DNA from: a virus
Taxonomy: Duplodnaviria; Caudoviricetes
Length of the DNA stretch: 64,000 nucleotides
Virus record (IMG/VR): IMGVR_UViG_3300027210_000001
Coordinates: 17,322 to 81,321 of that record
Direction: 5' to 3' (one strand)
Part shown: piece by piece, positions 1 through 64,000 of the stretch
How positions within the stretch are numbered: position 1 is the first letter of the stretch
How the letters are laid out: each line of letters begins with the position of its first letter
The notes under the pieces: generated by a model
The model's input: the letters and a program-made list of their open reading frames with translations, nothing else
The model's database searches: none
Told to the model about the DNA's origin: nothing
Program-made: the position numbers and the translations under genes

Positions 1-75
1 TCCTTCACAGAAACAGACATCACCTTCATCCATGATGCTCTCTGCTCACTAGCAGAAGTACTCACTGCAGATGAT

Positions 76-435
76 GTGGTACACCAGCATAAAGACTTGG
101 TTATTGCCAGGCTTGCTGAGGTAACTGACATCATTGATTCTCAGATCAATGCTCCGTCTAAACCTACATCATTCCTCAATGAATACCATAAGCTTGCTGA
201 TGTTCTCGAAGAACTGAAAGCTATCTCTCAACGTGAGAGCAAGCGTCACGAAGTGGATCAACATCTCACTCCCTCCATGCTTGCCATGGTGGATGATGAG
301 ATTATCCCCATGCTTGAGAACGAAATGGACTATGACCCATCAGATGAAGACCTTGGCTATGGCGGTGAGCCGCCTATGACAGCAGACGAAATGCACACAG
401 CTGCATGGCGTCAGCACCAGGAGCTTCATCGCTAA
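76..435 (+). CDS. hypothetical protein
   Basis: 119-aa ORF in a co-oriented run of early genes; acidic C-terminus. Confidence 0.7.
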   Translation: MVHQHKDLVIARLAEVTDIIDSQINAPSKPTSFLNEYHKLADVLEELKAISQRESKRHEVDQHLTPSMLAMVDDEIIPMLENEMDYDPSDEDLGYGGEPPMTADEMHTAAWRQHQELHR

Positions 436-540
436 CAACCCTACCGCAAGGTTAAGGAAACATTAAGACCATTGGTCATGGCTTGACTGCTCTGGTAGAC
501 TTGCCATGACCACACTCAACTCACACTACGCACCAATCAA

Positions 541-744
541 ATGTCTGACAGCCTTCGCATCCCAGACTCAATTGATACTCAACGTCTACAAGCTATGCAG
601 CTTGTAGCCAAGATGAAAGAATCAGCTGACAAACATGGTATTGGTTTCATCGGGGGATTTATCTCCCCCGATGGACAAAAGTTCATCATGACAAATATGG
701 ATGATGATGACACTCAAGCACTCCTGCCTGACAACCTCAAATGA
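541..744 (+). CDS. hypothetical protein
   Basis: 67-aa ORF after an A/C-rich leader; ATGA overlap with next gene. Confidence 0.75.
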   Translation: MSDSLRIPDSIDTQRLQAMQLVAKMKESADKHGIGFIGGFISPDGQKFIMTNMDDDDTQALLPDNLK

Positions 745-1040
745 CTCCTGATCAAAAGGAAATGATCAATGAGATCATTGACAAATTTAATTTCGAGAAA
801 GTATTAATTGCCATGACAGCACTTGACTGGCATTGGCAAACAACAGCAAGTAATGGGTACTCAGTACCAACATTACAAAGACTCAAAGCAATGGCACGTC
901 ATTTATTAAATGAATCCATCAAGGAAACAGTTGTTGGATCTGGTGGATTCGAAGCCAAGTATCACTCCAAAGACAATAGCGATTCGGAGTATTTCGAATT
1001 GAAATTTATTCTTTGCCACGAGGATTCTTACGATGACTGA
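741..1040 (+). CDS. hypothetical protein
   Basis: 99-aa ORF, translationally coupled on both sides. Confidence 0.8.
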   Translation: MTPDQKEMINEIIDKFNFEKVLIAMTALDWHWQTTASNGYSVPTLQRLKAMARHLLNESIKETVVGSGGFEAKYHSKDNSDSEYFELKFILCHEDSYDD

Positions 1041-1407
1041 ATATCCAATCACCCCACCGCCTGAACTAGTGGAGCAGTGGGCTGATGAAGCAGGGAAGGG
1101 ATGGAGAGGAAACGGTACCTACGAGCAAGACATCGCTACCCAAGCCGCCCGCTGGGGCAGTGACCAGGAGCTGGAGGCGTGTTGTGAGTGGCTTGGTGAT
1201 GCTCCTGTTGTGTATAACGACAATGGTGATCTTCATCCAGGTGCATATCTAAGAGATGCCCGCCGTTCCAAATTGCTGAGCTTGAAAGAGCAAGCGCTAA
1301 AAGTGCTGAAGAACGCACGAGGGCAAGACCACCCAAGCCCAGTGTCAGTACTTACTGCTGATGAACACGCACTAATCCGTCGTGCATTAGAACAACTTAA
1401 TGACTGA
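1033..1407 (+). CDS. hypothetical protein, PITPPPELVEQW family (paralog of 6517-6876)
   Basis: Shares N-terminal PITPPPELVEQW and internal SLKEQAL with 6517-6876. Confidence 0.8.
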   Translation: MTEYPITPPPELVEQWADEAGKGWRGNGTYEQDIATQAARWGSDQELEACCEWLGDAPVVYNDNGDLHPGAYLRDARRSKLLSLKEQALKVLKNARGQDHPSPVSVLTADEHALIRRALEQLND

Positions 1408-1597
1408 CAAATCACCTATCAACTTTGATAAGACCATTGCTGGGTTTAACATAACCGAGCATGGTATTAAATCATTCACCAAATCAATTCAACTTGGTCC
1501 GTTCCAAGTAACACTTAACGCCAGAGAATCTGGTGTACGTGGATCTATCTCATTGCCTGGCACAGGCTTGAGTAAACGTAACATCAAGTTGTTTTGA
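1400..1597 (+). CDS. DUF4236-like small protein
   Basis: GPFQVTLN...GVRGSISLPGTGLS resembles the DUF4236 S.G.PGTGLSY signature. Confidence 0.6.
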   Translation: MTDKSPINFDKTIAGFNITEHGIKSFTKSIQLGPFQVTLNARESGVRGSISLPGTGLSKRNIKLF

Positions 1598-1602
1598 TAC
1601 AT

Positions 1603-1629
1603 GGACCTGGGATGTCCTTAAACTCATCC
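1603..1629 (+). promoter_or_regulatory. leader H-type pseudoknot motif, copy 1 (GGAC variant)
   Basis: Stem1 GGAC 1603-1606/GTCC 1614-1617, TTAAAC linker, weaker stem2; 21 nt before ATG 1651. Confidence 0.55.
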
Positions 1630-1650
1630 AGTCCAACTCAACCTAAACTC

Positions 1651-1848
1651 ATGAACTCAACTGAACTTCACGCCATGATTGCCCGCATGGACGGCTATGG
1701 CGGATCATTCGTATCCTCAATTGCACAAGCATTGCGCTTTGCTGATCCAAAGAATCGGCAGCGTTTGCTTGATGTATTCCCTGATCTTGTCCAGAAGTAT
1801 GGACCTGAAGGTCAGTTTGCTAAAGCCAAACAACTCACACAGGTGTAA
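1651..1848 (+). CDS. hypothetical protein
   Basis: Likely start MNSTELH at 1651; motif GGSFVSSIAQALRFADPKNRQRL. Confidence 0.8.
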   Translation: MNSTELHAMIARMDGYGGSFVSSIAQALRFADPKNRQRLLDVFPDLVQKYGPEGQFAKAKQLTQV

Positions 1849-1851
1849 CTC

Positions 1852-2100
1852 ATGAACGTGTTAGCAATTGAACACACAGTCATTGATGGTAACGATGTCA
1901 CAGTTACAGCAGTGGTTGATGACATGCGTCTCATCCATCGGTCAACTTACCTTGACCCTGAAGAATATGCTCCTGCATTGTGCAGAGCTAGCTTCGAACT
2001 GGATGAGGGAGAACAAATCCCTCTTGACGAAGATGGCTTCTGCAGCTATCTTACTGACCTCAACCCTAACTGGGAACTCCTCCCAGTAGATAACGACTGA
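1852..2100 (+). CDS. hypothetical protein
   Basis: 82-aa acidic ORF, 3 nt after previous stop. Confidence 0.8.
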   Translation: MNVLAIEHTVIDGNDVTVTAVVDDMRLIHRSTYLDPEEYAPALCRASFELDEGEQIPLDEDGFCSYLTDLNPNWELLPVDND

Positions 2101-2106
2101 CACTAT

Positions 2107-2135
2107 ACGTCCTGGACATGACGTTAAACTGTCCA
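2107..2135 (+). promoter_or_regulatory. leader H-type pseudoknot motif, copy 2
   Basis: ACGTC/GACGT (5 bp) and TGGACA/TGTCCA (6 bp), TAAAC linker; 28 nt before ATG 2164. Confidence 0.75.
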
Positions 2136-2163
2136 TCAACTCCGAACTTACTCCGAACTCACC

Positions 2164-3903
2164 ATGGAATTCCGTCTTCCCGCTAATCTTCAAACAGAAC
2201 TTCTTGCTTACGATCCCAAGCTTAAGCAACTGCAGCGTGAACAGAATCCTACTGCTAACAAAGCTAAGCCCAAGTTTCCACTTGGCGCAGTCTTTGATCT
2301 TATACCTGCTGATGTTGTTACACCAACAAAGCTTGAAGAAGTAGTAACTGATCTCAACGCCAGAAGTGTGGAACATCGTCACACTCGATTTACCAAGGTG
2401 GTAGATGTTGCTACTGCAACAGCACGCACCATTACTTATGCCATCATCTATTACTATGAGAAGGTATGGCATGCAGCATGGCTGCCGCCCAAAGGACAAG
2501 AAGATGACTACGTATATGGCTATGCTTATGCCTACAAGAATCTTGATTCAGTACGTAAGACAGTTCCGCATACTTTAATTGATAACAACAGTAGAGTAAC
2601 CGTTGACTATGTTAAGTACGGACGCAGTGAGTTCTGCGTTGTACGCCACAAGGTAACCAAGCAAGACATTGCTAATGGTAGAACAAACCGTTGGTGGAAT
2701 CCTACCTACATTTCATACGGCAAGGGTGGACAAATCAAGACAACCATATCAGCATTTGAATCCACACTCAGTGAAACCATACCCAAGTGGATTGATTCAC
2801 GTGGATTCTTTGACCGCATTGTAACTAATAACTGGGCTGCAATCCTGGGCATCAAAGATCGTTCACTTTATTGGAATACATTTGAGGATCCAGAACAAGC
2901 CAAGCGTGATGTAGTTCCATCTGCAGATTTGTTCTATGCATTTGCTGATGTGTACAAAAGCAATAATGATTATCACGCTCAGACTTATTGCATTGCTGAT
3001 CGCATCATGCATGTCATTGGCAAACCATTCTTCCGCAAGTGGATTCAATCCCAGTGTGATGAAGCCATTGCAATGTTTGAGAACGAAGACAACAATCTGT
3101 TTCGCAAGGTAACTCAACCTTGGAATCGTATTGAAAAGCTGGTGCAATCTATTGATTACATTAATAAGATTTGGCAGGATTGCCCTGTTGATTTTTATCA
3201 GACACATATTGAATATCTAATTGGCATCCGTCTTGATCGTCACGTAGCTGATAGTGTACAGCTATGGTTGCGCAATCACATGCAACCAGCTACATTCTTT
3301 CATATACTCAAGAAGCATTACGAAGATCAGGTCAACACTGATTCCAGTAGTTTGTCTTATTACACAAACAGTGAAACTGGCAAGCTGTCATTTTATTTCA
3401 CAGAATGGAATGACACATTGTCAATGGTTAGCGATGTCTTAACAAATCACGGTTCTCTAGAAGCGCCAAGGCGTTGGCGTCTTACTGAATTCCATGATCA
3501 TGTACAAGCAGAAGCATGGAAGATCAAACATCCAAACGCTAGCCTGCCTCAAGATCTATTCCCATCACCTGTCAAGGTTGAGGTGGGTGATGAACGCTGG
3601 TCATTCTTCCAGCCTCATGACACACATCAACTGTCAGCATGGGGCCAGGCCGTACGTAATTGCGTCGGCAATGCTAAGGACTATGCAGATGGTGTACGCA
3701 AGAAGAAGCATTTCATTGTGCTTTGCATGGTTGACAACAAGCCTCAGTTCACTGTTCAACTTAGAGTTGACATGGGTATGATGAGCGTCAGCCAGATCGT
3801 TGGCATGTCCAACCAACGGTTGACGGATGAGCAGAAGGATGCTTACACACAAGCCTTTAGCAAGGCATTGCATTCCCGCAATGATGAGCTAGAGTCTGCG
3901 TAG
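2164..3903 (+). CDS. PcfJ-like domain protein
   Basis: C-terminal QPHDTHQLSAWGQAVRNCVG...FTVQL matches the PcfJ-type L..EG..M.NCV motif. Confidence 0.7.
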   Translation: MEFRLPANLQTELLAYDPKLKQLQREQNPTANKAKPKFPLGAVFDLIPADVVTPTKLEEVVTDLNARSVEHRHTRFTKVVDVATATARTITYAIIYYYEKVWHAAWLPPKGQEDDYVYGYAYAYKNLDSVRKTVPHTLIDNNSRVTVDYVKYGRSEFCVVRHKVTKQDIANGRTNRWWNPTYISYGKGGQIKTTISAFESTLSETIPKWIDSRGFFDRIVTNNWAAILGIKDRSLYWNTFEDPEQAKRDVVPSADLFYAFADVYKSNNDYHAQTYCIADRIMHVIGKPFFRKWIQSQCDEAIAMFENEDNNLFRKVTQPWNRIEKLVQSIDYINKIWQDCPVDFYQTHIEYLIGIRLDRHVADSVQLWLRNHMQPATFFHILKKHYEDQVNTDSSSLSYYTNSETGKLSFYFTEWNDTLSMVSDVLTNHGSLEAPRRWRLTEFHDHVQAEAWKIKHPNASLPQDLFPSPVKVEVGDERWSFFQPHDTHQLSAWGQAVRNCVGNAKDYADGVRKKKHFIVLCMVDNKPQFTVQLRVDMGMMSVSQIVGMSNQRLTDEQKDAYTQAFSKALHSRNDELESA

Positions 3904-4528
3904 CCCGCACAGGCTTGCCAGCTAATTAACATAAAGGCATTGCATTGCATTGCATGTAAGTCCTTTTTATTAAGTCATGCCCACAAAGTTCCATCCAATG
4001 CCAGAGTTAAGTTTTTTAAAGCAACTGCTTTATGTTGATTCTTCTTCTCCTTCTGGATTGAGAAATAGAATAACTAGAAACTCAAAAGCAGTCAAAGATG
4101 CTATTGCTGGCAGAAGTAATGGACAAGGTTATTACCAAGTCCGTATAAAGAATGTATGTTATTCTGCGCATCGACTTGTTTGGTATTTGTCTACTTATTT
4201 AGATCCTGGTCTTGATTGTATTGATCATTCTGATGGCGATCAAACAAACAATGCAATTGAAAATTTACGCATTGCCAATTGGGCAGGCAACTCTTTCAAC
4301 AGAGCTAAGTCTGTTTCTAATACATCAGGTTATAAAGGTGTAAGTTTTAAAAAAGATAAACAGAAATGGTATGCCCAAATAAAAGCAAATGGAAAACATG
4401 TTTACTTGGGAACGTATACAAATCTAGAAGAAGCTGCAGAAGTCTATAATCAAGCAGCTCTTGCACATCATGGCATTTTTGCTCGTTTAAATAAGCTATG
4501 ATGTAGGCGAGCCCGCACAGCTTGCCAG
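3902..4528 (+). mobile_element. HNH-AP2 cassette flanked by ~20-bp imperfect direct repeats
   Basis: AGCCCGCACAGGCTTGCCAG 3902-3921 and AGCCCGCACAGCTTGCCAG 4510-4528; AT-rich interior. Confidence 0.6.
3977..4501 (+). CDS. HNH homing endonuclease with AP2 domain
   Basis: AHRLVW...IDHSDGDQTNNAIENLR (HNH) and NTSGYKGVSF...WYAQI...YLGTY (AP2). Confidence 0.9.
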   Translation: MPTKFHPMPELSFLKQLLYVDSSSPSGLRNRITRNSKAVKDAIAGRSNGQGYYQVRIKNVCYSAHRLVWYLSTYLDPGLDCIDHSDGDQTNNAIENLRIANWAGNSFNRAKSVSNTSGYKGVSFKKDKQKWYAQIKANGKHVYLGTYTNLEEAAEVYNQAALAHHGIFARLNKL

Positions 4529-4561
4529 TCGTGGCCTCGATACTAGGGCTGGCATTCACCT

Positions 4562-4786
4562 ATGACTGAGTACACCGACGACCAACTCCTAGCACAGGCA
4601 CTCTCCAATCTTGGTGAGTACATACATACTCATGGCACACCTGATTATGTGTTAGTTGATTCAGAAGATCCTCGCAATGAAGATGACTATGATACGTGGA
4701 GTTATGGCACTGAGCCATTACCCCATGACCACACTTGGCAGCATGCATCAATTGATGTAAGCATAAGTCCAAGTGAGCCCGAGTAG
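4562..4786 (+). CDS. hypothetical protein
   Basis: 74-aa acidic ORF; its stop codon lies in the first 10 nt of the tRNA gene. Confidence 0.7.
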   Translation: MTEYTDDQLLAQALSNLGEYIHTHGTPDYVLVDSEDPRNEDDYDTWSYGTEPLPHDHTWQHASIDVSISPSEPE

Positions 4787-4852
4787 CCCAGCGGAAGAGG
4801 CAAGCGACTTAAAATCGCTCCAGCGTGAGTTCGAATCTCACCTCGGGTACCA
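4777..4852 (+). tRNA. trnL-UAA: tRNA-Leu (UAA), 76 nt, short variable loop, encoded CCA
   Basis: Acceptor GCCCGAG/CTCGGGT, anticodon arm AGCGA-CTTAAAA-TCGCT, T arm GTGAG-TTCGAAT-CTCAC, A73, CCA. Confidence 0.93.
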
Positions 4853-4876
4853 AACTACACATTGCACATTTGAATT

Positions 4877-5089
4877 ATGTCAGCTCAAAACAATTATCTT
4901 GACATCATTGCTGCTTGCATAGGAGATGTTTCAGACTCCATTGATGCAATTGATACAAAAGACATTGTACTTTCAATCAGTGAACTAGCCAATGTCTTGA
5001 AAGAGACTAATAAACTATTGAAAGAAGTAGCTGATAGCAATAAAGCTATTGCTATGAATGCTTATCAATATGTAACAAACAAAGTTTGA
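4877..5089 (+). CDS. hypothetical coiled-coil protein
   Basis: 70-aa ORF with heptad-like pattern. Confidence 0.7.
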   Translation: MSAQNNYLDIIAACIGDVSDSIDAIDTKDIVLSISELANVLKETNKLLKEVADSNKAIAMNAYQYVTNKV

Positions 5090-5152
5090 TTAAACTTGGG
5101 CATCCGCAAGGTATAAGTCCCAAGTATCACCCATCTACTCAACTCAAACACA

Positions 5153-5515
5153 ATGAACATCTTTGCCTGTTTCAAGCACATCATCCCTGAGTTCCATGCA
5201 TATTCAGATGCCGACCAGCGTTACAACATTGGTGCTACCTGGACAGCTCAGGATGGTCTCCATGACTACCACAACTTAGAGATCAAGTACGTCCACAACT
5301 CTGAGCGGCTTGCGCTCCAGGGCGATCCACAGCCTGATGGCAGCTGGCGGTACGTAGCTCCTGATGGTGGCATCCATGTCATGTCAGCAGAGCGTGCACG
5401 TGCCTTCATGGAGCAGACCCATGCCCATGCCAACATCATGTGCGGCATGCTTGACCGCCTTAAGGAAAACGGAATGCTAGATCAGGTGGTAGACACGCAG
5501 GCCCAAGCAGCGTAG
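5153..5515 (+). CDS. hypothetical protein
   Basis: 120-aa ORF after an ACTCAACTC leader and GCAA hairpin. Confidence 0.8.
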   Translation: MNIFACFKHIIPEFHAYSDADQRYNIGATWTAQDGLHDYHNLEIKYVHNSERLALQGDPQPDGSWRYVAPDGGIHVMSAERARAFMEQTHAHANIMCGMLDRLKENGMLDQVVDTQAQAA

Positions 5516-5533
5516 AATCTATGCGGAATGTTC

Positions 5534-5562
5534 GGACCCCTGCGCAAGCGGGGGTCTTTCTC
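5534..5562 (+). terminator. GC-rich hairpin with GCAA loop, probable terminator or processing site
   Basis: GGACCCCTGC-GCAA-GCGGGGGTCT followed by TTTCTCT. Confidence 0.55.
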
Positions 5563-5563
5563 T

Positions 5564-5905
5564 ATGACTGAACACGACACTATTGATTTAGATCTCATTG
5601 ATCAGATTGTTGTACACATCCCTGATTGGGCATGGGATGCAGTTTGTCAGGTACTTGTACCAGCAATTGTAGATTCAATGCCTGGGTTTGTACTTGAGAA
5701 ATTGACTGGTAAGTATGACGGCTTTGATCGGGCAGAAGAAATTCTGTTTGATTACTACAAACCATTGGAGCGTAAACATGATTTAATTGTTGACTGCTTT
5801 AAGTTTGTTAGCCCGCATGTAACTGTCGACATGCTTGACGCTCTTGACCTAGATCAACTTCAATCCAACGAAACAAATGAAATGCCATCAGTGTCAATCA
5901 ACTAA
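5564..5905 (+). CDS. hypothetical protein
   Basis: Likely start MTEHDT at 5564, after the hairpin. Confidence 0.75.
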   Translation: MTEHDTIDLDLIDQIVVHIPDWAWDAVCQVLVPAIVDSMPGFVLEKLTGKYDGFDRAEEILFDYYKPLERKHDLIVDCFKFVSPHVTVDMLDALDLDQLQSNETNEMPSVSIN

Positions 5906-6215
5906 CACACGTGTCACGTGTACTGATCATCACGAGACATTAACCAAGCGCTACATCCGTTGCTTGGATTGCGGTTGTAAGTTTCGTACTATTGAAAAGT
6001 ATGAAGTGTACAAGCGTGGTCCTAAGAAAAGCGGTAAGCTTCCTGATACACAAGGATCTAAAAATGGATTCTCTGTGTTGACTGAGCAAAACATCTTGGA
6101 CATCCGCAAGTTGAAACAAGAAGGCAAAACTAATTTTGCTATCTCAGTTATCTACGGTATTAACCGTGGACATGTTTCAAAGATTGTCAACCGTAAAGTC
6201 TGGACTCACGTCTAA
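5877..6215 (+). CDS. NrdR-like zinc ribbon plus C-terminal HTH
   Basis: MKCHQCQSTNTRV...RYIRCLDCGCKFRTIE as in the NrdR N-terminus; no ATP-cone; HTH-like ISVIYGINRGHVSKIV. Confidence 0.7.
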   Translation: MKCHQCQSTNTRVTCTDHHETLTKRYIRCLDCGCKFRTIEKYEVYKRGPKKSGKLPDTQGSKNGFSVLTEQNILDIRKLKQEGKTNFAISVIYGINRGHVSKIVNRKVWTHV

Positions 6216-6511
6216 TGTCAAACAGAACCAATCGAATCTTTCAAGTTGGTGACCGTGTTGCCGAACGCCCCAAGACTCATGGCATGGTTGCAGTACGTGC
6301 TGAAGCCAGGGAAGAGGTAGCTAAGTATCGCAGCCAACGGTACGGAACAGTAGTTAACTTTACTTCCAAGAAGATTAAGTCTGGTGGTTACCAAAAGTTT
6401 CTTGTGATCCAATGGGATCATCTGCAAACACCATGCGAACATGCACGTGGTCGCATCTGTCACCTCGATGAGTTTCCGAAACTCATGCGTGAAACAACTG
6501 TTGTTTACTGA
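6215..6511 (+). CDS. hypothetical protein (SH3-like, FQVGDRV start)
   Basis: 98-aa ORF, TAATG coupling. Confidence 0.75.
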   Translation: MSNRTNRIFQVGDRVAERPKTHGMVAVRAEAREEVAKYRSQRYGTVVNFTSKKIKSGGYQKFLVIQWDHLQTPCEHARGRICHLDEFPKLMRETTVVY

Positions 6512-6516
6512 TTACC

Positions 6517-6876
6517 ATGACTGAACACCCGATTACCCCACCGCCTGAGCTGGTGGAGCAGTGGGTTCAAGCCACCGAGTCCAACGACTGTATCGGCGCA
6601 TTGCCGACGAACTTTGAGCAGCGCATCTGCATCGCTGCCGCCCAATGGGGCGCAGACCAACAACTTGCAAAAGATGCAGAGTGGCTAGATTACAATACCT
6701 TGAATGAACCGCATCTAAGAATTACTCCAATGGGTGAATCCTTAAAAGAAGCAATGCGCCCCAAGCCGCCGAGCTTGAAAGAGCAGGCGTTGGAGACACT
6801 CAAGTATCCAAAAGATTTTTGGAGTGAATCCGAGGTAGATACCATTCGTTTAGCACTGGAGCAACTTGATGACTGA
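6517..6876 (+). CDS. hypothetical protein, PITPPPELVEQW family
   Basis: Paralog of 1033-1407 at protein and DNA level. Confidence 0.8.
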   Translation: MTEHPITPPPELVEQWVQATESNDCIGALPTNFEQRICIAAAQWGADQQLAKDAEWLDYNTLNEPHLRITPMGESLKEAMRPKPPSLKEQALETLKYPKDFWSESEVDTIRLALEQLDD

Positions 6877-7060
6877 TCTTTCCCCTGCCAGTCAAGCAAT
6901 CCTTGATGCTATTGCTGAATGGGAAGTAGAACCTGATTCGTATTCCCGTCAAATTGTTATTGCTACTCTTTATGCATTAGCATCACGCATTAAGGGAGCC
7001 GACCATATTCGGCAAGACATTTTAGACATTGCCAACGAACTGGAGAACACTAATGACTGA
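6869..7060 (+). CDS. hypothetical protein (LSPA.QA.LDA family)
   Basis: MTDLSPASQAILDA ... IANELE; paralog of the next gene. Confidence 0.75.
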   Translation: MTDLSPASQAILDAIAEWEVEPDSYSRQIVIATLYALASRIKGADHIRQDILDIANELENTND

Positions 7061-7304
7061 ACTCTCCCCCGCCGCGCAGGCGGTGCTGGATGCGGCGAAT
7101 GGCGCCAACTCTTATGGCCCAGATGACTGCCTAAACGAATCCCGCTGGATTGCTGCCGCCGCCCTGCGAGCTGCTGCGGATCAAGTGGTGCCAGAGACTG
7201 CTCCTCCACTAATCGGCACACCTTTTGTGCGTTGGGACGCTATGGACGAGATCCGCGCCCAACTTCTCGTCATCGCCGCCGAGCTGGAGAACATCAATGG
7301 CTAG
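7053..7304 (+). CDS. hypothetical protein (LSPA.QA.LDA family)
   Basis: MTELSPAAQAVLDA ... IAAELE; GC-rich. Confidence 0.75.
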   Translation: MTELSPAAQAVLDAANGANSYGPDDCLNESRWIAAAALRAAADQVVPETAPPLIGTPFVRWDAMDEIRAQLLVIAAELENING

Positions 7305-7572
7305 TTATCTCACCAGGAAGATGACTGATAAAGACTTCTATCTTTCTCAGGCATCTAGGCCAAGACCTGCTACTGCTTTCAGTCAATACCGTGGTGTAAG
7401 CCGAGGTAACAAAGGGATGTACAGGGCAATGCTGACCTTCAAAGGGAAGCGTTACTACCTTGGCAACCATGTCAATGAGATTGATGCAGCACGTGCTTAC
7501 AACAAAGCAGCGCTTGCAATCATTGGTGACTATGCTTTACTAAACGAAATTCCAGGTGATGACAATGTCTAG
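7297..7572 (+). CDS. stand-alone AP2 domain protein
   Basis: SQYRGVSR...YRAMLTFKGKRYYLG...EIDAARAYNKAA; no HNH domain upstream. Confidence 0.85.
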   Translation: MASYLTRKMTDKDFYLSQASRPRPATAFSQYRGVSRGNKGMYRAMLTFKGKRYYLGNHVNEIDAARAYNKAALAIIGDYALLNEIPGDDNV

Positions 7573-8200
7573 TGCCAAGTTAGTCTGGGTAACTCCCAAT
7601 GCAGAAGAAATGATTGTGAAGATGGCACGCGTAAGTGCGCCATCAAACCAAGGCAACATGGATACAGCGCCACGCCTGTTGAAGTACTTGATTAATCACA
7701 AGCATCATTCACCATTTGAGATGGCCAATCTTTGTGTTGAAATCGAAACAACTCGTGGTATTTCAGCACAGATACTTCGACATAGGTCCTTCAGCTTCCA
7801 GGAATTTAGCCAGCGGTATGCAGACGTAAGTGCATTGGGATCCTCAGTGATTCCACATCTACGTAGGCAAGACATCAAGAATCGTCAGAATAGTATTGAC
7901 GACCTGTCTCCTGATGTAATTGCTGGGTACTACCGACGCATTGGCCATCTGTTTGAAGATGCAGAACATCTGTATCGCGAGATGGTTAGCAGTGGTGTTG
8001 CCAAGGAATGCGCACGTGCTGTACTTCCTATTGCAACCAAGACAAAGATGTATATGAATGGAACACTCCGTTCATGGATCCACTACTTGCAACTGCGTTG
8101 TGATGTAAGCACTCAGCTTGAGCACAGGCAAATTGCAGAAGAAATCAAAGAGATTTTCTGCGAACAATTCCCCATCATTGGTGAGGCTGTATTCGAATGA
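7565..8200 (+). CDS. thyX: FAD-dependent thymidylate synthase ThyX
   Basis: HHSPFE and RHRSFSFQEFSQRY ThyX motif, AKECARAVLP, TQLEHR. Confidence 0.96.
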   Translation: MSSAKLVWVTPNAEEMIVKMARVSAPSNQGNMDTAPRLLKYLINHKHHSPFEMANLCVEIETTRGISAQILRHRSFSFQEFSQRYADVSALGSSVIPHLRRQDIKNRQNSIDDLSPDVIAGYYRRIGHLFEDAEHLYREMVSSGVAKECARAVLPIATKTKMYMNGTLRSWIHYLQLRCDVSTQLEHRQIAEEIKEIFCEQFPIIGEAVFE

Positions 8201-8526
8201 CTGACAAACCTTCTAAGAAATGGATTCGTGATTACGATTATGTCCTGTTTGAAGTGGAGTACGATCAAACATTAGATGAGTACATGGATTATATAAAAGA
8301 ATTAATCAATGAAGGATGGGAGGGTATTGAGTTAGTACCTTATAAATATGGTGAAGGGTATTTCCCATACCTTTATAAAACACGCATGGAAACCGATGTT
8401 GAGTTCCAGGCTCGTTTAGAGCTTGAAGAAAAAAAACAGAAGAAAAAAATTAAAGCTGCAGAAAGGAAACGTAGACAGTACGAAAAACTTAAAAAGGAAT
8501 TTGAACCCAATGGAATACCCAATTAA
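8197..8526 (+). CDS. hypothetical protein
   Basis: 109-aa ORF, AT-rich, charged C-terminus. Confidence 0.7.
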   Translation: MTDKPSKKWIRDYDYVLFEVEYDQTLDEYMDYIKELINEGWEGIELVPYKYGEGYFPYLYKTRMETDVEFQARLELEEKKQKKKIKAAERKRRQYEKLKKEFEPNGIPN

Positions 8527-8656
8527 AGAACTTGCCATTCAGCACTGGGAAGCTCTTGTGCTAGGTGGATTGGATGGACGTGAGTACACAGACTCAATGC
8601 TCTACATCCGCAATGCCTTGAACTTTGTCAAATATATTTTTTTATGGTTACAATGA
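8510..8656 (+). CDS. hypothetical small protein
   Basis: Likely start MEYPIK at 8510. Confidence 0.55.
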   Translation: MEYPIKELAIQHWEALVLGGLDGREYTDSMLYIRNALNFVKYIFLWLQ

Positions 8657-8678
8657 CAATGAATTAACTTTCACGTAA

Positions 8679-9809
8679 ATGCATCCCGAAGAAGCCAGGA
8701 AACTTTTCTTTAAAGAAGTTGACAATTGCTATTGGAATCCAAAGCTAAGTATTAAAGTTGCTCCCAATGGGGATCGTACGGTTGTTACATCAGCTGCATT
8801 GCAGAAAAACGAACCACTTGTTGTTTTAAATAAGAACGCATTTTTTAATGCAGAAAAATGTATTGAACATTCTAAAGAAGATATTTCAAGTATTCGTAAA
8901 ACACTTATTATTCCTGCATATCTTTATCAGTTCTACACAAATCATGGGGCCACAGCACTTGATGGTTACGCTTATTACTTCAATGCATTGCCGACGTATG
9001 AATGGTACGAACAAAACCATGAGGTATTTAAAATTTATTTAAAGCTGACTGGAAAACAAAGAAAAGAACTGCATGATAATTTTTACGTGTTTGAGCAAAT
9101 TGATTCTTTCATTGAATGGGCAAGTCAAATCCCTGGGCATACAGTAGATAAAGAACAAGCTATTCGTAGTGTTCTTGCATCTTTAACCAGGACTTGGTCT
9201 TCTGTTGGTTTAGTGCCATGGATTGATTTTTGTAACCATTCATATGAAGGAAGCTTTCTACAGAGTGAGGGAACTACGATTGTAGCTTCTCATGCTTACA
9301 GCAAAGACGAAGAAGTTAACGTAACCTATGGCGTAAAGGATAGCTTGCAGTTATTGAGTGTGTATGGTTATGCAGCAAAAGATAAAACTGTTGGAATTAA
9401 ATTTCCTCCAATCTCTTCTTTTGCTTTGGCCGTTGATTCAGGTCTTCAAAAGTACGCTGACTCTTCTGTGTCTGCCCCATGCTTACTTGGTAAACAGCTA
9501 AGGAATTTTGATTTTCTTCTTTCGCATATGCGTCTTTGTGTATTCGATAAAGTAGATGCTCTTACTTGTTCTGACCCAGAGGAAGCCTGCCAAACTTTTT
9601 TGAATGCTCAGAATGAATTAAAAGCTTTAAAACTTTTTCTACACATGGTCCAAGTAACACAAAAGAATCTTGAAGAGTTAAAAAACAAAACAGAAAAAGC
9701 GCTAGGGAAAATCCCTGAAGTCCTTGAAGAAGATTTTAAAGGTAAAGATGAAGTGTTTAACAATATAACCAAAAGGATTTACAAACACTGGCTTGACTTA
9801 TTGTCTTAG
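8679..9809 (+). CDS. SET-domain methyltransferase, Rubisco-LSMT/SETD3-like architecture
   Basis: LVPWIDFCNHS (SET motif III), EEVNVTYG...LLSVYGY (post-SET YG..YG), helical C-terminal region with NELKAL. Confidence 0.8.
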   Translation: MHPEEARKLFFKEVDNCYWNPKLSIKVAPNGDRTVVTSAALQKNEPLVVLNKNAFFNAEKCIEHSKEDISSIRKTLIIPAYLYQFYTNHGATALDGYAYYFNALPTYEWYEQNHEVFKIYLKLTGKQRKELHDNFYVFEQIDSFIEWASQIPGHTVDKEQAIRSVLASLTRTWSSVGLVPWIDFCNHSYEGSFLQSEGTTIVASHAYSKDEEVNVTYGVKDSLQLLSVYGYAAKDKTVGIKFPPISSFALAVDSGLQKYADSSVSAPCLLGKQLRNFDFLLSHMRLCVFDKVDALTCSDPEEACQTFLNAQNELKALKLFLHMVQVTQKNLEELKNKTEKALGKIPEVLEEDFKGKDEVFNNITKRIYKHWLDLLS

Positions 9810-9815
9810 CCTATC

Positions 9816-9842
9816 CGTCCTAAGCAAGACGTTAAACTGCTT
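9816..9842 (+). promoter_or_regulatory. leader H-type pseudoknot motif, copy 3
   Basis: CGTC/GACG and AAGCA/TGCTT, TTAAAC linker; followed by GCAA and GCAC hairpins. Confidence 0.7.
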
Positions 9843-9882
9843 GCCCCGCAAGGGGTCTGGTAAAGTTCCCGCACGGGAATAT

Positions 9883-9909
9883 GGACCCGAGATGTCCCTA
9901 AACTCATTC
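9883..9909 (+). promoter_or_regulatory. leader H-type pseudoknot motif, copy 4 (GGAC variant)
   Basis: GGAC/GTCC, GAG/CTC, CTAAAC linker; close in sequence to copy 1. Confidence 0.55.
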
Positions 9910-9942
9910 ATTAGTTCCGCTTATCAATCGCATTCAACACCA

Positions 9943-10704
9943 ATGCAACTCCTCAAATTTTCCAACGGCAACGGCAAACTCAAGAATCGTCTGATCTTCT
10001 CGCTGCCTGCTGGCCACTCATGCCCACACGCTGGTGTCTGTAAGACATTTGCTGACCGTGTCACAGGACTCATCACTGACCTGCCCCAGTACACGGGCAC
10101 AGAAGCAGATGAGTTCCGTTGCTTTGCTGCCATGGCAGAGGTGCGGCCCAACGTTCGTGCGGCACGCTGGCACAACTGGGATCTTATCCGTGAGGTCATC
10201 CATTCCAATGGCAACCAAGCCGTGCTGCTTCGTGACTTGATCGACTTGTCACTCACCATGCAAGCACCTAAGGATCTGGTGCGTGTCCATGAGTCTGGTG
10301 ACTTTTGGACTGAGAACTACATGCGGGCTTGGCTAATGGTTGCTGCCCAGCGACCCAAGCAAAAGTTCTATGCCTACACCAAGTCTCTTGGCATGTGGTA
10401 CAACCTGCGTAACCAGATTCCATCCAACTTCTATCTCACCGCATCTTGCGGTGGGACACTCGACTACTTGATCCCCAAGTACAGCGCTGTGTTCCAGCGA
10501 GTTGCTTACGTTGTGTACACAGAAGAACAGGCAGCAGAGCTGGGTCTTGAGATTGATCATTCTGATGAGTTATGCTTGGGTTCTAAGCCATTTGCTCTTT
10601 TGGTTCATGGATCTCAACGAGCAGGATCAGAAGCAAGCCAAGCAATTTCTACACGGAAAAAAGAAGGAGGATTTATTGGGTATGGACGAACCCACAAAAA
10701 ATAA
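9943..10704 (+). CDS. Gp88-family protein
   Basis: FSLPAGHSCPHAGVC...CFA, VRVHESGDF, FYAYTK; likely start MQLLKFS. Confidence 0.8.
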   Translation: MQLLKFSNGNGKLKNRLIFSLPAGHSCPHAGVCKTFADRVTGLITDLPQYTGTEADEFRCFAAMAEVRPNVRAARWHNWDLIREVIHSNGNQAVLLRDLIDLSLTMQAPKDLVRVHESGDFWTENYMRAWLMVAAQRPKQKFYAYTKSLGMWYNLRNQIPSNFYLTASCGGTLDYLIPKYSAVFQRVAYVVYTEEQAAELGLEIDHSDELCLGSKPFALLVHGSQRAGSEASQAISTRKKEGGFIGYGRTHKK

Positions 10705-11143
10705 ACCCTGCATTAAATGCGGAAGTCTTAGGAGGTATCCTCCTCGCCCCGGTACAAAAACCGGGGCCTGTATTGATTGTTGTAATGCTAGAAATAAAAA
10801 ATGGGAACACAAAAATAAAGAACGCATAAAAGAAATTCAAACTTCTTATAAAACAAAGAACATTGAAACATGGAAAAAAAGTAAACAAAAATCAGCCGAA
10901 AAAGAACGCAGGTTAAATCCTGTTAAAACACAAGCTCGCATGGCCGTTAAGTCGGCAATTGAAAAAGGAATTCTTCCTAAGCTTTCGACTTGTGTCTGTC
11001 TTGATTGCAAAAAACCTGCTAGCGATTATCACCATGAAAACTATGATGAACCTTTAACTGTTATTCCTCTATGTCGTTACTGTCATATAAAAAGACACAG
11101 GCAAATCAAAAAAGAATCTGTAGGATCTTGCGTGCCTAGATAA
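10682..11143 (+). CDS. HNH endonuclease
   Basis: N-terminal CxxC...CxxC; C-terminal CLDC...YHHENYDEPLTVIPLCRYCH; AT-rich. Confidence 0.8.
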   Translation: MDEPTKNKPCIKCGSLRRYPPRPGTKTGACIDCCNARNKKWEHKNKERIKEIQTSYKTKNIETWKKSKQKSAEKERRLNPVKTQARMAVKSAIEKGILPKLSTCVCLDCKKPASDYHHENYDEPLTVIPLCRYCHIKRHRQIKKESVGSCVPR

Positions 11144-11178
11144 ATGCGGTAACATCTGTCAGTCTTCTTGATTGACAG

Positions 11179-11412
11179 ATGTCTTACATGCTTGCTTGCT
11201 GGAGGTGGAACGAACCTTACGGGGTGACTGCCTCCAGTTCTTCTAATAAATTTGAGTTGATTCCGCTAGACTCAGACTCTGCATTATCCAAGGTATTTAG
11301 TCATCCGTACCGCTCGGGTGCACAGAAAATCTTGAGCTGGATCAAAGAGAATGACGACAGCATCAACAGTGAAGAACTCTCAATTCAAGATGTTGCCCGG
11401 TTCCAACGATGA
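11179..11412 (+). CDS. hypothetical protein
   Basis: 77-aa ORF whose ATG lies in the 3' arm of a 10-bp hairpin. Confidence 0.65.
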   Translation: MSYMLACWRWNEPYGVTASSSSNKFELIPLDSDSALSKVFSHPYRSGAQKILSWIKENDDSINSEELSIQDVARFQR

Positions 11413-13216
11413 ACGTTGGTTAATTTTTGACCTGGAGTCCGATGGTCTCTATGATAATGTGACGGTCATCCATTGCATTGTCATATATGACGTTGGACTC
11501 CAACAAACTTTTAGCTATGGGCCTGATCGCATTGCTGACGCTCTTGCTCATCTGGCAACCGCTGATGTTTTAATCGGCCACAACATCTTGTTTTATGACG
11601 TTCCTGTCTTAAGTAAACTGCATCCATCAATCCAACTCAACGGACGAATCATTGACACACTCATCTGCACCAGGCTCATCTGGCCCAAGGAAGTTCTCTA
11701 CGGTCGTGACGAAGAACAATATCCGCAGGTTCCGAAGGGTCTCAAGGGATCTGCATCCCTCAAGGCTTGGGGATGGCGGCTGGCCGATCACAAGATCGAC
11801 TTCAAAGACTTCAGTGAGTATTCCCAGGAGATGCTTGACTACTGCGTCCAAGATGTCAATGTCACTAAGAAACTATGGGAGCACATCGTTAAAGAAAAGT
11901 ATCCAGAGCCTGCGTTATTGCTTGAGCATTCTTTTGCCCTCGCGATTAACAAACAAATTAGATCAGGTATTTCATTTGATGTTGATGCAGCTCTTGATCT
12001 CGTGGATGATTTACGAGCAAAGAAAGAACAACTTGATGGAAAGCTAAAGGAAATTTTTCCACCTATTGAACACAAGAGTTTGTTCACCCCTAAGGTGAAC
12101 AATAAAACTCGTGGCTATGTCAAGGGTGTGCCCTTTGAAAAGGTAAGGACTGAACAGTTCAATCCTGGGTCCCGCCAACAAATTGTTGACCGACTCAAAA
12201 GTAAGTACGGTTGGGAACCAGAGAAGACAACTGAGAAAGGTAATCCAATTCTTGATGACGAAGTATTGGAGAAGCTTCCTTACCCTGAAGCACAAGCATT
12301 GGCTGAGTACATGCTTGTTGCTAAACGTCTAGGTCAACTTAAAGATGGCAACAATGCTTGGCTCAAGTTGGTGAACAATGACAGTGGCCGTATGCACGGT
12401 GATGTCGTTACCAACGGATGCATCACAGGTCGTTGTGCACATCGTTATCCAAACATGGGTCAAGTACCTGCAGGTTATTCACCCTATGGAAAAGAATGCC
12501 GTTCGTTATTTCATGCTCCTGATGGTTGGGATCTTATTGGGATCGACGCTAAAGCTTTGGAGCTTAGGTGTCTTGCTGGGTACCTAGCCCTTTGGGATGA
12601 CGGTGAGTACGCATCAATTGTCACTAACCCTGATATTGATATTCATGTGTACAACCAAGAGAAGTTTAATGTTGAAACACGTGATATCAGTAAACGTTTG
12701 TTGTACGGAATGTTATATGGTTGTGGCGCCGTCAAGGCGGGCACAATTATTGACCCGAATGAAAAAGATGAATTTGTTCTGCGAAAACTAGGAAAGAACG
12801 CAATCGATTCATTCATGACCGGTGTGCCAGCACTGAAGCAACTGAAGGAAAAGATTGAATCTAATATTGCATTCCGCAGTTACTTGATAGGACTAGACCG
12901 TCGCATCTTGTATTGCCGGTCTGCATTCAAAGGGTTGAACGTGTTGTTGCAATCAGCAGGTGCAATTATCATGAAGCAAGTTGTTGTCACGATTCACAAC
13001 AACATTGAACAGAACCTTGGCTTGGTATATGGCCAGGGGTGGGAGCAGGCTCTCATGGTCCACGATGAGATTCAACTTGTGTGTAACCCCGTGAACACTG
13101 AGCAGATCAGGGAGCAGGCTATGCTTGCCTTCCCAGCAGCTGGGGACTTCTTTGATTTTCGTTGCAAAATTGAAGGTGACTCCAGAGTTGGATACACTTG
13201 GGCGGAGACGCACTAG
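11390..13216 (+). CDS. polA: family A DNA polymerase with 3'-5' exonuclease (T7 gp5-like, Tyr762 type)
   Basis: Exo I FDLE, Exo II GHNILFYD, Exo III YCVQD; motif A IDAKALE, motif B KRLLYGMLYG, motif C VHDE. Confidence 0.96.
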   Translation: MLPGSNDERWLIFDLESDGLYDNVTVIHCIVIYDVGLQQTFSYGPDRIADALAHLATADVLIGHNILFYDVPVLSKLHPSIQLNGRIIDTLICTRLIWPKEVLYGRDEEQYPQVPKGLKGSASLKAWGWRLADHKIDFKDFSEYSQEMLDYCVQDVNVTKKLWEHIVKEKYPEPALLLEHSFALAINKQIRSGISFDVDAALDLVDDLRAKKEQLDGKLKEIFPPIEHKSLFTPKVNNKTRGYVKGVPFEKVRTEQFNPGSRQQIVDRLKSKYGWEPEKTTEKGNPILDDEVLEKLPYPEAQALAEYMLVAKRLGQLKDGNNAWLKLVNNDSGRMHGDVVTNGCITGRCAHRYPNMGQVPAGYSPYGKECRSLFHAPDGWDLIGIDAKALELRCLAGYLALWDDGEYASIVTNPDIDIHVYNQEKFNVETRDISKRLLYGMLYGCGAVKAGTIIDPNEKDEFVLRKLGKNAIDSFMTGVPALKQLKEKIESNIAFRSYLIGLDRRILYCRSAFKGLNVLLQSAGAIIMKQVVVTIHNNIEQNLGLVYGQGWEQALMVHDEIQLVCNPVNTEQIREQAMLAFPAAGDFFDFRCKIEGDSRVGYTWAETH

Positions 13217-13227
13217 TAAAATCAATC

Positions 13228-13254
13228 CGTCCTAAGTAAGACGCTAAACTGCTT
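13228..13254 (+). promoter_or_regulatory. leader H-type pseudoknot motif, copy 5
   Basis: CGTC/GACG and AAGTA/TGCTT (one G-U), CTAAAC linker; 21 nt before the SSB-like ATG. Confidence 0.7.
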
Positions 13255-13275
13255 TAACACTTCACATCGGATTTA

Positions 13276-14088
13276 ATGAACTTCGTTGACGTTTGCGCCA
13301 TTCTTTGCGAGGACCCTCGTGAGGTGTACACCAGTGCAACCTCTTCCAACTACTGTGCTGAAGTAACGCTTCCGCCAGTTGGCAACAAAGCTCCAACCCA
13401 TCTCATCTTCAATGTATACGGAAAGTCCTGCGACAAGTTCAAGCAACTTAAGAAGGGACAACGTGTGTACATTCACGGCGCCAAGCTACGGTATGATCTT
13501 GAAGCAAAAGCACACTCACTCCATGGAGGAGTGGTTGCTCAAATTACTGAAGCATTCCCTCTCTTCAACGACGTTATCTTGACTGGTCGCTGTGTCAAAG
13601 ACATTGACCAGAATGATGCACGTGCCTTCAAGACAACAGCTGATGGCTTAATGATCTGTAGCCAAACACTATCAGTTAATACTGGTCGCAACCAGGCTGA
13701 TCTGTTTAACTTCTACGCAATTAACACTGCGCAAGATAAGTTGAACCAAGCTGAACTTCTGCTTAACTTCACCAGGAAAGGCACTGGTCTTACAATCCGT
13801 GGCCGCTTGGCAACAGATGTATGGACCGATAAGGAAACAAAAGAACGTCGTAGCCTTACCAAGATCCAGCTGGTGTCCATGACCTTGGCACCCAAGCAGG
13901 CTGACTCTCAGCCAAAGACAGTGACTACGCAAACAACCGTGGCTGAATCCACGAACGTTGCTAGCCTATGGGGCGGACGTAGCGTTGAAGAGGACTCTGA
14001 TCCTTGGACACGTACCTCTGGTGGCGGCCTGCCTGACCTGCCTGGTCAATATGGCGCAGCACCTACTCTCAGTGAAGAACCCTTTTGA
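13276..14088 (+). CDS. single-stranded DNA-binding protein-like (two OB-like repeats, acidic tail)
   Basis: LKKGQRVYIHG and TRKGTGLTIRGRLATDVWTDKETKE (SSB-like); disordered tail ending EEPF. Confidence 0.7.
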   Translation: MNFVDVCAILCEDPREVYTSATSSNYCAEVTLPPVGNKAPTHLIFNVYGKSCDKFKQLKKGQRVYIHGAKLRYDLEAKAHSLHGGVVAQITEAFPLFNDVILTGRCVKDIDQNDARAFKTTADGLMICSQTLSVNTGRNQADLFNFYAINTAQDKLNQAELLLNFTRKGTGLTIRGRLATDVWTDKETKERRSLTKIQLVSMTLAPKQADSQPKTVTTQTTVAESTNVASLWGGRSVEEDSDPWTRTSGGGLPDLPGQYGAAPTLSEEPF

Positions 14089-14333
14089 TTGCCATGACAA
14101 TTCAAGTTGACTGCTTTGATTCCACTCCTCTTTCTTTTGAGGACGTAGTGGCTTATGAGTTCTTTATGGACAACATAAGCTTTTTTTTCCGAGAGAAAGA
14201 ACAAAGCGGAGAAGAGTTTGCGCAATCAGTTGCAACGCTTGCCAGGTCTGCTTACTTGATTGCAGAAGTTTTTGCTGATGCACGCAAGCTTCGGCTTGAA
14301 TCCAACAGCGAGGAAACCAATGTCGAAAGCTGA
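14085..14333 (+). CDS. hypothetical protein
   Basis: 82-aa ORF coupled to neighbours. Confidence 0.65.
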   Translation: MIAMTIQVDCFDSTPLSFEDVVAYEFFMDNISFFFREKEQSGEEFAQSVATLARSAYLIAEVFADARKLRLESNSEETNVES

Positions 14334-14559
14334 TCAACGGATGAAGTTTACTTTGGAAGAAGAAGATTACACCATCGTATTTCAAAGCGATGGTGTCACC
14401 ACTGATGAAATCCTTGAGCACTTCGTAATGTTTATGAAGGGCTGTGGGTACCAAGAGGACAGCATCTACTCCTCGTTCCAGGAAACCCTGGATGAACGTG
14501 AAGCTTTGTCAAAGGCTCACGCTCTCTATGACGTGGCTGGCTGCAAAGACCTAGTATGA
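14320..14559 (+). CDS. hypothetical protein
   Basis: Likely start MSKADQ; TTDEILEHFVMFMKGCGY motif. Confidence 0.7.
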   Translation: MSKADQRMKFTLEEEDYTIVFQSDGVTTDEILEHFVMFMKGCGYQEDSIYSSFQETLDEREALSKAHALYDVAGCKDLV

Positions 14560-14564
14560 GCACC

Positions 14565-14591
14565 CGCCTCGGGATGGCGTTAAAAGCGTCC
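14565..14591 (+). promoter_or_regulatory. leader H-type pseudoknot motif, copy 6
   Basis: Compensatory stem1 CGCC/GGCG, stem2 GGAT/GTCC, TTAAAAGC linker; 22 nt before ATG 14614. Confidence 0.6.
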
Positions 14592-14613
14592 ACAACCAAA
14601 CCCTGAACAAACT

Positions 14614-15633
14614 ATGACTGCCTCGATGACTACCAAGAAAACCTCTGCGCTTGCAACCCGTGGCCTGGAATCTTTTAAACTTTTTCAATCAAAAGAATTC
14701 GTCTCAGGCTACCAAAACCTCGTTACTATTCAGCCCCTCAACAAATCCAAGACACGAGGTTGGTTCGTGCGGAACTCGGACCTTGACACTTGCGGATGGA
14801 ATGCCACTGAAAGTGACTTTGCTAAGGGTTCAGTTATCTGGAACTACAAGCAAACTTTTGGTATGGCTCCCAACACTTCAATTGAAGAAGGACTCAATTT
14901 TGTTGAGCCTCGTATTCAGATCCTTCTACGTTCTCCCCTTATGGTTGAGGAAACCACAGGGATGAGGCAGACGATTGGCACCTTTGACAATCCTGAAGTC
15001 AAAGAGATGTGGGAAGCTGACAAGATTGCAGCCGAACTGGAAGGCAGCAAGGGCAATCTCTACAAGCGTAAGTACAGTGTACGTACAAAGTACCTGGTGT
15101 ATGTCTTGACCCAAGACAACAAGCGTGCCCATAAGATCCCCATGGTGTTGACACTGAAGGGATTGAATGGCACCGATGTCAGCGACAAAGTCAAGATGTA
15201 TGAAAAGGAAATGTCCAAGTGTCTGAGCAAGGCACTGGATGCTGAAGTACCTCTGAGCTTCAATGAAAAGTTCTACGCAACTACCGTATTTGCTCCAGTA
15301 CTTGCCAACGAAATGCGCGGAGCCAACAACGTTGAGATCTGTGCAATTGAATCTTTTGACATTCCTGGTTACAGCACCCAAGAAGAAGCAGTCGAATCAC
15401 TGAGTCGCATGTCGATTCCTGATGAAGATCGTGAATCTACTTGGAAGTACCAAGAGCTGTTCAATGATTACATCAACATCCATGCCAAGCAGGATGCGCA
15501 AAAGCTTGGCGGTGCCTATGGCATCAAAGAAGGTGTCGAGATCCTTCCGGTGTCTCGCACCATGGATGCAGTCGAAGTGAAAGCTTTGCCTGGCCGTAAT
15601 GAACTCACGGGTGAGGACAATAGCCTCAGCTGA
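14614..15633 (+). CDS. conserved hypothetical protein (possibly DUF5895-like, replication/recombination region)
   Basis: 339-aa ORF with strong codon bias; PRIQILLRSPL motif. Confidence 0.75.
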   Translation: MTASMTTKKTSALATRGLESFKLFQSKEFVSGYQNLVTIQPLNKSKTRGWFVRNSDLDTCGWNATESDFAKGSVIWNYKQTFGMAPNTSIEEGLNFVEPRIQILLRSPLMVEETTGMRQTIGTFDNPEVKEMWEADKIAAELEGSKGNLYKRKYSVRTKYLVYVLTQDNKRAHKIPMVLTLKGLNGTDVSDKVKMYEKEMSKCLSKALDAEVPLSFNEKFYATTVFAPVLANEMRGANNVEICAIESFDIPGYSTQEEAVESLSRMSIPDEDRESTWKYQELFNDYINIHAKQDAQKLGGAYGIKEGVEILPVSRTMDAVEVKALPGRNELTGEDNSLS

Positions 15634-15853
15634 GTGAGTCGGTGATGTCCTTGGCTTTGCTTGAGTAATTCTCATGCATCAAGTTAAGGGCATCATTCAC
15701 TAATCCTTTGATAGCCATTTGTCGTGTTGTTGCAATCTTTGTCAACAGCACGGCAATTTCTTTTAGTTCACTAAGAGATGTACAGTCATTAATTGTTCTG
15801 AACATTTTCTCTTGCCAAAACAGATCCTCTGCAGATGATTCAAATTTCAACAT
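15626..15853 (-). CDS. hypothetical protein
   Basis: 75-aa helical ORF filling the gap on the opposite strand. Confidence 0.65.
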   Translation of the reverse strand: MLKFESSAEDLFWQEKMFRTINDCTSLSELKEIAVLLTKIATTRQMAIKGLVNDALNLMHENYSSKAKDITDSLS

Positions 15854-15933
15854 GAGATTAAATTGTTTAGGTCCATTCTAATTGTTACATTTAAACTGAG
15901 TTCAAACCATTTGATTGTGTTAAGGATTACCAA

Positions 15934-16125
15934 ATGAAACCTGAAGATAGAGCAGCTGTCAAGGCTGCGGGTGTTACGTTTCTTGTAGCGGGTGCTGCCG
16001 CTGCACTCATTGCAAATCCTGTAGCTTGGGGCGTGGCTGCCTTCGGCTCGTATAGGATGGGCAAGTTGGCACGCAAGAATGTCAAGGAGCAGCACCAGGA
16101 GAACGACCAGGACCTCTTCATCTAA
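15934..16125 (+). CDS. small hydrophobic protein
   Basis: Ala/Gly-rich hydrophobic segment. Confidence 0.65.
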   Translation: MKPEDRAAVKAAGVTFLVAGAAAALIANPVAWGVAAFGSYRMGKLARKNVKEQHQENDQDLFI

Positions 16126-16139
16126 CTTAACTCAGACTC

Positions 16140-17081
16140 ATGCAACTCCAAACCGAACTCAACTCAGCTCAAGCCCTCATCTACTCTCGGTCTAATATTG
16201 GTCGTGCGTATGCAGGTTTTGATGACACCGAAATCTCTGGCATTTATCTGCGAGATGACAATTGTATTGTGGTGCGTCGTGATGGTGATGAGCAGGCTTA
16301 CGACCGGACGTTGATCAAGACTGCGTTCCAGCAGTATACTCACCGACTCAAGGACTTCTTTTCTTACCTTGGCCCTAATTACCGTGGCCCTAGCGTATGG
16401 CATAACAATGCTTACGTTATGTTTAAGGGCTGGAACTACTCACACGCACTCGGACACCTGACTTCCAATGCCAAGCTCCAACAACACTGGGCAGACAAGT
16501 TTATCCATCTGTCAGACCCAGGTAAAGTCGTTGCCCTCCTCCAAAATGACCAGACGGATCTGGGACATCTGGTTGCGCCGGATGGGCTTCGGAGTCCGAC
16601 TCGGCCAATTGACTTGGAGTCTGAGCTGGAGGAAAACGCCTCCGGTGTTCAGGCCAGCACTCCTGAACCTTACTGTTCATGTGGGTCCTTTCAGCGTCAA
16701 CTTCTTGATGTTTCGTTATTCCAACAAGAGATTGAAGGATTCAAACCCTGGTGCATCCACCTGACTTGGTTCCATAAGTACCGTGAGTTGTTGTGCAAAC
16801 GGACTGAGGTGCGTAATGCATTGCTCAGTGGTACACCTGACAAGTGTGTGGCATGGTGGTATGCGCCTCCTGTTGATCACCTCAGCGATGGCAAGTTTGT
16901 ACTGCTGCATACCAAGTCTGGTGCTCAGGCTCCACTGACTCACTGGCGTACGTACAAACCTAAGGAGGTGTTCAACCAAACGCATGCCTGGGATCTATTT
17001 TTCAATATGATGGAGGCTGGCTACGTACCATTTCCTGGTACTGCACTGCCACAACTTCAATCTGCAATCAAAAAGAAATGA
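16140..17081 (+). CDS. SWIM zinc-finger protein
   Basis: YCSCGSF...WCIH (CxC...CxH). Confidence 0.75.
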   Translation: MQLQTELNSAQALIYSRSNIGRAYAGFDDTEISGIYLRDDNCIVVRRDGDEQAYDRTLIKTAFQQYTHRLKDFFSYLGPNYRGPSVWHNNAYVMFKGWNYSHALGHLTSNAKLQQHWADKFIHLSDPGKVVALLQNDQTDLGHLVAPDGLRSPTRPIDLESELEENASGVQASTPEPYCSCGSFQRQLLDVSLFQQEIEGFKPWCIHLTWFHKYRELLCKRTEVRNALLSGTPDKCVAWWYAPPVDHLSDGKFVLLHTKSGAQAPLTHWRTYKPKEVFNQTHAWDLFFNMMEAGYVPFPGTALPQLQSAIKKK

Positions 17082-17245
17082 CTGAGCAACCAACTAACTG
17101 CATTACATTCAATGTACCGCCAACAGAAGAGGTCATGCGCCTCGACAAAGAAGGCTTCCACTACCGGGGTCAGTTCATTGCTGATGCTGGTGAAGCATAC
17201 CGATTGATGGTGGAGTTCCTCAAGCAACAAACACAGCTCAAATGA
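17078..17245 (+). CDS. hypothetical protein (55 aa, not in ORF track)
   Basis: MTEQPTNCITF...QTQLK*, ATGA overlaps at both ends. Confidence 0.75.
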   Translation: MTEQPTNCITFNVPPTEEVMRLDKEGFHYRGQFIADAGEAYRLMVEFLKQQTQLK

Positions 17246-17445
17246 CTAATCAAAAACTAACTATGACTTTGATTGAGAAGCTTGAAGTAGAAGTTATTCA
17301 TGAAGAGGATGGTGGTTGCATTATCCGTGTTCATTGGGACAATGAAGATCCAGATCTTGAAGACTGGACAAACCTTGGTGAAGAAGGACAAAAATCCTTT
17401 ATCATTGATGCATTAACCAACGCACTTGCTTGCTATGTCGATTGA
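17242..17445 (+). CDS. hypothetical protein
   Basis: 67-aa acidic ORF. Confidence 0.7.
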   Translation: MTNQKLTMTLIEKLEVEVIHEEDGGCIIRVHWDNEDPDLEDWTNLGEEGQKSFIIDALTNALACYVD

Positions 17446-17830
17446 CACTTACGGCCTTGATGAAGATCGCTACCTTGAGATCTTTGAAGAGAAGTCTACG
17501 TTTCTTTTTAAAACAATGCGTGCACTTATTCGCGCATCAATGGATCAAAATGTAGATCTTAATGGGTGGCCCCATGATGTGATTTGGAGAATGTATGAGA
17601 GTGTTACATACGATGCCAATGATGAGGCTCGTGTGATCCAAAAGACTGAAGACCCTGAGAAAATTGCAGAGCGCTCTTACGATCCAATTACAATGTTTAC
17701 GCGTCAGGATTTGATGGATGAAATTAAATCCGTCGATGCCAAGGTCGAAGCATTGACTGACTACCTTGCTGAGTTGGTTAAGGTCACAACCAATGGACTC
17801 GACGGCATTGCCGAAACCCTGGTAGACTGA
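17426..17830 (+). CDS. hypothetical protein
   Basis: 134-aa ORF with C-terminal coiled coil. Confidence 0.75.
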   Translation: MLAMSIDTYGLDEDRYLEIFEEKSTFLFKTMRALIRASMDQNVDLNGWPHDVIWRMYESVTYDANDEARVIQKTEDPEKIAERSYDPITMFTRQDLMDEIKSVDAKVEALTDYLAELVKVTTNGLDGIAETLVD

Positions 17831-17856
17831 CCAGGTGCCTTAGGGCATGCATGTAC

Positions 17857-17884
17857 CGTCCTGGTCACGACGTAAAACTGACCA
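17857..17884 (+). promoter_or_regulatory. leader H-type pseudoknot motif, copy 7
   Basis: CGTC/GACG and TGGTCA/TGACCA, TAAAAC linker; 19 nt before ATG 17904. Confidence 0.75.
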
Positions 17885-17903
17885 CCCACCTCAACTCAAT
17901 CAC

Positions 17904-18017
17904 ATGTTTGAATCCTTGTTTACCGCCGTACTTCCGGTGATGAAAGATATTCTTTGGGCAGCGGCAGGCATGCTGCTGTCCTATGCCATTAACAAATTTC
18001 AATCCAACTTCAACTAA
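17904..18017 (+). CDS. 37-aa hydrophobic peptide (not in ORF track)
   Basis: MFESLFTAVLPVMKDILWAAAGMLLSYAINKFQSNFN*. Confidence 0.65.
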   Translation: MFESLFTAVLPVMKDILWAAAGMLLSYAINKFQSNFN

Positions 18018-18020
18018 GTC

Positions 18021-18722
18021 ATGACTCAAATCACTCAGGTTAAACTCAAGGATCTAAACATCCTCAAACTCTACGAACACTATGGTGCCCTGGAACGCAG
18101 TATTCCTCTCCTCACTCCTGAGTCCCAGGAACTGGCGCAAGCTGAGCTGGAGGCCTGTGCCTCTCTCCGTTCAGAGAAGGTCGACCGTATCTATTACGCT
18201 ATGGCGGCCCATGAGGATGCTCTTGAACGCATCAAGAAAGAAGGAGATCTCATCACGCAAGCCAAGCGTCACCACGAATCCCAGCTGCGGTCCCTCAAAG
18301 GTTTGTTAAGTTGGTTGCGGCGTTCGCTACCACTTGATTCTAATAAGATCAGTGGGCGTAACTACCAGTTTACCCTTACACGTAAGAAGGATTTAACTGT
18401 TGAGATTACATCGGACCCGGAGTTTTGGCACACTGAAGAGCGAGCAGATTATTGCATTGAAGAAGAAATCACCACAACCAAACGAGTTGTGCTACGTTCA
18501 ATGTCAGGAGAAGTTCTTGACGAAAGAACAGAACCTAAAACCACAACTAAAATCGTCCCTAATCTCGATGCGATACGCACCGCCCATCAAACGGGCCGAC
18601 AACTCCCAAGTGGAGTCAAAGTCATCCAAGAATACAGCGTCCGTTCCAAGCGGATATATGCCGAACCTCGAGTGGAACTGGAAGCATCCGAGTATCCAGG
18701 ACACCTTCTACCTGAAGATTGA
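18021..18722 (+). CDS. Siphovirus Gp157-family protein
   Basis: EKVDRI...ERIKKE...QAKR...SQLRSLKG coiled pattern typical of Gp157. Confidence 0.7.
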   Translation: MTQITQVKLKDLNILKLYEHYGALERSIPLLTPESQELAQAELEACASLRSEKVDRIYYAMAAHEDALERIKKEGDLITQAKRHHESQLRSLKGLLSWLRRSLPLDSNKISGRNYQFTLTRKKDLTVEITSDPEFWHTEERADYCIEEEITTTKRVVLRSMSGEVLDERTEPKTTTKIVPNLDAIRTAHQTGRQLPSGVKVIQEYSVRSKRIYAEPRVELEASEYPGHLLPED

Positions 18723-18975
18723 AGCACCTGCTGATGCAGATGACGCTCGCATCAAGATGAACTGTCATCAACATGCAGTAAAAGATTTTGATCTCCAACT
18801 GGAGATGAACAATCTTGAACTTGACATGATCAAGGATGGCGAAGAAGTGCTGCCTTATAACATCAGCAAGTTTGAGGAGCTTGAACAAAAGAAACTCAAG
18901 CTGCTGGTAGGCAAGCGCTTCCACCAGAACGCAGCTAATGCGTATTGGTTTCATCTTGCCAAATGCGGTAAATAA
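18658..18975 (+). CDS. hypothetical protein
   Basis: Likely start MPNLEW; the longer track ORF from 18400 is probably a spurious extension. Confidence 0.65.
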   Translation: MPNLEWNWKHPSIQDTFYLKIEAPADADDARIKMNCHQHAVKDFDLQLEMNNLELDMIKDGEEVLPYNISKFEELEQKKLKLLVGKRFHQNAANAYWFHLAKCGK

Positions 18976-19009
18976 ACTGCAATACAATAGTTAAAGCAGT
19001 AGGAGTTCC

Positions 19010-19273
19010 ATGGGCGGCGATCCGGTACTAAACAGATTGATTGCTGGATTCACCAATGATGGGACTCCTCTTTCCGCGACTATTGGTTCCAAAATGGAAC
19101 ATGGTGTTGTCATTTTGACGGCATCTATGCTGGCCAACGAAAACTTGGCGGCTAGCATGGATGCCGAAGAAATGGTTGATGCTGCAATTAACTATTACAA
19201 CATCATTCAACAACGTCTTGGTTACTACCAAGAGCACCAAGCTCATTCTCTGGAACGTCTGTTAGGAAGCTAA
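19010..19273 (+). CDS. hypothetical protein
   Basis: 87 aa, AGGAG Shine-Dalgarno. Confidence 0.8.
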   Translation: MGGDPVLNRLIAGFTNDGTPLSATIGSKMEHGVVILTASMLANENLAASMDAEEMVDAAINYYNIIQQRLGYYQEHQAHSLERLLGS

Positions 19274-19309
19274 ATACCTGCTAAGGTATTGAAGCATTTA
19301 CTCCATCAG

Positions 19310-19507
19310 ATGGATCCTGTTTACGTACCAAAACTTACCGTATCTTTTGCGGTAGACCTTGAGGTTGAATACGACAGCTTTGGCGGTCGGACTCCCCAAG
19401 ATATTGCCATTGCTCTTCAAGATGAACTAGACAATCTTCTTTTCGAGACCAGCCCCAGCGTCAAGGGCGTTTTCACATCCATCACCGCAATTGATTCCAA
19501 TGACTAA
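19310..19507 (+). CDS. hypothetical protein
   Basis: Likely start MDPVYV. Confidence 0.7.
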   Translation: MDPVYVPKLTVSFAVDLEVEYDSFGGRTPQDIAIALQDELDNLLFETSPSVKGVFTSITAIDSND

Positions 19508-19802
19508 GGCATCTGCTTCTAAAGAGTTACTCAAGAAACTCAACACGACCGGGGGCTTTGATACTCCTTGGCTTAAGAACCAGCTTGAAACCTGGAACGT
19601 ACCCCTGGAACAAGAGAAGGCTGCTTTTATGGAGCATCTCTACCAGGTCTACAAACCTGCTAGCCACACTTACACAGGTCTTTGGGAACGTTTCTGCGTA
19701 ACCGAAGCTGGCCCTATCATGCGCGAACGGTACTTTGAAGTACTCAAAGCAATTGAGGAATACGAAACATTACAGGCTGCACAGGCCGCAGTTGTTTCTT
19801 AA
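19500..19802 (+). CDS. hypothetical protein
   Basis: Likely start MTKASA; followed by a hairpin near 19831-19858. Confidence 0.75.
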   Translation: MTKASASKELLKKLNTTGGFDTPWLKNQLETWNVPLEQEKAAFMEHLYQVYKPASHTYTGLWERFCVTEAGPIMRERYFEVLKAIEEYETLQAAQAAVVS

Positions 19803-19864
19803 GGTTTACAATAAACATATTGTTTTGCTTGGACGGTCCACAATAGTGGGGCGTCCCTTTAATT

Positions 19865-20281
19865 ATGGAACACCCTCACGAACCCATTAATGTCATCCAA
19901 GATTGGCAGGAATGGTATAAAAAAAACCGAGTTATCGCACAAATAGATAAACCGTTAGTCTCAAAAGACTCACGTGAGAATCTACATGACTCATCCAATG
20001 CTGTTGATACATTGCCAGACTGGCGCACTTTCTACGCAGAACTCATTGACGAACCTCAAACACAAGTGACTGTACCTTCTAATAAACAAAAAGCAATCGA
20101 CTACTTTGCTGATACTCTTGCTGAGTTTAGCGGCATCTTGACAGGGGCAGAACTATTTGAATGCTTCCTGACTGCAGCTGTCGATAGTTTGGACGTTGTA
20201 CAAAAAGAATATGAACAAGCAAAGGATCTAGTAGATCTTTTGCGTTGTAAAAACCATCTCAACAAACCAGGTGAGGATTAA
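19865..20281 (+). CDS. hypothetical protein
   Basis: 138-aa ORF. Confidence 0.75.
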   Translation: MEHPHEPINVIQDWQEWYKKNRVIAQIDKPLVSKDSRENLHDSSNAVDTLPDWRTFYAELIDEPQTQVTVPSNKQKAIDYFADTLAEFSGILTGAELFECFLTAAVDSLDVVQKEYEQAKDLVDLLRCKNHLNKPGED

Positions 20282-20511
20282 TGTCCAGAACAAACAACCC
20301 CGATTATCCCGCCTGGGTTTGCTACGACTGTGGTGAAACTTACGGCACTTGGTTTAAGCGGGGTATCTACATTGGACCGCCTCATCACTGTGCTACACAT
20401 CACATGGGTACATGCGGTTTATGTAAAGCAGTTGATGTCTCTGTCACTCAGCCAAGGGACTATGGCCATCTTCGTTCTGATTGGCATGCTGGATTAAAAA
20501 AACCTAAGTGA
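20281..20511 (+). CDS. small Cys/His-rich (zinc-binding) protein
   Basis: CYDC...HHC..HHMGTCGLC. Confidence 0.7.
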   Translation: MSRTNNPDYPAWVCYDCGETYGTWFKRGIYIGPPHHCATHHMGTCGLCKAVDVSVTQPRDYGHLRSDWHAGLKKPK

Positions 20512-20540
20512 GATAATGGTATTAGCAATTAATACAACCA

Positions 20541-20702
20541 ATGCCTTTATACCGCGATCCAGCTAAACCTAGTAACAGCTACGAAGTAATTAAGGTTCAA
20601 ACGTGTAGTGGTCAACCGTTAGAAGTTACCACTGCAAGTAGTAGTGCACAATCTGGTTCTGATGTACTTGCATCTATGGACTGGGAAGAGGTATCGAGAT
20701 GA
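20541..20702 (+). CDS. 53-aa ORF (not in ORF track)
   Basis: MPLYRDPAKPSN...LASMDWEEVSR*. Confidence 0.6.
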   Translation: MPLYRDPAKPSNSYEVIKVQTCSGQPLEVTTASSSAQSGSDVLASMDWEEVSR

Positions 20703-20745
20703 GCCGTTAAGGCATTAAAGCCTGATAAACTAGTACTATTGCCAT

Positions 20746-21306
20746 GTGACTATGTATACCCCTGCCCCTCAGCAGTACCAAGTAGCTGAAACCCCTCAGG
20801 TTCAACCCGTTCCTCAACCCCAGGACAAACCCAAAGCTCCTGCCAAGTCTAAAGCTGGTGGTGATGTAGGTGCATTCATCCAGCAATGCATCTCTCTGTG
20901 TGCCTACCTCAAAGAGCTGGAGACACAGTCACATCTCATCCACCTGAACTACGAGGGCGGTAACTTCCTTGGTGTCCATGCATTCCTGAAAGATCAATAT
21001 GAAACGCACCTTGAACAGTTTGATACCCTTGCTGAGTTTATTCGCAGCATGGATTATTTACTTCCTATGTGTAGTAGTGGGCTTAAAGATGCAGCTCCTC
21101 CTATCCAAACTGTAACTTCCTACAAGGGAACTGACATGCTTGGGGTATACTATAAGAATCTTGAGGAGCTTGGCATGAAAGCCAAAAAGCTTGAGCCTAT
21201 TGCTGCCAAGGTAGGTGCCATTGATATTCAAAACTACATGGCTGACCTTGTGGGTCAGGCATTTAAAGCTGCTTGGTTTGTTAAAGCTACGCTAAGGAAT
21301 GGCTGA
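20746..21306 (+). CDS. dps: Dps/ferritin-like protein with Pro/Gln-rich N-terminal extension
   Basis: SHLIHLNYEGGNFLGVHAFLKDQYETHLEQFDTLAEFIR aligns with Dps H..HWN.G..F..H..F...Y......D..AE. Confidence 0.8.
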   Translation: MTMYTPAPQQYQVAETPQVQPVPQPQDKPKAPAKSKAGGDVGAFIQQCISLCAYLKELETQSHLIHLNYEGGNFLGVHAFLKDQYETHLEQFDTLAEFIRSMDYLLPMCSSGLKDAAPPIQTVTSYKGTDMLGVYYKNLEELGMKAKKLEPIAAKVGAIDIQNYMADLVGQAFKAAWFVKATLRNG

Positions 21307-22178
21307 TGGATTTATTTCAAAACTTATTAAATAAAGTCCGTCAAGGTTATGGACAAGCAGACAAACAACTCGGCGGTTGGCTGCCTGGAGGTGGTACAGC
21401 TTCGCCTTTGACCAAAATTGTATCTCCTCCTCAAGTTGCTCCAGGGAGAGCAAAAGAACTGGAAAGAATTACTGGAGTAAAAGGAAGGATTGTTAACCCT
21501 GCAAAAACCCCTACTCTTGTTTCAATATTTGCTCCTGTCGTATCTTCTTGGGGTGATAGTCACTATGCCAATCCGCTTTCTAATGAAGTTGGGATCCATG
21601 GCTACACGGGAACTGGCAAAACTGAACTAGAACGACAATTAGAAATACATGAGCTAGGGCATTTAAATCCAGCGGATAAAAAAATCTATTCATATGGAGG
21701 TGTTGCAGGACGAGCATTAACAGGTCTCAGTGAAACATTAGGTAAGCCGGCACCTTTGCAAGTGGCAGGTGGTTTAGCGTTGCAATATTTAGACGCCCCA
21801 GAAGAAGATCGCGCCGAACGTTTTGCTGCTAAATATGCGCAACAATTAAATTATGCAAGTCCTTTCATCGATGAAAAAGGTCAATCCTCATATGGAAACA
21901 ACCTAAGAAAACAAGGCGAAGAAATCGTTCAACAAACATTGGATCCTTTTGGGCTATTTCCCAGGGCGCAAAAAGCCGTTCATGATTTTAGAAATCAAGG
22001 TTTAATCCAAAACTTTAAAGACACTACTCAACAATTAAAAGATTTAAATGCAGTAGGAAAAACAGAAACTACGGAAGGAGTTCTCGATCCTTCGTATGCT
22101 GCAAAAATGAAACAACACGAGCAGCTATACAATCAGTTAGTAAAACAAGGTTATGATCCTTTTGAATTCATGAAATAA
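21306..22178 (+). CDS. putative zinc metallopeptidase (HExxH; ImmA/IrrE-like signature)
   Basis: IHELGH plus downstream EEDRAERFA. Confidence 0.55.
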   Translation: MDLFQNLLNKVRQGYGQADKQLGGWLPGGGTASPLTKIVSPPQVAPGRAKELERITGVKGRIVNPAKTPTLVSIFAPVVSSWGDSHYANPLSNEVGIHGYTGTGKTELERQLEIHELGHLNPADKKIYSYGGVAGRALTGLSETLGKPAPLQVAGGLALQYLDAPEEDRAERFAAKYAQQLNYASPFIDEKGQSSYGNNLRKQGEEIVQQTLDPFGLFPRAQKAVHDFRNQGLIQNFKDTTQQLKDLNAVGKTETTEGVLDPSYAAKMKQHEQLYNQLVKQGYDPFEFMK

Positions 22179-22192
22179 AAAAGCACTAAGCA

Positions 22193-22450
22193 TTAGCCAA
22201 CCCAGTGCTCAAGTCTATGGCAGTTGCAGCATAGTGGAATACATTTCTTTATTTCCTCTTCGATACGGCGCCAGCCGTATCCGTGGTTAACCATATTTGA
22301 TATGTTATGGTCCTTGTCACCAACATGGTGAAACTCAAGGACACGATGATCATCCAACCCACAGTGCTGGCAATTCAAAGTCTTCTTGTACTCAAGAAAC
22401 TTTTGTCTATTGCGCTGGAGCTTTTCTTTGGAAGTTGGCACCAAAGCCAA
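22193..22450 (-). CDS. small HNH endonuclease
   Basis: CQHC...LEFHH...CIPLCCNCH. Confidence 0.8.
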   Translation of the reverse strand: MALVPTSKEKLQRNRQKFLEYKKTLNCQHCGLDDHRVLEFHHVGDKDHNISNMVNHGYGWRRIEEEIKKCIPLCCNCHRLEHWVG

Positions 22451-22478
22451 GCATTACTGCAATAAATATAACAGTAAA

Positions 22479-23114
22479 TCACTGGTCGCTTGTGGTTGTT
22501 GTCTCGTAAATAAAATGATCGGACGTTTCAATCATCCGTGAGTTTTCTACGCTGTACTCAGTTAGGTCAATCTCGTAACCAGGGTTCTTTTCAATACGGT
22601 TCTTTAGCCACGCATCATCGTACCAAATGACCCGGTTGTTGGGATACGCATAGAAGTTGCCATCGTCCATGCGGAAGAAGTGTGCACACTTATGCTCGGG
22701 TGTTTCACTGAAGTTTGTATTAAGAGTTGATTTAGATTCCCATGACCAGTCAAGGGTAAACATGTAGACTCCACCCTTCTTCTCCCCTTTAAAATTGATT
22801 AGCTGGGCACGTAAGTTTGAGAGGCGTGACCGGACTTGCACATCAATATACGGAGAGAAACAATCCCACCACATGCATTCATTAAGCTCAGGCTTAAGGG
22901 CGTCCGGCTTCCAGCAGAGAGCATGTATGGGACGTCTCGTCCAGTTGACACCATTCTCTAGGAAGACCTCAAACAAAGGGACGTGCTTCTCCAGGGAGGC
23001 TACTGAGTGTACATCGCACAACGTAACCTCGCCATGGCCTTGCTTGTGGTTGTATAAGAATTCGTTTCGGATGTAGCACGTAAACGTAGGCAGGTTGTGA
23101 TTGAGGTAACTCAT
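22479..23114 (-). CDS. conserved hypothetical phage protein
   Basis: 211-aa ORF directly downstream of tRNA-like element B. Confidence 0.8.
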   Translation of the reverse strand: MSYLNHNLPTFTCYIRNEFLYNHKQGHGEVTLCDVHSVASLEKHVPLFEVFLENGVNWTRRPIHALCWKPDALKPELNECMWWDCFSPYIDVQVRSRLSNLRAQLINFKGEKKGGVYMFTLDWSWESKSTLNTNFSETPEHKCAHFFRMDDGNFYAYPNNRVIWYDDAWLKNRIEKNPGYEIDLTEYSVENSRMIETSDHFIYETTTTSDQ

Positions 23115-23143
23115 TTGACTTGCTTGAGTCTGCTTACTCTAAA

Positions 23144-23218
23144 GCACCTGGGTAGGATTCGAACCTACATCGCCCTGCAGCGCAGCAGCCGTACTATCCA
23201 ATTGTCTCGGACCAGGCG
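23144..23218 (-). tRNA. tRNA-like element B (non-canonical anticodon arm)
   Basis: Acceptor CGCCTGG/CCAGGTG, T arm GTAGG-TTCGAAT-CCTAC, D-loop-like AATTGGATA; anticodon arm CTGC-TGCGCT-GCAG has a 6-nt loop. Confidence 0.6.
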
Positions 23219-23225
23219 GGCAAGA

Positions 23226-23705
23226 TTAACAATTTGCAAATTCTCCAAAATATGTTCTTGCAGCTTTTTCATAGGCAAGACGAGCAAGTAAAGGACACTC
23301 AAATGTTCCTAAATATTTTTGTTTACCGTTTATTCTAATTTGAGCTGTATATTTCCCATTTAAAAGTTTTCTAAATCCTTTACTATTTTTATTTGCATTG
23401 TTTTGAGAACGAGTTGCTTTTCTTAAATTTAAAATAAAATTCTCAGCGGGATTGCGTGATATATGCTCTATTTCTAAATCTCCTGGGTCTTCTCCATGAA
23501 CGTACATCCACGCAATACGATGTGCTTTATATTTTTTACCATCAATCACAAGCAGCAAGTAACCGCAATCATCTAAATTACCTGCTACTTGTCCTGCTTT
23601 ACCTCTTCCTCGTGAAGTTTTTCTAATAAAAACTCCTGTATTTTCATTGTAATCAAACAATTCATGCAACCGTTTTTGTGGGGGAAGTGTAATTGACTTT
23701 GGCAT
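23226..23705 (-). CDS. HNH homing endonuclease with AP2-like C-terminus
   Basis: AHRIAW...IEHISRNPAENFILNLR and YTAQIRINGKQKYLGTF; AT-rich. Confidence 0.88.
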   Translation of the reverse strand: MPKSITLPPQKRLHELFDYNENTGVFIRKTSRGRGKAGQVAGNLDDCGYLLLVIDGKKYKAHRIAWMYVHGEDPGDLEIEHISRNPAENFILNLRKATRSQNNANKNSKGFRKLLNGKYTAQIRINGKQKYLGTFECPLLARLAYEKAARTYFGEFANC

Positions 23706-23735
23706 TTTAAAATATTAAAGAGTAAGCCAGGTGAA

Positions 23736-23806
23736 TCAACCGTGCTGGAATCGAACCAGCTATCTAACTCCCTTGTCGGGGTGTCCTGCCACTGGACTAC
23801 CGGTTG
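23736..23806 (-). tRNA. tRNA-like element A (non-canonical anticodon arm)
   Basis: Acceptor CAACCG/CGGTTG, T8-A9, D arm GTCC-AGTGGCA-GGAC, T arm GCTGG-TTCGATT-CCAGC; anticodon arm only CCC-CGACAA-GGG. Confidence 0.7.
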
Positions 23807-23811
23807 AGTGA

Positions 23812-24057
23812 CCCCCAGGTTTGTGCATCATCCTTAAACCATATTGTTGGCGCCAACAAAATGGTCTATGTATAGGAGCTAAGCATAGGGGGTGTTACTG
23901 ATTCGTCGCGCTTGCCAAGTGGGTCGAGGGCGCACCAGGGAATCAATCTGCGAAGGTAATTAAACCTCCGGCCTAGAAACCCAGGACTTCGATGATGGAT
24001 CAGGTGTATCGCCTTCTAGGCTATCTGCCTAACGCGCACAGGGACCTGGCCTCTATC
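23812..24057 (-). ncRNA. unidentified multi-helix structured RNA (~245 nt)
   Basis: No ORF; closing helices CCAGGT/ACCTGG and TGTGC/GCACA enclose at least five internal helices; extended -10 promoter upstream. Confidence 0.7.
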
Positions 24058-24064
24058 ACTCAGA

Positions 24065-24073
24065 ATTATAACA
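24065..24073 (-). promoter_or_regulatory. extended -10 promoter TGTTATAAT
   Basis: Perfect TGnTATAAT ~7 nt upstream of the structured RNA. Confidence 0.7.
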
Positions 24074-24089
24074 AACTTATTTAATGTTT

Positions 24090-24377
24090 TTACCATGTAG
24101 GTGCACCGGGTTTACCTTTAACTTTGCCACCGCCGCCGCCAGAGCTAGGTTTGTTAATTGAAGGGGTAGCAGAGCCTTTACCTCTGCCACCGCTGCTAGA
24201 GCTAGGTTTGTTAATTGAAGGGGTAGCAGAGCCTTTACCTCTGCCACCGCTGCTAGAGCTAGGTTTGTTAATTGAAGGGGTAGCAGAGCCTTTACCTTTA
24301 CCTTTGCCGCCGCCACCAGAGCTGGGTTTATTGATTGAAGGTTTGCCAGGGCGGCCACCAAAATTGTCGCGTGTCAT
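24090..24377 (-). CDS. Gly/Lys/Ser-rich repeat protein
   Basis: Start MTRDNF; 19-aa unit GSATPSINKPSSSSGGRGK; TAGAAT -10 box at 24396-24401. Confidence 0.7.
   Translation of the reverse strand: MTRDNFGGRPGKPSINKPSSGGGGKGKGKGSATPSINKPSSSSGGRGKGSATPSINKPSSSSGGRGKGSATPSINKPSSGGGGGKVKGKPGAPTW
24141..24341. repeat. 57-bp tandem repeat (3 units plus a diverged partial)
   Basis: Units begin at 24141, 24198, 24255; diverged partial at 24318. Confidence 0.9.
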
Positions 24378-24402
24378 GTTTATGTTTAAAAACATATTCT
24401 AA

Positions 24403-24435
24403 CAAAAAAAATCTCGGTTGCTCAAGCCGAGATTT
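24403..24435 (-). terminator. intrinsic terminator
   Basis: AAATCTCGG/CCGAGATTT stem followed by a T-run on the - strand. Confidence 0.75.
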
Positions 24436-24510
24436 AAAACTGACTACTTACCGCCAATACCTACGGGGACGAGACGTGTGTATTGAGCACTGAAAGTATA
24501 GCGCGATACC

Positions 24511-24657
24511 TTATTTCTTTTTAGCAGCGGTTGCTTTTTTCTTGGCAATCATTTCTTTAAACTTTTCACGAGCTTCAGCTTGCTTATCAGATACACCAGC
24601 TTTGCCTTTAGCAGAAGACGTAGCTTTCTTGGGGGGAATAGCTTTTTTCTTTTCCAT
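24511..24657 (-). CDS. 48-aa Lys/Ala-rich basic protein (not in ORF track)
   Basis: MEKKKAIPPKKATSSAKGKAG...AAKKK*. Confidence 0.7.
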   Translation of the reverse strand: MEKKKAIPPKKATSSAKGKAGVSDKQAEAREKFKEMIAKKKATAAKKK

Positions 24658-24690
24658 GATGATCGGGAATCTTTATTAAGTATACGTGAG

Positions 24691-24900
24691 CTATTTGTCT
24701 TTATAACGTTTAGATGCACGGGCTGCTTTGCCAGCTTTCTTTGCGGTCTCAGTGTTAGGTACAAATTGTTTTCCTTCTCTACTGCCAGCGCGTTTCTTAC
24801 GGTCAGTCTCCTCACGTTCTTCTTTAGACAATGACGCCCACGCTTTCTCTGGTAGGTAACGCTTGGTATAACCAGATTGAATAGCTTTATCACTCGCCAT
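24691..24900 (-). CDS. small basic protein
   Basis: RYLPEKAWASLSKEEREETDRKKRAG. Confidence 0.75.
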   Translation of the reverse strand: MASDKAIQSGYTKRYLPEKAWASLSKEEREETDRKKRAGSREGKQFVPNTETAKKAGKAARASKRYKDK

Positions 24901-25174
24901 CTTTATACCTCTTGGCTGCAGCCTTAGCCTTACCGCGTTTCTTGTACTCGTCCTTGGTCTGCCACTTTTCTTTACCCCATTTCTCTAGGGACTTTTGCTT
25001 TTCACCCTTGCCACCCTTATATCCACCGCCTGCTTTCTCATATTGCTGAGCAACAAGCTGAGCTTTGCGTGCACTCCATTGGCCTGGCTTGCCACCCTTG
25101 GAGCCGGCCATCACGCGATCTTTGATGCCCTCACGTAACTCCGGTTTGGAATACTTGCTATCGTCTTGTGCCAC
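24890..25174 (-). CDS. small basic protein (DUF5872-like)
   Basis: GGKPGQWSARKAQLVAQQYEKAGGGYKG. Confidence 0.75.
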   Translation of the reverse strand: MAQDDSKYSKPELREGIKDRVMAGSKGGKPGQWSARKAQLVAQQYEKAGGGYKGGKGEKQKSLEKWGKEKWQTKDEYKKRGKAKAAAKRYKDGE

Positions 25175-25358
25175 TCAACTTTGATTCTCTTTCTCTTAAT
25201 ATTTTAAGCCACTTACATTCCTTGGCAGATCGTGCCCAGTCCTTACCAGGATTCGGGATCTTGGCTTCAAGTTCGCAAAAATAATTCTGGAGGCGTTCAG
25301 CCTCCGATGAAAATTTATACTTGGCCAAAATTATTGGGAATGTTGTGTTGCTTGCCAA
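25158..25358 (-). CDS. hypothetical protein
   Basis: 66-aa ORF overlapping both neighbours. Confidence 0.55.
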   Translation of the reverse strand: MASNTTFPIILAKYKFSSEAERLQNYFCELEAKIPNPGKDWARSAKECKWLKILRERESKLSGTRR

Positions 25359-25573
25359 AACTTATCCATAATTTCTTCGATAGTCTCCAGTGCCTCTAGG
25401 TGCATGAGAATATCTGTCAAGGCGTTAATCGTTACGGGATGCTCAGTGCGTGCAGCAAACGCAAGGGCCTCACGTAAATTTACGGTGGCTTCCTCAACAG
25501 CTTGCTTAACCTGATTGGAGAGAGTCATTTCAGAACCTTTGGGCTGTCTTGGTAGAAGAAGTACTTGTCGCAT
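25331..25573 (-). CDS. hypothetical protein
   Basis: Helical ORF; true start may be MTLSNQ. Confidence 0.7.
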   Translation of the reverse strand: MRQVLLLPRQPKGSEMTLSNQVKQAVEEATVNLREALAFAARTEHPVTINALTDILMHLEALETIEEIMDKFWQATQHSQ

Positions 25574-25657
25574 TCTATCCCCACGTTTAATACTTTGTTA
25601 AGTGTGCCGTATCTTTGTGGATATGACTATGGGATAGACCGAAAAAAACAGTAGGGT

Positions 25658-26254
25658 TTACTGCAGTTCTTCCCAGACCCAACCCACTTGATACGCATCA
25701 ATGAAGCAAGGGATACCAAGGGATTCCATTAGTTCATGGATCAAGCGCCCTTTGCCTAAACGCTGACCTTGTGGAGATGTGATGTTGTCATCAACAATGA
25801 TTAAGGTGCCAGGGTTGATGATGTTCTTGGCGGCAAACAATTCCTTGAGGTGATGAGCAGCCGGTGCCCAATCATTGTTCCAATCAGAGATGTTGTACGA
25901 GTCCAGGTACAACAGATCACAGCGTCCCTCTAGGGTGCCAAGGAATTCGACCGAGTCTGACTCGATAACTTCAGTGTTATTGCCGGTGCTTGCAGCGGCT
26001 AACTCACAAGCTTCTGGGTCAATGTCAATGGAGATCAGTTGGCCGCCATGGCAGCTGACGTACGTATCAAAGAGAAGAGTCGAGCAACCGTCGCCCGTGT
26101 AATTATTCTCTTCTCGGTAGGTACCCGTCTCAATAATGATGGGGTTTTGGACCCCATTTAGGTGGTCGAAAATTTTTTGGAACCCGTTGGCACGCGCACC
26201 GAGCTTAAGTTTGATCTCGGAAAAATACGTGGTCCAGTCAGTTGCTTGGGTCAC
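25658..26254 (-). CDS. class I SAM-dependent methyltransferase (Methyltransf_24-like)
   Basis: IIETGT, LISIDID, DSVEFL, DLLYLDS, IIVDDN. Confidence 0.85.
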   Translation of the reverse strand: MTQATDWTTYFSEIKLKLGARANGFQKIFDHLNGVQNPIIIETGTYREENNYTGDGCSTLLFDTYVSCHGGQLISIDIDPEACELAAASTGNNTEVIESDSVEFLGTLEGRCDLLYLDSYNISDWNNDWAPAAHHLKELFAAKNIINPGTLIIVDDNITSPQGQRLGKGRLIHELMESLGIPCFIDAYQVGWVWEELQ

Positions 26255-26412
26255 AGGTCGACTCGAATGTATTCAATGTCTTTGGATTGTAACTCTAGCT
26301 CAAACGCATCGGCTTTAACTGTTTCAACATCATCAAAGATGCTTTGGTTTAAGATGCCGGTGCGTTCTTCGTCATCAATGTCGTAATAAAATCTGGTGAG
26401 ATTAATAGACAC
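26251..26412 (-). CDS. 53-aa acidic protein (not in ORF track)
   Basis: GTG start, SINLTRFYYDIDDEE...YIRVDL*, GTGA overlap. Confidence 0.6.
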   Translation of the reverse strand: MSINLTRFYYDIDDEERTGILNQSIFDDVETVKADAFELELQSKDIEYIRVDL

Positions 26413-26641
26413 CAATGAACTCCCAAATGGATTTGTGGGTTACCAACTCCCATTGAAGGATAAAGATCACGGCAAGCATAGCAGCCCTCCCATTAAAACG
26501 CTCGGCGTACCAGAGGTAATCCTCAGGATGGGTCGGGAAGTTGGTCATGTCAAGATCGGGGCAATACCGACTGACAATTTCTTGGGCGATCCAGGAGAGA
26601 CAGTTGTACCATTCTTGGATCCAGAGCACTGCTTTGTTCAT
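26402..26641 (-). CDS. hli: high-light-inducible protein
   Basis: AERFNGRAAML followed by a TM helix (ExxNGRxAM chlorophyll-binding motif). Confidence 0.93.
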   Translation of the reverse strand: MNKAVLWIQEWYNCLSWIAQEIVSRYCPDLDMTNFPTHPEDYLWYAERFNGRAAMLAVIFILQWELVTHKSIWEFIGVY

Positions 26642-26742
26642 TGGTTTTTGAAGACTTCGGCAATGAACAGGTAGGCGTCAACCCCTACAACAAGAACAAT
26701 AGCGGCAATCAGCCATATAATTGTTTGCCTTTGGTTTTCCAT
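26638..26742 (-). CDS. 34-aa single-TM peptide (not in ORF track)
   Basis: MENQRQTIIWLIAAIVLVVGVDAYLFIAEVFKNQ*, ATGA overlap with hli. Confidence 0.65.
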   Translation of the reverse strand: MENQRQTIIWLIAAIVLVVGVDAYLFIAEVFKNQ

Positions 26743-26794
26743 TGTCAGTCACTAGGTCTATACGCTAGGATAACAGCAATATACAAAACCTTCA

Positions 26795-27649
26795 ATGGTT
26801 GCTAGAATTGAATCAAGCGATCCATGGTCGCTGAAATATCAAGAGCAGCCAGAGTTGATGCGGGAGCTGAACAGCCGCCCCGCCCGTATTACAATTAACG
26901 GAAAGCGACACTACCATACACCGTTTGTAACAGGGCCGGCGCCCAGTGTAACTACAATTATTTCAGAGACAGCCTCCGAAGCTAACAAACGGAAGCTGGA
27001 GATGTGGAGTAAAAACAATCCAGGCGTAAAGGAAGCTGCTGCCGAACGTGGAACTGCTATCCACTATGGCATGGAGTGTTACCTAAAAGGGGATAAGAAC
27101 CCTGAAATTGCTGAAGAGTACCAGGACTTTTGGTCGGGTATGCCAGGGATTCTTGATCAGTTTGATGAGGTGCTATGGGCTGAAACTCCTCTGTTGGACA
27201 AGCATCAATTCACATTATCGGAAGATGGTATTGGTAGGGTATGGGCCCATGATGATGAGGGTCGTGCCTGGGTGGGTTCACCTGACATCATTGGTGTCGT
27301 AGGGAACAAACTGACGCTTGCTGACCTCAAGACCAGTGTCAAACCGTATAGCCGCAAGTGGCCTAAGGACCTGGAGAAGGGGTCGATGGAATGGCGTGAT
27401 CTCTTGGGTGGTCACATGAAATTCAAAAAGACCTGCAAACAACTTGCTGCTTATGACCTAGGTATTGAGCAGACTCTTGGGATGCGGGTCCAGCAGGCAG
27501 CCATCTTGGTGTCAACGCCTGTTCGTACACAAGTATTTAAGATTTCCCGAAAGTTCTTGGATTCCCTGAGGGGTGACTGGCTAAAAGTAGTAGAAGAGTA
27601 CTACAAACAGATTGAACATTGCAATGTGTACGACCCTGATCTGATCTAA
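26795..27649 (+). CDS. PD-(D/E)XK exonuclease
   Basis: PSVTTII, ERGTAIH, VGSPDII...LADLKTS, QLAAY. Confidence 0.88.
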   Translation: MVARIESSDPWSLKYQEQPELMRELNSRPARITINGKRHYHTPFVTGPAPSVTTIISETASEANKRKLEMWSKNNPGVKEAAAERGTAIHYGMECYLKGDKNPEIAEEYQDFWSGMPGILDQFDEVLWAETPLLDKHQFTLSEDGIGRVWAHDDEGRAWVGSPDIIGVVGNKLTLADLKTSVKPYSRKWPKDLEKGSMEWRDLLGGHMKFKKTCKQLAAYDLGIEQTLGMRVQQAAILVSTPVRTQVFKISRKFLDSLRGDWLKVVEEYYKQIEHCNVYDPDLI

Positions 27650-27652
27650 GTC

Positions 27653-27832
27653 ATGCCCTGGAATACTGATGATCCCATGGAACGACGCAAGCGTATCGCA
27701 TGGTCTGTCGCAACCTCGTCTTGTATTGAGACTGGTAAAGATCCTGTAGATGTCTATAACAAGCTAATGGACGACTGGGATGAGGTCGACAAAAACAGTC
27801 ACCTTACCTTGGATGAGTCTCATAAGACTTAG
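27653..27832 (+). CDS. 59-aa hypothetical protein (not in ORF track)
   Basis: MPWNTDDPMERRKRIAW...HKT*. Confidence 0.6.
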   Translation: MPWNTDDPMERRKRIAWSVATSSCIETGKDPVDVYNKLMDDWDEVDKNSHLTLDESHKT

Positions 27833-27907
27833 TGATTTAACGAAATTTTGATGGTGCCCCTAGATTGCCGGCCGTAGGATAAAGAGACACACAAGTCAAG
27901 CCCTCCT

Positions 27908-28096
27908 GTGGAAATTCCGATTTTCATGGGCGAGTGGATAAACACGCTCCAAAGTCGCATGACGAATGCGATGGATGGGGATTGTTTTCTCTTGCCTACA
28001 TACATGCACCTCCATGCATTTACCATCCTCAAGGATGGGATGTTCGCCGAGCGAGACTTTAAAGTAGAACTACAAAACACCAAGGAAGCCCAATGA
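27908..28096 (+). CDS. hypothetical protein
   Basis: 62 aa, ATGA overlap with primase. Confidence 0.65.
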   Translation: MEIPIFMGEWINTLQSRMTNAMDGDCFLLPTYMHLHAFTILKDGMFAERDFKVELQNTKEAQ

Positions 28097-30732
28097 ACGC
28101 AAACCAACAACTCCTGAAACCCGGCGAAATTCGTCTCGACTACATCCCCATCGATTGGCCGTTAACGCCATTAGGCGGTAACAAGGATCCGTATGTCGCA
28201 GGCTGGCAAAACAAACCTTTTAGCGTACGAGAAATTGAAGAAGAACTTACCACGGGAGACTGCAAAGCCATCGGGCTACTGGGCGGGCCTGTCTACAACC
28301 ATCCTTATGGTTTGGTGTGGGTGGATGTTGATGGCCCGAGTGTCTACAAGTTACTCGAAGACATCTCCGGATTACCCCTACAAGACGCACTGCCGCCAAC
28401 ACTGACGATTTTCAGTGGCAAAATCGGACGTGAACGGAAACTGTACCGTTTAGACCGAGAAAAACATAAGCATTTTGCGCGTAACAAATATACGTGGCAC
28501 GCAGAAGGAGACAAAGAAAAGCTTGAGATCTTGTGGAAGAAGCACCAAGGCGTGTTAATGGGTCTGCACCCTGAGACCGATGGTTACTTTACGGGAGAAG
28601 GCTGTGGTTTTGAGTGGTCCCAGGAACTGCCTGAATTCCCGGAATGGTTGCTGGCTGCCATCATTAACAAGAATGTAAAGCATGGTATTCCGTCGACTGA
28701 GATCAGTCGGGTCGTCATGCCAAGCAGCGTTGTTCACAGTGTGATCAGCGTTGACCGTGACATGAAGCTGGCCGTCAAGGCAATGTGGGCTTTACCGCCG
28801 GAAGCTGCGGATGATTATGACATCTGGATCATGATCGGTCAGTCGCTCCACAGCCTGGACGAATCTCTGTTAGATGACTGGGATAACTGGTCGCAACAGT
28901 CGGACAAGTATCGGGAAGGTGAGTGTCACAAGCGTTGGCTGTCCTTTAGTAAAGGCGGTGGTCGTGGCATTGGCACCCTCATCCAGACTGCCCAGGAGCA
29001 TGGCTTTGTCGTGCCCCAGGACTATCGGGCAGAAAGCGTAGATGACGAGACGCTTGAGGCTGCAGCAGCAAAGCTGAAGGCCATTGAAGAAGGCGAAGGT
29101 ATGGTCGTAACAATTCCTAAAGAAAAAGAGGAGCGCTTGATGTCTAGCGTTGGGCATATCGCTAACTCACTTGAGGAAGCCATGAGGATGGGCGAAGATG
29201 TCAGGACGGTAGAAGAAAGCAAACGCAATCCATCTACATCTGAAATTGCTGATGTACTCCTAGGTAAGTACAAAGGCGATGTGCTGTACAGCCTGCCACA
29301 TAACCAGTTCTTTGTTTATGACACTCGTCAACATGTCTGGTTGCCGCTGACAAAAATTGAGGCGATGGGCAAGATTCGCCATGATCTTTCGATGCTTGGC
29401 AAGTTTCTTCCCAAGGGCTTCACGTCGAACATGATGAATGATGTCTTCATTCAGCTCCAGGCGTCCTTGGCATTCAGTGAGTGGTATGACGGCACTGACT
29501 ACCTGCTGTTCACGAACGGCATCTTGAATGTGGCAACGCGTGAACTGCTTCCGTTTAATCGGAACATGTACATGACGCAACAAATGCCCTATGAGTATGA
29601 CCCGTCTGCTACATGCGAAGCCATTGTCCAATGGCTGAAGCACACCCAACACGACAGTTGGAAGCGCACTCAAGTGCTGCGTGCATGGCTGAGGGCAACC
29701 CTTCTGGGTCGCTACGAAACTCAGAAGTTCCTTGAGATTGTTGGACCTGGTAAGTCGGGTAAATCTACCTACGCAAACCTGGCAGTTGCACTGGTTGGTA
29801 AAGCTAACTGCTACTCCACGGACATGGAGAACCTGGAGAAGAACCGATTTGAAGCTGCATATTGCTTCAATAAAAAGTTGCTGCTGTTCCAGGATGCCGA
29901 CCGTTGGGGTGGCTCCGTATCAAAACTTAAGGCCATCACAGGTTGTGACTGGATTCGTGCTGAGCGTAAATATCAGGGCGATGCGATGGATCCCTTCCAG
30001 TACCACGGTGTTGTTATTATTACCGCCAACGAAGCTATTCAGTCAACTGACTACACGTCTGGTCTTGCTCGTCGCCGCCTCACCATTCCGTTCGATCGTC
30101 CATTTGAAGGTGGACAGTCCGAGCAAAAGGAGCTGATTAAGTTTGATACCAAGGGGAATCCGCAGGGTGTGTTTGCGCCACTGCTTCCTGGCCTCGTTAA
30201 CTGGGTCTTGGACATGACTGAGGATGACATGCGGGAACTCCTGATGGAGACCAGTCAACATGTACCGTTCTTCAAAAAGTATGAGAAGGCGCAATCCCTG
30301 CGTTCTAACCCCATGCTTGATTGGTTGGATAGCAAGGTGGTGTTTGAGCCAAATGAATCGACTCCTGTTGGTTACTGCAAAGTAGCTGCAAGCGGTGGGT
30401 CTGGTGTCTACATGAATTGGGGCACCTGGCTGTACCCAAGCTATGCAGAGTTCTGCCGTAGCTGTAACGTCGGCATTATTTCACGTGCTCGTTTTGAAGT
30501 GCTGCTGATGGACATTATCCAACATCAGTTGAAGCTGAATGCCTATAGCATGAAAAACACGCAGGGTCTTCGCATCAACAACGTGGCAATCAGGGACAGT
30601 AACAACAAATACACTGACTACCCTTCGATTGTTGAGCTGGCTGCCAACCCGGAAGAGTACATTCCTTTCTACGGTTCCGTCAAAATTAAGGCTGGTGATG
30701 CGAAGATAGATGATATGCCTGCCGAAATGTGA
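28093..30732 (+). CDS. primase-helicase: Prim-Pol (AEP) + PriCT-2 + D5/P4-like SF3 helicase
   Basis: VWVDVDG, YDIWIMIGQSLH...WDNWS (PriCT-2), LLFTNG, Walker A GPGKSGKST, RLKAITGCD-like SKLKAITGCD, LARRRL. Confidence 0.92.
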   Translation: MNANQQLLKPGEIRLDYIPIDWPLTPLGGNKDPYVAGWQNKPFSVREIEEELTTGDCKAIGLLGGPVYNHPYGLVWVDVDGPSVYKLLEDISGLPLQDALPPTLTIFSGKIGRERKLYRLDREKHKHFARNKYTWHAEGDKEKLEILWKKHQGVLMGLHPETDGYFTGEGCGFEWSQELPEFPEWLLAAIINKNVKHGIPSTEISRVVMPSSVVHSVISVDRDMKLAVKAMWALPPEAADDYDIWIMIGQSLHSLDESLLDDWDNWSQQSDKYREGECHKRWLSFSKGGGRGIGTLIQTAQEHGFVVPQDYRAESVDDETLEAAAAKLKAIEEGEGMVVTIPKEKEERLMSSVGHIANSLEEAMRMGEDVRTVEESKRNPSTSEIADVLLGKYKGDVLYSLPHNQFFVYDTRQHVWLPLTKIEAMGKIRHDLSMLGKFLPKGFTSNMMNDVFIQLQASLAFSEWYDGTDYLLFTNGILNVATRELLPFNRNMYMTQQMPYEYDPSATCEAIVQWLKHTQHDSWKRTQVLRAWLRATLLGRYETQKFLEIVGPGKSGKSTYANLAVALVGKANCYSTDMENLEKNRFEAAYCFNKKLLLFQDADRWGGSVSKLKAITGCDWIRAERKYQGDAMDPFQYHGVVIITANEAIQSTDYTSGLARRRLTIPFDRPFEGGQSEQKELIKFDTKGNPQGVFAPLLPGLVNWVLDMTEDDMRELLMETSQHVPFFKKYEKAQSLRSNPMLDWLDSKVVFEPNESTPVGYCKVAASGGSGVYMNWGTWLYPSYAEFCRSCNVGIISRARFEVLLMDIIQHQLKLNAYSMKNTQGLRINNVAIRDSNNKYTDYPSIVELAANPEEYIPFYGSVKIKAGDAKIDDMPAEM

Positions 30733-31088
30733 GTAACGGACGCCATCTGATTCTGGACCTGTATGACTGTGATCCAGAAGTGTTGAATGACTATGAGGAG
30801 CTTCAGCGATTGCTTGAGGCTTCTCTTGTCATGGCAAAGGCAAATATCTTACGCATCATTGGTGAGAAATTTGAACCGCAAGGAGTGACACTACTGGCAC
30901 TGCTGGCGGAATCACATGCATCTGTTCATACGTGGCCAGAAATTGGGTATGCCGCAATCGATCTCTACACGTGTGGTGACACAACGGAAACGCACCGTGC
31001 AGCTGAGTTCCTAAAAACAAAACTCAAAGCCAAAACATCAGAAGAAAAAGAACTTGTACGGTCGATTACGCCGTCCGTTTCGGTATAG
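30729..31088 (+). CDS. speD: S-adenosylmethionine decarboxylase proenzyme
   Basis: GRHLILDLY, LLAESHASVHTWPE (E-S self-cleavage site), IDLYTCG. Confidence 0.96.
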   Translation: MSNGRHLILDLYDCDPEVLNDYEELQRLLEASLVMAKANILRIIGEKFEPQGVTLLALLAESHASVHTWPEIGYAAIDLYTCGDTTETHRAAEFLKTKLKAKTSEEKELVRSITPSVSV

Positions 31089-31112
31089 TTAAACAAGAAT
31101 ACTTTCTGTTTA

Positions 31113-32384
31113 ATGACTAAAAAACCTAAACTTCTGTGGTCTGGTGACATTGTTGCCATGACTGGCTTTGCACGTGTGACGGAAAATGTCCTGAAGCACC
31201 TAAAAGATAAATTTGACATCGTGGTGCTAGGCAATAACTGGTGGGGAGATCCCTGTGAACAACAGCAGGAGTACAAGATGTATCCTTCATCAAACAGGTT
31301 TCAAGTAGCTCCGTTTGGTGAGCAACGTATCCGCGAAGTGGTTGAAAAAGAACAGCCCGATTTGGTGTTCACTATCAACGATATGTGGATCATCAATAAT
31401 CAATATGAACAGATTAAAGATCTGCATCAGGCTGGCAAATTTAAATTCGTAGGTTATGCACCTATGGACAGCTATGGCTGGACTGGTTGCCTTGCGGATA
31501 CTGCCAATAGCTGGGATGCCGTTGTTTCGTATACAGAATTTGGTGCGTACGAATTTATTCGTGGTGGTATTACCAAGCCCATTGCTGTGGTGCCCCATGG
31601 GGTGACACCTGGGCAGTTCTATCCCCTGGACCGGAATGAATGTCGTAAAAAACTGGGCTTAGATCCGGATGACTTCATTGTATTCAACGGTAACCGTAAT
31701 CAATTCCGTAAACGGATCGACATCACAATCAAAGCATTTGCTCAGTTTGCCGTAGACAAACCTAATGCAAAGCTGTACTTGCACATGGGTCTTAAGGACC
31801 AGGGCTGGGAGATCATGCAAATCTTTGCTCGCGAAATGCAACGCGTTGGCGCCAACCCGAACAACCGGATCATTATGACCACCCAAACGGATGGCCCCCC
31901 AAACGTTTCTGTAGATGCTCTGAACGTCATCTATAACGCCGTTGATGTGGGCGTTAATACCTGCAAGGGTGAGGGCTGGGGCCTTGTCAACTTTGAGCAC
32001 GCTGCCTGCAAGGTGGCTCAGGTGGTGCCAGATCATACGTCCTGTAAGGAGATCTTTGAGGGCTATGGCGAGTTGATTCGCTGTGACCACATCGATTGTG
32101 ATACCAATTACGGAAGGGAAATGCCCTGCCCTTCAGCCGATCACCTGACAGAGATCCTGGAGCGACTTTATGCCATGCCTGAACTCCGCAAGGAAATCGG
32201 CGAACGCTGCTACGAACGAGTGACGGATTCTCAATTCTCATGGGAGACAGTTGCGTCTCAGTTTGGCGGCATCTTCGAGGATGTGCTGCTCCAGGAACAG
32301 GAAACAGTCTCGAGTGAGACACCGGAACCAAAGAAGCCAAGCAAGAAGCGTGGCAAACGTGTTCTTACCGGTAGTGCAACGTAA
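31113..32384 (+). CDS. GT-B glycosyltransferase (GT4-like)
   Basis: NRNQFRKRID, YNAVDVGVNTCKGEGWGLVNFEHAAC. Confidence 0.9.
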   Translation: MTKKPKLLWSGDIVAMTGFARVTENVLKHLKDKFDIVVLGNNWWGDPCEQQQEYKMYPSSNRFQVAPFGEQRIREVVEKEQPDLVFTINDMWIINNQYEQIKDLHQAGKFKFVGYAPMDSYGWTGCLADTANSWDAVVSYTEFGAYEFIRGGITKPIAVVPHGVTPGQFYPLDRNECRKKLGLDPDDFIVFNGNRNQFRKRIDITIKAFAQFAVDKPNAKLYLHMGLKDQGWEIMQIFAREMQRVGANPNNRIIMTTQTDGPPNVSVDALNVIYNAVDVGVNTCKGEGWGLVNFEHAACKVAQVVPDHTSCKEIFEGYGELIRCDHIDCDTNYGREMPCPSADHLTEILERLYAMPELRKEIGERCYERVTDSQFSWETVASQFGGIFEDVLLQEQETVSSETPEPKKPSKKRGKRVLTGSAT

Positions 32385-32406
32385 GTACAGTCGTACTGGT
32401 GCCAAG

Positions 32407-32433
32407 GCCTCCACGTCATGTGGGGGCTTTTTT
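32407..32433 (+). terminator. intrinsic terminator
   Basis: GCCTCCAC-GTCAT-GTGGGGGC followed by TTTTTT. Confidence 0.75.
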
Positions 32434-32509
32434 GTGGTGAAAAGCAGGGTATAGCTGGAAAGTACCCCTTGTTTTTTGCCGCTATAGGCCTGATTCATCT
32501 AGTTTATAG

Positions 32510-32719
32510 GAAAAACGAACTTATGGATAAGTTAGGTTTGGTCAGAAGGTTGGGCATGTATAGGTGGAAAGTTCTACTGATCTGGTCTTAAGATGAGACG
32601 GTGGCGAGAACACCGGGGGTCCGGGGGATACAGATGTACTACACCTGAAAAGTAGAAGTTTACAGCTATACATGCGCAACTTTTCCGGAAAACCTAACTT
32701 ATCCATAAGTTCGTTTTTC
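32510..32719. repeat. 210-bp element with 69-bp inverted arms (outer 30 bp perfect)
   Basis: 32510-32539 is the exact reverse complement of 32690-32719; inner blocks match 12/13 and 10/11; 72-bp spacer. Confidence 0.9.
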
Positions 32720-32839
32720 TCTAGGATAAGTTGAATTAAGCGTATAGCTGTAAAAATATGTAGAATTTTCCCGCTATACCGCACTTTCACGCCCGTTTAC
32801 CGCTATACTTACTGTGTTGAGCGCCCACCAACTCACTTC

Positions 32840-33247
32840 ATGCGCACCTACACGGAACAGATGCCGCTCTGGTACATCCAAGAACGCCTGGCACTGTCGG
32901 ACGAATTCCCCAGTGGCTTGGTCTGGACCATGTCGTTCCAGCGTCACAAGGCTGGAGATGTGGCTGGCAAGCTCGATCGGGTACATGGCGTATACAAGGT
33001 CTGGCTCTGCGGCACTGCCTACGTAGCCCACAGGATTGTGTACTACCTACGCACTGGCGAAGATCCCGGCGCAGCAGACGTAGTTCACGGTGACGACAAC
33101 CCTGATAAAGACAACAGAAAAACGTTGGTTCTGCGCCAAAGGAAAGCACGTAACCCGGTGAAACGCTCTTATTACCGGACTGCAATAAAGGTTGGGCTAT
33201 CCGATGAGGAAGTCATTGCAATGAACAACAAACTTACGGAGGCTTGA
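32840..33247 (+). CDS. degenerate HNH-like protein
   Basis: AGDVAG...AHRIVYYLRTGEDP as in HNH homing endonucleases, but catalytic segment diverged (VVHGDDNPDKDN). Confidence 0.65.
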   Translation: MRTYTEQMPLWYIQERLALSDEFPSGLVWTMSFQRHKAGDVAGKLDRVHGVYKVWLCGTAYVAHRIVYYLRTGEDPGAADVVHGDDNPDKDNRKTLVLRQRKARNPVKRSYYRTAIKVGLSDEEVIAMNNKLTEA

Positions 33248-33250
33248 GCT

Positions 33251-33928
33251 ATGGCAAACACGTTGGACAACCGCAACATACGTCAAGCAGTCCTGGCACC
33301 TTCGGACTACCCTCCCATTCCTGGCATCGAGAAGATGTCAAAGGAAGAACTTGATTCCCATGGTTACTACAAGGGGTACCCGTGCCTTCACAACCATGTC
33401 ATCCGGGAAAAGACAAAGCATTGGTGTTATTACTGCGCACAAAAAATCCGCAGCAATATCTGTGGCTTTGACATCAACTACCTAAGCAGTGACTGTAAGC
33501 ACCAGTACGCCAGGATCTGGAAACAAATCCCTGTACAAGATGTGGAAGATTGCTGGAAAGCACCGAAAGTTGCACGTGGGCGTTATGGGTTACCTTCCTA
33601 CAGAAATCTGACGACCGACAAAACAAACAACAATCAAACAGCACATAAGCTGATCTATCAATGTGCATGGGGAGACGTTGGGTCTATGCGCGTAACACGC
33701 ACCTGTGGTAACAAAGACTGTCTGAATCCATTGCACTTGATTACGAGCTGGAATCGAGTGTTTCCCCCTGGTAATATTCATCCGTTTTTCCCTGAGTTCG
33801 AATACGAGAAGTTAATGCTTTATAGCGAAGCATGTCGTCGTGGCGTACCAACGCTATTGACGGAGCGAGAGTACAAACGCACTATTCAACATCCATTGGC
33901 CCACAAAAATACCCCCGATTATGATTGA
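33251..33928 (+). CDS. His-Me finger (zinc-binding loop) protein
   Basis: AHKLIY...VTRTCGNKDCLNPLHL. Confidence 0.7.
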   Translation: MANTLDNRNIRQAVLAPSDYPPIPGIEKMSKEELDSHGYYKGYPCLHNHVIREKTKHWCYYCAQKIRSNICGFDINYLSSDCKHQYARIWKQIPVQDVEDCWKAPKVARGRYGLPSYRNLTTDKTNNNQTAHKLIYQCAWGDVGSMRVTRTCGNKDCLNPLHLITSWNRVFPPGNIHPFFPEFEYEKLMLYSEACRRGVPTLLTEREYKRTIQHPLAHKNTPDYD

Positions 33929-33954
33929 AGTAATGCATAGTCTCAGCTGTAATA

Positions 33955-34743
33955 ATGTCTCGCAATCAAAACGCACAAGCCCAGCGGAGTGTCCATAACC
34001 CATTGGTACTTGGTACGTTTAGCAATACATCGCTTCGTTACTTAAAGGGCACCCTGGGGCCGCAAAACAAAGTTGTTGGGCGTGCTGATACAAATCAAAA
34101 CTCAAACGGTGGCTTTGGTGGAGGAACTTACAATCATTGGTTCCAGATCAACATCACGTCTCCAGCGTGGATCATTCTTGCAAAAGGACCGCCGCGTCCT
34201 AATTACATCCAAATATCAACCTATGATTTAAACAAAAATCCTATTGAAGGACGCGAAATTTTTAGTAAGGACTCTATCTCGGTAAACAATAATGGCAGTA
34301 CTTATTTTCCGTACATGGATACGGCAATGGGTGCACAGTCTGATTTATACAATACCTTTGATAACTCACGTCTTGACCGTGGAGACGAGCGATACTACCC
34401 ATTGGAAGCTGGTAGTTATCTAGTCTGTGTTGCTACAACACGCAACGAACCTTTGGCTTATGAGCTAGGTGTTGTTATTGAATTTCCAGATACAAGCCTT
34501 TTCTTTGAACTAGAAGATACGGAGGGAGGTGTTTTTCTTCAAGAAGACGCACCTGTGTCACAAAACGCGTTCACAGCAGCCCCAACTTTACAGTATGGTT
34601 TTATTGTGGAAATCGTAGATGATGGGTATTTCAACACCGTGCACGATCACTCGTTATCTGAATGGAAAAGCGCATGGCAGAATGAGCATCAAGACACGGA
34701 TCCTTTCCCTGAAATTTTTGTACCTTTGACAAACAGGTCATGA
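33955..34743 (+). CDS. hypothetical protein (beta-sandwich-like)
   Basis: 262-aa ORF; HWFQINI...LEAGSYLVCV pattern. Confidence 0.75.
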   Translation: MSRNQNAQAQRSVHNPLVLGTFSNTSLRYLKGTLGPQNKVVGRADTNQNSNGGFGGGTYNHWFQINITSPAWIILAKGPPRPNYIQISTYDLNKNPIEGREIFSKDSISVNNNGSTYFPYMDTAMGAQSDLYNTFDNSRLDRGDERYYPLEAGSYLVCVATTRNEPLAYELGVVIEFPDTSLFFELEDTEGGVFLQEDAPVSQNAFTAAPTLQYGFIVEIVDDGYFNTVHDHSLSEWKSAWQNEHQDTDPFPEIFVPLTNRS

Positions 34744-34874
34744 TCAAACAACTTCTTAGGCTAATAACAAAACTAAAATCAACTCAAAAACCAAAGCACT
34801 CACCAACATTGGCCTGGCAAAAGTATTGTGATGACAATCCAGAAGCCCTGGAATGTCGCATGTACGAAGTATAA
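34740..34874 (+). CDS. cp12: minimal CP12-like protein (44 aa, C-terminal Cys pair only; not in ORF track)
   Basis: Ends YCDDNPEALECRMYEV*, the CP12 C-x8-C tail; ATGA overlap with the upstream gene. Confidence 0.8.
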   Translation: MIKQLLRLITKLKSTQKPKHSPTLAWQKYCDDNPEALECRMYEV

Positions 34875-34904
34875 GTCTAAAATAAAAGAAACCGTATCCC
34901 TCTC

Positions 34905-35069
34905 ATGGTACATCTTAACCAGTACTTTGAAGTGGCTCTTGCCATTCACGCTGCATGTTCGGCTATCTGCGCACTGACCCCGACACCAAAAGACGATCGG
35001 GTTGCACGTAAGTTGTACAAGTTGATTGAAATTGGCGGTTTGGTGATTGGCCGTGCCAAACAACGTTGA
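34905..35069 (+). CDS. 54-aa putative holin-like membrane protein (not in ORF track)
   Basis: Two hydrophobic segments around TPTPKDD, basic C-terminus, near the endolysin; TAAAAT box upstream. Confidence 0.55.
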   Translation: MVHLNQYFEVALAIHAACSAICALTPTPKDDRVARKLYKLIEIGGLVIGRAKQR

Positions 35070-35252
35070 TTAATCAGGTAACACCTGAGTCCAGAACACA
35101 ACGCCATCGTTGTCTTCTACCCATTTTTTAGTTGCGTAAGCCTCTTCTTTACTGAGGGTTACGCACTTTTTTTCGTCGCCAACTTCCCAGCACATATTGA
35201 TGCGAATCCTTAAATTTTTATTACGTTTCACTTTGCTACGGTAATTGCCCAA
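35070..35252 (-). CDS. hypothetical protein
   Basis: 60-aa ORF downstream of the endolysin. Confidence 0.6.
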   Translation of the reverse strand: MGNYRSKVKRNKNLRIRINMCWEVGDEKKCVTLSKEEAYATKKWVEDNDGVVFWTQVLPD

Positions 35253-36340
35253 CCTGTATTGTTACCGTCGCATTCCCAACGGCGCAGCCAATTTTTGCGG
35301 CTGTATTTTACATCTTTGCCACGTGCAGCCGAATTGCTGACGTACCCACCGTTTACCATATTTGCCTCGCCGTTTGGGTCGTTGTGCACAAAGTAATCAG
35401 CAGAGAAACCAACGCAGCAAGTCCAGTGCCCGCCACCAGTAGGGTAGTTTACATTGCCCTGGTGCAGCCAACCAACAGCTACGGGCCTGCCATTGCGAAT
35501 CTCATTTTCCAATAATGCGGCATTGCCGTTTGTAAGAAAAGTTGGCTTGAGTCCCAGGGATCGCAACGCTGCTAACTGGGCGTCTTTATCAGTAGTGTCT
35601 CCGTACTTGGCACGGATTTTATTGTACTCATCATCCGACTTAACCAAACCGTAATAAGCTGCGATCATTGCACAACTTGATGAAAAACATTCGCGGTATC
35701 CCGTGCCAGATTGATTGTCAAGTTGATAGAAGTAAGGTACAGACAGAGTTTTGGCAGTTGTTAAATCCGTTGCATTGACGCCTGGCGTACCAAGCTGTCG
35801 ATCCATGATCTGAATTAATTTTGTTGCGTAGCCGGGATCTGTAGCGTATCCTTCGGCAACCAACAAATTGGCACAGCTATTCCTACTTGTGGCACGGTTA
35901 ACACCTTTGTATGTGCCGTAGTCTTTATACCAGCGATCAACTAAGTAACAAGTGCAGGTATAGAGATCTGGAAAGTCAATAAACCTGGCTTTTATTGTTA
36001 CCCATTGACCGTTAATGAATTCTTGAGTATTAACCGTTGTGCCAGATCCTTTAAGGCCGTAGTAGTTGTGTGTGCCTGAAGTATTTTTACCCCAGTTTGA
36101 TTCGAGCGCCCATTGGGCAGTAACACATTCAGGGTATTTTGCACCAGCATCTTTTCCTGCTTTCATGACACCTTCCCAAGTATTGGGGTAAGTGACTACA
36201 GGTTTTGGCTCGGTGCGATACTTAGTAGCAAAAGACTCCAGGGCCTCAGAAGGAATCTGAGCCTGGAGCCAATTCCACGCATCGATTTGATGGGGCTCTT
36301 CTTTGAAATAACGTGCCGCGTCAACAAGTTTAATAGACAT
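35228..36340 (-). CDS. endolysin: glucosaminidase (GH73-like) + C39-like peptidase
   Basis: AQWALESNWG...HNYYGLKG; CFSSSC...GWLH...GGGHWTC...HNDP. Confidence 0.85.
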   Translation of the reverse strand: MSIKLVDAARYFKEEPHQIDAWNWLQAQIPSEALESFATKYRTEPKPVVTYPNTWEGVMKAGKDAGAKYPECVTAQWALESNWGKNTSGTHNYYGLKGSGTTVNTQEFINGQWVTIKARFIDFPDLYTCTCYLVDRWYKDYGTYKGVNRATSRNSCANLLVAEGYATDPGYATKLIQIMDRQLGTPGVNATDLTTAKTLSVPYFYQLDNQSGTGYRECFSSSCAMIAAYYGLVKSDDEYNKIRAKYGDTTDKDAQLAALRSLGLKPTFLTNGNAALLENEIRNGRPVAVGWLHQGNVNYPTGGGHWTCCVGFSADYFVHNDPNGEANMVNGGYVSNSAARGKDVKYSRKNWLRRWECDGNNTGWAITVAK

Positions 36341-36382
36341 CGACCTAGAGCTTTTTATCAACTCTAAGTCAGGTGTACCGAA

Positions 36383-36559
36383 TCACTCGACGACTTCGGT
36401 CTCAGTAGTTTCTACGGGCTCTTCCGGTTCAAACTCAATAGTTTCAAGGAGTTGGCCAACTAAGTTGCCAGCAAAAGCAATAAGGTTACCGTCACCAGTA
36501 ACACGTGCAGAGCTAAAGGAATTAATGGCAGAGACAAGTTCAGACTTTTTGCAGGTCAT
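36383..36559 (-). CDS. hypothetical protein
   Basis: Likely start MTCKKS. Confidence 0.65.
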   Translation of the reverse strand: MTCKKSELVSAINSFSSARVTGDGNLIAFAGNLVGQLLETIEFEPEEPVETTETEVVE

Positions 36560-36594
36560 TTTAAACAAGTGACTTTACAAAGTATAACAAAAAA

Positions 36595-36918
36595 TCACCA
36601 AGGAGTACCAGTTGCGGAGGTAGGGTTTACCTTCTGTTGAATTTGATTGTGAAGTGCTTCTTCAATGGAAACAACTTGATCAATACCAAGGGCAGCAAGA
36701 GTCCAGTTCACTACTTCTTCTTTAGTCAATTCGCTGAACGGAGTAAAGTTTTTAGCCCCAGGTTCACCAAGGCCAACGCTGCCATAGGCACTGGCAGTTT
36801 CACCGTCTTCTTCCAGGGAAGCAGTCCAATGTACGGTGTAAATAGCACCATCAGGACAAGTTTCCCCATCAGGAAGACGACGCTCCAGTTGAGCAATATC
36901 CCAGGTAGTGTTAGCCAT
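36595..36918 (-). CDS. tail-fibre-associated small protein
   Basis: FTPFSELTKEEVVNW motif; follows the fibre gene. Confidence 0.7.
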   Translation of the reverse strand: MANTTWDIAQLERRLPDGETCPDGAIYTVHWTASLEEDGETASAYGSVGLGEPGAKNFTPFSELTKEEVVNWTLAALGIDQVVSIEEALHNQIQQKVNPTSATGTPW

Positions 36919-36963
36919 GGTAAATGTTTTTTCTTATTCTAGTCCTAGACACACAGGAGGCTA

Positions 36964-39900
36964 TTAACTTAAACGATAGCTGGTAAAAGTATTAGCGGCC
37001 GTACGGCGTGTAGCAAAACGTCCTGACGTACCAGTAGCAACAGAACCAGAACCAACAACAGTGTGAGCAGTACCAGCCAACACACGCACCAAGCTGGGAC
37101 CTGTGTTGATGACGCTCCACTCAAAGGTGAAGTTGTCATAGGTGCTACTAAAACCAGCTTGAGTGTCGGTGCCAGTGGGCAGCGTCATGTCGGTTGCTAG
37201 TGCTGACGTACTGGTGATAATGCCTGCTTTAAGGTTTGCGATTGTCAACGTTGCAGTTGCATTGACAGCAGCAGGAGCTGGCTGGTTGCGTGCAATTACA
37301 CCATCGCTTGCAATACGGAAACGCTCAGAGGGACTTGATGCTCCAGATGCAGTGGTACTAAAGATTAACCGCCCTGGCATCACACCAGAAGCAACAGTAC
37401 CGTCTACTTCCGCATTGACAGAAGCAGCTTCAACCATTGCAGTGCCATCAGTGCCTTCAAACAGAATGGCACCGAGAGCGTCATTGGTGACGACTGCTGT
37501 TGCACCAGACAGCGATCCAGAACGAGACTTGCCCAAAACCAAATAGGGTTGAGAAGAACCTGCTTCGTTGCGAATAATAGAGAATGAGGAGGCCGCTGCC
37601 GATAAGCCCTCCAGTTGAAGCTGAGGAATCATCGTTGTACTTGAAACGTCGACAGTTCTGGCACTAGATGTTCCCACTAGCATTCTGCCGCTGGAGTCGA
37701 TGCGGGCTACTTCTGAAGGCCCTTGATTAAAAACAATTGGAGGAGTACTTGCGGCAGCATTGATAGTTAGCGTACCGGCGTGCCCTAAACGCATCGCCTC
37801 GTACATTGTGTTGCCAGTTGTAGCAACGTTATGTGTAAAAAATGCGAGGCCGCACTGGTCTTCATCGGCTGATGTCTGAACAACGCCAATAGCAGCGCCA
37901 GGTCGGAGCAGGCTGTTAATCTTTGTAAAACCTATTGATGCTCCATAGTTATTTTCTCCTACTGTACCTTGGCTGCTTAAGTATAAAGTTGTAGAGCCAG
38001 GGGCGTCGCTAGTGTTAAACGTTGACGAGCTTTTGATAGTTAAATTGCCATAAGCGTCAGCGTTGTTAATTGTTATCTGTCCTGCACTGGTAATCCTCAT
38101 CCGCTCCGTCGGAGAAGCGCCCGGCGTCGTACTGGTCGTGCTGAAAATAAGGCGACCTGGCATGACAGTAGCGCCGGGGGTGCCGTCCACATGAGCAGAA
38201 ATTTCTGCTGCTTGTTGCAGTTGAGTGCCATCCGCCCCTTGAAATTGAATACGTCCAAGGTCATCATTCTGGATAACCGCAGTCATCGATCCTGCAACTG
38301 TTCCTCTGCTCTTGCCGTATCCAATAACAGGGCCGCCAGTGTTGGCTGAATTACGCGCAAGGCCAAACGAAGCCTGCGATACATCTAGCCCTTCAAGTTG
38401 AAGACGAGGTGTAATTAGTGCATTGTTAAAGTTACGCGCAGTAGAAGTCCCCACCAACAACCTGCCAGAGCTGTCGATGCGGGCGTATTCGGACCAAACT
38501 CCAGCAACATCTTTGCCAAAAATAGTCGAAAAGTTTCCATTTACGGCAATAGCAGCATTGCTAGTATCATCGCTGCCAAGTAGCAATGCCCTAGTACTAT
38601 TGTTTTGGCGAGTGATCCCAATGCCCCAAGAAGGTTGTCCGGTCGTCGTATGGTTATTACGAAACCTTGCAATACCCTCTCCTGCCCCCGATTGAGTTCC
38701 TTCTACATGTAACAAGGTGGCAGGACTCGCGGTGCCAATCCCCACCTTTCCATCGGCAGTGATGTTTAAACGCGCAGTGGGAGTGTCGCCAGTGTCTGCA
38801 GTACTGAGCGTTAATGCGCCTGCACCAACAATCTCTCCATTGGTTGTTAAGTTTTGTGCAATGTTAACATTGCCATTAATGTTGGTAGTACCAGTGAGAT
38901 CAATGGTGGCGCTGGGAATAGTGTATTGGTATACAGTGTCGTTGGTGGTCCCGATAATGTAAAACTTAGTGCCGTCGGGTTTAACAAACAAACCATTGGG
39001 CCCAGTCTCTTGAGCTGCAACACTAAATACGGTTACAAACGATGAGGTGGTAACGTCCCAAGGGGTAGTTAAATTGTAGATATTTACATCATCTCCAGTG
39101 GATCCCATAATAAACATGCGGGAACCATCAGCGGTAAAGCTAATTGCATTTACGCTCGTTTCTTGCGCTAAAACACTAAAAGAACCAGATACTACTGCTG
39201 TTGAGACATTCCAGGCAGTGCCTAATGTGTACTGATAAACAGTATCATTTGCGCTGCCTAATACGTATAAAAGCAGGCCGTCAGGCTTTAAAAATACTCC
39301 ATTAGGCGAAATGTCTTGCGTGCCAACTGCAAATGAAATGCTGTCGTAAGATGCGCTTGCAATACTCCAGGGGGTACTTAACGAGTATTGATAAACAGCA
39401 TCATTTGTGCCGCCCATAATGTAAAGCTTTTTCCCGTCATTCCTGAAGTACAAATCCTGCGGACTTGTATCCTGCCCCGACACGGAAAATACAGTGCTAT
39501 AGACAGCCGAAGAAACAAGCCAGGGAGTGGCAAGGTTGTATTCATTAACGTCATCGCCAGTACTTCCAACGACATACATCTTGCGTCCATCTGGACTAAA
39601 GAAAATACCCGTTGGGCTAGTCTCTTCTGTTGCCACAGAGAACGACACGCTGTCGTAGCTGGCATTGGCCAGATCAACGTTGCTGACAATGGTGTTGCCA
39701 GCAATATGAGCGGTCGCAGCAGGTGCGGTTGTGGCAACACCCACTCGACCAGCACTGGTAATACGCAACCGTTCAACGGGAGTCGTGTCGCCATCGGGGG
39801 TCGTGCTCAGTACGATCCGACCTGGCATGCTATCGGCAGCAGCTACGCCATCTATTACCCCTGTAATTAAAGCTGCTGCAACAAATTCGCTGCCATCGTT

Positions 39901-42573
39901 CCCTTGAAATGAAACGCCTCCAACAGTATCGCCCTTCAGGACTAGAACATTGGTGCTAATGGCTCCTCTACTGCGGCCAAGAAACAGGCTCGGGTATGGA
40001 TTGGAGGCAGTCGTGGAACCGTTTGCAATTAAAGCAAGGGAGGAGAAAGATCTTGAAGTTGCCTCTACTTGAACCTGAGGGGAAATAGTGATGTTGTCAA
40101 AATTAGCTCGCGCAAGAGTCGAACCAACTAAGAGCTTGCCACTGGAATCGATGCGAGCTACTTCACTAGCGCCAATATTTGCAATAAAAGGAGCAGTGGA
40201 TGCATCGGAAGTGAGAGTGGTAGTGCCAGTAGCGCCAATGACAATTCTTTCAAGGGCGTTTGTCCTTAATGCAAGCGGATGATTTGTAGTAGTGCCAAAT
40301 GAAATGCCATTACCAGAAACGATGCCTTTGTTGATCGATGCACGTACTAATGCGTCTGGCCGTGCAAAAGCAACAATTTCTTCGACGGCTGTGTTGTTGG
40401 AACCAGAACGCACGTCAAGTGTTACTCCAGGAGTCCAAGTGCCAATGCTGGTGCCAATCCCTACGTTGCCTGCGGAGGTAATACGCAAACGCTCGGTAGT
40501 GCCAGTGCTAAACGCAATGTTGTCAACAGTGCGTGCGCCAGTGGTGCGTGTGACGTTTAACCATGCAGCTGCTGCGTTAAACGCATCGTTGATGCCTTCA
40601 AAACGAAGAATGCTTCCTTCCGCACGAATGCGCCAATATTTTTCATCAGTGCCAGCGTCTGTCTCTTCGAGAAGAACTGCAGGAGTCGTAGAGGCAATAT
40701 GAAGATCATCTTGAGGTACTGCCTTGCCAATGCCCACAAATCCAAAAGGGTCAACAAACAGCCTGCCAGTGCCACTTGTTGTTATTGCTAGTTGATTTGC
40801 ACCAGGAGAGTACACCCCTGTATCAGCGTCTCCAAGAATAGAAATTGAGGGATTAGCGGCTGTACCGGATGCAAATACACCTGACGTGGCGATGTAAGTA
40901 CCACCACTAAAGCTGACAAAGTTGCCGCTAGTGAAGTTTGCCGTGGTGCCAGTAACAGTAACGCCAGTGATGGTTGTGAAACTTGCGGTTACGCCAGTAG
41001 CAGTTGTAAAGTTTGCTGTGTCAGCAGTAATGTTTGTAAACTGCCCACTTGTACCAGTAACCGTGATACCGCTGATTGTGCCTGTTACGGAAACACCAGA
41101 ACCAAAGTAACCAGAGCCTACAACTGTTAAGTTACCGGAGACCGTTGTATTGGTAAAACTTAAGTTAACCGCTTGAAGAGTATTAAATACACCTGTGGTT
41201 GCATTGACAGTTGTACCCGTAATTGTGGTACCGGTCAACGAAGTAAACGTACCGGTTGCACCCGTAACAGTTGTGCTAATTACGGTGGTCCCGGAAACAC
41301 TTGTTGTAAATACGCCTACAATTCCAGTGAGGTTTGTAAACGCACCCGTATCACCAGTGACGGTTGTTCCAGATACACGGACAAAGTTACCAGTGCCAGC
41401 AGTTAAACCAGAGGCTTGAACACTGTCTCCTGTAATAGTTGCACCAGAAAGATCTGTAGTGAATACACCAGACACACCGCTGATGGTTGTAAATTGTGCA
41501 GTGGTTCCGGTTACGGTTACACCTGAGATACGACTGGTAAACACACCAGTCACACCTGTGATGCTAGTAGCGGTAACAATATCTCCAGTGACAGTAGCGC
41601 CAGATAAATTGGTATATACGCCAGATACTCCAGTAATTACTGTAAACCGCCCAGCGTCACCAGTAATTACAGCACCTGAAAGAAACTGAGTGAATACGCC
41701 AGAAATGCCGCTTACGTTTCCAAATGAGCCTGTGTTTCCGGTAACAAGTGCTCCTGAAACCCTAGTCGTAAAGGTACCTGTTGCACCTGTAATAGAAGTA
41801 GCTCGTACAGCGGTACCTGTAATAGTTGTGCCAGAAAGAGTTGTTGTGAATATACCAGTAACACCGGTAACAGTAGTAAATCTTGCCGCAGTACCTGTCA
41901 CTGTTGTGCCAGATAACGTACCTGTTACTTGAACAGTCGAAGTAAATTGTGCAGTCCCGCTTACCGTTAAGCCGCTAGCAACGGAAAGGTTTCCGCTAAT
42001 GTTAAGAACAGGTGTAGAAAGAGTTTGGAATGCACCAGTAGTAGCGGCTACGGTTGTGCCGGTAATTGTGGCGCCGCTTAAATTTACAAACGTCCCAGAG
42101 GTGAAAGAGCCTTGCTCGCCGGTAATTGTTGCGCCCGACAGGGATTGATACTGACCACTGGTAAATAACGCTGTAGTGCCGGTTGCAGTGGTTGTAGTAA
42201 CAGTAGTTGCATTGACGTTGACGCCTTGCAGGTTAGTACCTGTAATCGTGGCGCCACTTACGGTGCCACTAACTACGGCATTATTTTGGACAACAATGCC
42301 ACTGAATGTGCTGAGACCAGAAGAAAGAATTGTACCAAAGCTACCAAGTCCAGAAACGGTTAGGTTCCCAGAGATGGCAATGTTGCCACTAAAGGTAGTG
42401 CCACTAGTAGAGGCGTAGTAGATGTTTAAATAATCTTTAAACTGCTCAAATGTAATCTTCTTATTGCGTAGCGTAGGGTCCACTTCAAAAACATGGACCA
42501 ACGTAAGAAGGTCCTGTTCGTTAATGTCGAGCCCGTTGATGGCCGGGAACTCCGTGATCCTTCTATTTGCCAC
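36964..42573 (-). CDS. long tail fibre / receptor-binding protein (1869 aa)
   Basis: MANRRITEF anchor, 25-26-aa SG.T.TG repeats, repeated ER.RI.S.G.VGIGT fibre modules, five ~51-aa propeller-like blades. Confidence 0.9.
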   Translation of the reverse strand: MANRRITEFPAINGLDINEQDLLTLVHVFEVDPTLRNKKITFEQFKDYLNIYYASTSGTTFSGNIAISGNLTVSGLGSFGTILSSGLSTFSGIVVQNNAVVSGTVSGATITGTNLQGVNVNATTVTTTTATGTTALFTSGQYQSLSGATITGEQGSFTSGTFVNLSGATITGTTVAATTGAFQTLSTPVLNISGNLSVASGLTVSGTAQFTSTVQVTGTLSGTTVTGTAARFTTVTGVTGIFTTTLSGTTITGTAVRATSITGATGTFTTRVSGALVTGNTGSFGNVSGISGVFTQFLSGAVITGDAGRFTVITGVSGVYTNLSGATVTGDIVTATSITGVTGVFTSRISGVTVTGTTAQFTTISGVSGVFTTDLSGATITGDSVQASGLTAGTGNFVRVSGTTVTGDTGAFTNLTGIVGVFTTSVSGTTVISTTVTGATGTFTSLTGTTITGTTVNATTGVFNTLQAVNLSFTNTTVSGNLTVVGSGYFGSGVSVTGTISGITVTGTSGQFTNITADTANFTTATGVTASFTTITGVTVTGTTANFTSGNFVSFSGGTYIATSGVFASGTAANPSISILGDADTGVYSPGANQLAITTSGTGRLFVDPFGFVGIGKAVPQDDLHIASTTPAVLLEETDAGTDEKYWRIRAEGSILRFEGINDAFNAAAAWLNVTRTTGARTVDNIAFSTGTTERLRITSAGNVGIGTSIGTWTPGVTLDVRSGSNNTAVEEIVAFARPDALVRASINKGIVSGNGISFGTTTNHPLALRTNALERIVIGATGTTTLTSDASTAPFIANIGASEVARIDSSGKLLVGSTLARANFDNITISPQVQVEATSRSFSSLALIANGSTTASNPYPSLFLGRSRGAISTNVLVLKGDTVGGVSFQGNDGSEFVAAALITGVIDGVAAADSMPGRIVLSTTPDGDTTPVERLRITSAGRVGVATTAPAATAHIAGNTIVSNVDLANASYDSVSFSVATEETSPTGIFFSPDGRKMYVVGSTGDDVNEYNLATPWLVSSAVYSTVFSVSGQDTSPQDLYFRNDGKKLYIMGGTNDAVYQYSLSTPWSIASASYDSISFAVGTQDISPNGVFLKPDGLLLYVLGSANDTVYQYTLGTAWNVSTAVVSGSFSVLAQETSVNAISFTADGSRMFIMGSTGDDVNIYNLTTPWDVTTSSFVTVFSVAAQETGPNGLFVKPDGTKFYIIGTTNDTVYQYTIPSATIDLTGTTNINGNVNIAQNLTTNGEIVGAGALTLSTADTGDTPTARLNITADGKVGIGTASPATLLHVEGTQSGAGEGIARFRNNHTTTGQPSWGIGITRQNNSTRALLLGSDDTSNAAIAVNGNFSTIFGKDVAGVWSEYARIDSSGRLLVGTSTARNFNNALITPRLQLEGLDVSQASFGLARNSANTGGPVIGYGKSRGTVAGSMTAVIQNDDLGRIQFQGADGTQLQQAAEISAHVDGTPGATVMPGRLIFSTTSTTPGASPTERMRITSAGQITINNADAYGNLTIKSSSTFNTSDAPGSTTLYLSSQGTVGENNYGASIGFTKINSLLRPGAAIGVVQTSADEDQCGLAFFTHNVATTGNTMYEAMRLGHAGTLTINAAASTPPIVFNQGPSEVARIDSSGRMLVGTSSARTVDVSSTTMIPQLQLEGLSAAASSFSIIRNEAGSSQPYLVLGKSRSGSLSGATAVVTNDALGAILFEGTDGTAMVEAASVNAEVDGTVASGVMPGRLIFSTTASGASSPSERFRIASDGVIARNQPAPAAVNATATLTIANLKAGIITSTSALATDMTLPTGTDTQAGFSSTYDNFTFEWSVINTGPSLVRVLAGTAHTVVGSGSVATGTSGRFATRRTAANTFTSYRLS

Positions 42574-42621
42574 CTGCTATTGTTGCGATATATCTATGTT
42601 TTCAATTATAGAGCCTTTTAT

Positions 42622-42936
42622 TCAACGCACCTTTACTTCGATGCGGGGAAGTAAATTAGACACGGTGTTCCAGCCAACTTGAATTCCTGTCACAATTCCA
42701 CAGGAAAGCAAGATTACCAACAGCAGTTCGGCAACTGTCAAATTGCGACGTACATAAACCACTTGAGGTTGCTGCTGGGGCTGTTGCGACAGCGCAGCAC
42801 GTTGTGCCATGGTCTGCTGGATGGCCCGCTCACGGGCAATAGCCTTCATTTCCTCCAGTTGTTCAGGTGTGATCTGGGGACTTGCGGGTGGCTGTACCGG
42901 TACTTGACTAGGTGAAACTTGTTCTTCCATTGTCAC
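42622..42936 (-). CDS. single-TM protein with Gln/Pro-rich N-terminus
   Basis: LTVAELLLVILLSCGIVTGIQVGW hydrophobic helix. Confidence 0.75.
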   Translation of the reverse strand: MTMEEQVSPSQVPVQPPASPQITPEQLEEMKAIARERAIQQTMAQRAALSQQPQQQPQVVYVRRNLTVAELLLVILLSCGIVTGIQVGWNTVSNLLPRIEVKVR

Positions 42937-42983
42937 AGATGGTTTTCCTGACAGACTAACATATAAACAGAACGCCTGTTGCT

Positions 42984-43394
42984 ATGAGTTACGGAATTAG
43001 AAAAGGGCTTGAAGATGTTGCGCAAGAGCTAAAAGGAATTCGAAATATCCTTGCTTCCATGTGGCATAGCCGTTATTCAAACGGAGAAACGGACGCTTTA
43101 TGTCCTGATGCTTATGCAGATGAATATATTTCGACCGAAGAATGTGGTAGACGTCTTGGGGTATCTGACCAGACGGTGCGGAATTGGATTGCAATCGGAA
43201 GGAAAGAACCTGACAAAGGCTGGGTAGAAGGCATTCATTACGTCAATGTTTCCCCTGGCACCCACCGCAAAGCAGTACTGCGGATCCCTTGGAATCAACT
43301 GGTTCAGTCCTTTGCCAAAAACCGAGACCTTGTACCAAGTGATCTGCGAAGTAGGCCACACATGTACAAGTCGACCAACCAGTTTCTTGAGTGA
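42984..43394 (+). CDS. excisionase/MerR-like HTH protein
   Basis: YISTEECGRRLGVSDQTVRNWI. Confidence 0.8.
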   Translation: MSYGIRKGLEDVAQELKGIRNILASMWHSRYSNGETDALCPDAYADEYISTEECGRRLGVSDQTVRNWIAIGRKEPDKGWVEGIHYVNVSPGTHRKAVLRIPWNQLVQSFAKNRDLVPSDLRSRPHMYKSTNQFLE

Positions 43395-43873
43395 TGGCAC
43401 ATCGATTTCAAATTGTGGATATCGATGAAGTCACCATCGATAATTACCAGGAGACATTACCTGAGTCACTGGCCAACCAAGTGGAAATGTTTCTGCCACC
43501 CAGTGGCTCATTTGATGATGGGTGCCTGCGTCGATACCTTGAAAACTTAAAAAAATACGAAGAGGAAGACGCCAATTCAAATATGACCCTGGCAAATCGA
43601 TTGCGGCTTGTGTTCCAAGATTTACAGCCCGATACGATCTGTGGTAAATTCCCACAAGCAGAATTACCTTTGAAGAGACGCCTTCGCTGCGTTGCTGAGT
43701 ATCTGATTCGCTCAGGTGAATTTAACAAGGTACGAGACAACACAGGGCGCCTTGTTAAAAAACGCGGTATCCTTGGCAAGTTGGTTGTGTTGTACCAACC
43801 CACCAAAAAACTCTTAGAATCTTTACAACGCCAGGGGCTACTAGAGAAATGTCAAGTCGACGCGAAAAACTGA
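43391..43873 (+). CDS. hypothetical protein
   Basis: 160-aa coupled ORF. Confidence 0.8.
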   Translation: MMAHRFQIVDIDEVTIDNYQETLPESLANQVEMFLPPSGSFDDGCLRRYLENLKKYEEEDANSNMTLANRLRLVFQDLQPDTICGKFPQAELPLKRRLRCVAEYLIRSGEFNKVRDNTGRLVKKRGILGKLVVLYQPTKKLLESLQRQGLLEKCQVDAKN

Positions 43874-44241
43874 TTGCTTCTGTCATCGGTCCAGAGATGG
43901 ACGATACCAAGGCCAAAGTACTTGAAGGCACTTTGAAGCTGATTCTTGGCGACATGGGCCAGCACTACTGCAAGATGTGGGAAATTGAGGGGCCAGGCGT
44001 CATGGTCTTCCAGCCCCAAAACAAAGAGCGTTCGATGTTCTTTATGACACTTAAAGAGTTGCATTCTGCACAAGAGCAGTGTGAACGTGAGAATGACGGA
44101 GACCTTGCCGAAACATTCCGGCGTGTTCTTGGGGCGGCGCAAAAAATTGATCCGCTAGAAAAAGCTGGTTACCTCATCAATGATCACGAGGGCATGCGTT
44201 ATCTAGAAATTGATTACAACAAGGTGAACGAAAAGAAATGA
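43849..44241 (+). CDS. hypothetical protein
   Basis: 130-aa coupled ORF. Confidence 0.8.
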   Translation: MSSRREKLIASVIGPEMDDTKAKVLEGTLKLILGDMGQHYCKMWEIEGPGVMVFQPQNKERSMFFMTLKELHSAQEQCERENDGDLAETFRRVLGAAQKIDPLEKAGYLINDHEGMRYLEIDYNKVNEKK

Positions 44242-44831
44242 GTGACGGTGTTCGGAAGGTCAAATCTAAAGCCGAGGAAATTGAGTGGATTACCAGCTCT
44301 GACCTTGTGTGTGCAGCTAATGAGCTGATGGGCGGCATCGACTTAGACGTAGCAAGTTCCAGGATTGCTAATGAGTACGTGCAGGCCAAACAGTTTTACA
44401 CGCCGTCAGACGATGCGTTAAATACGCAACTCTGGTATGGGAACGTGTATTTGTTTCCGCCAGCCGGTGCCTACTTCTGGGATAAAAAGAATGAAAAGTG
44501 GAAGATGACCAGAGCTTCGGCCCTGTCGTTAACCTCGTCCCATGCCGTATGGTTTCGACGCCTATACCACGAATGGTTATCGGGTGAGGTAAAGCAAGGT
44601 CTTTATTTCAGCAACTGCCCTGACATGATTCGTTACGAGCCTAAGATCTTCAAATTTCCCATGTGTATTTTGAAGACAATACCAAAGCTCAATCGCCATC
44701 GACAAGGAAAGATTGAAGCTGCCACAACGTGCACTTCTTTTCTTGTGTACCTGCCTCCCATGGACTCCTCAGGTAAAGCGACCGAAAGGTTTATAGACAT
44801 TTACTCGGAACGTGGGCATATCCTTTCTTGA
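44238..44831 (+). CDS. phage Dam-like DNA methyltransferase homolog with altered catalytic motif
   Basis: IDLDVAS...FYTPSDDAL..W.GNVYLFPPAG; FPPA where NPPY is expected. Confidence 0.65.
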   Translation: MSDGVRKVKSKAEEIEWITSSDLVCAANELMGGIDLDVASSRIANEYVQAKQFYTPSDDALNTQLWYGNVYLFPPAGAYFWDKKNEKWKMTRASALSLTSSHAVWFRRLYHEWLSGEVKQGLYFSNCPDMIRYEPKIFKFPMCILKTIPKLNRHRQGKIEAATTCTSFLVYLPPMDSSGKATERFIDIYSERGHILS

Positions 44832-44864
44832 ACCGGGTATACTGAAAGACGATTACAGGAAACC

Positions 44865-45452
44865 ATGAGCGTCCTTGCCGACTGGGAGATCAAGCAACTT
44901 GCCGAAGAAAAGGGGATGATTGAACCCTTTGTTGATCACCTAGTTAACAAGGAAAACGGACGCAAGCTCCTTAGTTATGGTCTTAGCTCATACGGCTATG
45001 ACATCAGGCTTTCCCCTGGTCAATGCTTGATTTTTGGTAAGGTCCAGGCTGGGGACTGTGATCCAAAGAACTTTGATCCTGACATCCTCAAACCTGCAGA
45101 TCTCCTGGAAGACGAACGTGGTCAGTACTTCCTGCTCCCTCCGTACGGCTACTGTCTGGGCGTTGCACAAGAACGTCTGAAGCTGCCACGTGATGTCACT
45201 GTGGTTGCAGTGGGCAAATCTACGTACGCCCGCTCAGGTATCCTGGTCAACATCACGCCTGCTGAAAGCGGCTGGGAAGGTTACCTGACGCTAGAAATCA
45301 GCAACTGCACCGGACTGTTTAATCGCATCTACGCGAACGAGGGGATCACTCAACTTCTCTTCTACCGGGGCAACCCTTGCGAGGTTAGCTACCAGGACCG
45401 GAAGGGCAAGTATCAAGATCAACCACATAACGTGGTGTTCTCTCAGGTTTAA
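44865..45452 (+). CDS. dcd: dCTP deaminase
   Basis: SYGLSSYGYD, GKSTYARSG, PAESGWEGYLTLE, YQDRKGKYQDQ. Confidence 0.95.
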   Translation: MSVLADWEIKQLAEEKGMIEPFVDHLVNKENGRKLLSYGLSSYGYDIRLSPGQCLIFGKVQAGDCDPKNFDPDILKPADLLEDERGQYFLLPPYGYCLGVAQERLKLPRDVTVVAVGKSTYARSGILVNITPAESGWEGYLTLEISNCTGLFNRIYANEGITQLLFYRGNPCEVSYQDRKGKYQDQPHNVVFSQV

Positions 45453-45775
45453 AACGCCTTGCCAAATTGGGACTGTGGTTTACGAGAATATGCCGTACTA
45501 CCTACAGTCCCATAGGCATCGCCATCTTCATTAAAAACGGTAGGTTCAGCAATTTGAGACCTTTGTTGGTATGCACCAGCAGTTTTTGCTGCCCGCATAA
45601 ATTTTTCAACACGGTCTTGTTTGCTGTTGACCGAAGCTGCGGCTGAACGCTCCTGTGGTTCAACACGTCGCATATCTGTGTCATACGCTTGCTCCGGCCT
45701 TAGATCCGATACTTCGGCGCCTGAAGTTCCAGAGTTAACACCTGGATCGTATGTAGGTCTATAAGTGTTTGCCAT
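45449..45775 (-). CDS. hypothetical protein (probably leaderless)
   Basis: TACAAT 6 nt before the ATG. Confidence 0.75.
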   Translation of the reverse strand: MANTYRPTYDPGVNSGTSGAEVSDLRPEQAYDTDMRRVEPQERSAAASVNSKQDRVEKFMRAAKTAGAYQQRSQIAEPTVFNEDGDAYGTVGSTAYSRKPQSQFGKAF

Positions 45776-45811
45776 CTTATCATTGTAAGAGAAGTAAATC
45801 GCTTAAACACC

Positions 45812-46156
45812 GTGATGCATTCCGCCGCAGGGTTCCTGGATAGCTTTGTTCAAGATGAACTGGACTGTCGTTGTCTTACTGAAGAAGATTTCGGTGCGCC
45901 TCTTGACAACGAAGAAAATGATGTACCATTGTATGACATGTATAACAGGGGCTTGACGCTATGCGAGCAGGGACTCGAAAGGAATCCGTTGAATCTCGAG
46001 GGAGCACGGCTTGGAACGACGGGGTACATTCCCTCGATGGAGCAGGGGATGTCAATGGGAGCATCGCCCCGTCCCAAGACCTTAGTGCTGGAGCTACAGG
46101 GTCCAGGGGAATCGGAGAAGTTGCTTTCGGCGAAACGTCGTGGTTTGCTCCGATAG
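45812..46156 (+). CDS. hypothetical protein
   Basis: 114-aa ORF; 3' 196 nt overlap the next ORF. Confidence 0.65.
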   Translation: MMHSAAGFLDSFVQDELDCRCLTEEDFGAPLDNEENDVPLYDMYNRGLTLCEQGLERNPLNLEGARLGTTGYIPSMEQGMSMGASPRPKTLVLELQGPGESEKLLSAKRRGLLR

Positions 46157-46449
46157 ACGATAACGGATGTAAAGATGGTGTGTGCCCAGTGCCCTGGGCC
46201 ACCAAAGAAAAGCCTCCTGTTATCCAGGAGGACTTGGTCAATCATCCCCCGCACTACGCTGACGGAGGGATCGAATGTATCGAAGCAATCGAGGCCCAGC
46301 TAACCGCCGAAGAGTATCGCGGATACCTGAAGGGCAATATCGCCAAGTATGTGTGGCGTGAGAAACATAAAGGCGGGACAGAATCACTGAAGAAAGCACA
46401 GTGGTACCTCTCTCGGCTAGTTGAGTTGGACGAAGTTCAGAAAGGCTGA
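45961..46449 (+). CDS. DUF3310 (SaV-like) protein with N-terminal extension
   Basis: VNHPPHY..GGIECIEAI...GYLKGNIAKYVWR..HKGG.ESLKKAQWYL. Confidence 0.85.
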   Translation: MRAGTRKESVESRGSTAWNDGVHSLDGAGDVNGSIAPSQDLSAGATGSRGIGEVAFGETSWFAPIDDNGCKDGVCPVPWATKEKPPVIQEDLVNHPPHYADGGIECIEAIEAQLTAEEYRGYLKGNIAKYVWREKHKGGTESLKKAQWYLSRLVELDEVQKG

Positions 46450-46727
46450 CAAGTATCTTCGTCCTCATCCTCGTCGTCGTACAAGCATGCGGCGGCGAGT
46501 TCTGCTAGCTCAATGTCGGTTGGGTGATCCCAGTCAATCTCAATGTCTTCAGACGCCATGATGTCCCGAATGGCGTACCATTCCATCAAGCGTTGGTGGT
46601 AAAGGTTCAGCAAAGCGGCGTGAAGCTCGTCCCAGGTCATCTCTTGAGCCTGAAGCTCAGCTTTGCGCATCGCAAACTGGAGTTCTAGGGGAAGTTCAAA
46701 TTCCCTGGGTTCAACTGACCGCTCCAT
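46437..46727 (-). CDS. nblA: NblA-like phycobilisome degradation protein with acidic tail
   Basis: FELPLELQFAMRK...EMTWDEL..ALLNLYHQRL aligns to NblA L..EQQF...(M/I)SRE.L...Q.M. Confidence 0.62.
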   Translation of the reverse strand: MERSVEPREFELPLELQFAMRKAELQAQEMTWDELHAALLNLYHQRLMEWYAIRDIMASEDIEIDWDHPTDIELAELAAACLYDDEDEDEDTCQPF

Positions 46728-46763
46728 TCCGCTTTGCATTTCTTTACTGCAAGTATTCTAAGC

Positions 46764-47423
46764 CTAGCTGCTGAATTCCAAATTGACGGCATCACTGGTG
46801 TAATCGTCCCAGAGATCATCGTCAATTCGAAACTCGTTGGCAAACTGTGCAAGAAGGTACGGGCTAAGTCCCTGCTCCAGGAAGCGAATGGCTTTTACCT
46901 GGTGCGGAGCAGCAGTGTAGTTGCGGAATGCAGCAAGCAGTACATCGGAAGAAGACAAGGTGTTGGCACCAACTTCCCGAAGGAAAAGATGAGATTCTTC
47001 ACGACGCCTGTGGAGCAGGCTCCCAATTACTTGGTGGTCTTCATCAAAGACCCACCGACCGATCTCTTCTGTAGCTGCGCCAAAATCTTCGTGTTCAATG
47101 CAGTCAATCACTCGTCCATACAAAAATGGCTCCCAGCCAATGGAATGAATGAATGAAAGCAAAGCCTGACGCATGCTGTCATCAAGGCCAAGGTTTAGCT
47201 TTGAAAGCTGCGTGTCAATAACAGAGACCTCATGGAAGAGATACTCTAGTGCTTTTTCTTTACTGCAACACTGGCCACGCTTGACGGGAGCACCATCGGG
47301 ATAGAACTGAGTCCCAAACCCGATGGTATATGGCTCACCGCCTGATGACGGATCGGGGTATGCTTTTTCGTTAAACCCTTCGTATTTACGAATTAGGTTA
47401 ACGGCATGCGAAAGATCCGCCAT
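46764..47423 (-). CDS. GH24 phage lysozyme with C-terminal accessory module
   Basis: LIRKYEGF..KAYPD...PYTIGFGT, LLHRRREE. Confidence 0.9.
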   Translation of the reverse strand: MADLSHAVNLIRKYEGFNEKAYPDPSSGGEPYTIGFGTQFYPDGAPVKRGQCCSKEKALEYLFHEVSVIDTQLSKLNLGLDDSMRQALLSFIHSIGWEPFLYGRVIDCIEHEDFGAATEEIGRWVFDEDHQVIGSLLHRRREESHLFLREVGANTLSSSDVLLAAFRNYTAAPHQVKAIRFLEQGLSPYLLAQFANEFRIDDDLWDDYTSDAVNLEFSS

Positions 47424-47458
47424 GGAGGTAACTACAATTACCTCCAATCATACACAAT

Positions 47459-47584
47459 TTACTTACCTTGACCACGAGATAGCTTGCGGCCGTGACTGGG
47501 CTTGGAATGCTTGCCGTCGCCTTGACGGGTGAGCTTAGGCTTGGCTTCAATTTTGACCAATGAGGTTGACTTGGGTTTTGCCAT
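47459..47584 (-). CDS. 41-aa basic peptide (not in ORF track)
   Basis: MAKPKS...KPKLTRQGDGKHSKPSHGRKLSRGQGK*. Confidence 0.7.
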   Translation of the reverse strand: MAKPKSTSLVKIEAKPKLTRQGDGKHSKPSHGRKLSRGQGK

Positions 47585-47620
47585 GGTGTTGAGGTAGCAA
47601 CGTCAGCAGTTTAGCCTAAT

Positions 47621-47893
47621 TCACCAGGCTTTGCACGACCAGTAACCAGCCGTCAACTTGCTCTTGGGTTCGTCGCAGTTGTGTCTGGCACGAAAGTTTT
47701 TGCGACGTTCTGGGTTGTCTCGTTTGATTTCCATGTTGGCGTCACCAAAACGTACGATTTTTTCTTGCCCGTTTTCACATGCTTTTACAACAGACTTTTT
47801 ACCCCCCTGCACGTCTCGCCGAGGCTTGTTGCACTCCATGGAATCCTTGTGAATTTTTGCAGCACTGGCCGCTTTACGTGATTTATCTGACAT
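47621..47893 (-). CDS. small basic protein
   Basis: KIVRFGD...RRKNFRARHNC...AGYWSCKAW. Confidence 0.8.
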   Translation of the reverse strand: MSDKSRKAASAAKIHKDSMECNKPRRDVQGGKKSVVKACENGQEKIVRFGDANMEIKRDNPERRKNFRARHNCDEPKSKLTAGYWSCKAW

Positions 47894-47898
47894 GTTTG

Positions 47899-50106
47899 TT
47901 AACCAAATAAATAGCCGATTCCACCCCCAAAGAAAGAAGGCGCTTCTTCGTCTTCTTCTTCTGTAAAGTATTTGAAATAATTAGACCGACGCGGCTTATA
48001 CGTCTCTTTCTTGTTTATACTATCATCTGAAAGCATTTGATCCAGTGAACCCATTGCTGCAAAAGGATCAGAAAAATCTGGCATACTGAATCCCATTAAT
48101 CCTTGCACGCCTTTAGTTGATCCTGATTTACCTGAGCCTGGAGACATTAAATTCTTATCTTCTTCAGTAGCATCAGGAAAAAACTCAGCGTAAAATTCGC
48201 TTTCGCTTCCGCCATACCCAGCCTTTTGGAAAACATCAAACAATGCACTGCCACCAGCAGGAGCCTGAACTTTCTCGTCTGAGTCCCTTTGGATATAACC
48301 AAATCCTAGTTGCTCTTGCGTTGGTTTAATACGTTGTTCGTTTAATTGCCTAATGCTTTCACGTATTTGAAAAGCAGGATCTGTGCTTAAAAGACCAGTT
48401 AAAACACTTTGCAATTCTGCAACAGAATCTGTACTTGTGTCATAGCCAAGGCCTTCTAATTGTTTTTTTATATCTTCGGGCAAATCAGAAATATTTATTT
48501 TATCGACAAATTCAGCAGCTTTTTGTTCTGCTGAAACAAAATCAAGAAACACCGGATTACCAAAAGAAGCTTTTTTACCTTGCAAAGCTTCTGCAAGAGG
48601 CCCCTGGATAAAAGCGGCAAGATCTTGTCTGTTGTAGGTATCGGCAACCGGGTCGTAGTTTTTATTTTTGCCGATAACAGAATAATGTAATCGAGCAAAA
48701 TCGCTTTTGTTTTCTAGATCAACGCCATATTCATAAGCAAGTTCTTTCCATGATTTGCCGTTTTTTACATCTTCGTCTGTATTGCGTTTGTCCCAAGAAT
48801 CTTGAACATTTTGCTTTTGCTGTTCGTATGCACTTTTTTTGTTTGTTACATCTGTTCCGGACAGCAGCTCTGGATTCCAGTAAAAATTTGGGTCAAATTC
48901 TTTTTGTGTTGCTGCGGCTCCAAGACTAGCAATAAATTCTTTGGCCTTTTCGTTGGCATATTGTTTTAACGCGTTAGAAGCAAGTTGTGTTTGTAGAACG
49001 TTTTGCTCGTCATCCTTTACATCCATATAGCTAACAAATTCAGATATAGATTTTGATGTATCGAATCTAGGCTTTAAATAATCTTCGACAAAAGATTTGG
49101 CAAATTCTTTTTCAAGTTCATATGTTTTAGACGCATCTGTTGGGTCTGTAATTTGAGAACGATCCTCGTATCGTTTTGCCAAGGTTTCATCAAACCACTT
49201 TTGCCAGTTGTACTGGACAGACGAACCCATGCCAAGACTATGATCTAAGCTGTCAGACAAACTTTTGCCGATATTAGAACCGGCTCCAAAATTCATGTAA
49301 CCACCAACGCCACTATCACCAAGGATTGCGTTTTTAATGTCTTGTTTAATGTTGCCAACACTAGGCATGCCCATGCCTTCAAGCATGTCAGACATTTGCT
49401 GTTTTTTAAGTGCGTTTGCATATTCGCTTAAAGTTGCTTTTAATGCATCAGCAGATAAAGCACCAAAGGTTTGTTCTCCTTGTTTATTGATGTAGTTTTG
49501 TGTTGCCATTTCGGCAAGAGATTCTGCGCCTCCGGGTTTTCCAAGTAATGCTTCGCGCAAAATTTGGCGTTCCGCATCGGTGGGCGCCCTTAATGTTTCT
49601 TTGTAAACCTCAAGATCTCTGGGTTCACCCAAAAGACCTGCTGGCGCACCGACAAATGTGTATTCTGAATGCAAAAAAGAATCTAAATCAGGGTATTTTT
49701 TAGTGATATCAATATCTGAAATTTTCTTGCCTCCAAATGAAACCGCAGTGGCAGCCTCGTTCCATTTTTTAACTTCTTCTGGAACCTGTTGCGCGTAAAA
49801 TTTTGCGTTAAAACTATCGAGAGGCACCCCGTGCTTGGAAGAATCCCAGGGAGTTAACCCTGTTGCTTTTTGATAAAAATTCTCAACCGCCGTGATTGTT
49901 TCGGCGTCAATGTAGTCCCGAGCGTTGCTGTTATTCCCTTGAAGTTCTTTGTCAAGAGACTCCATTAAGGTTTTGTAGTTTTCACCAGAGCCTTGAATTT
50001 TGTTTAAACGCTGTGCAATTGTATCCGCTGCTTTGACTTCATCACCTGTCGCATCGGTAGGCAACACAGGCTTTAGTAAGCCGTTGACAGTCTCGAAACG
50101 AATCAT
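47899..50106 (-). CDS. large putative virion (internal/ejection) protein
   Basis: 735-aa helical ORF in the structural region. Confidence 0.75.
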   Translation of the reverse strand: MIRFETVNGLLKPVLPTDATGDEVKAADTIAQRLNKIQGSGENYKTLMESLDKELQGNNSNARDYIDAETITAVENFYQKATGLTPWDSSKHGVPLDSFNAKFYAQQVPEEVKKWNEAATAVSFGGKKISDIDITKKYPDLDSFLHSEYTFVGAPAGLLGEPRDLEVYKETLRAPTDAERQILREALLGKPGGAESLAEMATQNYINKQGEQTFGALSADALKATLSEYANALKKQQMSDMLEGMGMPSVGNIKQDIKNAILGDSGVGGYMNFGAGSNIGKSLSDSLDHSLGMGSSVQYNWQKWFDETLAKRYEDRSQITDPTDASKTYELEKEFAKSFVEDYLKPRFDTSKSISEFVSYMDVKDDEQNVLQTQLASNALKQYANEKAKEFIASLGAAATQKEFDPNFYWNPELLSGTDVTNKKSAYEQQKQNVQDSWDKRNTDEDVKNGKSWKELAYEYGVDLENKSDFARLHYSVIGKNKNYDPVADTYNRQDLAAFIQGPLAEALQGKKASFGNPVFLDFVSAEQKAAEFVDKINISDLPEDIKKQLEGLGYDTSTDSVAELQSVLTGLLSTDPAFQIRESIRQLNEQRIKPTQEQLGFGYIQRDSDEKVQAPAGGSALFDVFQKAGYGGSESEFYAEFFPDATEEDKNLMSPGSGKSGSTKGVQGLMGFSMPDFSDPFAAMGSLDQMLSDDSINKKETYKPRRSNYFKYFTEEEDEEAPSFFGGGIGYLFG

Positions 50107-50459
50107 GAGGCTTCTTTGCGTAGCTGAAGATCAATCAAATTGAAACCGTCTGGTTCCATCCAAGCTTTTATTCTACCCAATTTTTCTTCTGTAAAAAAGG
50201 ACTGCTGACGATACCAAGACTCCATTTCAGCTGATGCCTTGTTTGCATTGCATTTAGTGCATGCTGGAACCAAGTTACTTCTGTTGGAGCACCCGGATTT
50301 AAATCGTGGCACAACGTGATCTAAGCTTGTTGCTTGCTCTTCGCAATAGCCGCATTGATAGTTCCAGGCTTGGTATATACTTTCTCTAAATCTTTTCTTG
50401 GCAAGTTTTGGTGTTAATTCAACTAGCAGGGCAAGGGGCTCGTGCTGGCTGCAAAACAT
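50103..50459 (-). CDS. HNH endonuclease
   Basis: CGYC...TSLDHVVP...NLVPACTKCNANK. Confidence 0.88.
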   Translation of the reverse strand: MFCSQHEPLALLVELTPKLAKKRFRESIYQAWNYQCGYCEEQATSLDHVVPRFKSGCSNRSNLVPACTKCNANKASAEMESWYRQQSFFTEEKLGRIKAWMEPDGFNLIDLQLRKEAS

Positions 50460-50543
50460 GCTCTTCAATTGCCGTTAATTGATTCTAATTTCCCTATGCA
50501 TTCTTCCCCGCAAAGAAACAAGATAAAAATTTGCTTAAGACTG

Positions 50544-50571
50544 TTGACACCATCTTGACTCCGTGTAAGGT
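50544..50571 (+). promoter_or_regulatory. putative sigma70-type promoter
   Basis: TTGACA-16 nt-TAAGGT upstream of the HTH gene. Confidence 0.45.
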
Positions 50572-50595
50572 ACGTAGGTAACCACTGCCGCTTCC

Positions 50596-50814
50596 ATGGC
50601 TAAGCATCCAGGTTGGGTCTCTGCCCAGCAAGTAGGAGAGATCCTTGGCATTGACCGCAAGACGCTCTTCAAGTACCGCGATGACGGTACCCTGAAGCTG
50701 GGACCGCATTTCGCAGCTTTTGACTGCACACGTTCACGGGATAGCTATCTGTGGAACGTAGCCGCAGTACGTAAGCACCTGGCCAAACAAGAGAAGCTCG
50801 CCGCTATGGCGTGA
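50596..50814 (+). CDS. small excisionase-like HTH protein
   Basis: WVSAQQVGEILGIDRKTLFKYR. Confidence 0.8.
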   Translation: MAKHPGWVSAQQVGEILGIDRKTLFKYRDDGTLKLGPHFAAFDCTRSRDSYLWNVAAVRKHLAKQEKLAAMA

Positions 50815-50837
50815 GTTCTGGCAAAGGGTGGGTAATC

Positions 50838-50867
50838 ACAGCTCCGGTAATACGGGGCTGTTTTTTT
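50838..50867 (+). terminator. intrinsic terminator
   Basis: ACAGCTCCG-GTAATA-CGGGGCTGT followed by a T-run. Confidence 0.8.
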
Positions 50868-51087
50868 ATTCAGGCTCAATTCCACTTGCGTAAGCTGCCC
50901 AAGCTAAGCCCACTGCTTCCATTGTGGACAACTCTCCACTGGTGTAAGGAAGATTAACTACGTCTCCAGGGGCATATACAATTGGACTGCCACTGTAGTA
51001 AACGGTGCTATTACCAAAGGCGCTGGCGTTTAGTTGCTCAGCTGACAACACGTATTTAGTTTCTACTACGTCTCCAAAATCAGCCAC
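50866..51087 (-). CDS. hypothetical structural-region protein
   Basis: Likely GTG start (MADFGD) after GGAG. Confidence 0.65.
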   Translation of the reverse strand: MADFGDVVETKYVLSAEQLNASAFGNSTVYYSGSPIVYAPGDVVNLPYTSGELSTMEAVGLAWAAYASGIEPE

Positions 51088-52540
51088 TTGTGAATGCTCC
51101 GTCTTTACGCTGTATCTCAAAGTTAGCACGCTTAATAAAACTGGTCGGCACGTTTAAAAGCTTTTGCATCATTGGAAGCATTTGCGGTGATTGGAAATTA
51201 CTAGGCGGAAGGTCCATATACTTCAAGCCGTTAATTGAATCTACGTATTCCGAATGTTTTTTCATCGTGCTTGATTCATTGACAAGCTTCTGTTCCCAAC
51301 TGACCATTCCCTCGTCCATATCAATAGGTACGTCAGACGGCTCAGGGAGGATAATGCCTTCTTGGAAGCGCAGTGCATAGATGTGTTTGCAGTATCGCAT
51401 CTCATCTAACAACGGCGTCCAGTAGTCATCAAAACTAACAATCTGATTATCAACAGCTTTGTAGTCAACAAATGTACCAGGGCCTTCTGCTGCCCCTACG
51501 CTTGGTACGTTCCGCAAATACCTTCCGCCAAAATCACTGAACACCCCAGGGTTATCAATTGATTCAAACGTAAGTGAAAGCCTGCGGTTTTTATCAATGC
51601 TGGTTTCGGCATTGTTATTGATAGTTCCGTCTGCATCCGTAATTAATTCGTGCCGCCCATACTTTAAAGATGATGGCCTTGTATAAGGAAAGCGCTTTGT
51701 GGAGCTACCTTTCATGTCACGGAAATACGCGTAACTACGGCGGCTGAAATCTTGGCAGGTGCAAGCGTATCTCGTGCCAAGCGTCAGGAACCTGTCGATA
51801 GCAGGCGGACGACTTGCTGGTGTTACATACACACCATCAGGTGTTGACTCAAAGGATCCTGCTTTTTTTAACGTCAGTACTCCTGCTGGACCGTTTACAT
51901 CCACCAGTAATGCCTGAACGTAACCGTATTTTTTATTGGTGGCTGGGTTTAACGTATCGTTTGTTAAAGGCGTCCCACCGGGCTCCAGGAGGCGGTCTTC
52001 AATTACTTCGCCGTTCAGTGGCTTGAGAGCTGCGTTACTGCCCACAGGAGGCACGTAGAGAGGGGCTGGGAGTGGGTTGCTTATGCTCCAGGTACCGGCA
52101 AGCTGTACGTACCAATAATCAGCGTCTTCTGTGACCATGGCAACACTTGCCCTAGTCCCAGTGGAATCAAATACGTTATCGAAGCGCAGCAGTGCACCTA
52201 CACGACAACCAGTCCAATGGATGCCAAATTCCCTGCGTGCTGTAGGAAAGCCTTGTACAACACCAACAATTAACGGTTGGTTACCAGGAGGAATCGTTGT
52301 TCCTGGTGGTGTTGGCATTGTGTAGCGGAAGGGGAATGTTAACCCTCGTTGGATGCCTACCGTTACAGCAAGTTCATACCCACGGCGCCAACGTGCCCAG
52401 GATGATTCCCGATCCATTGCGACAATGGAGTTTGGCACCGCACCAACAGAAAATTCCGTAGAGATTGGTTTAATTGCGCCTAGTTTAAAATCAATCTTTT
52501 GGTTGAAGTTACCAAAGAGATCACCCTTTTTGGGCGACAT
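51080..52540 (-). CDS. structural-region protein with split SWIM-like zinc motif
   Basis: YACTCQD ... YCKHIYAL. Confidence 0.75.
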   Translation of the reverse strand: MSPKKGDLFGNFNQKIDFKLGAIKPISTEFSVGAVPNSIVAMDRESSWARWRRGYELAVTVGIQRGLTFPFRYTMPTPPGTTIPPGNQPLIVGVVQGFPTARREFGIHWTGCRVGALLRFDNVFDSTGTRASVAMVTEDADYWYVQLAGTWSISNPLPAPLYVPPVGSNAALKPLNGEVIEDRLLEPGGTPLTNDTLNPATNKKYGYVQALLVDVNGPAGVLTLKKAGSFESTPDGVYVTPASRPPAIDRFLTLGTRYACTCQDFSRRSYAYFRDMKGSSTKRFPYTRPSSLKYGRHELITDADGTINNNAETSIDKNRRLSLTFESIDNPGVFSDFGGRYLRNVPSVGAAEGPGTFVDYKAVDNQIVSFDDYWTPLLDEMRYCKHIYALRFQEGIILPEPSDVPIDMDEGMVSWEQKLVNESSTMKKHSEYVDSINGLKYMDLPPSNFQSPQMLPMMQKLLNVPTSFIKRANFEIQRKDGAFTSG

Positions 52541-52543
52541 GAC

Positions 52544-53323
52544 TTAGAAGAAGCCGCCTTGTGCGTAGACGTGCGCCCCAGGAATATATCCAGAGATGTT
52601 CGGGCCGTCTGCAAATACGCCAATGTAGAGGCGGTCGCCACGCTCCAGGTAAATGCCTTTGTTACGCAGCGGTGCGGTTTGGCCAAGTCCTGTGGTGTTA
52701 CCTGCGGAAACAACAGGAGCAGCCAGTTGAGGCATCACGTCAGCACAGTCGACTTCTTGTGCATCAGCCGGCACGCGCTTGGCAAAGACAACTTTGTAGT
52801 CGCCAGAGGCAGGGATGGGTGTGGTCGTACCGCGAGTCTGGTAAACAACAAAAGTTACTTCGGGCTGGTATCCGTACTTAATGCCGTTGTAGCTAAAGCC
52901 GCTTCCAATGCCGCCCGAGTAAATCAGGCTGGTGTTAATACCTGTCAGGGTAGTTGCCCCTGTGTAGGTGTAGTAACCATACCCGCTTTGAGCAGGGGTG
53001 GTAAGAACACCAGTCTGAGAGATGAAAACAATTTGACCGCTGGTCAGCGAAATAGGAGTGCCAGAGGTTGCGGTGGCTACTGTGTAGTCCGGATCACGGT
53101 AGTAATCATTGCGGACAATACTGATGGAATCAACAACACCACCGCTGTTATTGTCTTCGCTAAGGTTGGCGTCCATGTCCACCAAGATGGAGGGCGCCTG
53201 GCCCCCCTGGACAAACAGTGTGTTAGCTGAAGCACTGCCTACAGTTTGAGTTGTGACACGCACTGAATCAAACAGTGGGCGATCAACCAACAGGGGCTGC
53301 TTGTTTGTGCTAGTCGAGGCCAA
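52544..53323 (-). CDS. putative virion structural protein
   Basis: 259 aa, beta-rich, in the late region. Confidence 0.75.
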   Translation of the reverse strand: MASTSTNKQPLLVDRPLFDSVRVTTQTVGSASANTLFVQGGQAPSILVDMDANLSEDNNSGGVVDSISIVRNDYYRDPDYTVATATSGTPISLTSGQIVFISQTGVLTTPAQSGYGYYTYTGATTLTGINTSLIYSGGIGSGFSYNGIKYGYQPEVTFVVYQTRGTTTPIPASGDYKVVFAKRVPADAQEVDCADVMPQLAAPVVSAGNTTGLGQTAPLRNKGIYLERGDRLYIGVFADGPNISGYIPGAHVYAQGGFF

Positions 53324-53365
53324 GGTTCTACTGCGCTTTTACTGATTTTCCAATTCTAACGTGAT

Positions 53366-54034
53366 TTAACCATAAGGGTTCATGTTAGTCAAAAAAGCAA
53401 GCGGATCCATTTCTGGCGCAGGAGTTAACAGCTTAGCCATTAACTCTTGTTTTACCAAATCCTGCACAGAGAGTTCCTTGGGTTGATTGCCAGCCATGGC
53501 TGACATAAACCCTTGGAGAAAACTACCGGCAGATACGTCTTGTCCTTTGCCAGGCTGCTGTTGAACCGTTTCCGTATCAGTTGGAATATCACCAAGAACA
53601 CGTTGTGCGTTCTTATAAAGATCTCCACCTTGCTTGAAACGCGGCAAAACACCTGCAACGGAAGTACCAAAAGAATCTTTGGCATTCAACGAAACGTTTG
53701 GATTTCCACCAAGCACTGTTGCATATGCGCGATCAATACCCATTTGACCGGGTTTAAAACCACGGTCTTTAAAGTATTGAAGAACTTTAGGCATTTGGCC
53801 AGCCCTGGTTTGAGGTCCAGAGATGCCATAGAGTTGTTGTTCGTTTTGACCAAATTGAATTAAGCCTTTATGGCGACCGCCCGCACCCCCAACAATATTA
53901 GGGTCCATGTTGGCGCCAGACTCAAGCGATAGGAATGCACCGAACTCATACGGATGCAAGCCAAGCTCCCTGGCACCCCGGATGATTGCCATCCGTTCTT
54001 CATTTGGAAGAATACCAACTTTAGGCGTAGCCAT
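53366..54034 (-). CDS. virion-associated lysozyme-like (transglycosylase-type) protein
   Basis: FLSLESG...P....GG..KGLIQF. Confidence 0.65.
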   Translation of the reverse strand: MATPKVGILPNEERMAIIRGARELGLHPYEFGAFLSLESGANMDPNIVGGAGGRHKGLIQFGQNEQQLYGISGPQTRAGQMPKVLQYFKDRGFKPGQMGIDRAYATVLGGNPNVSLNAKDSFGTSVAGVLPRFKQGGDLYKNAQRVLGDIPTDTETVQQQPGKGQDVSAGSFLQGFMSAMAGNQPKELSVQDLVKQELMAKLLTPAPEMDPLAFLTNMNPYG

Positions 54035-54044
54035 AACGTCTGGT

Positions 54045-54164
54045 TTAACTTTCTCCTACCCAATTTGAACTTGCTTTGAGACCAGGGATAAATACGGTTT
54101 GCAGCGCAAGGGCCGTAGCTAGATAGGTCAAAGTACGTTTAACAAACTTAGGACAGAGAATCAT
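54045..54164 (-). CDS. 39-aa signal-peptide-like ORF (not in ORF track)
   Basis: MILCPKFVKRTLTYLATALALQTVFIPGLKASSNWVGES*. Confidence 0.55.
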   Translation of the reverse strand: MILCPKFVKRTLTYLATALALQTVFIPGLKASSNWVGES

Positions 54165-54182
54165 TGGTTTAAAGCAACTACA

Positions 54183-54245
54183 CTGGCACCCATAGATCAG
54201 AGATCTGTGTCCAGTTGGCTGGGCTTACATGCTGTGCAATGCCAG
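54183..54245 (-). ncRNA. putative four-way-junction RNA element
   Basis: Closing CTGGCA/TGCCAG encloses TTGCA/TGTAA, CCAG/CTGG and AGATC/GATCT hairpins. Confidence 0.45.
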
Positions 54246-54249
54246 ATGG

Positions 54250-55119
54250 TTATTTTGTTACTGAAGAAGCACTGTTGACGGCTGCTTGCTTAAGCAGTTT
54301 TGACTTCATGTCTTCGATCTTTCCAGGTGTTAAACCATATGCTGCGGGATCATATCCTGTTTCAAGAGTAGCTCGTGTACCTAAATCACCTTGGAAGTAA
54401 GGAACTTCTCCGGGAGCAACTGGAATTGGCGCTGCAGTTTGCTGCATCGCGGAAACTTGACCTGGCGCCATTCCGGTTTGATAACCGAATGTAGATTGCA
54501 TTAAAGGATTAAAAGATCCCACTGCACCACCAGGCTGGGCCATTTTGGTGCCGCCATACTTTTCTTGCCAGATCTGCATGCCAATATCACGGGCAGCATT
54601 CATGTCTGCCTGAGTTTTAGCACCTTCCCGTGCTTTTTCATAACGCTGAAGCTCAGGGTCTTGTGCGGTGAGTTGGGCAACGCGTGAAGCTTCTTGCTGG
54701 TACGCACGTTCGGCGCCTGGACGAGATGCTGCCGGAGGCTGTTTTTGTCCACCTGAAAAAAGACTGCCGTATTGACCGCCCACTAAACCAGGTGCCCGTT
54801 TGTAAACCAGATCTTCGCCACTTTGAGCGGGATACCAAGTTTGTCCTCCCACGTTAATTGGACCGCTGCCAGCACGATTTGTACTCCAGCCCCCTCTATT
54901 CATTAAGACTTCTTGACCACCAAGTTGCGCAGCTCCTAACGTAGGAATAGCACCCTTGCCTGCGCCACCAAATAAACTTTGGATACCGCCAATAATAGGA
55001 TTGGCTGGTTGTGCACCAGAAATAACGCCGCCTCCACGCAGCTTATTTAAAACAGCTTGCTGTTCCCTGGAACGCTGTTCTCGAGCAGTGTCTTTGTTTC
55101 GATTAATAGGAACAGGCAT
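54250..55119 (-). CDS. Gly/Gln-rich putative virion protein
   Basis: GGAGG then ATG at 55119. Confidence 0.75.
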   Translation of the reverse strand: MPVPINRNKDTAREQRSREQQAVLNKLRGGGVISGAQPANPIIGGIQSLFGGAGKGAIPTLGAAQLGGQEVLMNRGGWSTNRAGSGPINVGGQTWYPAQSGEDLVYKRAPGLVGGQYGSLFSGGQKQPPAASRPGAERAYQQEASRVAQLTAQDPELQRYEKAREGAKTQADMNAARDIGMQIWQEKYGGTKMAQPGGAVGSFNPLMQSTFGYQTGMAPGQVSAMQQTAAPIPVAPGEVPYFQGDLGTRATLETGYDPAAYGLTPGKIEDMKSKLLKQAAVNSASSVTK

Positions 55120-55121
55120 GA

Positions 55122-55583
55122 TTACCTCCAAACTTCATGTAAATAAAGACGTGAGCCAACTGCAGTGTCGGCAGGTCCAGGTAATGCCTGGATAAATTCA
55201 GCACCAGAGCGTTCGTAACGATAACGAGCTTGGAACGGATCTTTGTAGTTAGGGACGTAAAGAATGCCAGCCAAGCGATTAGTTTCGTAGAGATAAATCT
55301 CGTCCCAAACTTTCAGCGCTTCCTTGGCATTACTCGACCGAATAGTACGGTCAACGTCACCAGCAATACTTTCGAGTCTAGTGGAAGGAGAAGTAGCAAC
55401 TTCAGTTTTCTTTTCAGCCGTATCACAACGGCCAATCTGAATTGCGATCTTGTCGTAAAAATAAGAATCAGGTACTGTGTTAAGAGCTTCTTCTAAACGG
55501 GCGTAGTCACCCGCCGGCACGGAAACCGTGAAGTAGCCCAGGTGGTACCGGACCCTACTTTTGTCAAAATCGCTGAGCTGCAC
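55122..55583 (-). CDS. putative head-tail connector protein
   Basis: LSDFDKSRVRYHLGY N-terminus; position downstream of capsid genes. Confidence 0.55.
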   Translation of the reverse strand: MQLSDFDKSRVRYHLGYFTVSVPAGDYARLEEALNTVPDSYFYDKIAIQIGRCDTAEKKTEVATSPSTRLESIAGDVDRTIRSSNAKEALKVWDEIYLYETNRLAGILYVPNYKDPFQARYRYERSGAEFIQALPGPADTAVGSRLYLHEVWR

Positions 55584-55622
55584 AGCTTACTTCCGTATGT
55601 TTTTAATTATAGATGCAGTAAA

Positions 55623-56291
55623 TTAACCAGCGTACGGATTCGGCATGGACTGAAGTAATTGCATGTACATGTCGGAATTGTCAGCCGGTTGCAATAACTG
55701 CTGTACAAATCCACGTTTCATCTGAGTGGCTGCACTTTCTTTCGGCGTACCTGCAAAACCTGTGCCAAGGAGATAACCAACTAAAAACTCTTTGGGGTCT
55801 ATACCAGAGCCAGATGGATCGGCTACTCTACCTTCAGTAAGGTCAGCTGATTCTCCCAGCGTCTTCATATGGCCGTATCCAAGCTCATACTTACCATCTC
55901 CTGTTGTCCAGGTGGCTAAATTACCATAGCCCCCTTGATTGGGATGGGGCTCAAACTTGATGTCTCCTTCTACAAAAATCTCAGTCCCTTCTGCACCCGC
56001 ATAATCTCTACCCCGGTGGTATGTACTGGCTCCAGGAATTCCTGTATTCCGTGGGCCAAAACCAGAAGTCATCGTAAGGCCGGCTGCCGGATTTAATTGC
56101 AATCCGCCTTTTTCATCCGCAATGTACTTAGGTACTCGATTTGGCCCGACCCTTACACCTAAAAATTTACTTCGATGGGCGCCAGGGTCTTCATATTGAT
56201 TAGTCTCAAGGTTTAATACGTAGCTATGCAAATGTGGGCCGGAAGAAACCCCGGTCGATCCAAGTTGCCCTATGCGTGTTATCTTTGCCAT
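55623..56291 (-). CDS. M23-family peptidase, circularly permuted
   Basis: GSTGVSSGPHLH at the N-terminus precedes HRGRD, GGYGN and YGHM. Confidence 0.8.
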   Translation of the reverse strand: MAKITRIGQLGSTGVSSGPHLHSYVLNLETNQYEDPGAHRSKFLGVRVGPNRVPKYIADEKGGLQLNPAAGLTMTSGFGPRNTGIPGASTYHRGRDYAGAEGTEIFVEGDIKFEPHPNQGGYGNLATWTTGDGKYELGYGHMKTLGESADLTEGRVADPSGSGIDPKEFLVGYLLGTGFAGTPKESAATQMKRGFVQQLLQPADNSDMYMQLLQSMPNPYAG

Positions 56292-56308
56292 GTTCTTATT
56301 TTAAAACT

Positions 56309-56332
56309 AAAAAACCCCTGGTTTCCCAGGGG
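56309..56332 (-). terminator. intrinsic terminator of the capsid operon
   Basis: CCCCTGG-GAAA-CCAGGGG-TTTTTT. Confidence 0.85.
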
Positions 56333-56351
56333 CAGTACTTGGAGATGAGAA

Positions 56352-56780
56352 TTAAACCCTAATTAAATCAGCAGCAAACACTGCGTCCCAATCAATACGT
56401 CCAACCTGTCGCAGTTGTTCGAGGGTATGGAACCTTTCACCCGATAAGGACATTTGAAGGTCTTTAATCTCTCGAGCAGTTTTTAATCCAACACCCTTAA
56501 TATGATCAGCGATCATTTGAGCGGTGGCTGCATTAATGTTTAAACGCACGTCCGGTGGGAAAGTTCGCGGCTCTTCTTGTGCAGCTTTATCTTTTACTTG
56601 AAGAGTTTTTACCTTTTTGGTAGCCTCTTCATCAGGCACAAGCTCAGTTTTGTAAGCAGTGTAAAGGCGACCGTCCTGATCTTCGACCATGTACCAATCG
56701 CCGTTATCCCATTCGCTTACAACTTTGACGCGTGCACCTGTTTTTTTATGCTGATAAAGCATTGTCGCAGTGATTGTCAT
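56352..56780 (-). CDS. SH3-like + helix-hairpin-helix (ComEA-type) protein
   Basis: LNINAAT...IKGVGLKTAREI...FHTLEQL. Confidence 0.8.
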   Translation of the reverse strand: MTITATMLYQHKKTGARVKVVSEWDNGDWYMVEDQDGRLYTAYKTELVPDEEATKKVKTLQVKDKAAQEEPRTFPPDVRLNINAATAQMIADHIKGVGLKTAREIKDLQMSLSGERFHTLEQLRQVGRIDWDAVFAADLIRV

Positions 56781-56815
56781 AGGACCAGTAGTTACCTGGT
56801 CCTAGTTTAACCTAA

Positions 56816-57619
56816 TCAGCTAACGGTGCGACCCAGAAGATAACCTTCGATGTCTTCGTAGCCAGGAGCAATGTCGGGCTGGATGTAGCACACTTCCACA
56901 ACCAGGTAACCAGTGCGGCCGGCAGCAGAGTCACCGCTAGAGATGTAGAAACCACCAGAAGTAGTGGTGCTGTTAGCGGTTTCCTTAGCGAACACCTTGA
57001 GGGTGGTGGCGGCAACAGCGGCGTAGTTGACGGTGCCAGGAGCCACGCCAGTAGCGCCGGTGATGGTCAGGAAGGGGTTGGTGCCATAACCAGCAGTAGC
57101 GCCAGCGAAGTAGATTTCGCCAGCCTGGGTGCCGGAGATGCTAGAAGTCAGGTTGGCCTGAATCACACCTTCGCCCACACCAGAAGCGGCGGTGGGGTTG
57201 TTGGAGGCAACACGACCGAACGAGATCACGTTACCGGTGGCGGCATACACGCCAGAAGCCACGCGGCCATCACCCCAGCCAGAAGCCACGGAGATCGCAG
57301 TGCGATACACGTAAGCAGGAAGGGTGGAGCTACCAGAGATCACCATGCCGGTGATGTCGGTACGGGTGTCGTCCTGGCGGTAAGGCGAGGGAACGATCAC
57401 GTCAGCAGAGGCGACAGGGCCAGAGCCAGAGGTGGCGGTAACAGCCACATAACCACGCTGCTGGAAGTAGCGGTAACCAGGGGTAGCCAGCACAGAAGTG
57501 GGGCCGCCCTTGGAGAAATCATTGGTGCCATCGGGAATGGCATCAATGTTTTTATACCAGCCGTTCAGGGGTTCAGCCCAGTTGCCGGGATAAATTTTCT
57601 TAGCGGACAAATAGGTCAT
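56816..57619 (-). CDS. putative capsid decoration/minor capsid protein
   Basis: Directly after the MCP, with the same strong codon bias. Confidence 0.7.
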   Translation of the reverse strand: MTYLSAKKIYPGNWAEPLNGWYKNIDAIPDGTNDFSKGGPTSVLATPGYRYFQQRGYVAVTATSGSGPVASADVIVPSPYRQDDTRTDITGMVISGSSTLPAYVYRTAISVASGWGDGRVASGVYAATGNVISFGRVASNNPTAASGVGEGVIQANLTSSISGTQAGEIYFAGATAGYGTNPFLTITGATGVAPGTVNYAAVAATTLKVFAKETANSTTTSGGFYISSGDSAAGRTGYLVVEVCYIQPDIAPGYEDIEGYLLGRTVS

Positions 57620-57652
57620 TTATCTTTTCCTATAAATGTGTATGGTTAACTA

Positions 57653-58819
57653 TCAGACCACACCGTCATCAGACACATAGCTGAATGCGGTGGTCACGAA
57701 GTCCTTGTTCAGGATTTCGAAGCCGGCATACAGTTGCCAGATAAGGATGATGAAACGGCTGAAGTCGTCGTTGTTGTTGATCAGAACTTGAGCATTGGGG
57801 CCGCCAATACCCACGCCGATCGACTGAGGACCGAAGAAGTAACCTTGGGCAACTTCTTGGGAAGTGTAGGTGCCGCCGGTGCCGGTGAAAGAAGTGCTGA
57901 TGTTCTTGGTCGGGAAGTTGGTCGACTCGAAGAACTTAACGCCTTCAAACTGCACGCCGGTAGGCATAACAGGTTCGCCAGCCAGGAAATAGCCTTGACC
58001 AGCTTGGGGACCTTGGTAGAAGCTGGCGTTGTTAGGCAGCATGGGGTTACCCATGTACATGCCTTGGCCGGGGTTACCAGCGTAACGAGCAATCTCACGG
58101 AAGTCAGGATCACGACGCAGGTGCATCATGAAAGTGGGATCGCAAATACAGCGATACAGACCATCAGCAAAGGTAGGAACGTTGCGCTTACGCAGGTCCT
58201 TAACAATGTTCAGAAGGTCGGTACGCACCGAGAACTGCTGCACGTCGGCAGTGTACTCGTCAGAGGTATAAGCGATACGACCAGAGGAGTCCTTGGCTTT
58301 GTTACCAGCGAAGTAGTAACCGCCTTGGGTGGTGCTAGCTTGACCATTGGCTTCGGCTTTGGCGAGTTCATCAATGAACACGCGGTCGCGCCAACGACGG
58401 TAGTCATCAAGCAGCGTCAGGCTACCGATGGACTGGTGGAACATGTTCAGGTTGCCGCTATCAAGCAGCAGACGCTGAGCAGTGATCAGAGTTTCGCGAG
58501 CGATCTTGAAGGTCGAAGGCTGGGTCGGATCACCCGGGTCCGCAGGACCGGTGTATTCCTTAAGCACCACCAGAACTTTTTCCTTGGTGATGTTACGGCT
58601 GTTAGCGGTACCGATGGTTTGGTCGGCGATACGCTCACGGCTATCCTTAGTACCAGGGGTACCCCAGAACTTATAGCGGTCTAACTGAACGGTTTGACCA
58701 GGCTGACGGGTGAAGTCGTGGACAACCACGGGCTCCACAGCCATTTCAGTGATATAGGCAGGGTGGGGCCGATATAATTCGGCGCCCAAAATCTTTGGAA
58801 AGTCGTTGTCAATAAACAC
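57653..58819 (-). CDS. major capsid protein
   Basis: 388 aa, GGAGG + GTG start, strongest codon bias; QPGQTVQLDRY...F pattern; follows portal and scaffold genes. Confidence 0.85.
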   Translation of the reverse strand: MFIDNDFPKILGAELYRPHPAYITEMAVEPVVVHDFTRQPGQTVQLDRYKFWGTPGTKDSRERIADQTIGTANSRNITKEKVLVVLKEYTGPADPGDPTQPSTFKIARETLITAQRLLLDSGNLNMFHQSIGSLTLLDDYRRWRDRVFIDELAKAEANGQASTTQGGYYFAGNKAKDSSGRIAYTSDEYTADVQQFSVRTDLLNIVKDLRKRNVPTFADGLYRCICDPTFMMHLRRDPDFREIARYAGNPGQGMYMGNPMLPNNASFYQGPQAGQGYFLAGEPVMPTGVQFEGVKFFESTNFPTKNISTSFTGTGGTYTSQEVAQGYFFGPQSIGVGIGGPNAQVLINNNDDFSRFIILIWQLYAGFEILNKDFVTTAFSYVSDDGVV

Positions 58820-58915
58820 CTTGGTTTATCCTCCAGTGTCAGTGTTTTTATCGGGTGAAAGATAAAGACACATATGTCTTATCTAACACAAATTTTAGCA
58901 GACAGTAAACTTAGA

Positions 58916-59512
58916 TTACATGTACCGCAAAGTTGTCATCGATCCATCGGTGGTTGCAAGTGCACCCATCGTGTTACTCGAGCCATATTGCTCGGGATCC
59001 ATGTACTGCTGTTGCTGGAAACCAGGAATTCCCATTGCACCAGGTACAGCGCCAAGTGCAACACCGCCTAAGCCAGCGGCAAGTGCGCCGGCTGGAGCGG
59101 CAATAGCTCCTAAGCCACGTTTAACATTTAATGCAGTAGCCTCAGGTGAATATACAGCTTCCTGTAATGCATTGGTCAATGCGTTAATTCCACGAGTGGC
59201 TCCACGCATTGCACCCATTCGCATACTGGACGGATTTGCTTTTGCCTTCTCGGGAATTTTGGCCCCAAGAGCTTGTAAAGCACTGCCGCCAGTTTGGCCA
59301 ATTTGATTTGCCAAACCTTGGACAGAATCTGCATATCGTCCAGCAAGTCGAGGTGTAACTGCACGTGCACCAAGTAAACCAGCAGCACCACCAAGAGCGC
59401 CAGCAGTGCCAGCGAGAATTGCAGAGCCTGGATCTTCACCTTGAGAAAGGGCGTACCCACCAGCTGCTAAGCCAGCAGCGGCAGGCACACCGTACTTAAG
59501 AAGAGGGCGCAT
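58916..59512 (-). CDS. Gly/Ala-rich hypothetical protein
   Basis: 198 aa with hydrophobic Gly/Ala segments. Confidence 0.75.
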   Translation of the reverse strand: MRPLLKYGVPAAAGLAAGGYALSQGEDPGSAILAGTAGALGGAAGLLGARAVTPRLAGRYADSVQGLANQIGQTGGSALQALGAKIPEKAKANPSSMRMGAMRGATRGINALTNALQEAVYSPEATALNVKRGLGAIAAPAGALAAGLGGVALGAVPGAMGIPGFQQQQYMDPEQYGSSNTMGALATTDGSMTTLRYM

Positions 59513-59516
59513 GGCC

Positions 59517-60518
59517 TCACTCCATCACAAACAGTTTGTTTGCAACAACTTGAGGTTGGGCTTGGTTCAGAAGACGCCAAGCATTCTCAGGGCTCACATC
59601 CATTTGTTGCTTAAAGCTGCCCCAGAAGTTTTCAGGCTGTTGGGGAGCAGAAGCAGCGGGAGGTGCGGGGAACTGACCCATGTAGTTTTCAATGGATGCA
59701 GTCGGGTAACCACGGGTTCCCAATTCCGACTCATCTTCGTACACGGGGTACGGACCTTCGGGACCGAAGAACTTCAGCGTGTAATCGCTGAGCACATCGG
59801 GGTTGGTCAGGATTTCGTTGTAGGCCAGGTTCTCTTGGTGCTCAGCAACAGAGAAGTCAGCAAAACGATGAAGGACCTCTTGTGCTTTACCGCCCCAAGC
59901 AACAGCGCTATCCAGCATGGCTTCCAGTTGGAGGCCGTAGTTATTGAGGATGGCGGGTGCGTCCCAGCCGTAAGCGTCAATTACGTTTCGGCTTTCGGGA
60001 CTTAGGTGCAGGTAATCGGCGATCGCCGTTTGCACTTCCCCTGTCGGGCTCAGCCCCTCGAGAGCCGAATAAATCCCCGAGGAGATTTGGGAAGAGTTGG
60101 GCGAGTAGCCCTGGTTGGGTGACCAGGTCTGCGGAGCCGATTGTTGCGTAGCTGGGTTGCTGTACTGCTGACCGTAGTTCGCCGGGGCGTACTGTGTCGT
60201 CTGATATGACTGACCCTGGAACGGGGATTGAACTGGACTGCTCAGCAGACCCACCACTTTGTTGAACGCCGACTCCCATGGGTTGGCCTGAGGGGCCGCC
60301 GGTTGGGATTGGGGGGCGTACTGAGTAGGGGCTGATTGGTAATTGGGGGCCGCCTGAGGAACCGCTTGGGGGTAGCTGGTACCCACCTGATACTGAACCG
60401 GCATCCCCACTGGAGCTTGAGGTGCCGGAGCTTGCGCCGGTACCACGTAGCTGCTTGGAGCCACCGCCACTGGTGATTGGCTCGTCTGTGGGATCGATTG
60501 GACGGTAGCGTCCTGCAT
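59517..60518 (-). CDS. putative scaffolding protein
   Basis: Gln/Pro-rich N-terminus, acidic helical C-terminus, between portal and MCP. Confidence 0.7.
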   Translation of the reverse strand: MQDATVQSIPQTSQSPVAVAPSSYVVPAQAPAPQAPVGMPVQYQVGTSYPQAVPQAAPNYQSAPTQYAPQSQPAAPQANPWESAFNKVVGLLSSPVQSPFQGQSYQTTQYAPANYGQQYSNPATQQSAPQTWSPNQGYSPNSSQISSGIYSALEGLSPTGEVQTAIADYLHLSPESRNVIDAYGWDAPAILNNYGLQLEAMLDSAVAWGGKAQEVLHRFADFSVAEHQENLAYNEILTNPDVLSDYTLKFFGPEGPYPVYEDESELGTRGYPTASIENYMGQFPAPPAASAPQQPENFWGSFKQQMDVSPENAWRLLNQAQPQVVANKLFVME

Positions 60519-62265
60519 AACTCATCTCCTTTTGTAGAGCTTCTAATGTTCGATACAGATATGGGGTTAAATCCAATCTTGGATCCGCAGCCATCGGTAA
60601 GTCCGGTGCCTGTGGGTGAGGAGTCTGCATCATGCCCCCCACTAAGCGAGTAAATTGAGAGTAAGCACCCTGCAATTCGTTCACCATCCTGAAAGGGAAC
60701 CCAGATAACATCTCGGCCCTTTCCTCATCCGTCTTAGACGGAAAGAGGTATTTCAGTGCTTCAATGCTATCAACACCTAATTCCTGTAGGTTTCGTACCA
60801 CGATGGAGTTGTTGAGGATGTCTTGTGTAGAGTCCTCATAGACAGGGCCCATCCAACGCCATAACACTGTTACGTCACCGTCAGGAATAAGGCCGATAAC
60901 CTTGGGAGGAATTTGTTGTGTCTCCACACAAGCCATCATAAGTTTTTTCAACATCTCATTGTGTTGCTTCATCGCCTCTTCGTAGGCAGCCTCTTCTTCC
61001 GGACTTGCACCTGGAGCTAAGTCCACTGGCTTCTCAAGGCCGGCTGCCATAGCAAGAGTTGTTTTGAACAACTGCTCTTCTTGGTAGATAATTAATTCAA
61101 GGCAACGAGAGATGCCGTGAGTATAAATTGCGTTTGCTTTCTTTTTAGATGTTGCAGCAACACGACCGAACAAGGATTTGTATTCTGTTGCGGTGACGCC
61201 TGCCGAAATTGAAAGTTCGTCAACACCACCTAAAGCAGTACGAATCTCTTCGCGATACTGACGGGCAAATGCGTTCTGGTCACCTGTGATTGCATCAGGA
61301 ACGATGTAACCAACTCGGTCGTTTGGTTCCAGGTTCGCAATAACACGTGGAACTCGGATCTGACCATCTACACCACGACTAACGGGATCAGCCTTAAAGG
61401 TTGAACGACTCAATGCCGCGGGACTTGTAAAGCCAGAGTTAGCAGCGATTGAAGGGCGCTGGACCACGGAGTCACCACCTGCTTCCATCAAGTCCGTCTT
61501 GGGACGAGAAGAAAGAAGGGTAGGGTTACCAAAGAACGTGATGTTTTTGCGCATGGTGCGCATCAACTCATCATGGGTACAGATATGGTTTGCTACTGCG
61601 TCAAACTCTCCGGAACCCTCGTTAGAGAAACCTTGAGTATTGTTGATGATCTCTACGCAAGGAATAAAGCCAAGGCTATTCTTAAGCTGCTTGGTACTCC
61701 CAGTTAAAGCATAGGTAGGCATGTCGAAAGTCATCTCCGAATCGGAGTGAGTTTCTTCAATTTCCTTTGCCTTAATGGACAGACGAATGTAACGCTTAGC
61801 GCCAGGGTTGTAAGTGCTTTGCGTTCCCGTAAGATTTGTTGTATTCAGCTGATCACCAAAGCCGTTACCTTTACGAACCTTGTAGCTGTAGATGATTACA
61901 ACTTCATCCAGCTCGCCATCAACGTTGTAATAGGCACGATATTCGTGCTCACGAAAATAATAAAGCCTGTAGTTTTGCTTGGTAGGACGGATATAAAAAA
62001 GACCTTTGCCATCACACAGGAAATATTCCCAGATCGAATCAAGGCGTGTATCTAGTTTGTTGTACTTCAGTACACGGTCCAGGAAGTCTTTGCGCTGTGC
62101 ACCAAAGTTATCCTGGGACGGGAAGAATTCAACTCCTTGGCGGATGCCAAAAAGTTTCATCTGAGCAATGTGGGCTGCGACAATGCTAGTGTCGACGACA
62201 ACGTTACTATCCTTGTTGAGATAGGCGTCAATAATTTCGTTAAGTCGTGCCTTAGCGTCAGCCAT
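59977..62265 (-). CDS. portal protein with a ~180-aa extension overlapping the scaffold gene
   Basis: Largest head-module ORF downstream of terminase; FFGNPTL and NSIVVRNLQELGVDSIEAL-type portal-like segments. Confidence 0.75.
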   Translation of the reverse strand: MADAKARLNEIIDAYLNKDSNVVVDTSIVAAHIAQMKLFGIRQGVEFFPSQDNFGAQRKDFLDRVLKYNKLDTRLDSIWEYFLCDGKGLFYIRPTKQNYRLYYFREHEYRAYYNVDGELDEVVIIYSYKVRKGNGFGDQLNTTNLTGTQSTYNPGAKRYIRLSIKAKEIEETHSDSEMTFDMPTYALTGSTKQLKNSLGFIPCVEIINNTQGFSNEGSGEFDAVANHICTHDELMRTMRKNITFFGNPTLLSSRPKTDLMEAGGDSVVQRPSIAANSGFTSPAALSRSTFKADPVSRGVDGQIRVPRVIANLEPNDRVGYIVPDAITGDQNAFARQYREEIRTALGGVDELSISAGVTATEYKSLFGRVAATSKKKANAIYTHGISRCLELIIYQEEQLFKTTLAMAAGLEKPVDLAPGASPEEEAAYEEAMKQHNEMLKKLMMACVETQQIPPKVIGLIPDGDVTVLWRWMGPVYEDSTQDILNNSIVVRNLQELGVDSIEALKYLFPSKTDEERAEMLSGFPFRMVNELQGAYSQFTRLVGGMMQTPHPQAPDLPMAADPRLDLTPYLYRTLEALQKEMSYAGRYRPIDPTDEPITSGGGSKQLRGTGASSGTSSSSGDAGSVSGGYQLPPSGSSGGPQLPISPYSVRPPIPTGGPSGQPMGVGVQQSGGSAEQSSSIPVPGSVISDDTVRPGELRSAVQQPSYATIGSADLVTQPGLLAQLFPNLLGDLFGSRGAEPDRGSANGDRRLPAPKSRKPKRN

Positions 62266-62296
62266 TTACTATTCCTTTCTTTGTAATAGTAACAGC

Positions 62297-62671
62297 TTAG
62301 TAAGAACTAAGCGGATACTGCCACATTTGTTGGCCTCTCATTTTATTACCTTCGGCTGCCGTCATTTGATCTAACATTTGTTGAAACCCGCTAAGATCTT
62401 CTTGTGCAGGAGGCGGTGCCTGTGCAAGCAGTCCTCCCAAGTTACCGATACCGATGCCTGCAGAAGGCAATTGACGTGGAATATTAAATTGCTGCTGTTG
62501 TTCATAGCGTTTTGTGTCTGTACCAGGTAAAAGTGGTGTGGGGTTCCAGGGCTCCCCTCCTTGGATCTTAAACCTTGGATCCATCAAAGGATTGGTATTG
62601 GCACCAATGACTGAATTGTTAAAAACACCTGCGTTTCCAATTCCCACAGGTCCGCCGCCATAGAATCGCAT
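62297..62671 (-). CDS. hypothetical protein
   Basis: 124-aa Gly/Pro/Gln-rich ORF with TAAAAT upstream. Confidence 0.65.
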   Translation of the reverse strand: MRFYGGGPVGIGNAGVFNNSVIGANTNPLMDPRFKIQGGEPWNPTPLLPGTDTKRYEQQQQFNIPRQLPSAGIGIGNLGGLLAQAPPPAQEDLSGFQQMLDQMTAAEGNKMRGQQMWQYPLSSY

Positions 62672-62696
62672 TTTTCTTCTGCTTATTGTTTTTATT

Positions 62697-62879
62697 TTAC
62701 TCTTCTATAACCTCATATCCAGCGGAGTCGTTGACTTTGGTAAGAGAAATACCGGTGCCACGCACGTCCCAGTTGAGCACGTCTCCTTCTTGCCAGCCCA
62801 GCTCCTCGATTACTTCGTCGGGCAATGTGATGTATTGATCACCGTTTTCGTCCTCTTGGACCTCAAGGATGTAACTCAT
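62697..62879 (-). CDS. AbrB/MazE-type DNA-binding protein
   Basis: YITLPDEVIEELGWQEGDVL. Confidence 0.8.
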   Translation of the reverse strand: MSYILEVQEDENGDQYITLPDEVIEELGWQEGDVLNWDVRGTGISLTKVNDSAGYEVIEE

Positions 62880-63169
62880 TTGGACAAAAGCTTTTCCATT
62901 AGCTTATCAAGCTTATTATTGATTTCGCGGAAATTATCATGCATTTCTTTTATCTCCCTAAGGAAGTCAACCTTAAGAACGTACTCCATTGGCATTCGGT
63001 TGATTTGATCTTCCAAAATATCAATCCTGCGCTTTTGTGAGTCAGTATATTTCAGCGTGTTTTGAATACGCTCTTGATGTCGATCTAATATTTTATTGGC
63101 GGTCCAGGAACCGCCTGTAATTGCCGATATCACTGCAGTGATCGCAATCGCTACATACTCTGGTCCCAC
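62876..63169 (-). CDS. N-terminal TM + coiled-coil protein
   Basis: VAIAITAVISAITGG followed by heptads. Confidence 0.7.
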   Translation of the reverse strand: MGPEYVAIAITAVISAITGGSWTANKILDRHQERIQNTLKYTDSQKRRIDILEDQINRMPMEYVLKVDFLREIKEMHDNFREINNKLDKLMEKLLSK

Positions 63170-63200
63170 AGCAGGAAATTCTTTTTTTCAATTCTACAAT

Positions 63201-64000
63201 TCAATAATCCAGTTGAAGTTTGCCTTTACGCATCAAGCCATTGATTAGCCACACAAGAGCGTCAACACAGTCATCGTGACTGCTGACACCAAAGTTAGTC
63301 ATCTCTTCAAACATTGCAGTGAAATTTCGGAAACGATTAAAGATAATTTTGCGATCTTCAAACATACCCATACAACCACGGAATCGAGCCAGTTTATCCG
63401 CTCGGAAACCTTTAACGGCATGCCAGTTAATGTTGTACAAGTTCTCTCCGTTTAAGCAAACACGTTTAAAGTCGGCTTCCAGGGATGCTTGATACTGTAC
63501 GGCTTCTGAGTAAATGTCGCACGTTGAGTAAGTCGGGAAGTAATTACCGTTCTGATCACAACCCAAGATTGACCAATCATTGAGAAGTTCTTTGAGGGCA
63601 TCTAATTTTTCTAGGTTACCCATCACGCGAATACGCCTGTAATCAATGATGTGAATACTGTCGCCAATGCGTCCGCCAAGAACCATCACCGTGTAATCGT
63701 TCTTTTCTTTGGTGCCAGCAGATAGATCGACCCCTACAGCAAGGGTGTCAAACTCCGTTGCAATCTCAGCTTTTACAATTAACTCTGGTGCCAGGGAGAG
63801 TTCATTCTGTCGAACCACCTGGTTCATGTACTGGAAAGAGAAAGCAATTGGCGCCTGTCGTTTCTTTTCCTTCAGGTAGTCCAGTGACCACATATCTGGC
63901 CAGTACGAGACCTCATCCCCTGTCTTGGCATCATTCAAGATTGCCGACAGCACAATCTGCATCCAGTTGTTTTGCGGGTTGAATGTCGTGGAGTGAATGT
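63201..64000 (-). CDS. terL: terminase large subunit, C-terminal nuclease part (5' end outside window)
   Basis: FSFQYMN, AVGVDLS...KNDYT, HDDCVDAL; frame stays open to 64000. Confidence 0.9.
   Translation of the reverse strand, partial: IHSTTFNPQNNWMQIVLSAILNDAKTGDEVSYWPDMWSLDYLKEKKRQAPIAFSFQYMNQVVRQNELSLAPELIVKAEIATEFDTLAVGVDLSAGTKEKNDYTVMVLGGRIGDSIHIIDYRRIRVMGNLEKLDALKELLNDWSILGCDQNGNYFPTYSTCDIYSEAVQYQASLEADFKRVCLNGENLYNINWHAVKGFRADKLARFRGCMGMFEDRKIIFNRFRNFTAMFEEMTNFGVSSHDDCVDALVWLINGLMRKGKLQLDY

Follow-up and report, generated by a model that had tools for sequence, protein, structure and literature searches.

A Compact H-Type RNA Pseudoknot at Gene Boundaries of Phages and Some Bacteria, with a Likeness to Coremin

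Results and Discussion

The polycistronic mRNA of the phage analyzed here carries a self-folding, compact H-type RNA pseudoknot. The fold is established by covariation, and the analysis also shows its strand, geometry, spread, and likeness to coremin. The same knot was found between genes in hundreds of other phages and in some bacteria, and it belongs to no Rfam family. It is more likely to be a general barrier or insulator at gene boundaries than a private switch of this phage.

Pseudoknot Copies in the Phage Genome

The 81-kb phage genome contains nine copies of the pseudoknot, seven of them in the window (the whole stretch of 64,000 nt that was analyzed) and two just 5' of it, at genome positions 15463 and 15906 (contig L116). 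All seven copies listed in a preliminary description of the window are present on the + (gene) strand; the copy given there at 2107 is better placed at 2108. A structure-aware scan of the window found no copy of comparable quality on the - strand or past position 17884. A loose pattern omitting the 3' strand of stem 2 matched five window sites, with 0.08 expected from shuffles. The compensatory stem changes described earlier are correct. Six of the nine copies belong to type A, which has 28 nt, namely a stem 1 (S1) of 4 bp, a loop 1 (L1) consisting of C, a stem 2 (S2) of 6 bp, a loop 2 (L2) of 1 nt, and a loop 3 (L3) of NNAAAC. The remaining three copies (1603, 9883, and 14565) form a separate subtype, type B, in which the loop is 7 nt long, the junction base is missing, and S2 is bulged or shifted. 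The covariance model of type A (R1) gave only 13.2 bits on the type B copy at 1603. Type B is backed by a G8:C26 to A8:U26 change in orthologous copies from related contigs. The knots of the window and the segments next to them are as follows.

1603..1630, + strand: pseudoknot type B, GGAC-CUGGGAU-GUCC-UUAAAC-UCAUCCA, 5 nt past the stop of ORF 1400-1597
1631..1650, + strand: 20-nt spacer poor in G and lacking a Shine-Dalgarno sequence, including CAACUCAA, up to ATG 1651 of a 65-aa ORF
2108..2135, + strand: pseudoknot type A, CGUC-C-UGGACA-U-GACG-UUAAAC-UGUCCA, 7 nt past the stop at 2100
2136..2163, + strand: spacer of 28 nt repeating the CUCCGAACU motif, up to ATG 2164 (PcfJ-like protein, 579 aa)
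9816..9843, + strand: pseudoknot type A, first of a tandem pair, 6 nt past the stop of ORF 8679-9809; R1 score 42.4 bits
9844..9879, + strand: two small hairpins between the tandem knots
9883..9910, + strand: pseudoknot type B, GGAC-CCGAGAU-GUCC-CUAAAC-UCAUUCA
9911..9942, + strand: spacer of 32 nt, up to ATG 9943 (GP88-family protein, 253 aa)
13228..13255, + strand: pseudoknot type A, 11 nt past the stop at 13216; R1 score 35.9 bits
13256..13275, + strand: spacer of 20 nt, up to ATG 13276 of the SSB (PF00436, 270 aa)
14565..14592, + strand: pseudoknot type B, CGCC-UCGGGAU-GGCG-UUAAAA-GCGUCCA, 5 nt past the stop at 14559
14593..14613, + strand: spacer of 21 nt, up to ATG 14614 (DUF5895 protein, 339 aa)
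17857..17884, + strand: pseudoknot type A with UAAAAC as L3, 26 nt past the stop at 17830; R1 score 38 bits
17885..17903, + strand: spacer of 19 nt (CAACUCAA), up to ATG 17904 of a 37-aa ORF, followed by the Gp157-like gene at 18021

The typical layout consists of a stop codon, 5-7 nt, the knot, a G-poor spacer of 19-32 nt without a Shine-Dalgarno sequence, and ATG. As described earlier, six window copies lie close 5' of a start codon, the knot-to-ATG distances being 20, 28, 32, 20, 21, and 19 nt. In place of a start codon, copy 9816 is followed by two hairpins and copy 9883; the hairpin CCCC-GCAA-GGGG at 9844-9855 abuts S2 of copy 9816, and UUCCCG-CA-CGGGAA lies at 9866-9879. The nine copies precede eight different genes in this phage, and the names PcfJ-like, GP88, SSB, and Gp157 given to products of downstream genes were reproduced.

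Several copies are retained in relatives. Identical or covarying orthologues of copy 1603 occur in contigs L003, L011, L053, L045, L050, and L071. Copy 2108 scored 46.5 bits with R1 (E 4e-9), and orthologous PcfJ leaders retain the knot with a compensatory S2. The ssb knot is retained in the SSB leaders of seven related contigs and of the cultured relative S-EIVl. An alternative helix, AAUCCG/CGGAUU, around the ssb knot is absent as a conserved feature in the seven orthologous leaders; therefore, no switch is claimed. Read-through or fusion of neighboring ORFs was also rejected, given the in-frame stops inside the 2108 knot and the differing frames at the other junctions.

Covariation, Strand, and Geometry of the Fold

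Covariation was found in both stems when they were left unconstrained, over more than 250 sites in viral contigs and about 90 in bacterial genomes. With S1 fixed and S2 free, 131 of 147 viral sites paired at 5-6 of 6 positions. With S2 fixed and S1 free, complete pairing (4/4) was obtained at 81 of 107 sites with more than 40 stem sequences, compared with 2 of 107 in the control placed 4 nt upstream. In an alignment of 133 sequences, 94% of the cells were paired, versus 20-45% after sliding; seven of ten pairs changed on both sides, and none of 500 shuffles matched. Leaders of orthologous proteins with 40-87% identity retain the knot with compensating changes. The closing pair C4-G13 was invariant (132 of 132 aligned sequences), and a C-G closing pair is present in all type A window copies. 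A structure-only scan returned NNAAAC as L3, C as L1 without exception, and a C-G closing pair in 70 of 72 cases.

The knot lies on the gene strand in all nine copies of this phage and at 237 of 260 viral sites, and it is therefore an RNA element and not a DNA one. The strand-independent DNA element considered in the preliminary description gives way to a strand-specific, covarying RNA pseudoknot. A DNA-level signal, such as a promoter, an origin, or a recombination site, is hardly conceivable, although the site is annotated as a promoter in two Staphylococcus phage records. Besides the strand bias, two interleaved covarying helices are unreadable as a duplex-DNA site, the positions are tied to stop and start codons, and no conserved -35 or -10 box was found in the flanks of 132 sites.

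Between the stop codon and the knot, 5 nt is both a sharp lower limit and the commonest distance (56 sites, compared with 22 at 6 nt). From the knot to ATG, the floor is 19 nt and the mode 20-22 nt. The spacer contains 8-14% G, is unpaired, and lacks a Shine-Dalgarno sequence.

Searches Against Known RNA Classes and Signals

No Rfam family reached its gathering threshold in the window, in positions 1-20000, or in an 81-nt slice, which were also searched at E<=10. The only Rfam model that aligned was RF01106 (SBWMV1_UPD-PKb), with 14.9 bits and E 2.7 in the 81-nt search and a gathering score of 38. For RF03003 (GP20-b, threshold 36.2 bits), the window gave no match at E<=10, and the Staphylococcus phage, S-EIVl, and Vibrio phage records and the L292 genome gave none; three sub-threshold matches in the L224 genome (best 17.8 bits, E 0.42) did not fall at the knot. 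A promoter and terminator scan of positions 1-19000 found nothing tied to the knots. Among the public sequencing runs listed as containing this DNA, none is of RNA. In the literature on xrRNA, coremin, or pseudoknot motifs in phages, no description of this knot family was found.

A stimulator of -1 frameshifting of the luteovirus type, which calls for a knot 5-8 nt past a slippery heptamer within overlapping ORFs, was rejected, since the knots lie past stop codons and each downstream gene starts at an ATG of its own, in whichever frame; the information profile upstream of the knots contained no conserved slippery heptamer. An intrinsic terminator was likewise rejected for the window copies, none of which is followed directly by a U-run; about 13% of the family elsewhere possess one.

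The preliminary description had proposed a replication and recombination regulon read by the phage SSB, or else a ligand sensor. Co-regulation of the marked genes, whether through an operator bound by a phage protein (the SSB, on the model of T4 gene 32) or through a riboswitch for a small ligand, appears very improbable. The arrangement at ssb, a knot with an unstructured leader conserved in S-EIVl and seven related contigs, corresponds to that of the T4 gene 32 operator. However, the SSB here is an OB-fold protein of PF00436 and not gp32, the same knot precedes dozens of unrelated genes, and its carriers, phages and bacterial chromosomes of many phyla, have no common phage protein shown. The regulon also fits poorly with the many hosts, the bacterial array ends, and the other early leaders of this phage considered below. 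The unrelated downstream genes and a 1-nt junction, which leaves no obvious pocket, make a ligand sensor unlikely; neither the preQ1-I riboswitch (RF00522) nor any other riboswitch matched at E<=10, and no queuosine genes lie downstream of the knots.

Distribution and Neighboring Genes

In S-EIVl, at least seven copies lie between annotated genes, and the GenBank CDS annotation of that phage gives the same spacing for seven copies. The phages with the knot include those of Staphylococcus, Lactobacillus, Mycobacterium, Arthrobacter, Paracoccus, Vibrio, and cyanobacteria, and nearly all matches in cultured phages belong to hosts among the Bacillota, Actinomycetota, cyanobacteria, and Alphaproteobacteria. 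Among the BLAST matches listed, those in Ralstonia, Shigella, and Pseudomonas were partial, lay inside annotated genes, and were taken as chance; a further four matches were recorded for Pectobacterium. The downstream genes elsewhere encode scaffold, PhoH, glutaredoxin, and many unknown proteins.

The spacing to the start codon would fit a translation-initiation module. The knot would anchor the 5' side of a leader that lacks a Shine-Dalgarno sequence, would hold the adjacent A/C-rich stretch (U-rich in Shine-Dalgarno hosts) single-stranded, and may dock on the 30S platform or protein S1 for de novo loading on the downstream gene. Of the 260 viral copies, 143 end 19-32 nt ahead of an ATG with the sharp mode given above, the spacer is G-poor and unpaired, phages of hosts using Shine-Dalgarno sequences show the order knot, U-run, Shine-Dalgarno sequence, start codon, and proteins in high demand, such as SSB and scaffold, are encoded downstream. 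Nevertheless, the distance to the start codon is not fixed but has a lower limit and a long tail; a start codon within 32 nt is lacking in about 45% of the viral and 70% of the bacterial copies. Other early leaders of the same phage carry a plain hairpin in the place of the knot, followed by the same A/C-rich spacer, and some copies stand at the end of a gene array, ahead of a hammerhead, or in tandem. Coremin, the viral element compared below, hinders the passage of ribosomes and does not recruit them (PMC10520033). Overall, an initiation module is unlikely.

The position relative to the stop codon may point to the upstream gene. The knot could be a 3'-end element, left a few bases past the stop by cleavage in the spacer (by RNase E or an adjacent hammerhead) or by termination at a U-run; it would then block 3'-to-5' exonucleases, or be the terminator structure itself, and stabilize the upstream message. 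Proximity to the stop (5-7 nt) is kept even with long intergenic regions. In bacterial genomes, the upstream stop codon governs the position of the knot more than a downstream start does: 27 of 36 stop-proximal copies have a downstream gene that is far or absent, and the knot lies at the 3' end of a gene array in 25 cases versus 6 at an array start. A U-run directly follows the knot at 35 of 260 viral and 12 of 88 bacterial sites, where 3.8 and 2.4, respectively, were expected, type III hammerheads are predicted to cut 6-7 nt past the knot in L292 and L242, and coremin itself is usually a 3'-UTR element (PMC6546385; PMC10520033). Against this, the window copies lack the U-run and all except 9816 are start-proximal, 3' protection could be had from a plain GC hairpin, and the conserved A-rich loop on S1 and the C of L1 are features that stiffen pseudoknots against pulling from the 5' side. 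A 3'-end element is given a low probability, the same as that of the initiation module.

Proposed Barrier at Cistron Boundaries

The preferred reading, which we hold tentatively and at somewhat less than even chances, is a protein-independent mechanical barrier and insulator at cistron boundaries. Among the alternatives of the preliminary description, the 5'-exonuclease roadblock is the best fit, by its match to coremin; a resistance to nucleases or ribosomes and the enzyme that would be blocked are inferred. S1 (4 bp) is closed by the invariant C-G pair, with the single C as L1; S2 (~6 bp) forms between the hairpin loop and the 3' tail, with a 1-nt junction, and the 6-nt NNAAAC loop is expected to lie in the minor groove of S1. 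Such a knot would work without a dedicated protein. It would sit just outside the footprints of both the terminating upstream ribosome (floor of 5 nt past the stop) and the initiating downstream ribosome (floor of ~19-20 nt before AUG). Decay in the 5'-to-3' direction, by RNase J or 5'-end-dependent RNase E, would be stopped from the 5' side of the knot, as would ribosomes arriving from upstream. In that case, the downstream cistron, with its unstructured A/C-rich landing pad, would retain a stability and a translation rate of its own.

The plain hairpins found at the same place in the early leaders without a knot fit a generic boundary role. The hosts fit as well: cyanobacteria carry RNase J (PMC12464536), and the matches in cultured phages come almost wholly from the host groups named above.

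Other observations run against a barrier. A genuine copy in a clade of Vibrio phages weakens a strict limitation to hosts with RNase J, which gammaproteobacterial hosts are not known to possess. For Xrn1 resistance, both coremin and its Watson-Crick variant need a second hairpin, which most phage copies do not have, the 20 nt after the knot being G-poor and unpaired. In addition, the second loop base is U and not the G needed in coremin. Ribosome-footprint floors are expected of any RNA structure that must stay folded. The stop-codon tie in bacteria, the array ends, the U-runs, and the hammerheads also fit 3'-end protection or termination.

A stronger version of the barrier is doubtful. According to it, DNA phages and some bacteria would possess a true class of exoribonuclease-resistant RNA sharing the fold of coremin, in which a 28-nt protein-independent knot punctuates polycistronic mRNAs, stops RNase J, 5'-end-dependent RNase E, and ribosomes where one gene meets the next, and sets cistron-specific stability. 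We know of exonuclease-resistant RNAs only from eukaryotic RNA viruses. If true, prokaryotes would have their first such class, one minimal mechanical RNA device would be common to different kingdoms, and the fold would be a general solution wherever long messages need partitioning. It would add a missing layer of post-transcriptional gene punctuation to phage biology and offer synthetic biology a very small operon insulator. The natural six-pair S2 without a second hairpin would also test the still unsolved structural model of coremin.

Comparison with Coremin and Other Known Systems

Coremin (xrRNA-C) is found in BNYVV, cucumoviruses, and many other eukaryotic RNA viruses (Dilweg et al. 2019, PMC6546385; 2023, PMC10520033). 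The architecture of the phage knot is the one proposed for coremin, the model of the coremin authors being the same H-type knot (PMC10321173). The BNYVV coremin is CGUC-CGAA-GACG-UUAAACUAC, and the phage consensus is CGUC-CUGAGCAU-GACG-UUAAACUGCUCA. The hairpin stem, of 3-4 bp in the definition of coremin, has 4 bp in both and closes with a C-G pair; CGUC/GACG, more frequent in phages than any other stem, is also the BNYVV one. Both have C as the first loop base, the UUAAACU spacer, and a penultimate loop A that pairs with the U after the C of the spacer. Functional coremin loops have 6-8 nt, and tandem copies and locations a few bases past a stop codon or between genes are common to both.

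In coremin, the change of U13U14 to AA is tolerated, C5 can be changed only to U, and A16, A17, C18, U19, and the C-G closing pair are essential (PMC6546385; PMC10520033); in the natural variation of the phage knot, too, the two U's change and AAAC does not, and NNAAAC-U is conserved exactly where mutagenesis demands. The whole spacer stretch A16-A20 is essential in coremin, and its second hairpin is needed for Xrn1 resistance (PMC6546385; PMC10520033). The equivalent of A20, position 24 of the phage knot, is G or A (G in 87% of sites), and of the copies in this phage only 9816 is abutted by a hairpin. Relative to the coremin loop consensus YG(N)nAD, the first C, the penultimate A, and the last base (mostly U/A, with C in ~13%) of the phage loop fit, and the second base, U, does not. 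The type B loops CGAGAU, CGGGAU, and UGGGAU fit YGNNAD with one extra 5' base. The loop-tail contact also differs, with 2-3 non-canonical positions in coremin versus ~6 Watson-Crick pairs in the phage knot. Coremin belongs to eukaryotic RNA viruses, and the phage knot to DNA phages and to bacteria, in which the 5' exonuclease, RNase J, has no relation to Xrn1. Coremin blocks scanning ribosomes and drives frameshifting (PMC10520033; PMC10321173).

The Watson-Crick S2 variant xrRNA-WCC was selected in vitro, occurs naturally in Sanxia picorna-like virus 5, and resists Xrn1 but, like coremin, needs hairpin 2 to do so (PMC10321173). It shares with the phage knot the H-type model, a 1-nt L1, and a canonical antiparallel S2 between the hairpin loop and the bases past UUAAA, and it stimulates frameshifting without the second hairpin; its S2 has only 3 bp, and its L1 is G and not C. 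The RF01106 model is also an H-type knot, of 25 nt, aligned as CG..(loop)..CG-UUAAAC-UGU.C; it describes a pseudoknot of the upstream pseudoknot domain in the 3'-UTR of soil-borne wheat mosaic virus, beside a tRNA-like structure. The T4/T2 gene 32 operator shares a compact H-type knot, a 1-nt first loop, an unstructured leader, and the gene for an ssDNA-binding protein. It differs in sequence and stem sizes and is a single-gene, autogenous element read by gp32, whereas the phage knot marks multiple genes across many phage groups.

Pseudoknot Copies in the Phage Genome

The phage genome is a single contig of 81,321 bp, of which the window comprises bases 17322-81321; the Synechococcus phage S-EIVl was its sole close DNA match among cultured phages. 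The seven copies of an H-type RNA pseudoknot (knot) claimed in the preliminary description were each found at their positions on the + strand. All were recovered by a structure-aware scan of both strands of the window, which revealed no other site of comparable quality. A loose pattern lacking the 3' strand of stem 2 (S2) gave 5 matches versus 0.08 expected. Two extra copies were located directly upstream of the window by the whole-genome scan (genome positions 15463 and 15906), making a total of nine, and the covariance-model search detected none beyond those already known.

Knots and other features of the window
1603, + strand: knot, 5 nt after a stop codon, 20 nt before an ATG
2108, + strand: knot, 7 nt after a stop codon, 28 nt before an ATG
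4777-4849, + strand: tRNA gene (56.5 bits) amid early genes
5490-5557: promoter-like TAGACA, 17 nt, TAGAAT, with a strong terminator-like hairpin immediately after it (GGACCCCUGC-GCAA-GCGGGGGUCU and a U-rich tail); overlaps ORF 5153-5515 at its end and ORF 5528-5905 at its start
9816, + strand: tandem knot, 6 nt after a stop codon, start codon absent
9883, + strand: tandem knot, upstream stop codon absent, 32 nt before an ATG
13228, + strand: knot, 11 nt after a stop codon, 20 nt before an ATG
14565, + strand: knot, 5 nt after a stop codon, 21 nt before an ATG
17857, + strand: knot, 26 nt after a stop codon, 19 nt before an ATG

Six copies belong to the 28-nt type A, N3C-C-U(N4)A-N-GN3-NNAAAC-U(N4)A. 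In the three type B copies (1603, 9883, and 14565), the loop is 7 nt long, the junction base is missing, and S2 is bulged or shifted; orthologues of these copies in related contigs carry a G8:C26 to A8:U26 change. Tandem knots, abutting or 70-75 nt apart, were observed at window 9816-9910 and in contigs L235 (1375-1435), L286 (2567-2625), and L074 (4620-4796), the last of which, labelled a giant-virus MAG, has three in succession.

Covariation of the Stems

Each stem was assessed on data where it was not imposed. For S2, IMG/VR was scanned with stem 1 (S1) and the loops fixed and with the S2 interior and the whole S2 3' strand free. This yielded at least 147 sites in at least 115 loci; among the 147 sites listed, 97 had 6/6 and 34 had 5/6 S2 pairs, formed by many differing sequences. 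In the converse scan (S2 fixed, both S1 halves free), 4/4 pairs were found in 81 and 3/4 in 24 of the 107 non-redundant sites, with more than 40 different S1 pairs; the control, 4 nt directly upstream, paired fully in just 2/107. In an alignment of 133 sequences, standard pairs made up 94.3% of cells versus 20-45% with slid partners, both sides changed in 7 of 10 pairs, and none of 500 shuffles reached the observed values. The knot is also kept at the same position, with compensating changes, in orthologous leaders of PcfJ-like, GP88, SSB, DUF5895, and 65-aa proteins (38-87% identical). The covariation first proposed from seven copies was thereby borne out for both stems where they were left free.

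Distribution among Phages and Bacteria

The knot family is much broader than this one phage. When one variant was compared by BLAST with cultured phages, it turned up in 85 Staphylococcus phages, between the genes for head morphogenesis and the one immediately preceding the major head protein, as well as in Lactobacillus, Streptococcus, Bacillus, Moorella, Mycobacterium, Arthrobacter, Paracoccus, Lentibacter, Nostoc, Microcystis, and Synechococcus phages and one Vibrio phage clade. The covariance model, built from type A sequences, scored the Staphylococcus copy at E 4e-6 and the Vibrio copy at E 2e-4, neither being in the training set. Records KP893289 (B166) and KT344895 (phiJB) label the Staphylococcus phage knot a promoter.

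Scanning 185,579 species genomes gave 97 sites, of which 73 have 5/6 or 6/6 S2 pairs; the sites occur in Saccharibacteria, many Bacillota, Phytoplasma, Chloroflexota, and Alphaproteobacteria, and no well-paired site was detected in Gammaproteobacteria. In a Bradymonadales MAG (L229:1750-1870) and a Calditrichia MAG (L264:5100-5200), the 28-nt knot lies inside a CRISPR spacer with 36-37-nt direct repeats on either side, so these hosts have acquired spacers against the phage element. In Erysipelotrichaceae and Bacilli MAGs (L248:6467-6530, L250, L228, L269, and L282), a helix AUUACCU ... AGGUAAU encloses the knot, and its 3' strand includes the Shine-Dalgarno sequence of a small MKYYT... gene; the enclosed knot looks like a Shine-Dalgarno-sequestering platform.

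Downstream genes in viral contigs encode PcfJ (14), GP88 (12), SSB (8), DUF5895 (5), PhoH (3), glutaredoxin (3), and scaffold proteins (5, and one DUF4355 scaffolding protein), and no Pfam family stood out for most of the 150 downstream proteins. On the strand bearing long ORFs lie 237 of 260 viral sites. From the preliminary reading of a translational regulon, an uncatalogued RNA knot in leaders was retained, and the regulon private to this phage was abandoned given the wide spread and diverse genes. Recognition by SSB as an operator, or sensing of a ligand, fits the spread, gene diversity, and strand bias poorly and is improbable; any role at the DNA level fits them poorly too and is hardly credible.

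Position between Cistrons

Spacing between the upstream stop codon and the knot has 5 nt as both its sharp floor and its mode (5 nt in 56, 6 nt in 22, and 4 nt in 6 cases), and spacing from the knot to the next ATG peaks at 20-22 nt above a floor of 19 nt. In the 20 nt 3' of the knot, G makes up just 8-14% and no Shine-Dalgarno sequence occurs; promoter boxes are absent from the flanks, which are otherwise not conserved. In the independent GenBank annotation of S-EIVl, seven model matches lie 5-11 nt past a CDS and 20-28 nt ahead of the next one, which in one case is the ssDNA-binding protein gene. Ribosomes reach ~12 nt beyond the P site at termination and ~20 nt upstream of the AUG at initiation. 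Both floors equal this reach, and the knot is thus positioned so that neither a terminating nor an initiating ribosome need melt it.

Given its site between two cistrons, outside the reach of either ribosome and beside an unstructured landing pad, the knot is best read as a candidate protein-independent barrier and insulator, a plausible role if still short of probable. It would keep 5'-to-3' decay and upstream ribosomes away from the leader and cistron that follow. RNase J is present in cyanobacteria (PMC12464536), and other early leaders of the same phage have the same CAACUCAA-type spacer with ordinary hairpins in front; both agree with a generic boundary role.

In five early leaders without a knot (13860-13922, 14422-14499, and 14755-14835 in L116, the whole-genome contig; window 436-543 and 5090-5155), a stable hairpin (z -2.6 to -4.4) precedes ~10-30 nt of unpaired A/C-rich sequence (25-30 nt in 3/5), which carries CAACUCAA-like words up to the ATG; knot leaders have the same layout. 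The PcfJ-like and DUF5895 leaders (window 2136-2163 and 14593-14613) have a conserved word, CUACGAAC, CUCCGAAC, or CUGAAC, right before the ATG, often doubled, which also occurs in orthologous leaders of L003, L041, L135, L047, L064, L215, L050, and L181. This word and the CAACUCAA of other leaders may define two leader classes.

Association with Stop Codons and 3' Ends

Copies in bacterial genomes are linked chiefly to the stop codon upstream of them: 36 of 88 sites are at most 11 nt from a stop, with the downstream gene distant or absent in 27 of the 36, and the knot ends a gene array 25 times and starts one 6 times. A U-run directly follows the knot at 35/260 viral and 12/88 bacterial sites, five to nine times the expectation. 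At two loci of Bacillota (L292 and L242), the knot has a type III hammerhead 3' of it with the GUC cleavage site 6-7 nt past the knot, which after cleavage would sit at a 3' end. All three observations fit a 3'-end or terminator element, which we regard as unlikely. A genuine copy is carried by a Vibrio phage, whose host group is not known to have RNase J. The stop-tying, U-runs, hammerheads, and Vibrio copy weigh against the barrier and keep alive the 3'-end or terminator reading as well as that of a translation-initiation platform, to which a similarly small probability is assigned.

In L292 (Firmicutes CAG:95; - strand, 2176, 3158, 5118, and 5669) and at L242:2259, knots lie 6-7 nt past a stop codon and are directly followed by a hammerhead-like core (GUC, hairpin, CUGAUGA or CCGAUGA, hairpin, GAAAC), with a Shine-Dalgarno sequence and the next gene ~70-100 nt further on. 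Two L292 copies exceed the gathering threshold for RF00008 type III hammerheads.

Comparison with Known RNAs

No Rfam family was found at threshold. In the 81-nt search, the sole aligned model was RF01106 (plant-virus 3'-UTR pseudoknot; CG..CG-UUAAAC-UGU.C), with 14.9 bits versus a threshold of 38, and RF03003 (GP20-b) gave no usable score on any record tested. The phage consensus is CGUC [CUGAGCAU] GACG UUAAAC UGCUCA. Coremin, an exonuclease-resistant RNA of plant and other eukaryotic RNA viruses, reads C1-G-U-C4 [C5-G-A-A8] G9-A-C-G12 U13-U-A-A-A-C18-U19-A-C in BNYVV (numbering of Dilweg 2019, PMC6546385). Its authors model an H-type knot with hairpin 1 as S1, nucleotide 5 as loop L1, and nucleotides 6-8 with 18-20 as S2. 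Coremin blocks scanning ribosomes and stimulates -1 frameshifting, and a version with a Watson-Crick S2, selected and also natural in a picorna-like virus, kept Xrn1 resistance (PMC10321173).

A structure-only scan, with the loop sequence not imposed, returned NNAAAC as loop L3, with variation confined to the first two bases (TT 55, CT 5, TA 5, AT 4, AA 3, and TC 2). In the 72 matches with L3 at most one mismatch from TTAAAC, L1 was always C and the closing pair was C-G in 70. In coremin mutagenesis, U13U14 to AA was tolerated, A16, A17, C18, and U19 were essential, C5 was changeable to U alone, and the C-G closing pair was required (Dilweg 2019, PMC6546385). The natural loop and closing-pair variation of the phage knot follows this tolerance map at these positions. 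Conserved in the knot are an A-rich loop, expected to lie on S1, and a single C that crosses S2, features likened by the coremin authors to those stiffening luteovirus frameshift knots against 5'-end pulling.

Unlike coremin, the phage knot has six S2 pairs, U instead of G as the second loop base, and mostly G at the base matching A20; it also lacks a second hairpin, a requirement for Xrn1 resistance in coremin. The long S2 may provide the helical stack that hairpin 2 supplies in coremin. The element of these DNA phages is a knot of the coremin type whose S2 is fully Watson-Crick and which has no second hairpin.

Follow-up and report, generated by a model that had tools for sequence, protein, structure and literature searches.

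Two-lobed SET-domain proteins of the LSMT/SETD3/SETD6 class are best known from eukaryotes and plastids, and members of this class modify Rubisco, aldolases, actin, ribosomal proteins and transcription factors. Canonical SET domains typically carry the SAM motif I, GxG, in their N-SET part. The described members closest to the locus studied here are the pea Rubisco large-subunit N-methyltransferase (LSMT; PDB 1MLV, 1OZV, 1P0Y, 2H2J), human SETD3, an actin His73 N-methyltransferase (PDB 3SMT, 6MBJ, 6ICT, 6V62), and human SETD6, a RelA Lys310 methyltransferase (PDB 3QXY). The target pocket of SETD3 is lined by Asn255, Trp273, Ile310 and Tyr312; Asn255 corresponds to Phe and Trp273 to Ala in the lysine methyltransferases SETD6 and LSMT, and Tyr312 is the sole pocket residue conserved across the three enzymes (Dai et al., PMC6684798). 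Bacterial proteins with about 30% identity to SETD3 have been described (PMC6289574), and therefore the class is not strictly eukaryotic. A full-text literature search returned nothing relevant on SET domains in cyanophages or other phages, and we found no account of phages that use lysine methylation of proteins as a strategy.

The gene analyzed here is encoded in a 64,000-nucleotide stretch (hereafter, the window) of an 81-kb IMG/VR virus record. A preliminary interpretation made from the letters and open reading frames (the sequence-only reading) had described it as a Rubisco-LSMT/SETD3-type SET methyltransferase of 376 amino acids. The open reading frame was confirmed exactly as claimed, including its ATG start, and all the motifs quoted in support were found: GDRT (residues 31-34), PWIDFCNHS (180-188), EEVNVTYG (211-218), LLSVYGY (225-231) and NELKAL (312-317). 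Two architectural claims also held in the predicted structure, namely a long insert between the SET halves, seen as model helices across residues 58-169, and a helical C-terminal region, seen as a mainly helical lobe at residues 236-376. The features of the locus are listed in Table 1.

Table 1. Features of the SET gene locus (positions are those of the window).
Feature	Position	Strand	Basis or remark
Complete CDS, 376 aa plus stop, LSMT/SETD3/SETD6-class SET-domain protein	8679..9809	+	ATG start
N-SET lobe, residues 1-57, with atypical SAM motif I G31-D32-R33-T34 (nt 8769-8780)	8679..8849	+	Model strands 23-27, 33-37, 46-50
Helical iSET insert, residues 58-169, with class motif Y100...L104-P105	8850..9185	+	Eight model helices; SETD3 alignment
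C-SET catalytic core, residues 170-235: T-R171-x-W173, L-V-P-W-I182-D-F-x-N186-H187, Y217-G, Y229-G	9186..9383	+	30/66 columns invariant; alignment to SETD3 and SETD6
Mainly helical lobe at the C-terminus, residues 236-376; corresponds in structure to the substrate-binding lobe of LSMT	9384..9806	+	Full-length structural alignment; 14/141 columns invariant
Putative promoter-like site, TTGTCA-18 nt-TACAAT, ending 25 nt upstream of the ATG, within the 152-nt spacer	8625..8654	+	Consensus scan, 10/12 matches
AT-rich 109-aa ORF immediately upstream of the SET gene	8197..8526	+	GC 34.5%

The SET gene is AT-richer than its neighbors, as had been noticed from the sequence: its GC content is 36.2% (GC3 27.6%), compared to 45.1% for thyX, 50.1% for gp88, 45.2% for polA and 46.5% for the whole window. 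The 109-aa ORF that precedes it is just as rich in AT, so the low-GC stretch comprises positions 8197-9809. This ORF has only weak PHROG matches, to families of unknown function. The spacers are 152 nt ahead of the SET gene and about 115 nt from the SET gene to the probable start of gp88. The promoter-like site in the upstream spacer is a weak lead, since the count of such sites in the region near the gene was not above the shuffle expectation. Rfam and tRNA scans gave no match within 8679-9809.

A search of 5.8 billion proteins identified 23 clusters of full-length homologs (375-395 aa, 44-63% identity), all of them unnamed or annotated as 'hypothetical protein' and none with a precomputed Pfam domain. 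The conservation of the gene is far above chance, since the alignment of these clusters contains 80 invariant columns and dN/dS is 0.15 for the sole pair unsaturated at synonymous sites (the other estimable pairs fall in the range 0.15-0.26). Thus, the SET gene is a real gene under purifying selection. Among the regions of the protein, invariance is highest in the C-SET core and lowest in the C-lobe (Table 1), which is the most variable part of the protein. An exhaustive phmmer search of 1.84 billion representatives yielded 14 proteins at E <= 0.001. Besides two divergent phage members (P0028 with 32% and P0029 with 29% identity), these included proteins of about 380 aa aligned nearly over their full length (E 3e-6 to 6e-4), such as the 380-aa SET protein P0030, which matches residues 18-375 with an E-value of 3e-6. 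A further member, 31% identical to the phage SET protein, is encoded on a phage-like contig with 65% GC. At least 94% of the sampled words of the SET gene are present in 20 metagenome runs labeled as lake, freshwater or 'marine', which come from 19 coded studies of 2016-2025; nine of these runs are a possible source of this DNA, and no RNA run was among those listed.

The fold of the protein was predicted by AlphaFold2 using the 23-sequence alignment (pLDDT 86.8, pTM 0.81); the sole region of the model with pLDDT below 50 is the loop 190-196 that adjoins the NH motif. In a Foldseek search against PDB, the model matched SETD3 (E 2.7e-12, about 440 alignment columns), Rubisco LSMT (6e-10) and SETD6 (2.8e-7), as well as the plastid RNA-polymerase subunit PAP7/pTAC14, followed by SMYD proteins at about 1e-4. 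Structure comparison recognized the SET beta-fold with its split N-SET and C-SET halves and gave values of 21.0 for LSMT (342 of 376 residues aligned, model 1..376 on chain 51..460), 19.8 for SETD3 (model 1..376 on chain 74..490), 19.1 for SETD6 (model 1..368 on chain 19..473) and 13.5-16.1 for PAP7. The best value for any other class was 8.7 (SMYD2); thus, the LSMT/SETD3/SETD6 class is clearly set apart from other SET classes in structure space. The model aligns to LSMT and SETD3 over its full length and to SETD6 over nearly all of it, and therefore both lobes match, beyond the SET core.

Profile searches led to the same class once distant relatives had been added to the family profile, an addition that was needed for the PDB matches to become significant. 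The extended profile matched SETD3 with an E-value of 5e-21 over positions 32-301, reaching into the C-lobe, and also LSMT (1.3e-15), PAP7 (3.5e-12) and SETD6 (4.2e-12). The close-family profile on its own hit only SETD6 (E 0.11), and a PDB search with the single phage sequence produced noise (best E 0.28). L104 and P105, which are aligned with the Y..LP motif of SETD3, are invariant even in the distant relatives. The match to the Pfam SET family (PF00856) spans profile positions 2-105 of 105 and protein residues 33-218, and its score of 17.5 bits falls below the gathering threshold of 22.4. Pfam SET matches at E <= 0.1 were observed in 17 of the 23 family members (best 1.4e-4), and the distant relatives P0030, P0032, P0034 and P0035 exceed the threshold. 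The gathering threshold is a detection threshold and does not represent a biological feature. As regards the C-lobe, the Pfam family Rubis-subs-bind (PF09273), with which the sequence-only reading had proposed to compare the protein, had no match in it at E <= 1. One distant relative (P0036) shows a faint Rubis-subs-bind match (E 0.045), and the language-model look-alikes of residues 236-376 taken separately are Rubis-subs-bind clusters (score 0.91), which we regard only as a lead. Class membership is supported independently, since fold and profile both point to LSMT/SETD3/SETD6. The assignment of the phage SET protein to this class as a two-lobed member is therefore fully supported by the predicted model and the profile searches, in agreement with the class and long architecture suggested from the sequence.

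To describe the active site, we used the residue mapping from the profile alignment to SETD3. Residues R171, W173, P180, I182, D183, N186-H187, V215, Y217 and Y229 of the phage protein correspond to R253, N255, P271, W273, D274, N277-H278, I310, Y312 and S324 of SETD3, respectively. These pocket and catalytic positions are invariant in all 23 members except for position 215, which is Thr in the other 22. The 'NH' motif of the C-SET core (N186-H187), located on the cofactor side in the pseudoknot region, is aligned with N277-H278 of SETD3 and with the NH of SETD6. The active-site tyrosine is Y217 within the motif E-V-N-x-x-Y-G; it is invariant and aligned with Y312 of SETD3, the counterpart of Y285 of SETD6. 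Thus, the C-SET catalytic residues are retained in the phage family.

The SAM motif I is non-canonical. Its description as GDRT in place of GxG was accurate, as in the profile alignment the G-F-G of SETD3 pairs with D32-R33-T34, preceded by G31; both glycines of the motif are therefore replaced (D32 and T34). All 23 members have D32 and R33, and T34 is also among the invariant columns, while the distant relatives from the wider viral clade keep only the central Arg of D-R-T. The D-R-T form of motif I lowers the confidence in catalysis, not in homology.

The pocket of the phage protein retains the tyrosine and has an aromatic residue (W173) and a small aliphatic residue (I182) at the positions where LSMT and SETD6 carry Phe and Ala. 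Y229 occupies the position of Ser324 in SETD3 and lies in a Y-G-(F/Y) motif, as does the equivalent residue of SETD6 (YGF). The histidine pocket of the Asn255/Trp273/Ser324 type is absent. When PDB sequences are ranked by the profile, the lysine-converted SETD3 N255F/W273A mutant (6v62) comes first with 78.3 bits, compared to about 73 bits for the wild type. Because the W173/I182/Y229 pattern resembles LSMT and SETD6 and not SETD3, we predict that the phage enzyme is lysine-directed rather than histidine-directed, a call based on three positions aligned at 12-15% identity and on the predicted model.

The family does not belong to the widespread, annotated part of the cyanophage gene repertoire: tblastn against 50,697 GenBank phages gave no match to the SET protein, no matching PHROGs family was found, and its 23 clusters bear no functional name. 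The two-lobed fold was not seen in any viral protein of BFVD, where the SET proteins were short or of giant-virus origin. A pattern scan of GTDB genome contigs with the family had no match, and a word-indexed search with the wider alignment did not add cellular relatives. Among the 1.84 billion representatives, no protein outside the phage family is closer than about 24-29% identity. The contig with the nearest non-phage relatives is eukaryote-like and encodes a glycogen-debranching enzyme that is split; others are located on low-GC contigs of 250-631 kb, adjoining sulfotransferase genes. A copy of a host gene was also considered as the origin and rejected as far as tested: the picocyanobacterial family gave weak matches in 2 of 301 genomes (E 5e-6 and 3e-4), both confined to the C-SET motif, and in one of these (L096) the protein has 481 aa, no Pfam match and 36% identity over 58 residues. 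Thus, no donor of the phage SET gene was identifiable in the searches run.

A cyanobacterial host is well supported for this phage, because its polA product is 68.5% identical to the DNA polymerase of Synechococcus phage S-EIV1 and the window encodes a CP12 domain (E 1e-8) and an NblA-like protein (E 8.5e-5, just under the threshold). The presence of CP12- and NblA-type genes in the same genome, pointed out by the sequence-only reading, was thereby borne out; ferritin and SAM decarboxylase are encoded in the window as well. S-EIV1 (KJ410740), isolated from a high-arctic lake, is the closest cultured genome. It shares the thyX, gp88, polA, SSB and DUF5895 backbone, arranged in the same order, and its core proteins are 58-82% identical to those of the window, but tblastn found no SET gene anywhere in its genome. 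Its thyX-gp88 interval contains only an unrelated 112-aa ORF, which shows no homology to the 109-aa ORF at the same position in the window (BLASTP E 45).

In the window, the gene order is thyX, SET, gp88, polA, SSB. A SET homolog occupies the same site between thyX and gp88 in three metagenomic contigs from JGI samples (66.9-79 kb) and in one IMG/VR contig, the only further one that a pattern scan of IMG/VR for the family found. Two other contigs with the same backbone carry the SET gene elsewhere, downstream of the ferritin gene and an ORF of 290 aa, with a hypervariable block on the minus strand coming after it. Thus, the gene lies outside the core genome of S-EIV1-like freshwater cyanophages and forms an accessory cassette with two alternative positions. 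The SET proteins are 44-50% identical between phages whose ThyX, Gp88, PolA, SSB and DUF5895 proteins are 75-86% identical, and in every locus the GC content of the SET gene is 5-13 points under that of the rest of the locus. The shift of site, the lower identity and the low GC content are the signature of a mobile, fast-diverging gene long resident in the phage gene pool. No conserved neighboring partner gene was found across the SET loci, and the search for flanking repeats that could mark a mobile cassette returned only low-complexity chance matches. The proposal that the gene had been recently acquired holds in part: the cassette is accessory, deviates in composition and is lacking in S-EIV1, but there is no identifiable donor and the family is already diverged to 44% identity within phages.

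Taken as a whole, we consider it reasonably probable that the SET protein is an active lysine-directed methyltransferase that acts during infection on a specific folded protein, more probably one of the host. SAM would most likely be bound in the cleft between the two lobes, and the methyl group would be transferred to the epsilon-amine of a lysine, with the C-terminal helical lobe helping to hold the protein substrate, as in the LSMT/SETD3/SETD6 class. The target would more probably be a protein of a host of the freshwater Synechococcus/Cyanobium type, because same-backbone phages do without the SET gene. The charge of the protein (mildly acidic SET lobe, mean net -7; near-neutral C-lobe) is too weak to indicate a substrate. 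The targets named by the sequence-only reading, i.e., Rubisco, aldolase, ribosomal proteins and phycobiliproteins, obtained no support, as LSMT, SETD3 and SETD6 are all equally distant from the protein and the substrate surfaces of this class are not conserved (PMC6684798).

An active methyltransferase could instead modify a phage protein, such as a virion, replication or other phage-encoded factor. That the gene lies in the module for replication and nucleotide metabolism, both in the window and in three relatives, is consistent with this, as is the recognition of specific folded substrates via variable surfaces in the class (PMC6684798), and a variable C-lobe would fit co-evolution with a phage partner. 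We nevertheless consider a phage substrate unlikely: no core phage protein depends on the SET gene, since S-EIV1 and other same-backbone phages do not have it, in further relatives the gene resides in a different, hypervariable region, and no co-conserved phage partner gene was seen. The substitution in motif I would also fit a SET-fold protein with little or no catalytic activity, which would clamp a host protein as a scaffold or inhibitor and would resemble PAP7/pTAC14. Yet all 23 members share R171, N186, H187, Y217 and Y229 without exception, as one would expect for an enzyme but not for a protein that only binds, and the residues substituted in motif I show no drift but are likewise invariant. 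PAP7, moreover, is a weaker match than LSMT, SETD3 and SETD6, and is regarded by its authors as a possibly active enzyme. A scaffold role thus seems about as improbable as a phage substrate.

Two narrower alternatives concern the target and the modified residue. As a counterpart of the plant Rubisco LSMT, which acts on Lys14 of RbcL or on aldolases, the protein might methylate the host RbcL or fructose-bisphosphate aldolase and adjust the Calvin cycle together with the phage CP12. Its sequence shows no greater affinity to LSMT than to SETD3 or SETD6; a Rubisco or aldolase target is speculation, and we rate it as quite improbable. By analogy with PAP7, an RNA-polymerase target might be imagined, likewise as speculation. 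Methylation of histidine, as in SETD3, or of another non-lysine residue appears the least plausible, and we give it very little weight. SETD3 is indeed the top match in both the Foldseek and profile searches, but its Asn255, Trp273 and Ser324 positions are taken by an aromatic residue, a small aliphatic residue and Tyr, as in the lysine enzymes LSMT and SETD6. Lysine methylation of a host protein remains the reading that we prefer.

A more far-reaching version of the preferred reading, which we put forward only tentatively and hold to be rather doubtful, is that this is the first phage auxiliary gene working by protein lysine methylation, directed at a specific protein of host core physiology and acting beside CP12, NblA and SAM decarboxylase; its rapid divergence would then reflect adaptation to host alleles or evasion of counter-measures. 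Candidate targets within core physiology would be an enzyme of the Calvin cycle, a component of translation (a factor or a ribosomal protein), or RNA polymerase, where the plastid homolog PAP7 sits. The SET gene of cyanophages carrying CP12 and NblA-like genes is a concrete, expressible candidate for post-translational host reprogramming. In addition, the prokaryotic and viral branches of the LSMT/SETD3/SETD6 class, which are poorly charted, gain a defined phage clade, and this clade bears on the origin of the eukaryotic and plastid enzymes of the class. The practical value of the SET gene is limited until the substrate is found; the interest would be high if that substrate is a host protein.

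Comparison of the phage protein with the known systems reveals several differences: (i) the pea Rubisco LSMT is 12-16% identical to the phage protein, its crystallized chain has about 440 aa compared to 376 aa, and it has GxG as motif I and Ala at the position of I182, whereas the phage protein has D-R-T and Ile and its C-lobe is not matched by Rubis-subs-bind; (ii) human SETD3 has Asn255, Trp273 and Ser324 in place of W173, I182 and Y229, and its N- and C-terminal extensions are missing in the phage protein; (iii) human SETD6 is 15% identical, its match to the close-family profile is not significant, and its substrate, a eukaryotic transcription factor, has no counterpart in the host of the phage; and (iv) PAP7/pTAC14 is a SET-fold subunit on the cyanobacterial-type plastid RNA polymerase, where its contacts involve plastid-specific features and other PAPs. 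The short viral and bacterial SET proteins of 120-250 aa (the 'SET domain-containing protein' entries of BFVD, from uncultured Caudovirales phages and giant viruses) have the SET core fold and, in the viral cases, the virus-encoded status in common with the phage protein, but they lack the iSET/C-lobe architecture and match it weakly (best E 3.9e-5, TMq 0.31; phage entries E >= 0.1). We therefore rate the product of the phage SET gene as a new and divergent addition to an already known class of enzymes, in a biological setting that is new as well.

Leucine codon usage was compared between the AT-rich accessory genes and the core genes of the phage. TTA accounts for 10 of the 40 leucine codons in the SET gene and for 4 of 8 in ORF109, the 109-aa ORF directly upstream of it, these two genes spanning 8197-9809; the core genes (thyX, gp88, polA, SSB, DUF5895, and prim-pol) use TTA for 0-11% of their leucine codons. 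The AT-rich accessory genes may be served by the phage-encoded tRNA-Leu(UAA). The tRNA-like gene at 23735-23807 has an abnormal anticodon loop and received no Rfam call at the gathering threshold; it lies within an RNA locus that had been singled out in the sequence-only reading.

Features of the window and SET-like proteins from other loci
Feature	Location	Strand	Evidence and remarks
tRNA-Leu, anticodon UAA	4777-4852	+	Rfam, 56.5 bits; ARAGORN
Two TAAAC-containing elements (9816, 9883)	9816-9905		Spacer between SET stop codon and gp88; sequence reading
HNH endonuclease ORF	10502-11143	+	phrog_2340, E 5e-14; between gp88 and polA
tRNA-like gene, "tRNA-???", anticodon "ca"	23735-23807	-	ARAGORN
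Methyltransf_24 protein	25658-26254	-	
S-adenosylmethionine decarboxylase	30729-31088	+	Pfam AdoMet_dc, E 8e-36; after Prim-Pol gene
CP12-type ORF, 44 aa	34740-34874	+	Pfam CP12, E 1e-8, above threshold
Glucosaminidase and C39/C70-like papain-fold peptidase domains, 376 aa	35228-36361	-	E 2e-17; E 2e-8
NblA-like protein, 99 aa	46437-46739	-	Pfam NblA, E 8.5e-5, 23.4 bits
481-aa protein, 3.1-Mb picocyanobacterial genome	L096 (G301:C159:5094-7683), ORF 1093-2538	-	
P0030, ~380 aa	L011, 6001-7143		Among nearest relatives outside phage SET family
P0044, ~380 aa	L015, 987-2135		Among nearest relatives outside phage SET family

Since the phage encodes an S-adenosylmethionine decarboxylase, a SAM-consuming enzyme coexists in one genome with SAM-dependent methyltransferases, namely the SET and Methyltransf_24 proteins. 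The decarboxylase gene likewise follows the Prim-Pol gene in another locus, L006. The minimal CP12 that had been proposed from sequence was borne out by the Pfam search, in which the ORF aligns solely with the C-terminal region of the CP12 domain, at profile positions 40-70 of 70. The NblA-like protein scores slightly below the Pfam cut-off of 25 bits; its match spans residues 14-60 and is followed by an extra C-terminal tail. The protein combining glucosaminidase and peptidase domains is probably a two-domain cell-wall lysin.

Outside the phage SET family, the picocyanobacterial 481-aa protein has no Pfam match, carries the LSMT-type C-SET motif (L-P-L-I-D-L-L-N-H ... S-Y-G ... H-Y-G-F), and aligns with the phage family across 58 residues (hhalign E 1.7e-5); it may be a hidden host SET protein. 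P0030 and P0044 are encoded on low-GC contigs (about 30%) of up to 631 kb, where they adjoin sulfotransferase genes, accompanied on L011 by an APS-kinase gene, and lie near a row of 600-1100-aa proteins without known family. A large virus or an atypical bacterium may be the source of these contigs.

The TAAAC-containing elements downstream of the SET gene, listed in the earlier reading as leader pseudoknots, are candidates for such structures; no TAAAC occurs in the 152-nt spacer that precedes the gene. Because the gp88-polA interval lacks an HNH endonuclease gene both in S-EIV1, the closest cultured genome, and in the L003 phage, the HNH ORF found there represents a second insertion beside the SET cassette.

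Follow-up and report, generated by a model that had tools for sequence, protein, structure and literature searches.

RNase P and the enzymes that form tRNA 3′ ends recognise the shape of the acceptor stem and T arm. In the tRNA-linked RNA release known from MALAT1/mascRNA, where RNase P and RNase Z act, a tRNA-shaped element located downstream sets the 3′ end of the upstream RNA. The tRNA cluster of phage T4 includes two stable RNAs that do not decode, species 1 and species 2 (rnaC and rnaD), which are transcribed together with the phage tRNAs and matured by tRNA-processing enzymes.

The abiF RNA is encoded in cis with AbiF, a HEPN RNase of the Abi_2 family. It binds and neutralises AbiF and acts in trans as well, and the hairpin RNA is processed by AbiF itself (PMC12373285, PMC12737573). 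Phage PhiTE makes pseudo-ToxI, a mimic of an antitoxin RNA, which defeats ToxIN, and escape by this means was shown at the bench (PMC3475682). For the cyanophage S-CREM1 an abiF sRNA was listed from an Rfam search and no function was proposed; the paper is silent on the missing toxin, on the linkage to tRNAs and on the family of element A described below (PMC9964418). Our literature search found no study of toxin-less abiF copies, and the paper on AbiF of C. difficile does not mention orphan or decoy copies.

Here we describe an RNA locus found in a window of 64,000 nucleotides, the whole stretch of DNA that was analysed, which is a portion of an 81-kb virus record. A first-pass annotation had put the locus forward as its best candidate for an undescribed system and had itself named a match to a known Rfam family as the finding that would speak against this. 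Because part of the region falls into the abiF family (RF03085), the system has to be regarded as partly known already.

Organisation and promoter of the locus

All features of the locus, i.e. promoter, leader, the tRNA-shaped element A, an HNH gene and the tRNA-shaped element B, are located on the - strand (Table 1). Its nearest cultured relative is the Synechococcus phage S-EIVl, which carries promoter, leader RNA, A and B in the same layout and has no HNH gene at this site. The locus may be viewed as an operon of small RNAs in an S-EIVl-like phage of Synechococcus, in which a single promoter would drive a string of independent RNA modules: two to three hairpin modules, an abiF hairpin without toxin, A, the HNH gene and B, followed by protein-coding genes.

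Table 1 Features of the RNA locus; positions are those of the window
Feature	Position	Strand	Basis
Extended -10 box TGTTATAAT	24065..24073	-	Sequence; same spacing to the first module in all sister loci
Module M1, GAUAGAGG...CCAUC, long irregular hairpin with variable interior	23996..24058	-	Comparison with sister phages
Module M2a, AAGUCC followed by two short hairpins	23946..23992	-	Conserved in 11 loci
Module M2b, ...CCUGGUGCGCC...GGCAAGCGCG...GAAUCAGUAACA	23893..23945	-	Some relatives only
abiF-type hairpin (look-alike of the AbiF antitoxin RNA)	23812..23892	-	Model R3, positional homologues and covariation
Linker UCACU between hairpin and A	23807..23811	-	Sequence; UCAC(UC) also 3′ of host hairpins
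tRNA-shaped RNA A	23736..23806	-	ARAGORN, family alignment A1, model R1
CACCTGG, remnant copy of the 5′ acceptor strand of B	23727..23733	-	B of relatives starts here
HNH-AP2 homing-endonuclease gene, 159 aa	23226..23705	-	Pfam HNH_3 (6e-11) and AP2; phrog_99 (1e-54)
tRNA-shaped RNA B	23144..23218	-	Alignment A2, model R2

The extended -10 box at the start of the locus, pointed out in the first-pass annotation, was borne out by the sequence and by its conservation in sister loci, in each of which a TGTnTAtAAT box stands 7-10 nt ahead of the first RNA module. A scan for the sigma-70 -35/-10 consensus did not call the box because a -35 hexamer is absent. Transcription is predicted to start near 24058 on the - strand.

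The leader consists of separable modules

Between 23706 and 24076 no ORF of at least 40 aa was found on either strand. A stretch of 255 nt of the leader folds with -85 kcal/mol (z = -2.0). The leader had been described as one ORF-free structured RNA of about 245 nt. Absence of an ORF and folding capacity were confirmed, but comparison with relatives resolved the region into several separable modules rather than a single entity. In 16 related loci the -10 box and A are retained throughout, while the combination of modules between them differs, and in three loci (L045, L066, L020) A follows the promoter directly. M1 is full-length, shortened or missing among sister phages, and modules of the GAUAGAGG type also occur downstream of A in myovirus-type tRNA clusters. 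M2a keeps its pairing despite two-sided changes in 4 of the 11 predicted pairs (11 loci), and M2b is found in L048, L007 and L028, partly in L061, and as a variant form in L044 and L006. M1, M2a, M2b and the loop insertion of the hairpin described below are independently present, missing or exchanged among close relatives. A search of M1 and M2 against Rfam matched no family. The sequence TAAGTCC was considered as a processing signal and discarded, since it is not enriched in the window.

This mosaic composition makes it very unlikely that the leader of about 250 nt is a single large structured RNA devoted to one function. Such an RNA could explain why the minimum-energy fold has a long closing helix (z as given above) and why there is only one promoter, but it cannot easily account for modules that vary independently in relatives or for the loci in which A abuts the promoter.

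The 3′ module of the leader is an abiF-type hairpin

According to model searches, position and pairing, the 3′ module of the leader is an abiF-motif hairpin of the RF03085 type. Its outer stem of six positions (five pairs and a U-U) leads to a bulged A and to an inner stem in which UGC pairs with GCA, and the internal loop reads CAAACC. It thereby shows the structural features of the abiF motif, in which about 6 bp make up the outer stem, an A is bulged, the inner stem comprises 3 bp (NGC/GCN′) and the internal loop on the 3′ side reads CAAAY. An extra hairpin of 45 nt (23877-23833) is located within its terminal loop.

Model R3 was built from 30 host and phage hairpins with the window and its twin left out. 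With filters off it detected the window hairpin at 36.8 bits (E 2e-7), and the next best hit in the 64 kb reached 9.7 bits. The alignment to R3 covers both stems and the CAAAC loop and assigns the additional 45 nt to the terminal loop. Sister phages L009 and L022 have a 37-nt stretch just ahead of A, at the position of the window hairpin and 3-4 nt from A, that scores 53.1 and 49.7 bits, respectively, on RF03085 (gathering score 37 bits). Three of five large myovirus-type records likewise exceed the cut-off of RF03085; these and the positional homologues score 47-53 bits. In alignment A3 (32 sequences, the window row included) 96.5% of the cells are paired, and 6 of 9 pairs still pair after two-sided changes.

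The window hairpin itself gave no match to RF03085 in Rfam even at E values up to 10 and lies below the 37-bit threshold. Cmscan misses it because the 45-nt insertion interrupts the terminal loop. Intermediates of this loop insertion are present in phages L061, L348, L350 and L296. The loop letters of the window hairpin (CUUAGCU...AUGAU) are unlike those of the host hairpins and of the consensus. With an interrupted terminal loop and divergent loop letters, binding of AbiF by this particular hairpin is not assured.

Host hairpins upstream of Abi_2 resemble the phage hairpin

Of 301 Cyanobiaceae genomes sampled, 15 (about 5%) have Abi_2 above the Pfam cut-off, and an abiF hairpin is located upstream of it in all host leaders examined, no more than about 140 nt away from the Abi_2 match; in one host (L214) the distance to the Abi_2 start codon is about 20 nt. 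The host Abi_2 protein matches AbiD of PADLOC with 1.7e-39. The host RNA reads AACA-CCCCCUAGGC...GCCCAAACCUGGGGG-UCACUC and the RNA of the window AACA-CCCCCUAUGC...GCACAAACCUGGGGG-UCACUC. Thus the flanks AACA...UCACUC are common to both and the outer stem is near-identical. The loop of the host hairpin likewise carries a small extra hairpin. A blastn search with leader and A against 401 Cyanobiaceae genomes returned a single match, the 3′ half of the hairpin (22 of 23 nt) upstream of Abi_2.

Abi_2 is absent from the record of the window and from 10 other phage records (11 in total; four of the 10 are complete by CheckV), among them S-EIVl, S-PM2, S-RIM8 and a complete genome of 247 kb. Host hairpins are located in the leader of an Abi_2/AbiF gene, the window hairpin is not. 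The phage therefore carries a toxin-less look-alike of a host antitoxin RNA, and its match to a toxin-bearing host lineage reaches no further than the family Cyanobiaceae.

Phage hairpins are linked to tRNAs and tRNA mimics

Among 57 distinct cyanophage hairpins, 50 are followed by a tRNA called by ARAGORN at a distance of 2-12 nt; tRNA-Arg(UCU) accounts for 24 of these, A for 12 and tRNA-Gly for 6, among others. Of the seven other hairpins, three precede copies of A that were missed by ARAGORN. In L220, L221, L257 and L278 A comes first, followed after 8 nt by the hairpin and then by a tRNA. When a sample was collected with the hairpin core only, a tRNA was immediately downstream in 37 of 88 among the matches listed. 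Counts of mimics rely on ARAGORN, while the other downstream elements of this sample were named by eye: B-type elements (directly 3′ of the hairpin in L454 and L480), an A-like variant, a third minimal mimic, interrupted-looking tRNA-Arg-like genes, terminator U runs and AbiF-like ORFs.

It had been suggested from the window that the tRNA mimics serve as punctuation marks at which host enzymes cut the transcript. This idea received strong comparative support, in that the hairpin is a discrete unit set 2-12 nt before a tRNA or mimic in 50 of 57 cases, and such a tight linkage is what punctuation predicts. The 245-nt leader is not one unit. A phage without AbiF could make use of RNase P at the adjoining tRNA shape in order to define the 3′ end of the hairpin.

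The same linkage would also be expected if the phage hairpin were a leader element of tRNA precursors, serving stability, processing or termination and unrelated to AbiF. It is nearly always joined to the 5′ end of a tRNA gene, and in some phages a U run behind it would terminate transcripts. However, its loop and bulge letters are those kept in AbiF-linked hairpins across bacteria according to the Rfam consensus, and the hairpins preceding Abi_2 in the likely host family have almost the same outer stem and flanks, features that a pure processing signal would not need. We therefore consider this explanation quite unlikely and retain the view of an AbiF-directed hairpin.

Elements A and B are conserved tRNA-shaped RNAs without an anticodon loop

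By canonical tRNA numbering A starts at 23806, in agreement with the start given previously. ARAGORN reports it at 23807-23735 as 'tRNA-???' with a 2-nt anticodon. At gathering score Rfam found nothing in the region; with E values up to 10 it returned only tRNA-Sec for A, at 21 bits and below threshold, and RF00005 (threshold 29 bits) matched neither A nor B. A has six Watson-Crick acceptor pairs and a conserved G7-A66, followed by U8, and it possesses the acceptor, D and T arms of the cloverleaf. Its anticodon arm is replaced by a stem of 4-5 bp that contains a bulged A and is capped by a GACAA pentaloop, so that a 7-nt loop with U33 and an anticodon is lacking. B consists of a 7-bp acceptor stem, an unpaired D-like region of 21 nt without a D stem, an 8-bp central arm with a loop of 3-4 nt, and a T arm. 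As claimed earlier, both elements thus retain acceptor stem and T arm, and neither forms a 7-nt anticodon loop.

The A family was collected by a scan anchored on the D arm and not on the anticodon arm, which yielded more than 100 distinct sequences from T4-like and S-EIVl-like cyanophages. Members are present, unannotated, in S-PM2, S-RIM8, S-RIM32, S-CREM1, S-SZBM1, DSL-LC03 and S-EIVl. In alignment A1 (46 diverse members) 96.8% of the cells are paired compared to less than 47% in slid controls. Two-sided changes were seen in 12 of 20 pairs, with covariation in three of the four stems. The acceptor, T and anticodon-arm stems covary freely (the latter for example as CCC/GGG, GCA/UGC, GCG/CGC and GUG/CAC), while D arm, bulged A and GACAA loop are nearly invariant. 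Model R1 scores A of the window at 85.6 bits. GAC is an Asp codon, and the commonest loop variant in the sample is GAU. The B family is smaller. In alignment A2 (12 members) 100% of the cells are paired and five pairs show two-sided changes from few lineages; long-arm versions exist beyond the 12 aligned members. Model R2 scores B of the window at 94.9 bits.

These patterns bear on the view that A and B are decaying tRNA pseudogenes, or that A is an odd decoding tRNA. ARAGORN does call A a tRNA of unknown type, and the nearest host genes are those for tRNA-Gly and tRNA-Arg. Yet with 97-100% of cells paired, many compensatory changes and a loop that is invariant across distant phage lineages, random decay of the arms does not describe A and B, and by established tRNA structure a 5-nt loop without U33 is unable to present an anticodon. 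Judged by the alignments, the pseudogene explanation is largely refuted, and we consider it, together with a decoding function, extremely improbable. Further candidates were rejected as well: neither ARAGORN nor Rfam finds a tmRNA and there is no tag reading frame, and a split tRNA was dismissed.

Models R1 and R2 were also applied to 151 Cyanobiaceae genomes. No RNA resembling A or B was present, the best hits being ordinary tRNA-Gly(UCC) and tRNA-Arg(UCU). The assumption that A or B copies a tRNA-shaped host antitoxin was therefore dropped.

A occurs in phages without an abiF hairpin, e.g. S-PM2 and S-RIM8, which points to a role of its own. Since A can do without the hairpin and ordinary tRNAs can take its place behind the hairpin, punctuation leaves the invariant D arm, the bulged A and GACAA unaccounted for. 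A and B clearly have a sequence-specific role beyond processing. They might be the actual effectors, either as tRNA look-alikes that resist cleavage and tie up a host protein with affinity for tRNA (an anticodon nuclease or another defence aimed at tRNAs), a decoy role already raised in the first-pass annotation, or by recruiting a phage protein via GACAA, and processing would then be a by-product. The near-invariance of D arm, bulged A and loop amid covarying stems, the more than 100 distinct A sequences in two groups of cyanophages, the occurrence of A without hairpin and the several unrelated kinds of tRNA mimics behind abiF hairpins are all in line with effector RNAs, whereas the lack of a host RNA of such shape in the 151 genomes is not. 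We regard an effector role of A and B as possible but rather doubtful. It is compatible with the explanation of the hairpin that we consider best, the AbiF decoy.

The HNH gene is inserted at the start of B

The ORF between A and B, recognised before as an HNH gene, encodes HNH_3 and AP2 domains, and B begins at 23218, 7 nt past its stop codon. In relatives B follows A after 2-3 nt (...GGUUGAUU-CACCUGG-UCCGAG...). In the window CACCTGG is instead followed by 508 nt that include the HNH gene, after which B restarts with CGCCTGG, a start that is a natural variant of B also in L029. None of the relatives examined has an HNH homologue at the A-B site. With predicted nuclease and DNA-binding domains and a sporadic occurrence between conserved genes, the ORF has the properties of a free-standing HNH homing endonuclease. 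Comparison with relatives indicates that it is a recent invasion by a homing endonuclease at the start of B, which left B intact. A group I intron carrying the HNH gene was rejected because the non-coding flanks, 21 nt ahead of its start codon and 7 nt behind its stop codon, are too short.

Discussion

We lean towards the interpretation that the locus is an RNA anti-defence cassette, in which an abiF decoy hairpin is freed by host tRNA-processing enzymes acting at A and B. RNase P and the tRNA 3′-end enzymes would cut the precursor at both elements and thereby release the abiF hairpin, whose 3′ end would be a defined UCAC tail. In the host, AbiF takes care of the processing of its RNA itself. 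The freed hairpin would bind host AbiF, the Abi_2/AbiD-F HEPN RNase, and keep it inactive during infection, which would parallel the action of PhiTE pseudo-ToxI on ToxN. Some observations count against a decoy. AbiF was found in just about 5% of the sampled Cyanobiaceae and the host is matched to the phage at the family level; furthermore, the window hairpin has no Rfam match and its loop is broken by 45 nt.

Hairpin and mimics could even form one device: the hairpin would fill the antitoxin site of AbiF, and the tRNA body with its uncuttable GACAA or tetraloop cap would block the substrate site of a tRNA-cleaving HEPN protein. A would then represent a new class of tRNA-scaffolded protein-binding effectors of T4-like and S-EIVl-like cyanophages. 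This extension is speculative and, in our estimate, unlikely.

If the hairpin disarms AbiF, marine and freshwater cyanophages would commonly rely on mimicry of type III antitoxin RNA, which would then not be confined to one Pectobacterium phage, and the decoy would be delivered via phage tRNA gene arrays. A tRNA-shaped family with fixed GACAA sits overlooked in the well-studied phages S-PM2 and S-RIM8, and the unrelated tRNA mimics recurring behind abiF hairpins may explain the purpose of many odd phage tRNAs. The parts of the locus are small, and culturable pairs of phage and host exist for testing.

Among known systems, the window hairpin shares the plan and the conserved letters (outer stem, bulged A, NGC/GCN′, CAAAY) of the abiF motif (RF03085; AbiFr; RCd22 of C. 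difficile). It differs from the motif by the lack of an AbiF gene in the record, the 45-nt loop insert and the sub-threshold Rfam score, and a tRNA mimic takes the place of the toxin start codon. The abiF sRNA of S-CREM1 belongs to the same Rfam family and likewise lies among the tRNAs of a cyanophage (PMC9964418); it scores 51.6 bits at 10531-10567, and a copy of A is located nearby at 9965-10036. New here are the cyanobacterial host counterpart of the hairpin, the variant with expanded loop, the A and B families and the quantitative link between hairpin and tRNA. PhiTE pseudo-ToxI is likewise a toxin-less phage look-alike of a type III antitoxin RNA, and the cyanophage hairpin, like it, would silence an abortive-infection RNase (PMC3475682). 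In that system the toxin is ToxN, which is not a HEPN protein, the repeat units are cut by the toxin and escape was shown at the bench, whereas for the cyanophage hairpin we infer the effect.

For the tRNA-shaped elements several parallels exist. B is like the tRNA-like domain of tmRNA in acceptor stem, T arm, unpaired D region and long central helix, in shape only. The boxB loop of P22 is GACAA, so the pentaloop of A has the same five letters as this GNRA-like protein-binding loop of lambdoid phages, again a likeness of shape only; neither an N-like protein nor a G3-U70 pair is present. A and B are non-decoding small RNAs like rnaC and rnaD of T4, but they have full tRNA shapes. Compared with MALAT1/mascRNA, the setting here is that of bacteria and phages, the processing is predicted, and the mimics form conserved families of their own that show sequence-specific features.

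Conserved modules around the abiF hairpin

The AAGUCC two-hairpin module M2a is conserved with compensatory changes and was also found in ten of the phage loci compared with the window (L006, L007, L009, L022, L028, L035, L044, L047, L061 and L245), where it is often located directly 5′ of the abiF hairpin, the toxin-less look-alike of the AbiF antitoxin RNA. No Rfam family matched M2a.

In myovirus-type loci the 60 nt 5′ of the abiF hairpin were inspected. These contain a first hairpin whose stem covaries and whose loop, GUCCAAAC, is conserved. L008, L030, L217, L223, L239 and many more of these loci carry a self-contained unit around the abiF hairpin, in the order TATAAT-type promoter, this first hairpin, (A)UAAGUCC, abiF hairpin, UCUCUU and tRNA-Arg(UCU).

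Coordinates of the features described in this part
Feature	Record	Position	Strand
tRNA-Leu(UAA)	window	4763-4852	+
M2a	window	23946-23992	-
101-aa ORF	window	24090-24395	-
Promoter-like site of the ORF	window	24425-24396	-
A-derived chimera	L056	2999-3077	-
Reduced hairpin	L323	~9345-9376	
wcaG/A/manA/abiF cluster	S-CREM1 OP535465	9745-10567	

tRNA-like elements and neighbouring sequences

tRNA-Arg-like genes directly 3′ of abiF hairpins (L395, L396, L398, L452, L476, L251) show an apparent break shortly past the start of the anticodon loop (...CUGCCUUAAACAUAAA...), which may be an intron; ARAGORN gave no call for these genes. In other IMG/VR phages (L385, L390, L412, L428, L446, L461), abiF hairpins are followed by a third kind of tRNA mimic, which consists of an acceptor stem, one internal hairpin and a T arm and lacks a D arm.

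In locus L056 the 5′ half of A, the tRNA-shaped RNA with a GACAA loop, is joined to the 3′ half of a different tRNA. Immediately 5′ of the tRNA-shaped RNA B, locus L323 carries a reduced hairpin, AACACCCGCCAAGCGGGUCACUC, which keeps the abiF flanks and stem and lacks the loop. The 17-mer GGACACCCCGACAAGGG is also present within a non-tRNA hairpin (ACAGCC...GGCUGU) of four related contigs (L041, L064, L069, L076), which may reflect chance or a related loop motif.

The sole ordinary tRNA of the window, tRNA-Leu(UAA), has no upstream abiF hairpin. The word AUAAGUCC is located 5′ of it and is not enriched across the window. Upstream of the RNA-locus promoter, an ORF with a promoter-like site of its own contains three near-identical tandem repeats of ~60 nt each, coding for KGKGSATPSINKPSSSSGGRG-like units, and had no match in Pfam or PHROG.

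Small structured RNAs in cyanophage S-CREM1

In S-CREM1 wcaG, A, manA and abiF follow each other in this order within 800 nt. The wcaG, manA and abiF RNAs are published (PMC9964418 Table 4), and the A element is unannotated. Judging from this cluster, small structured RNAs appear to be set out in arrays in cyanophage tRNA regions.
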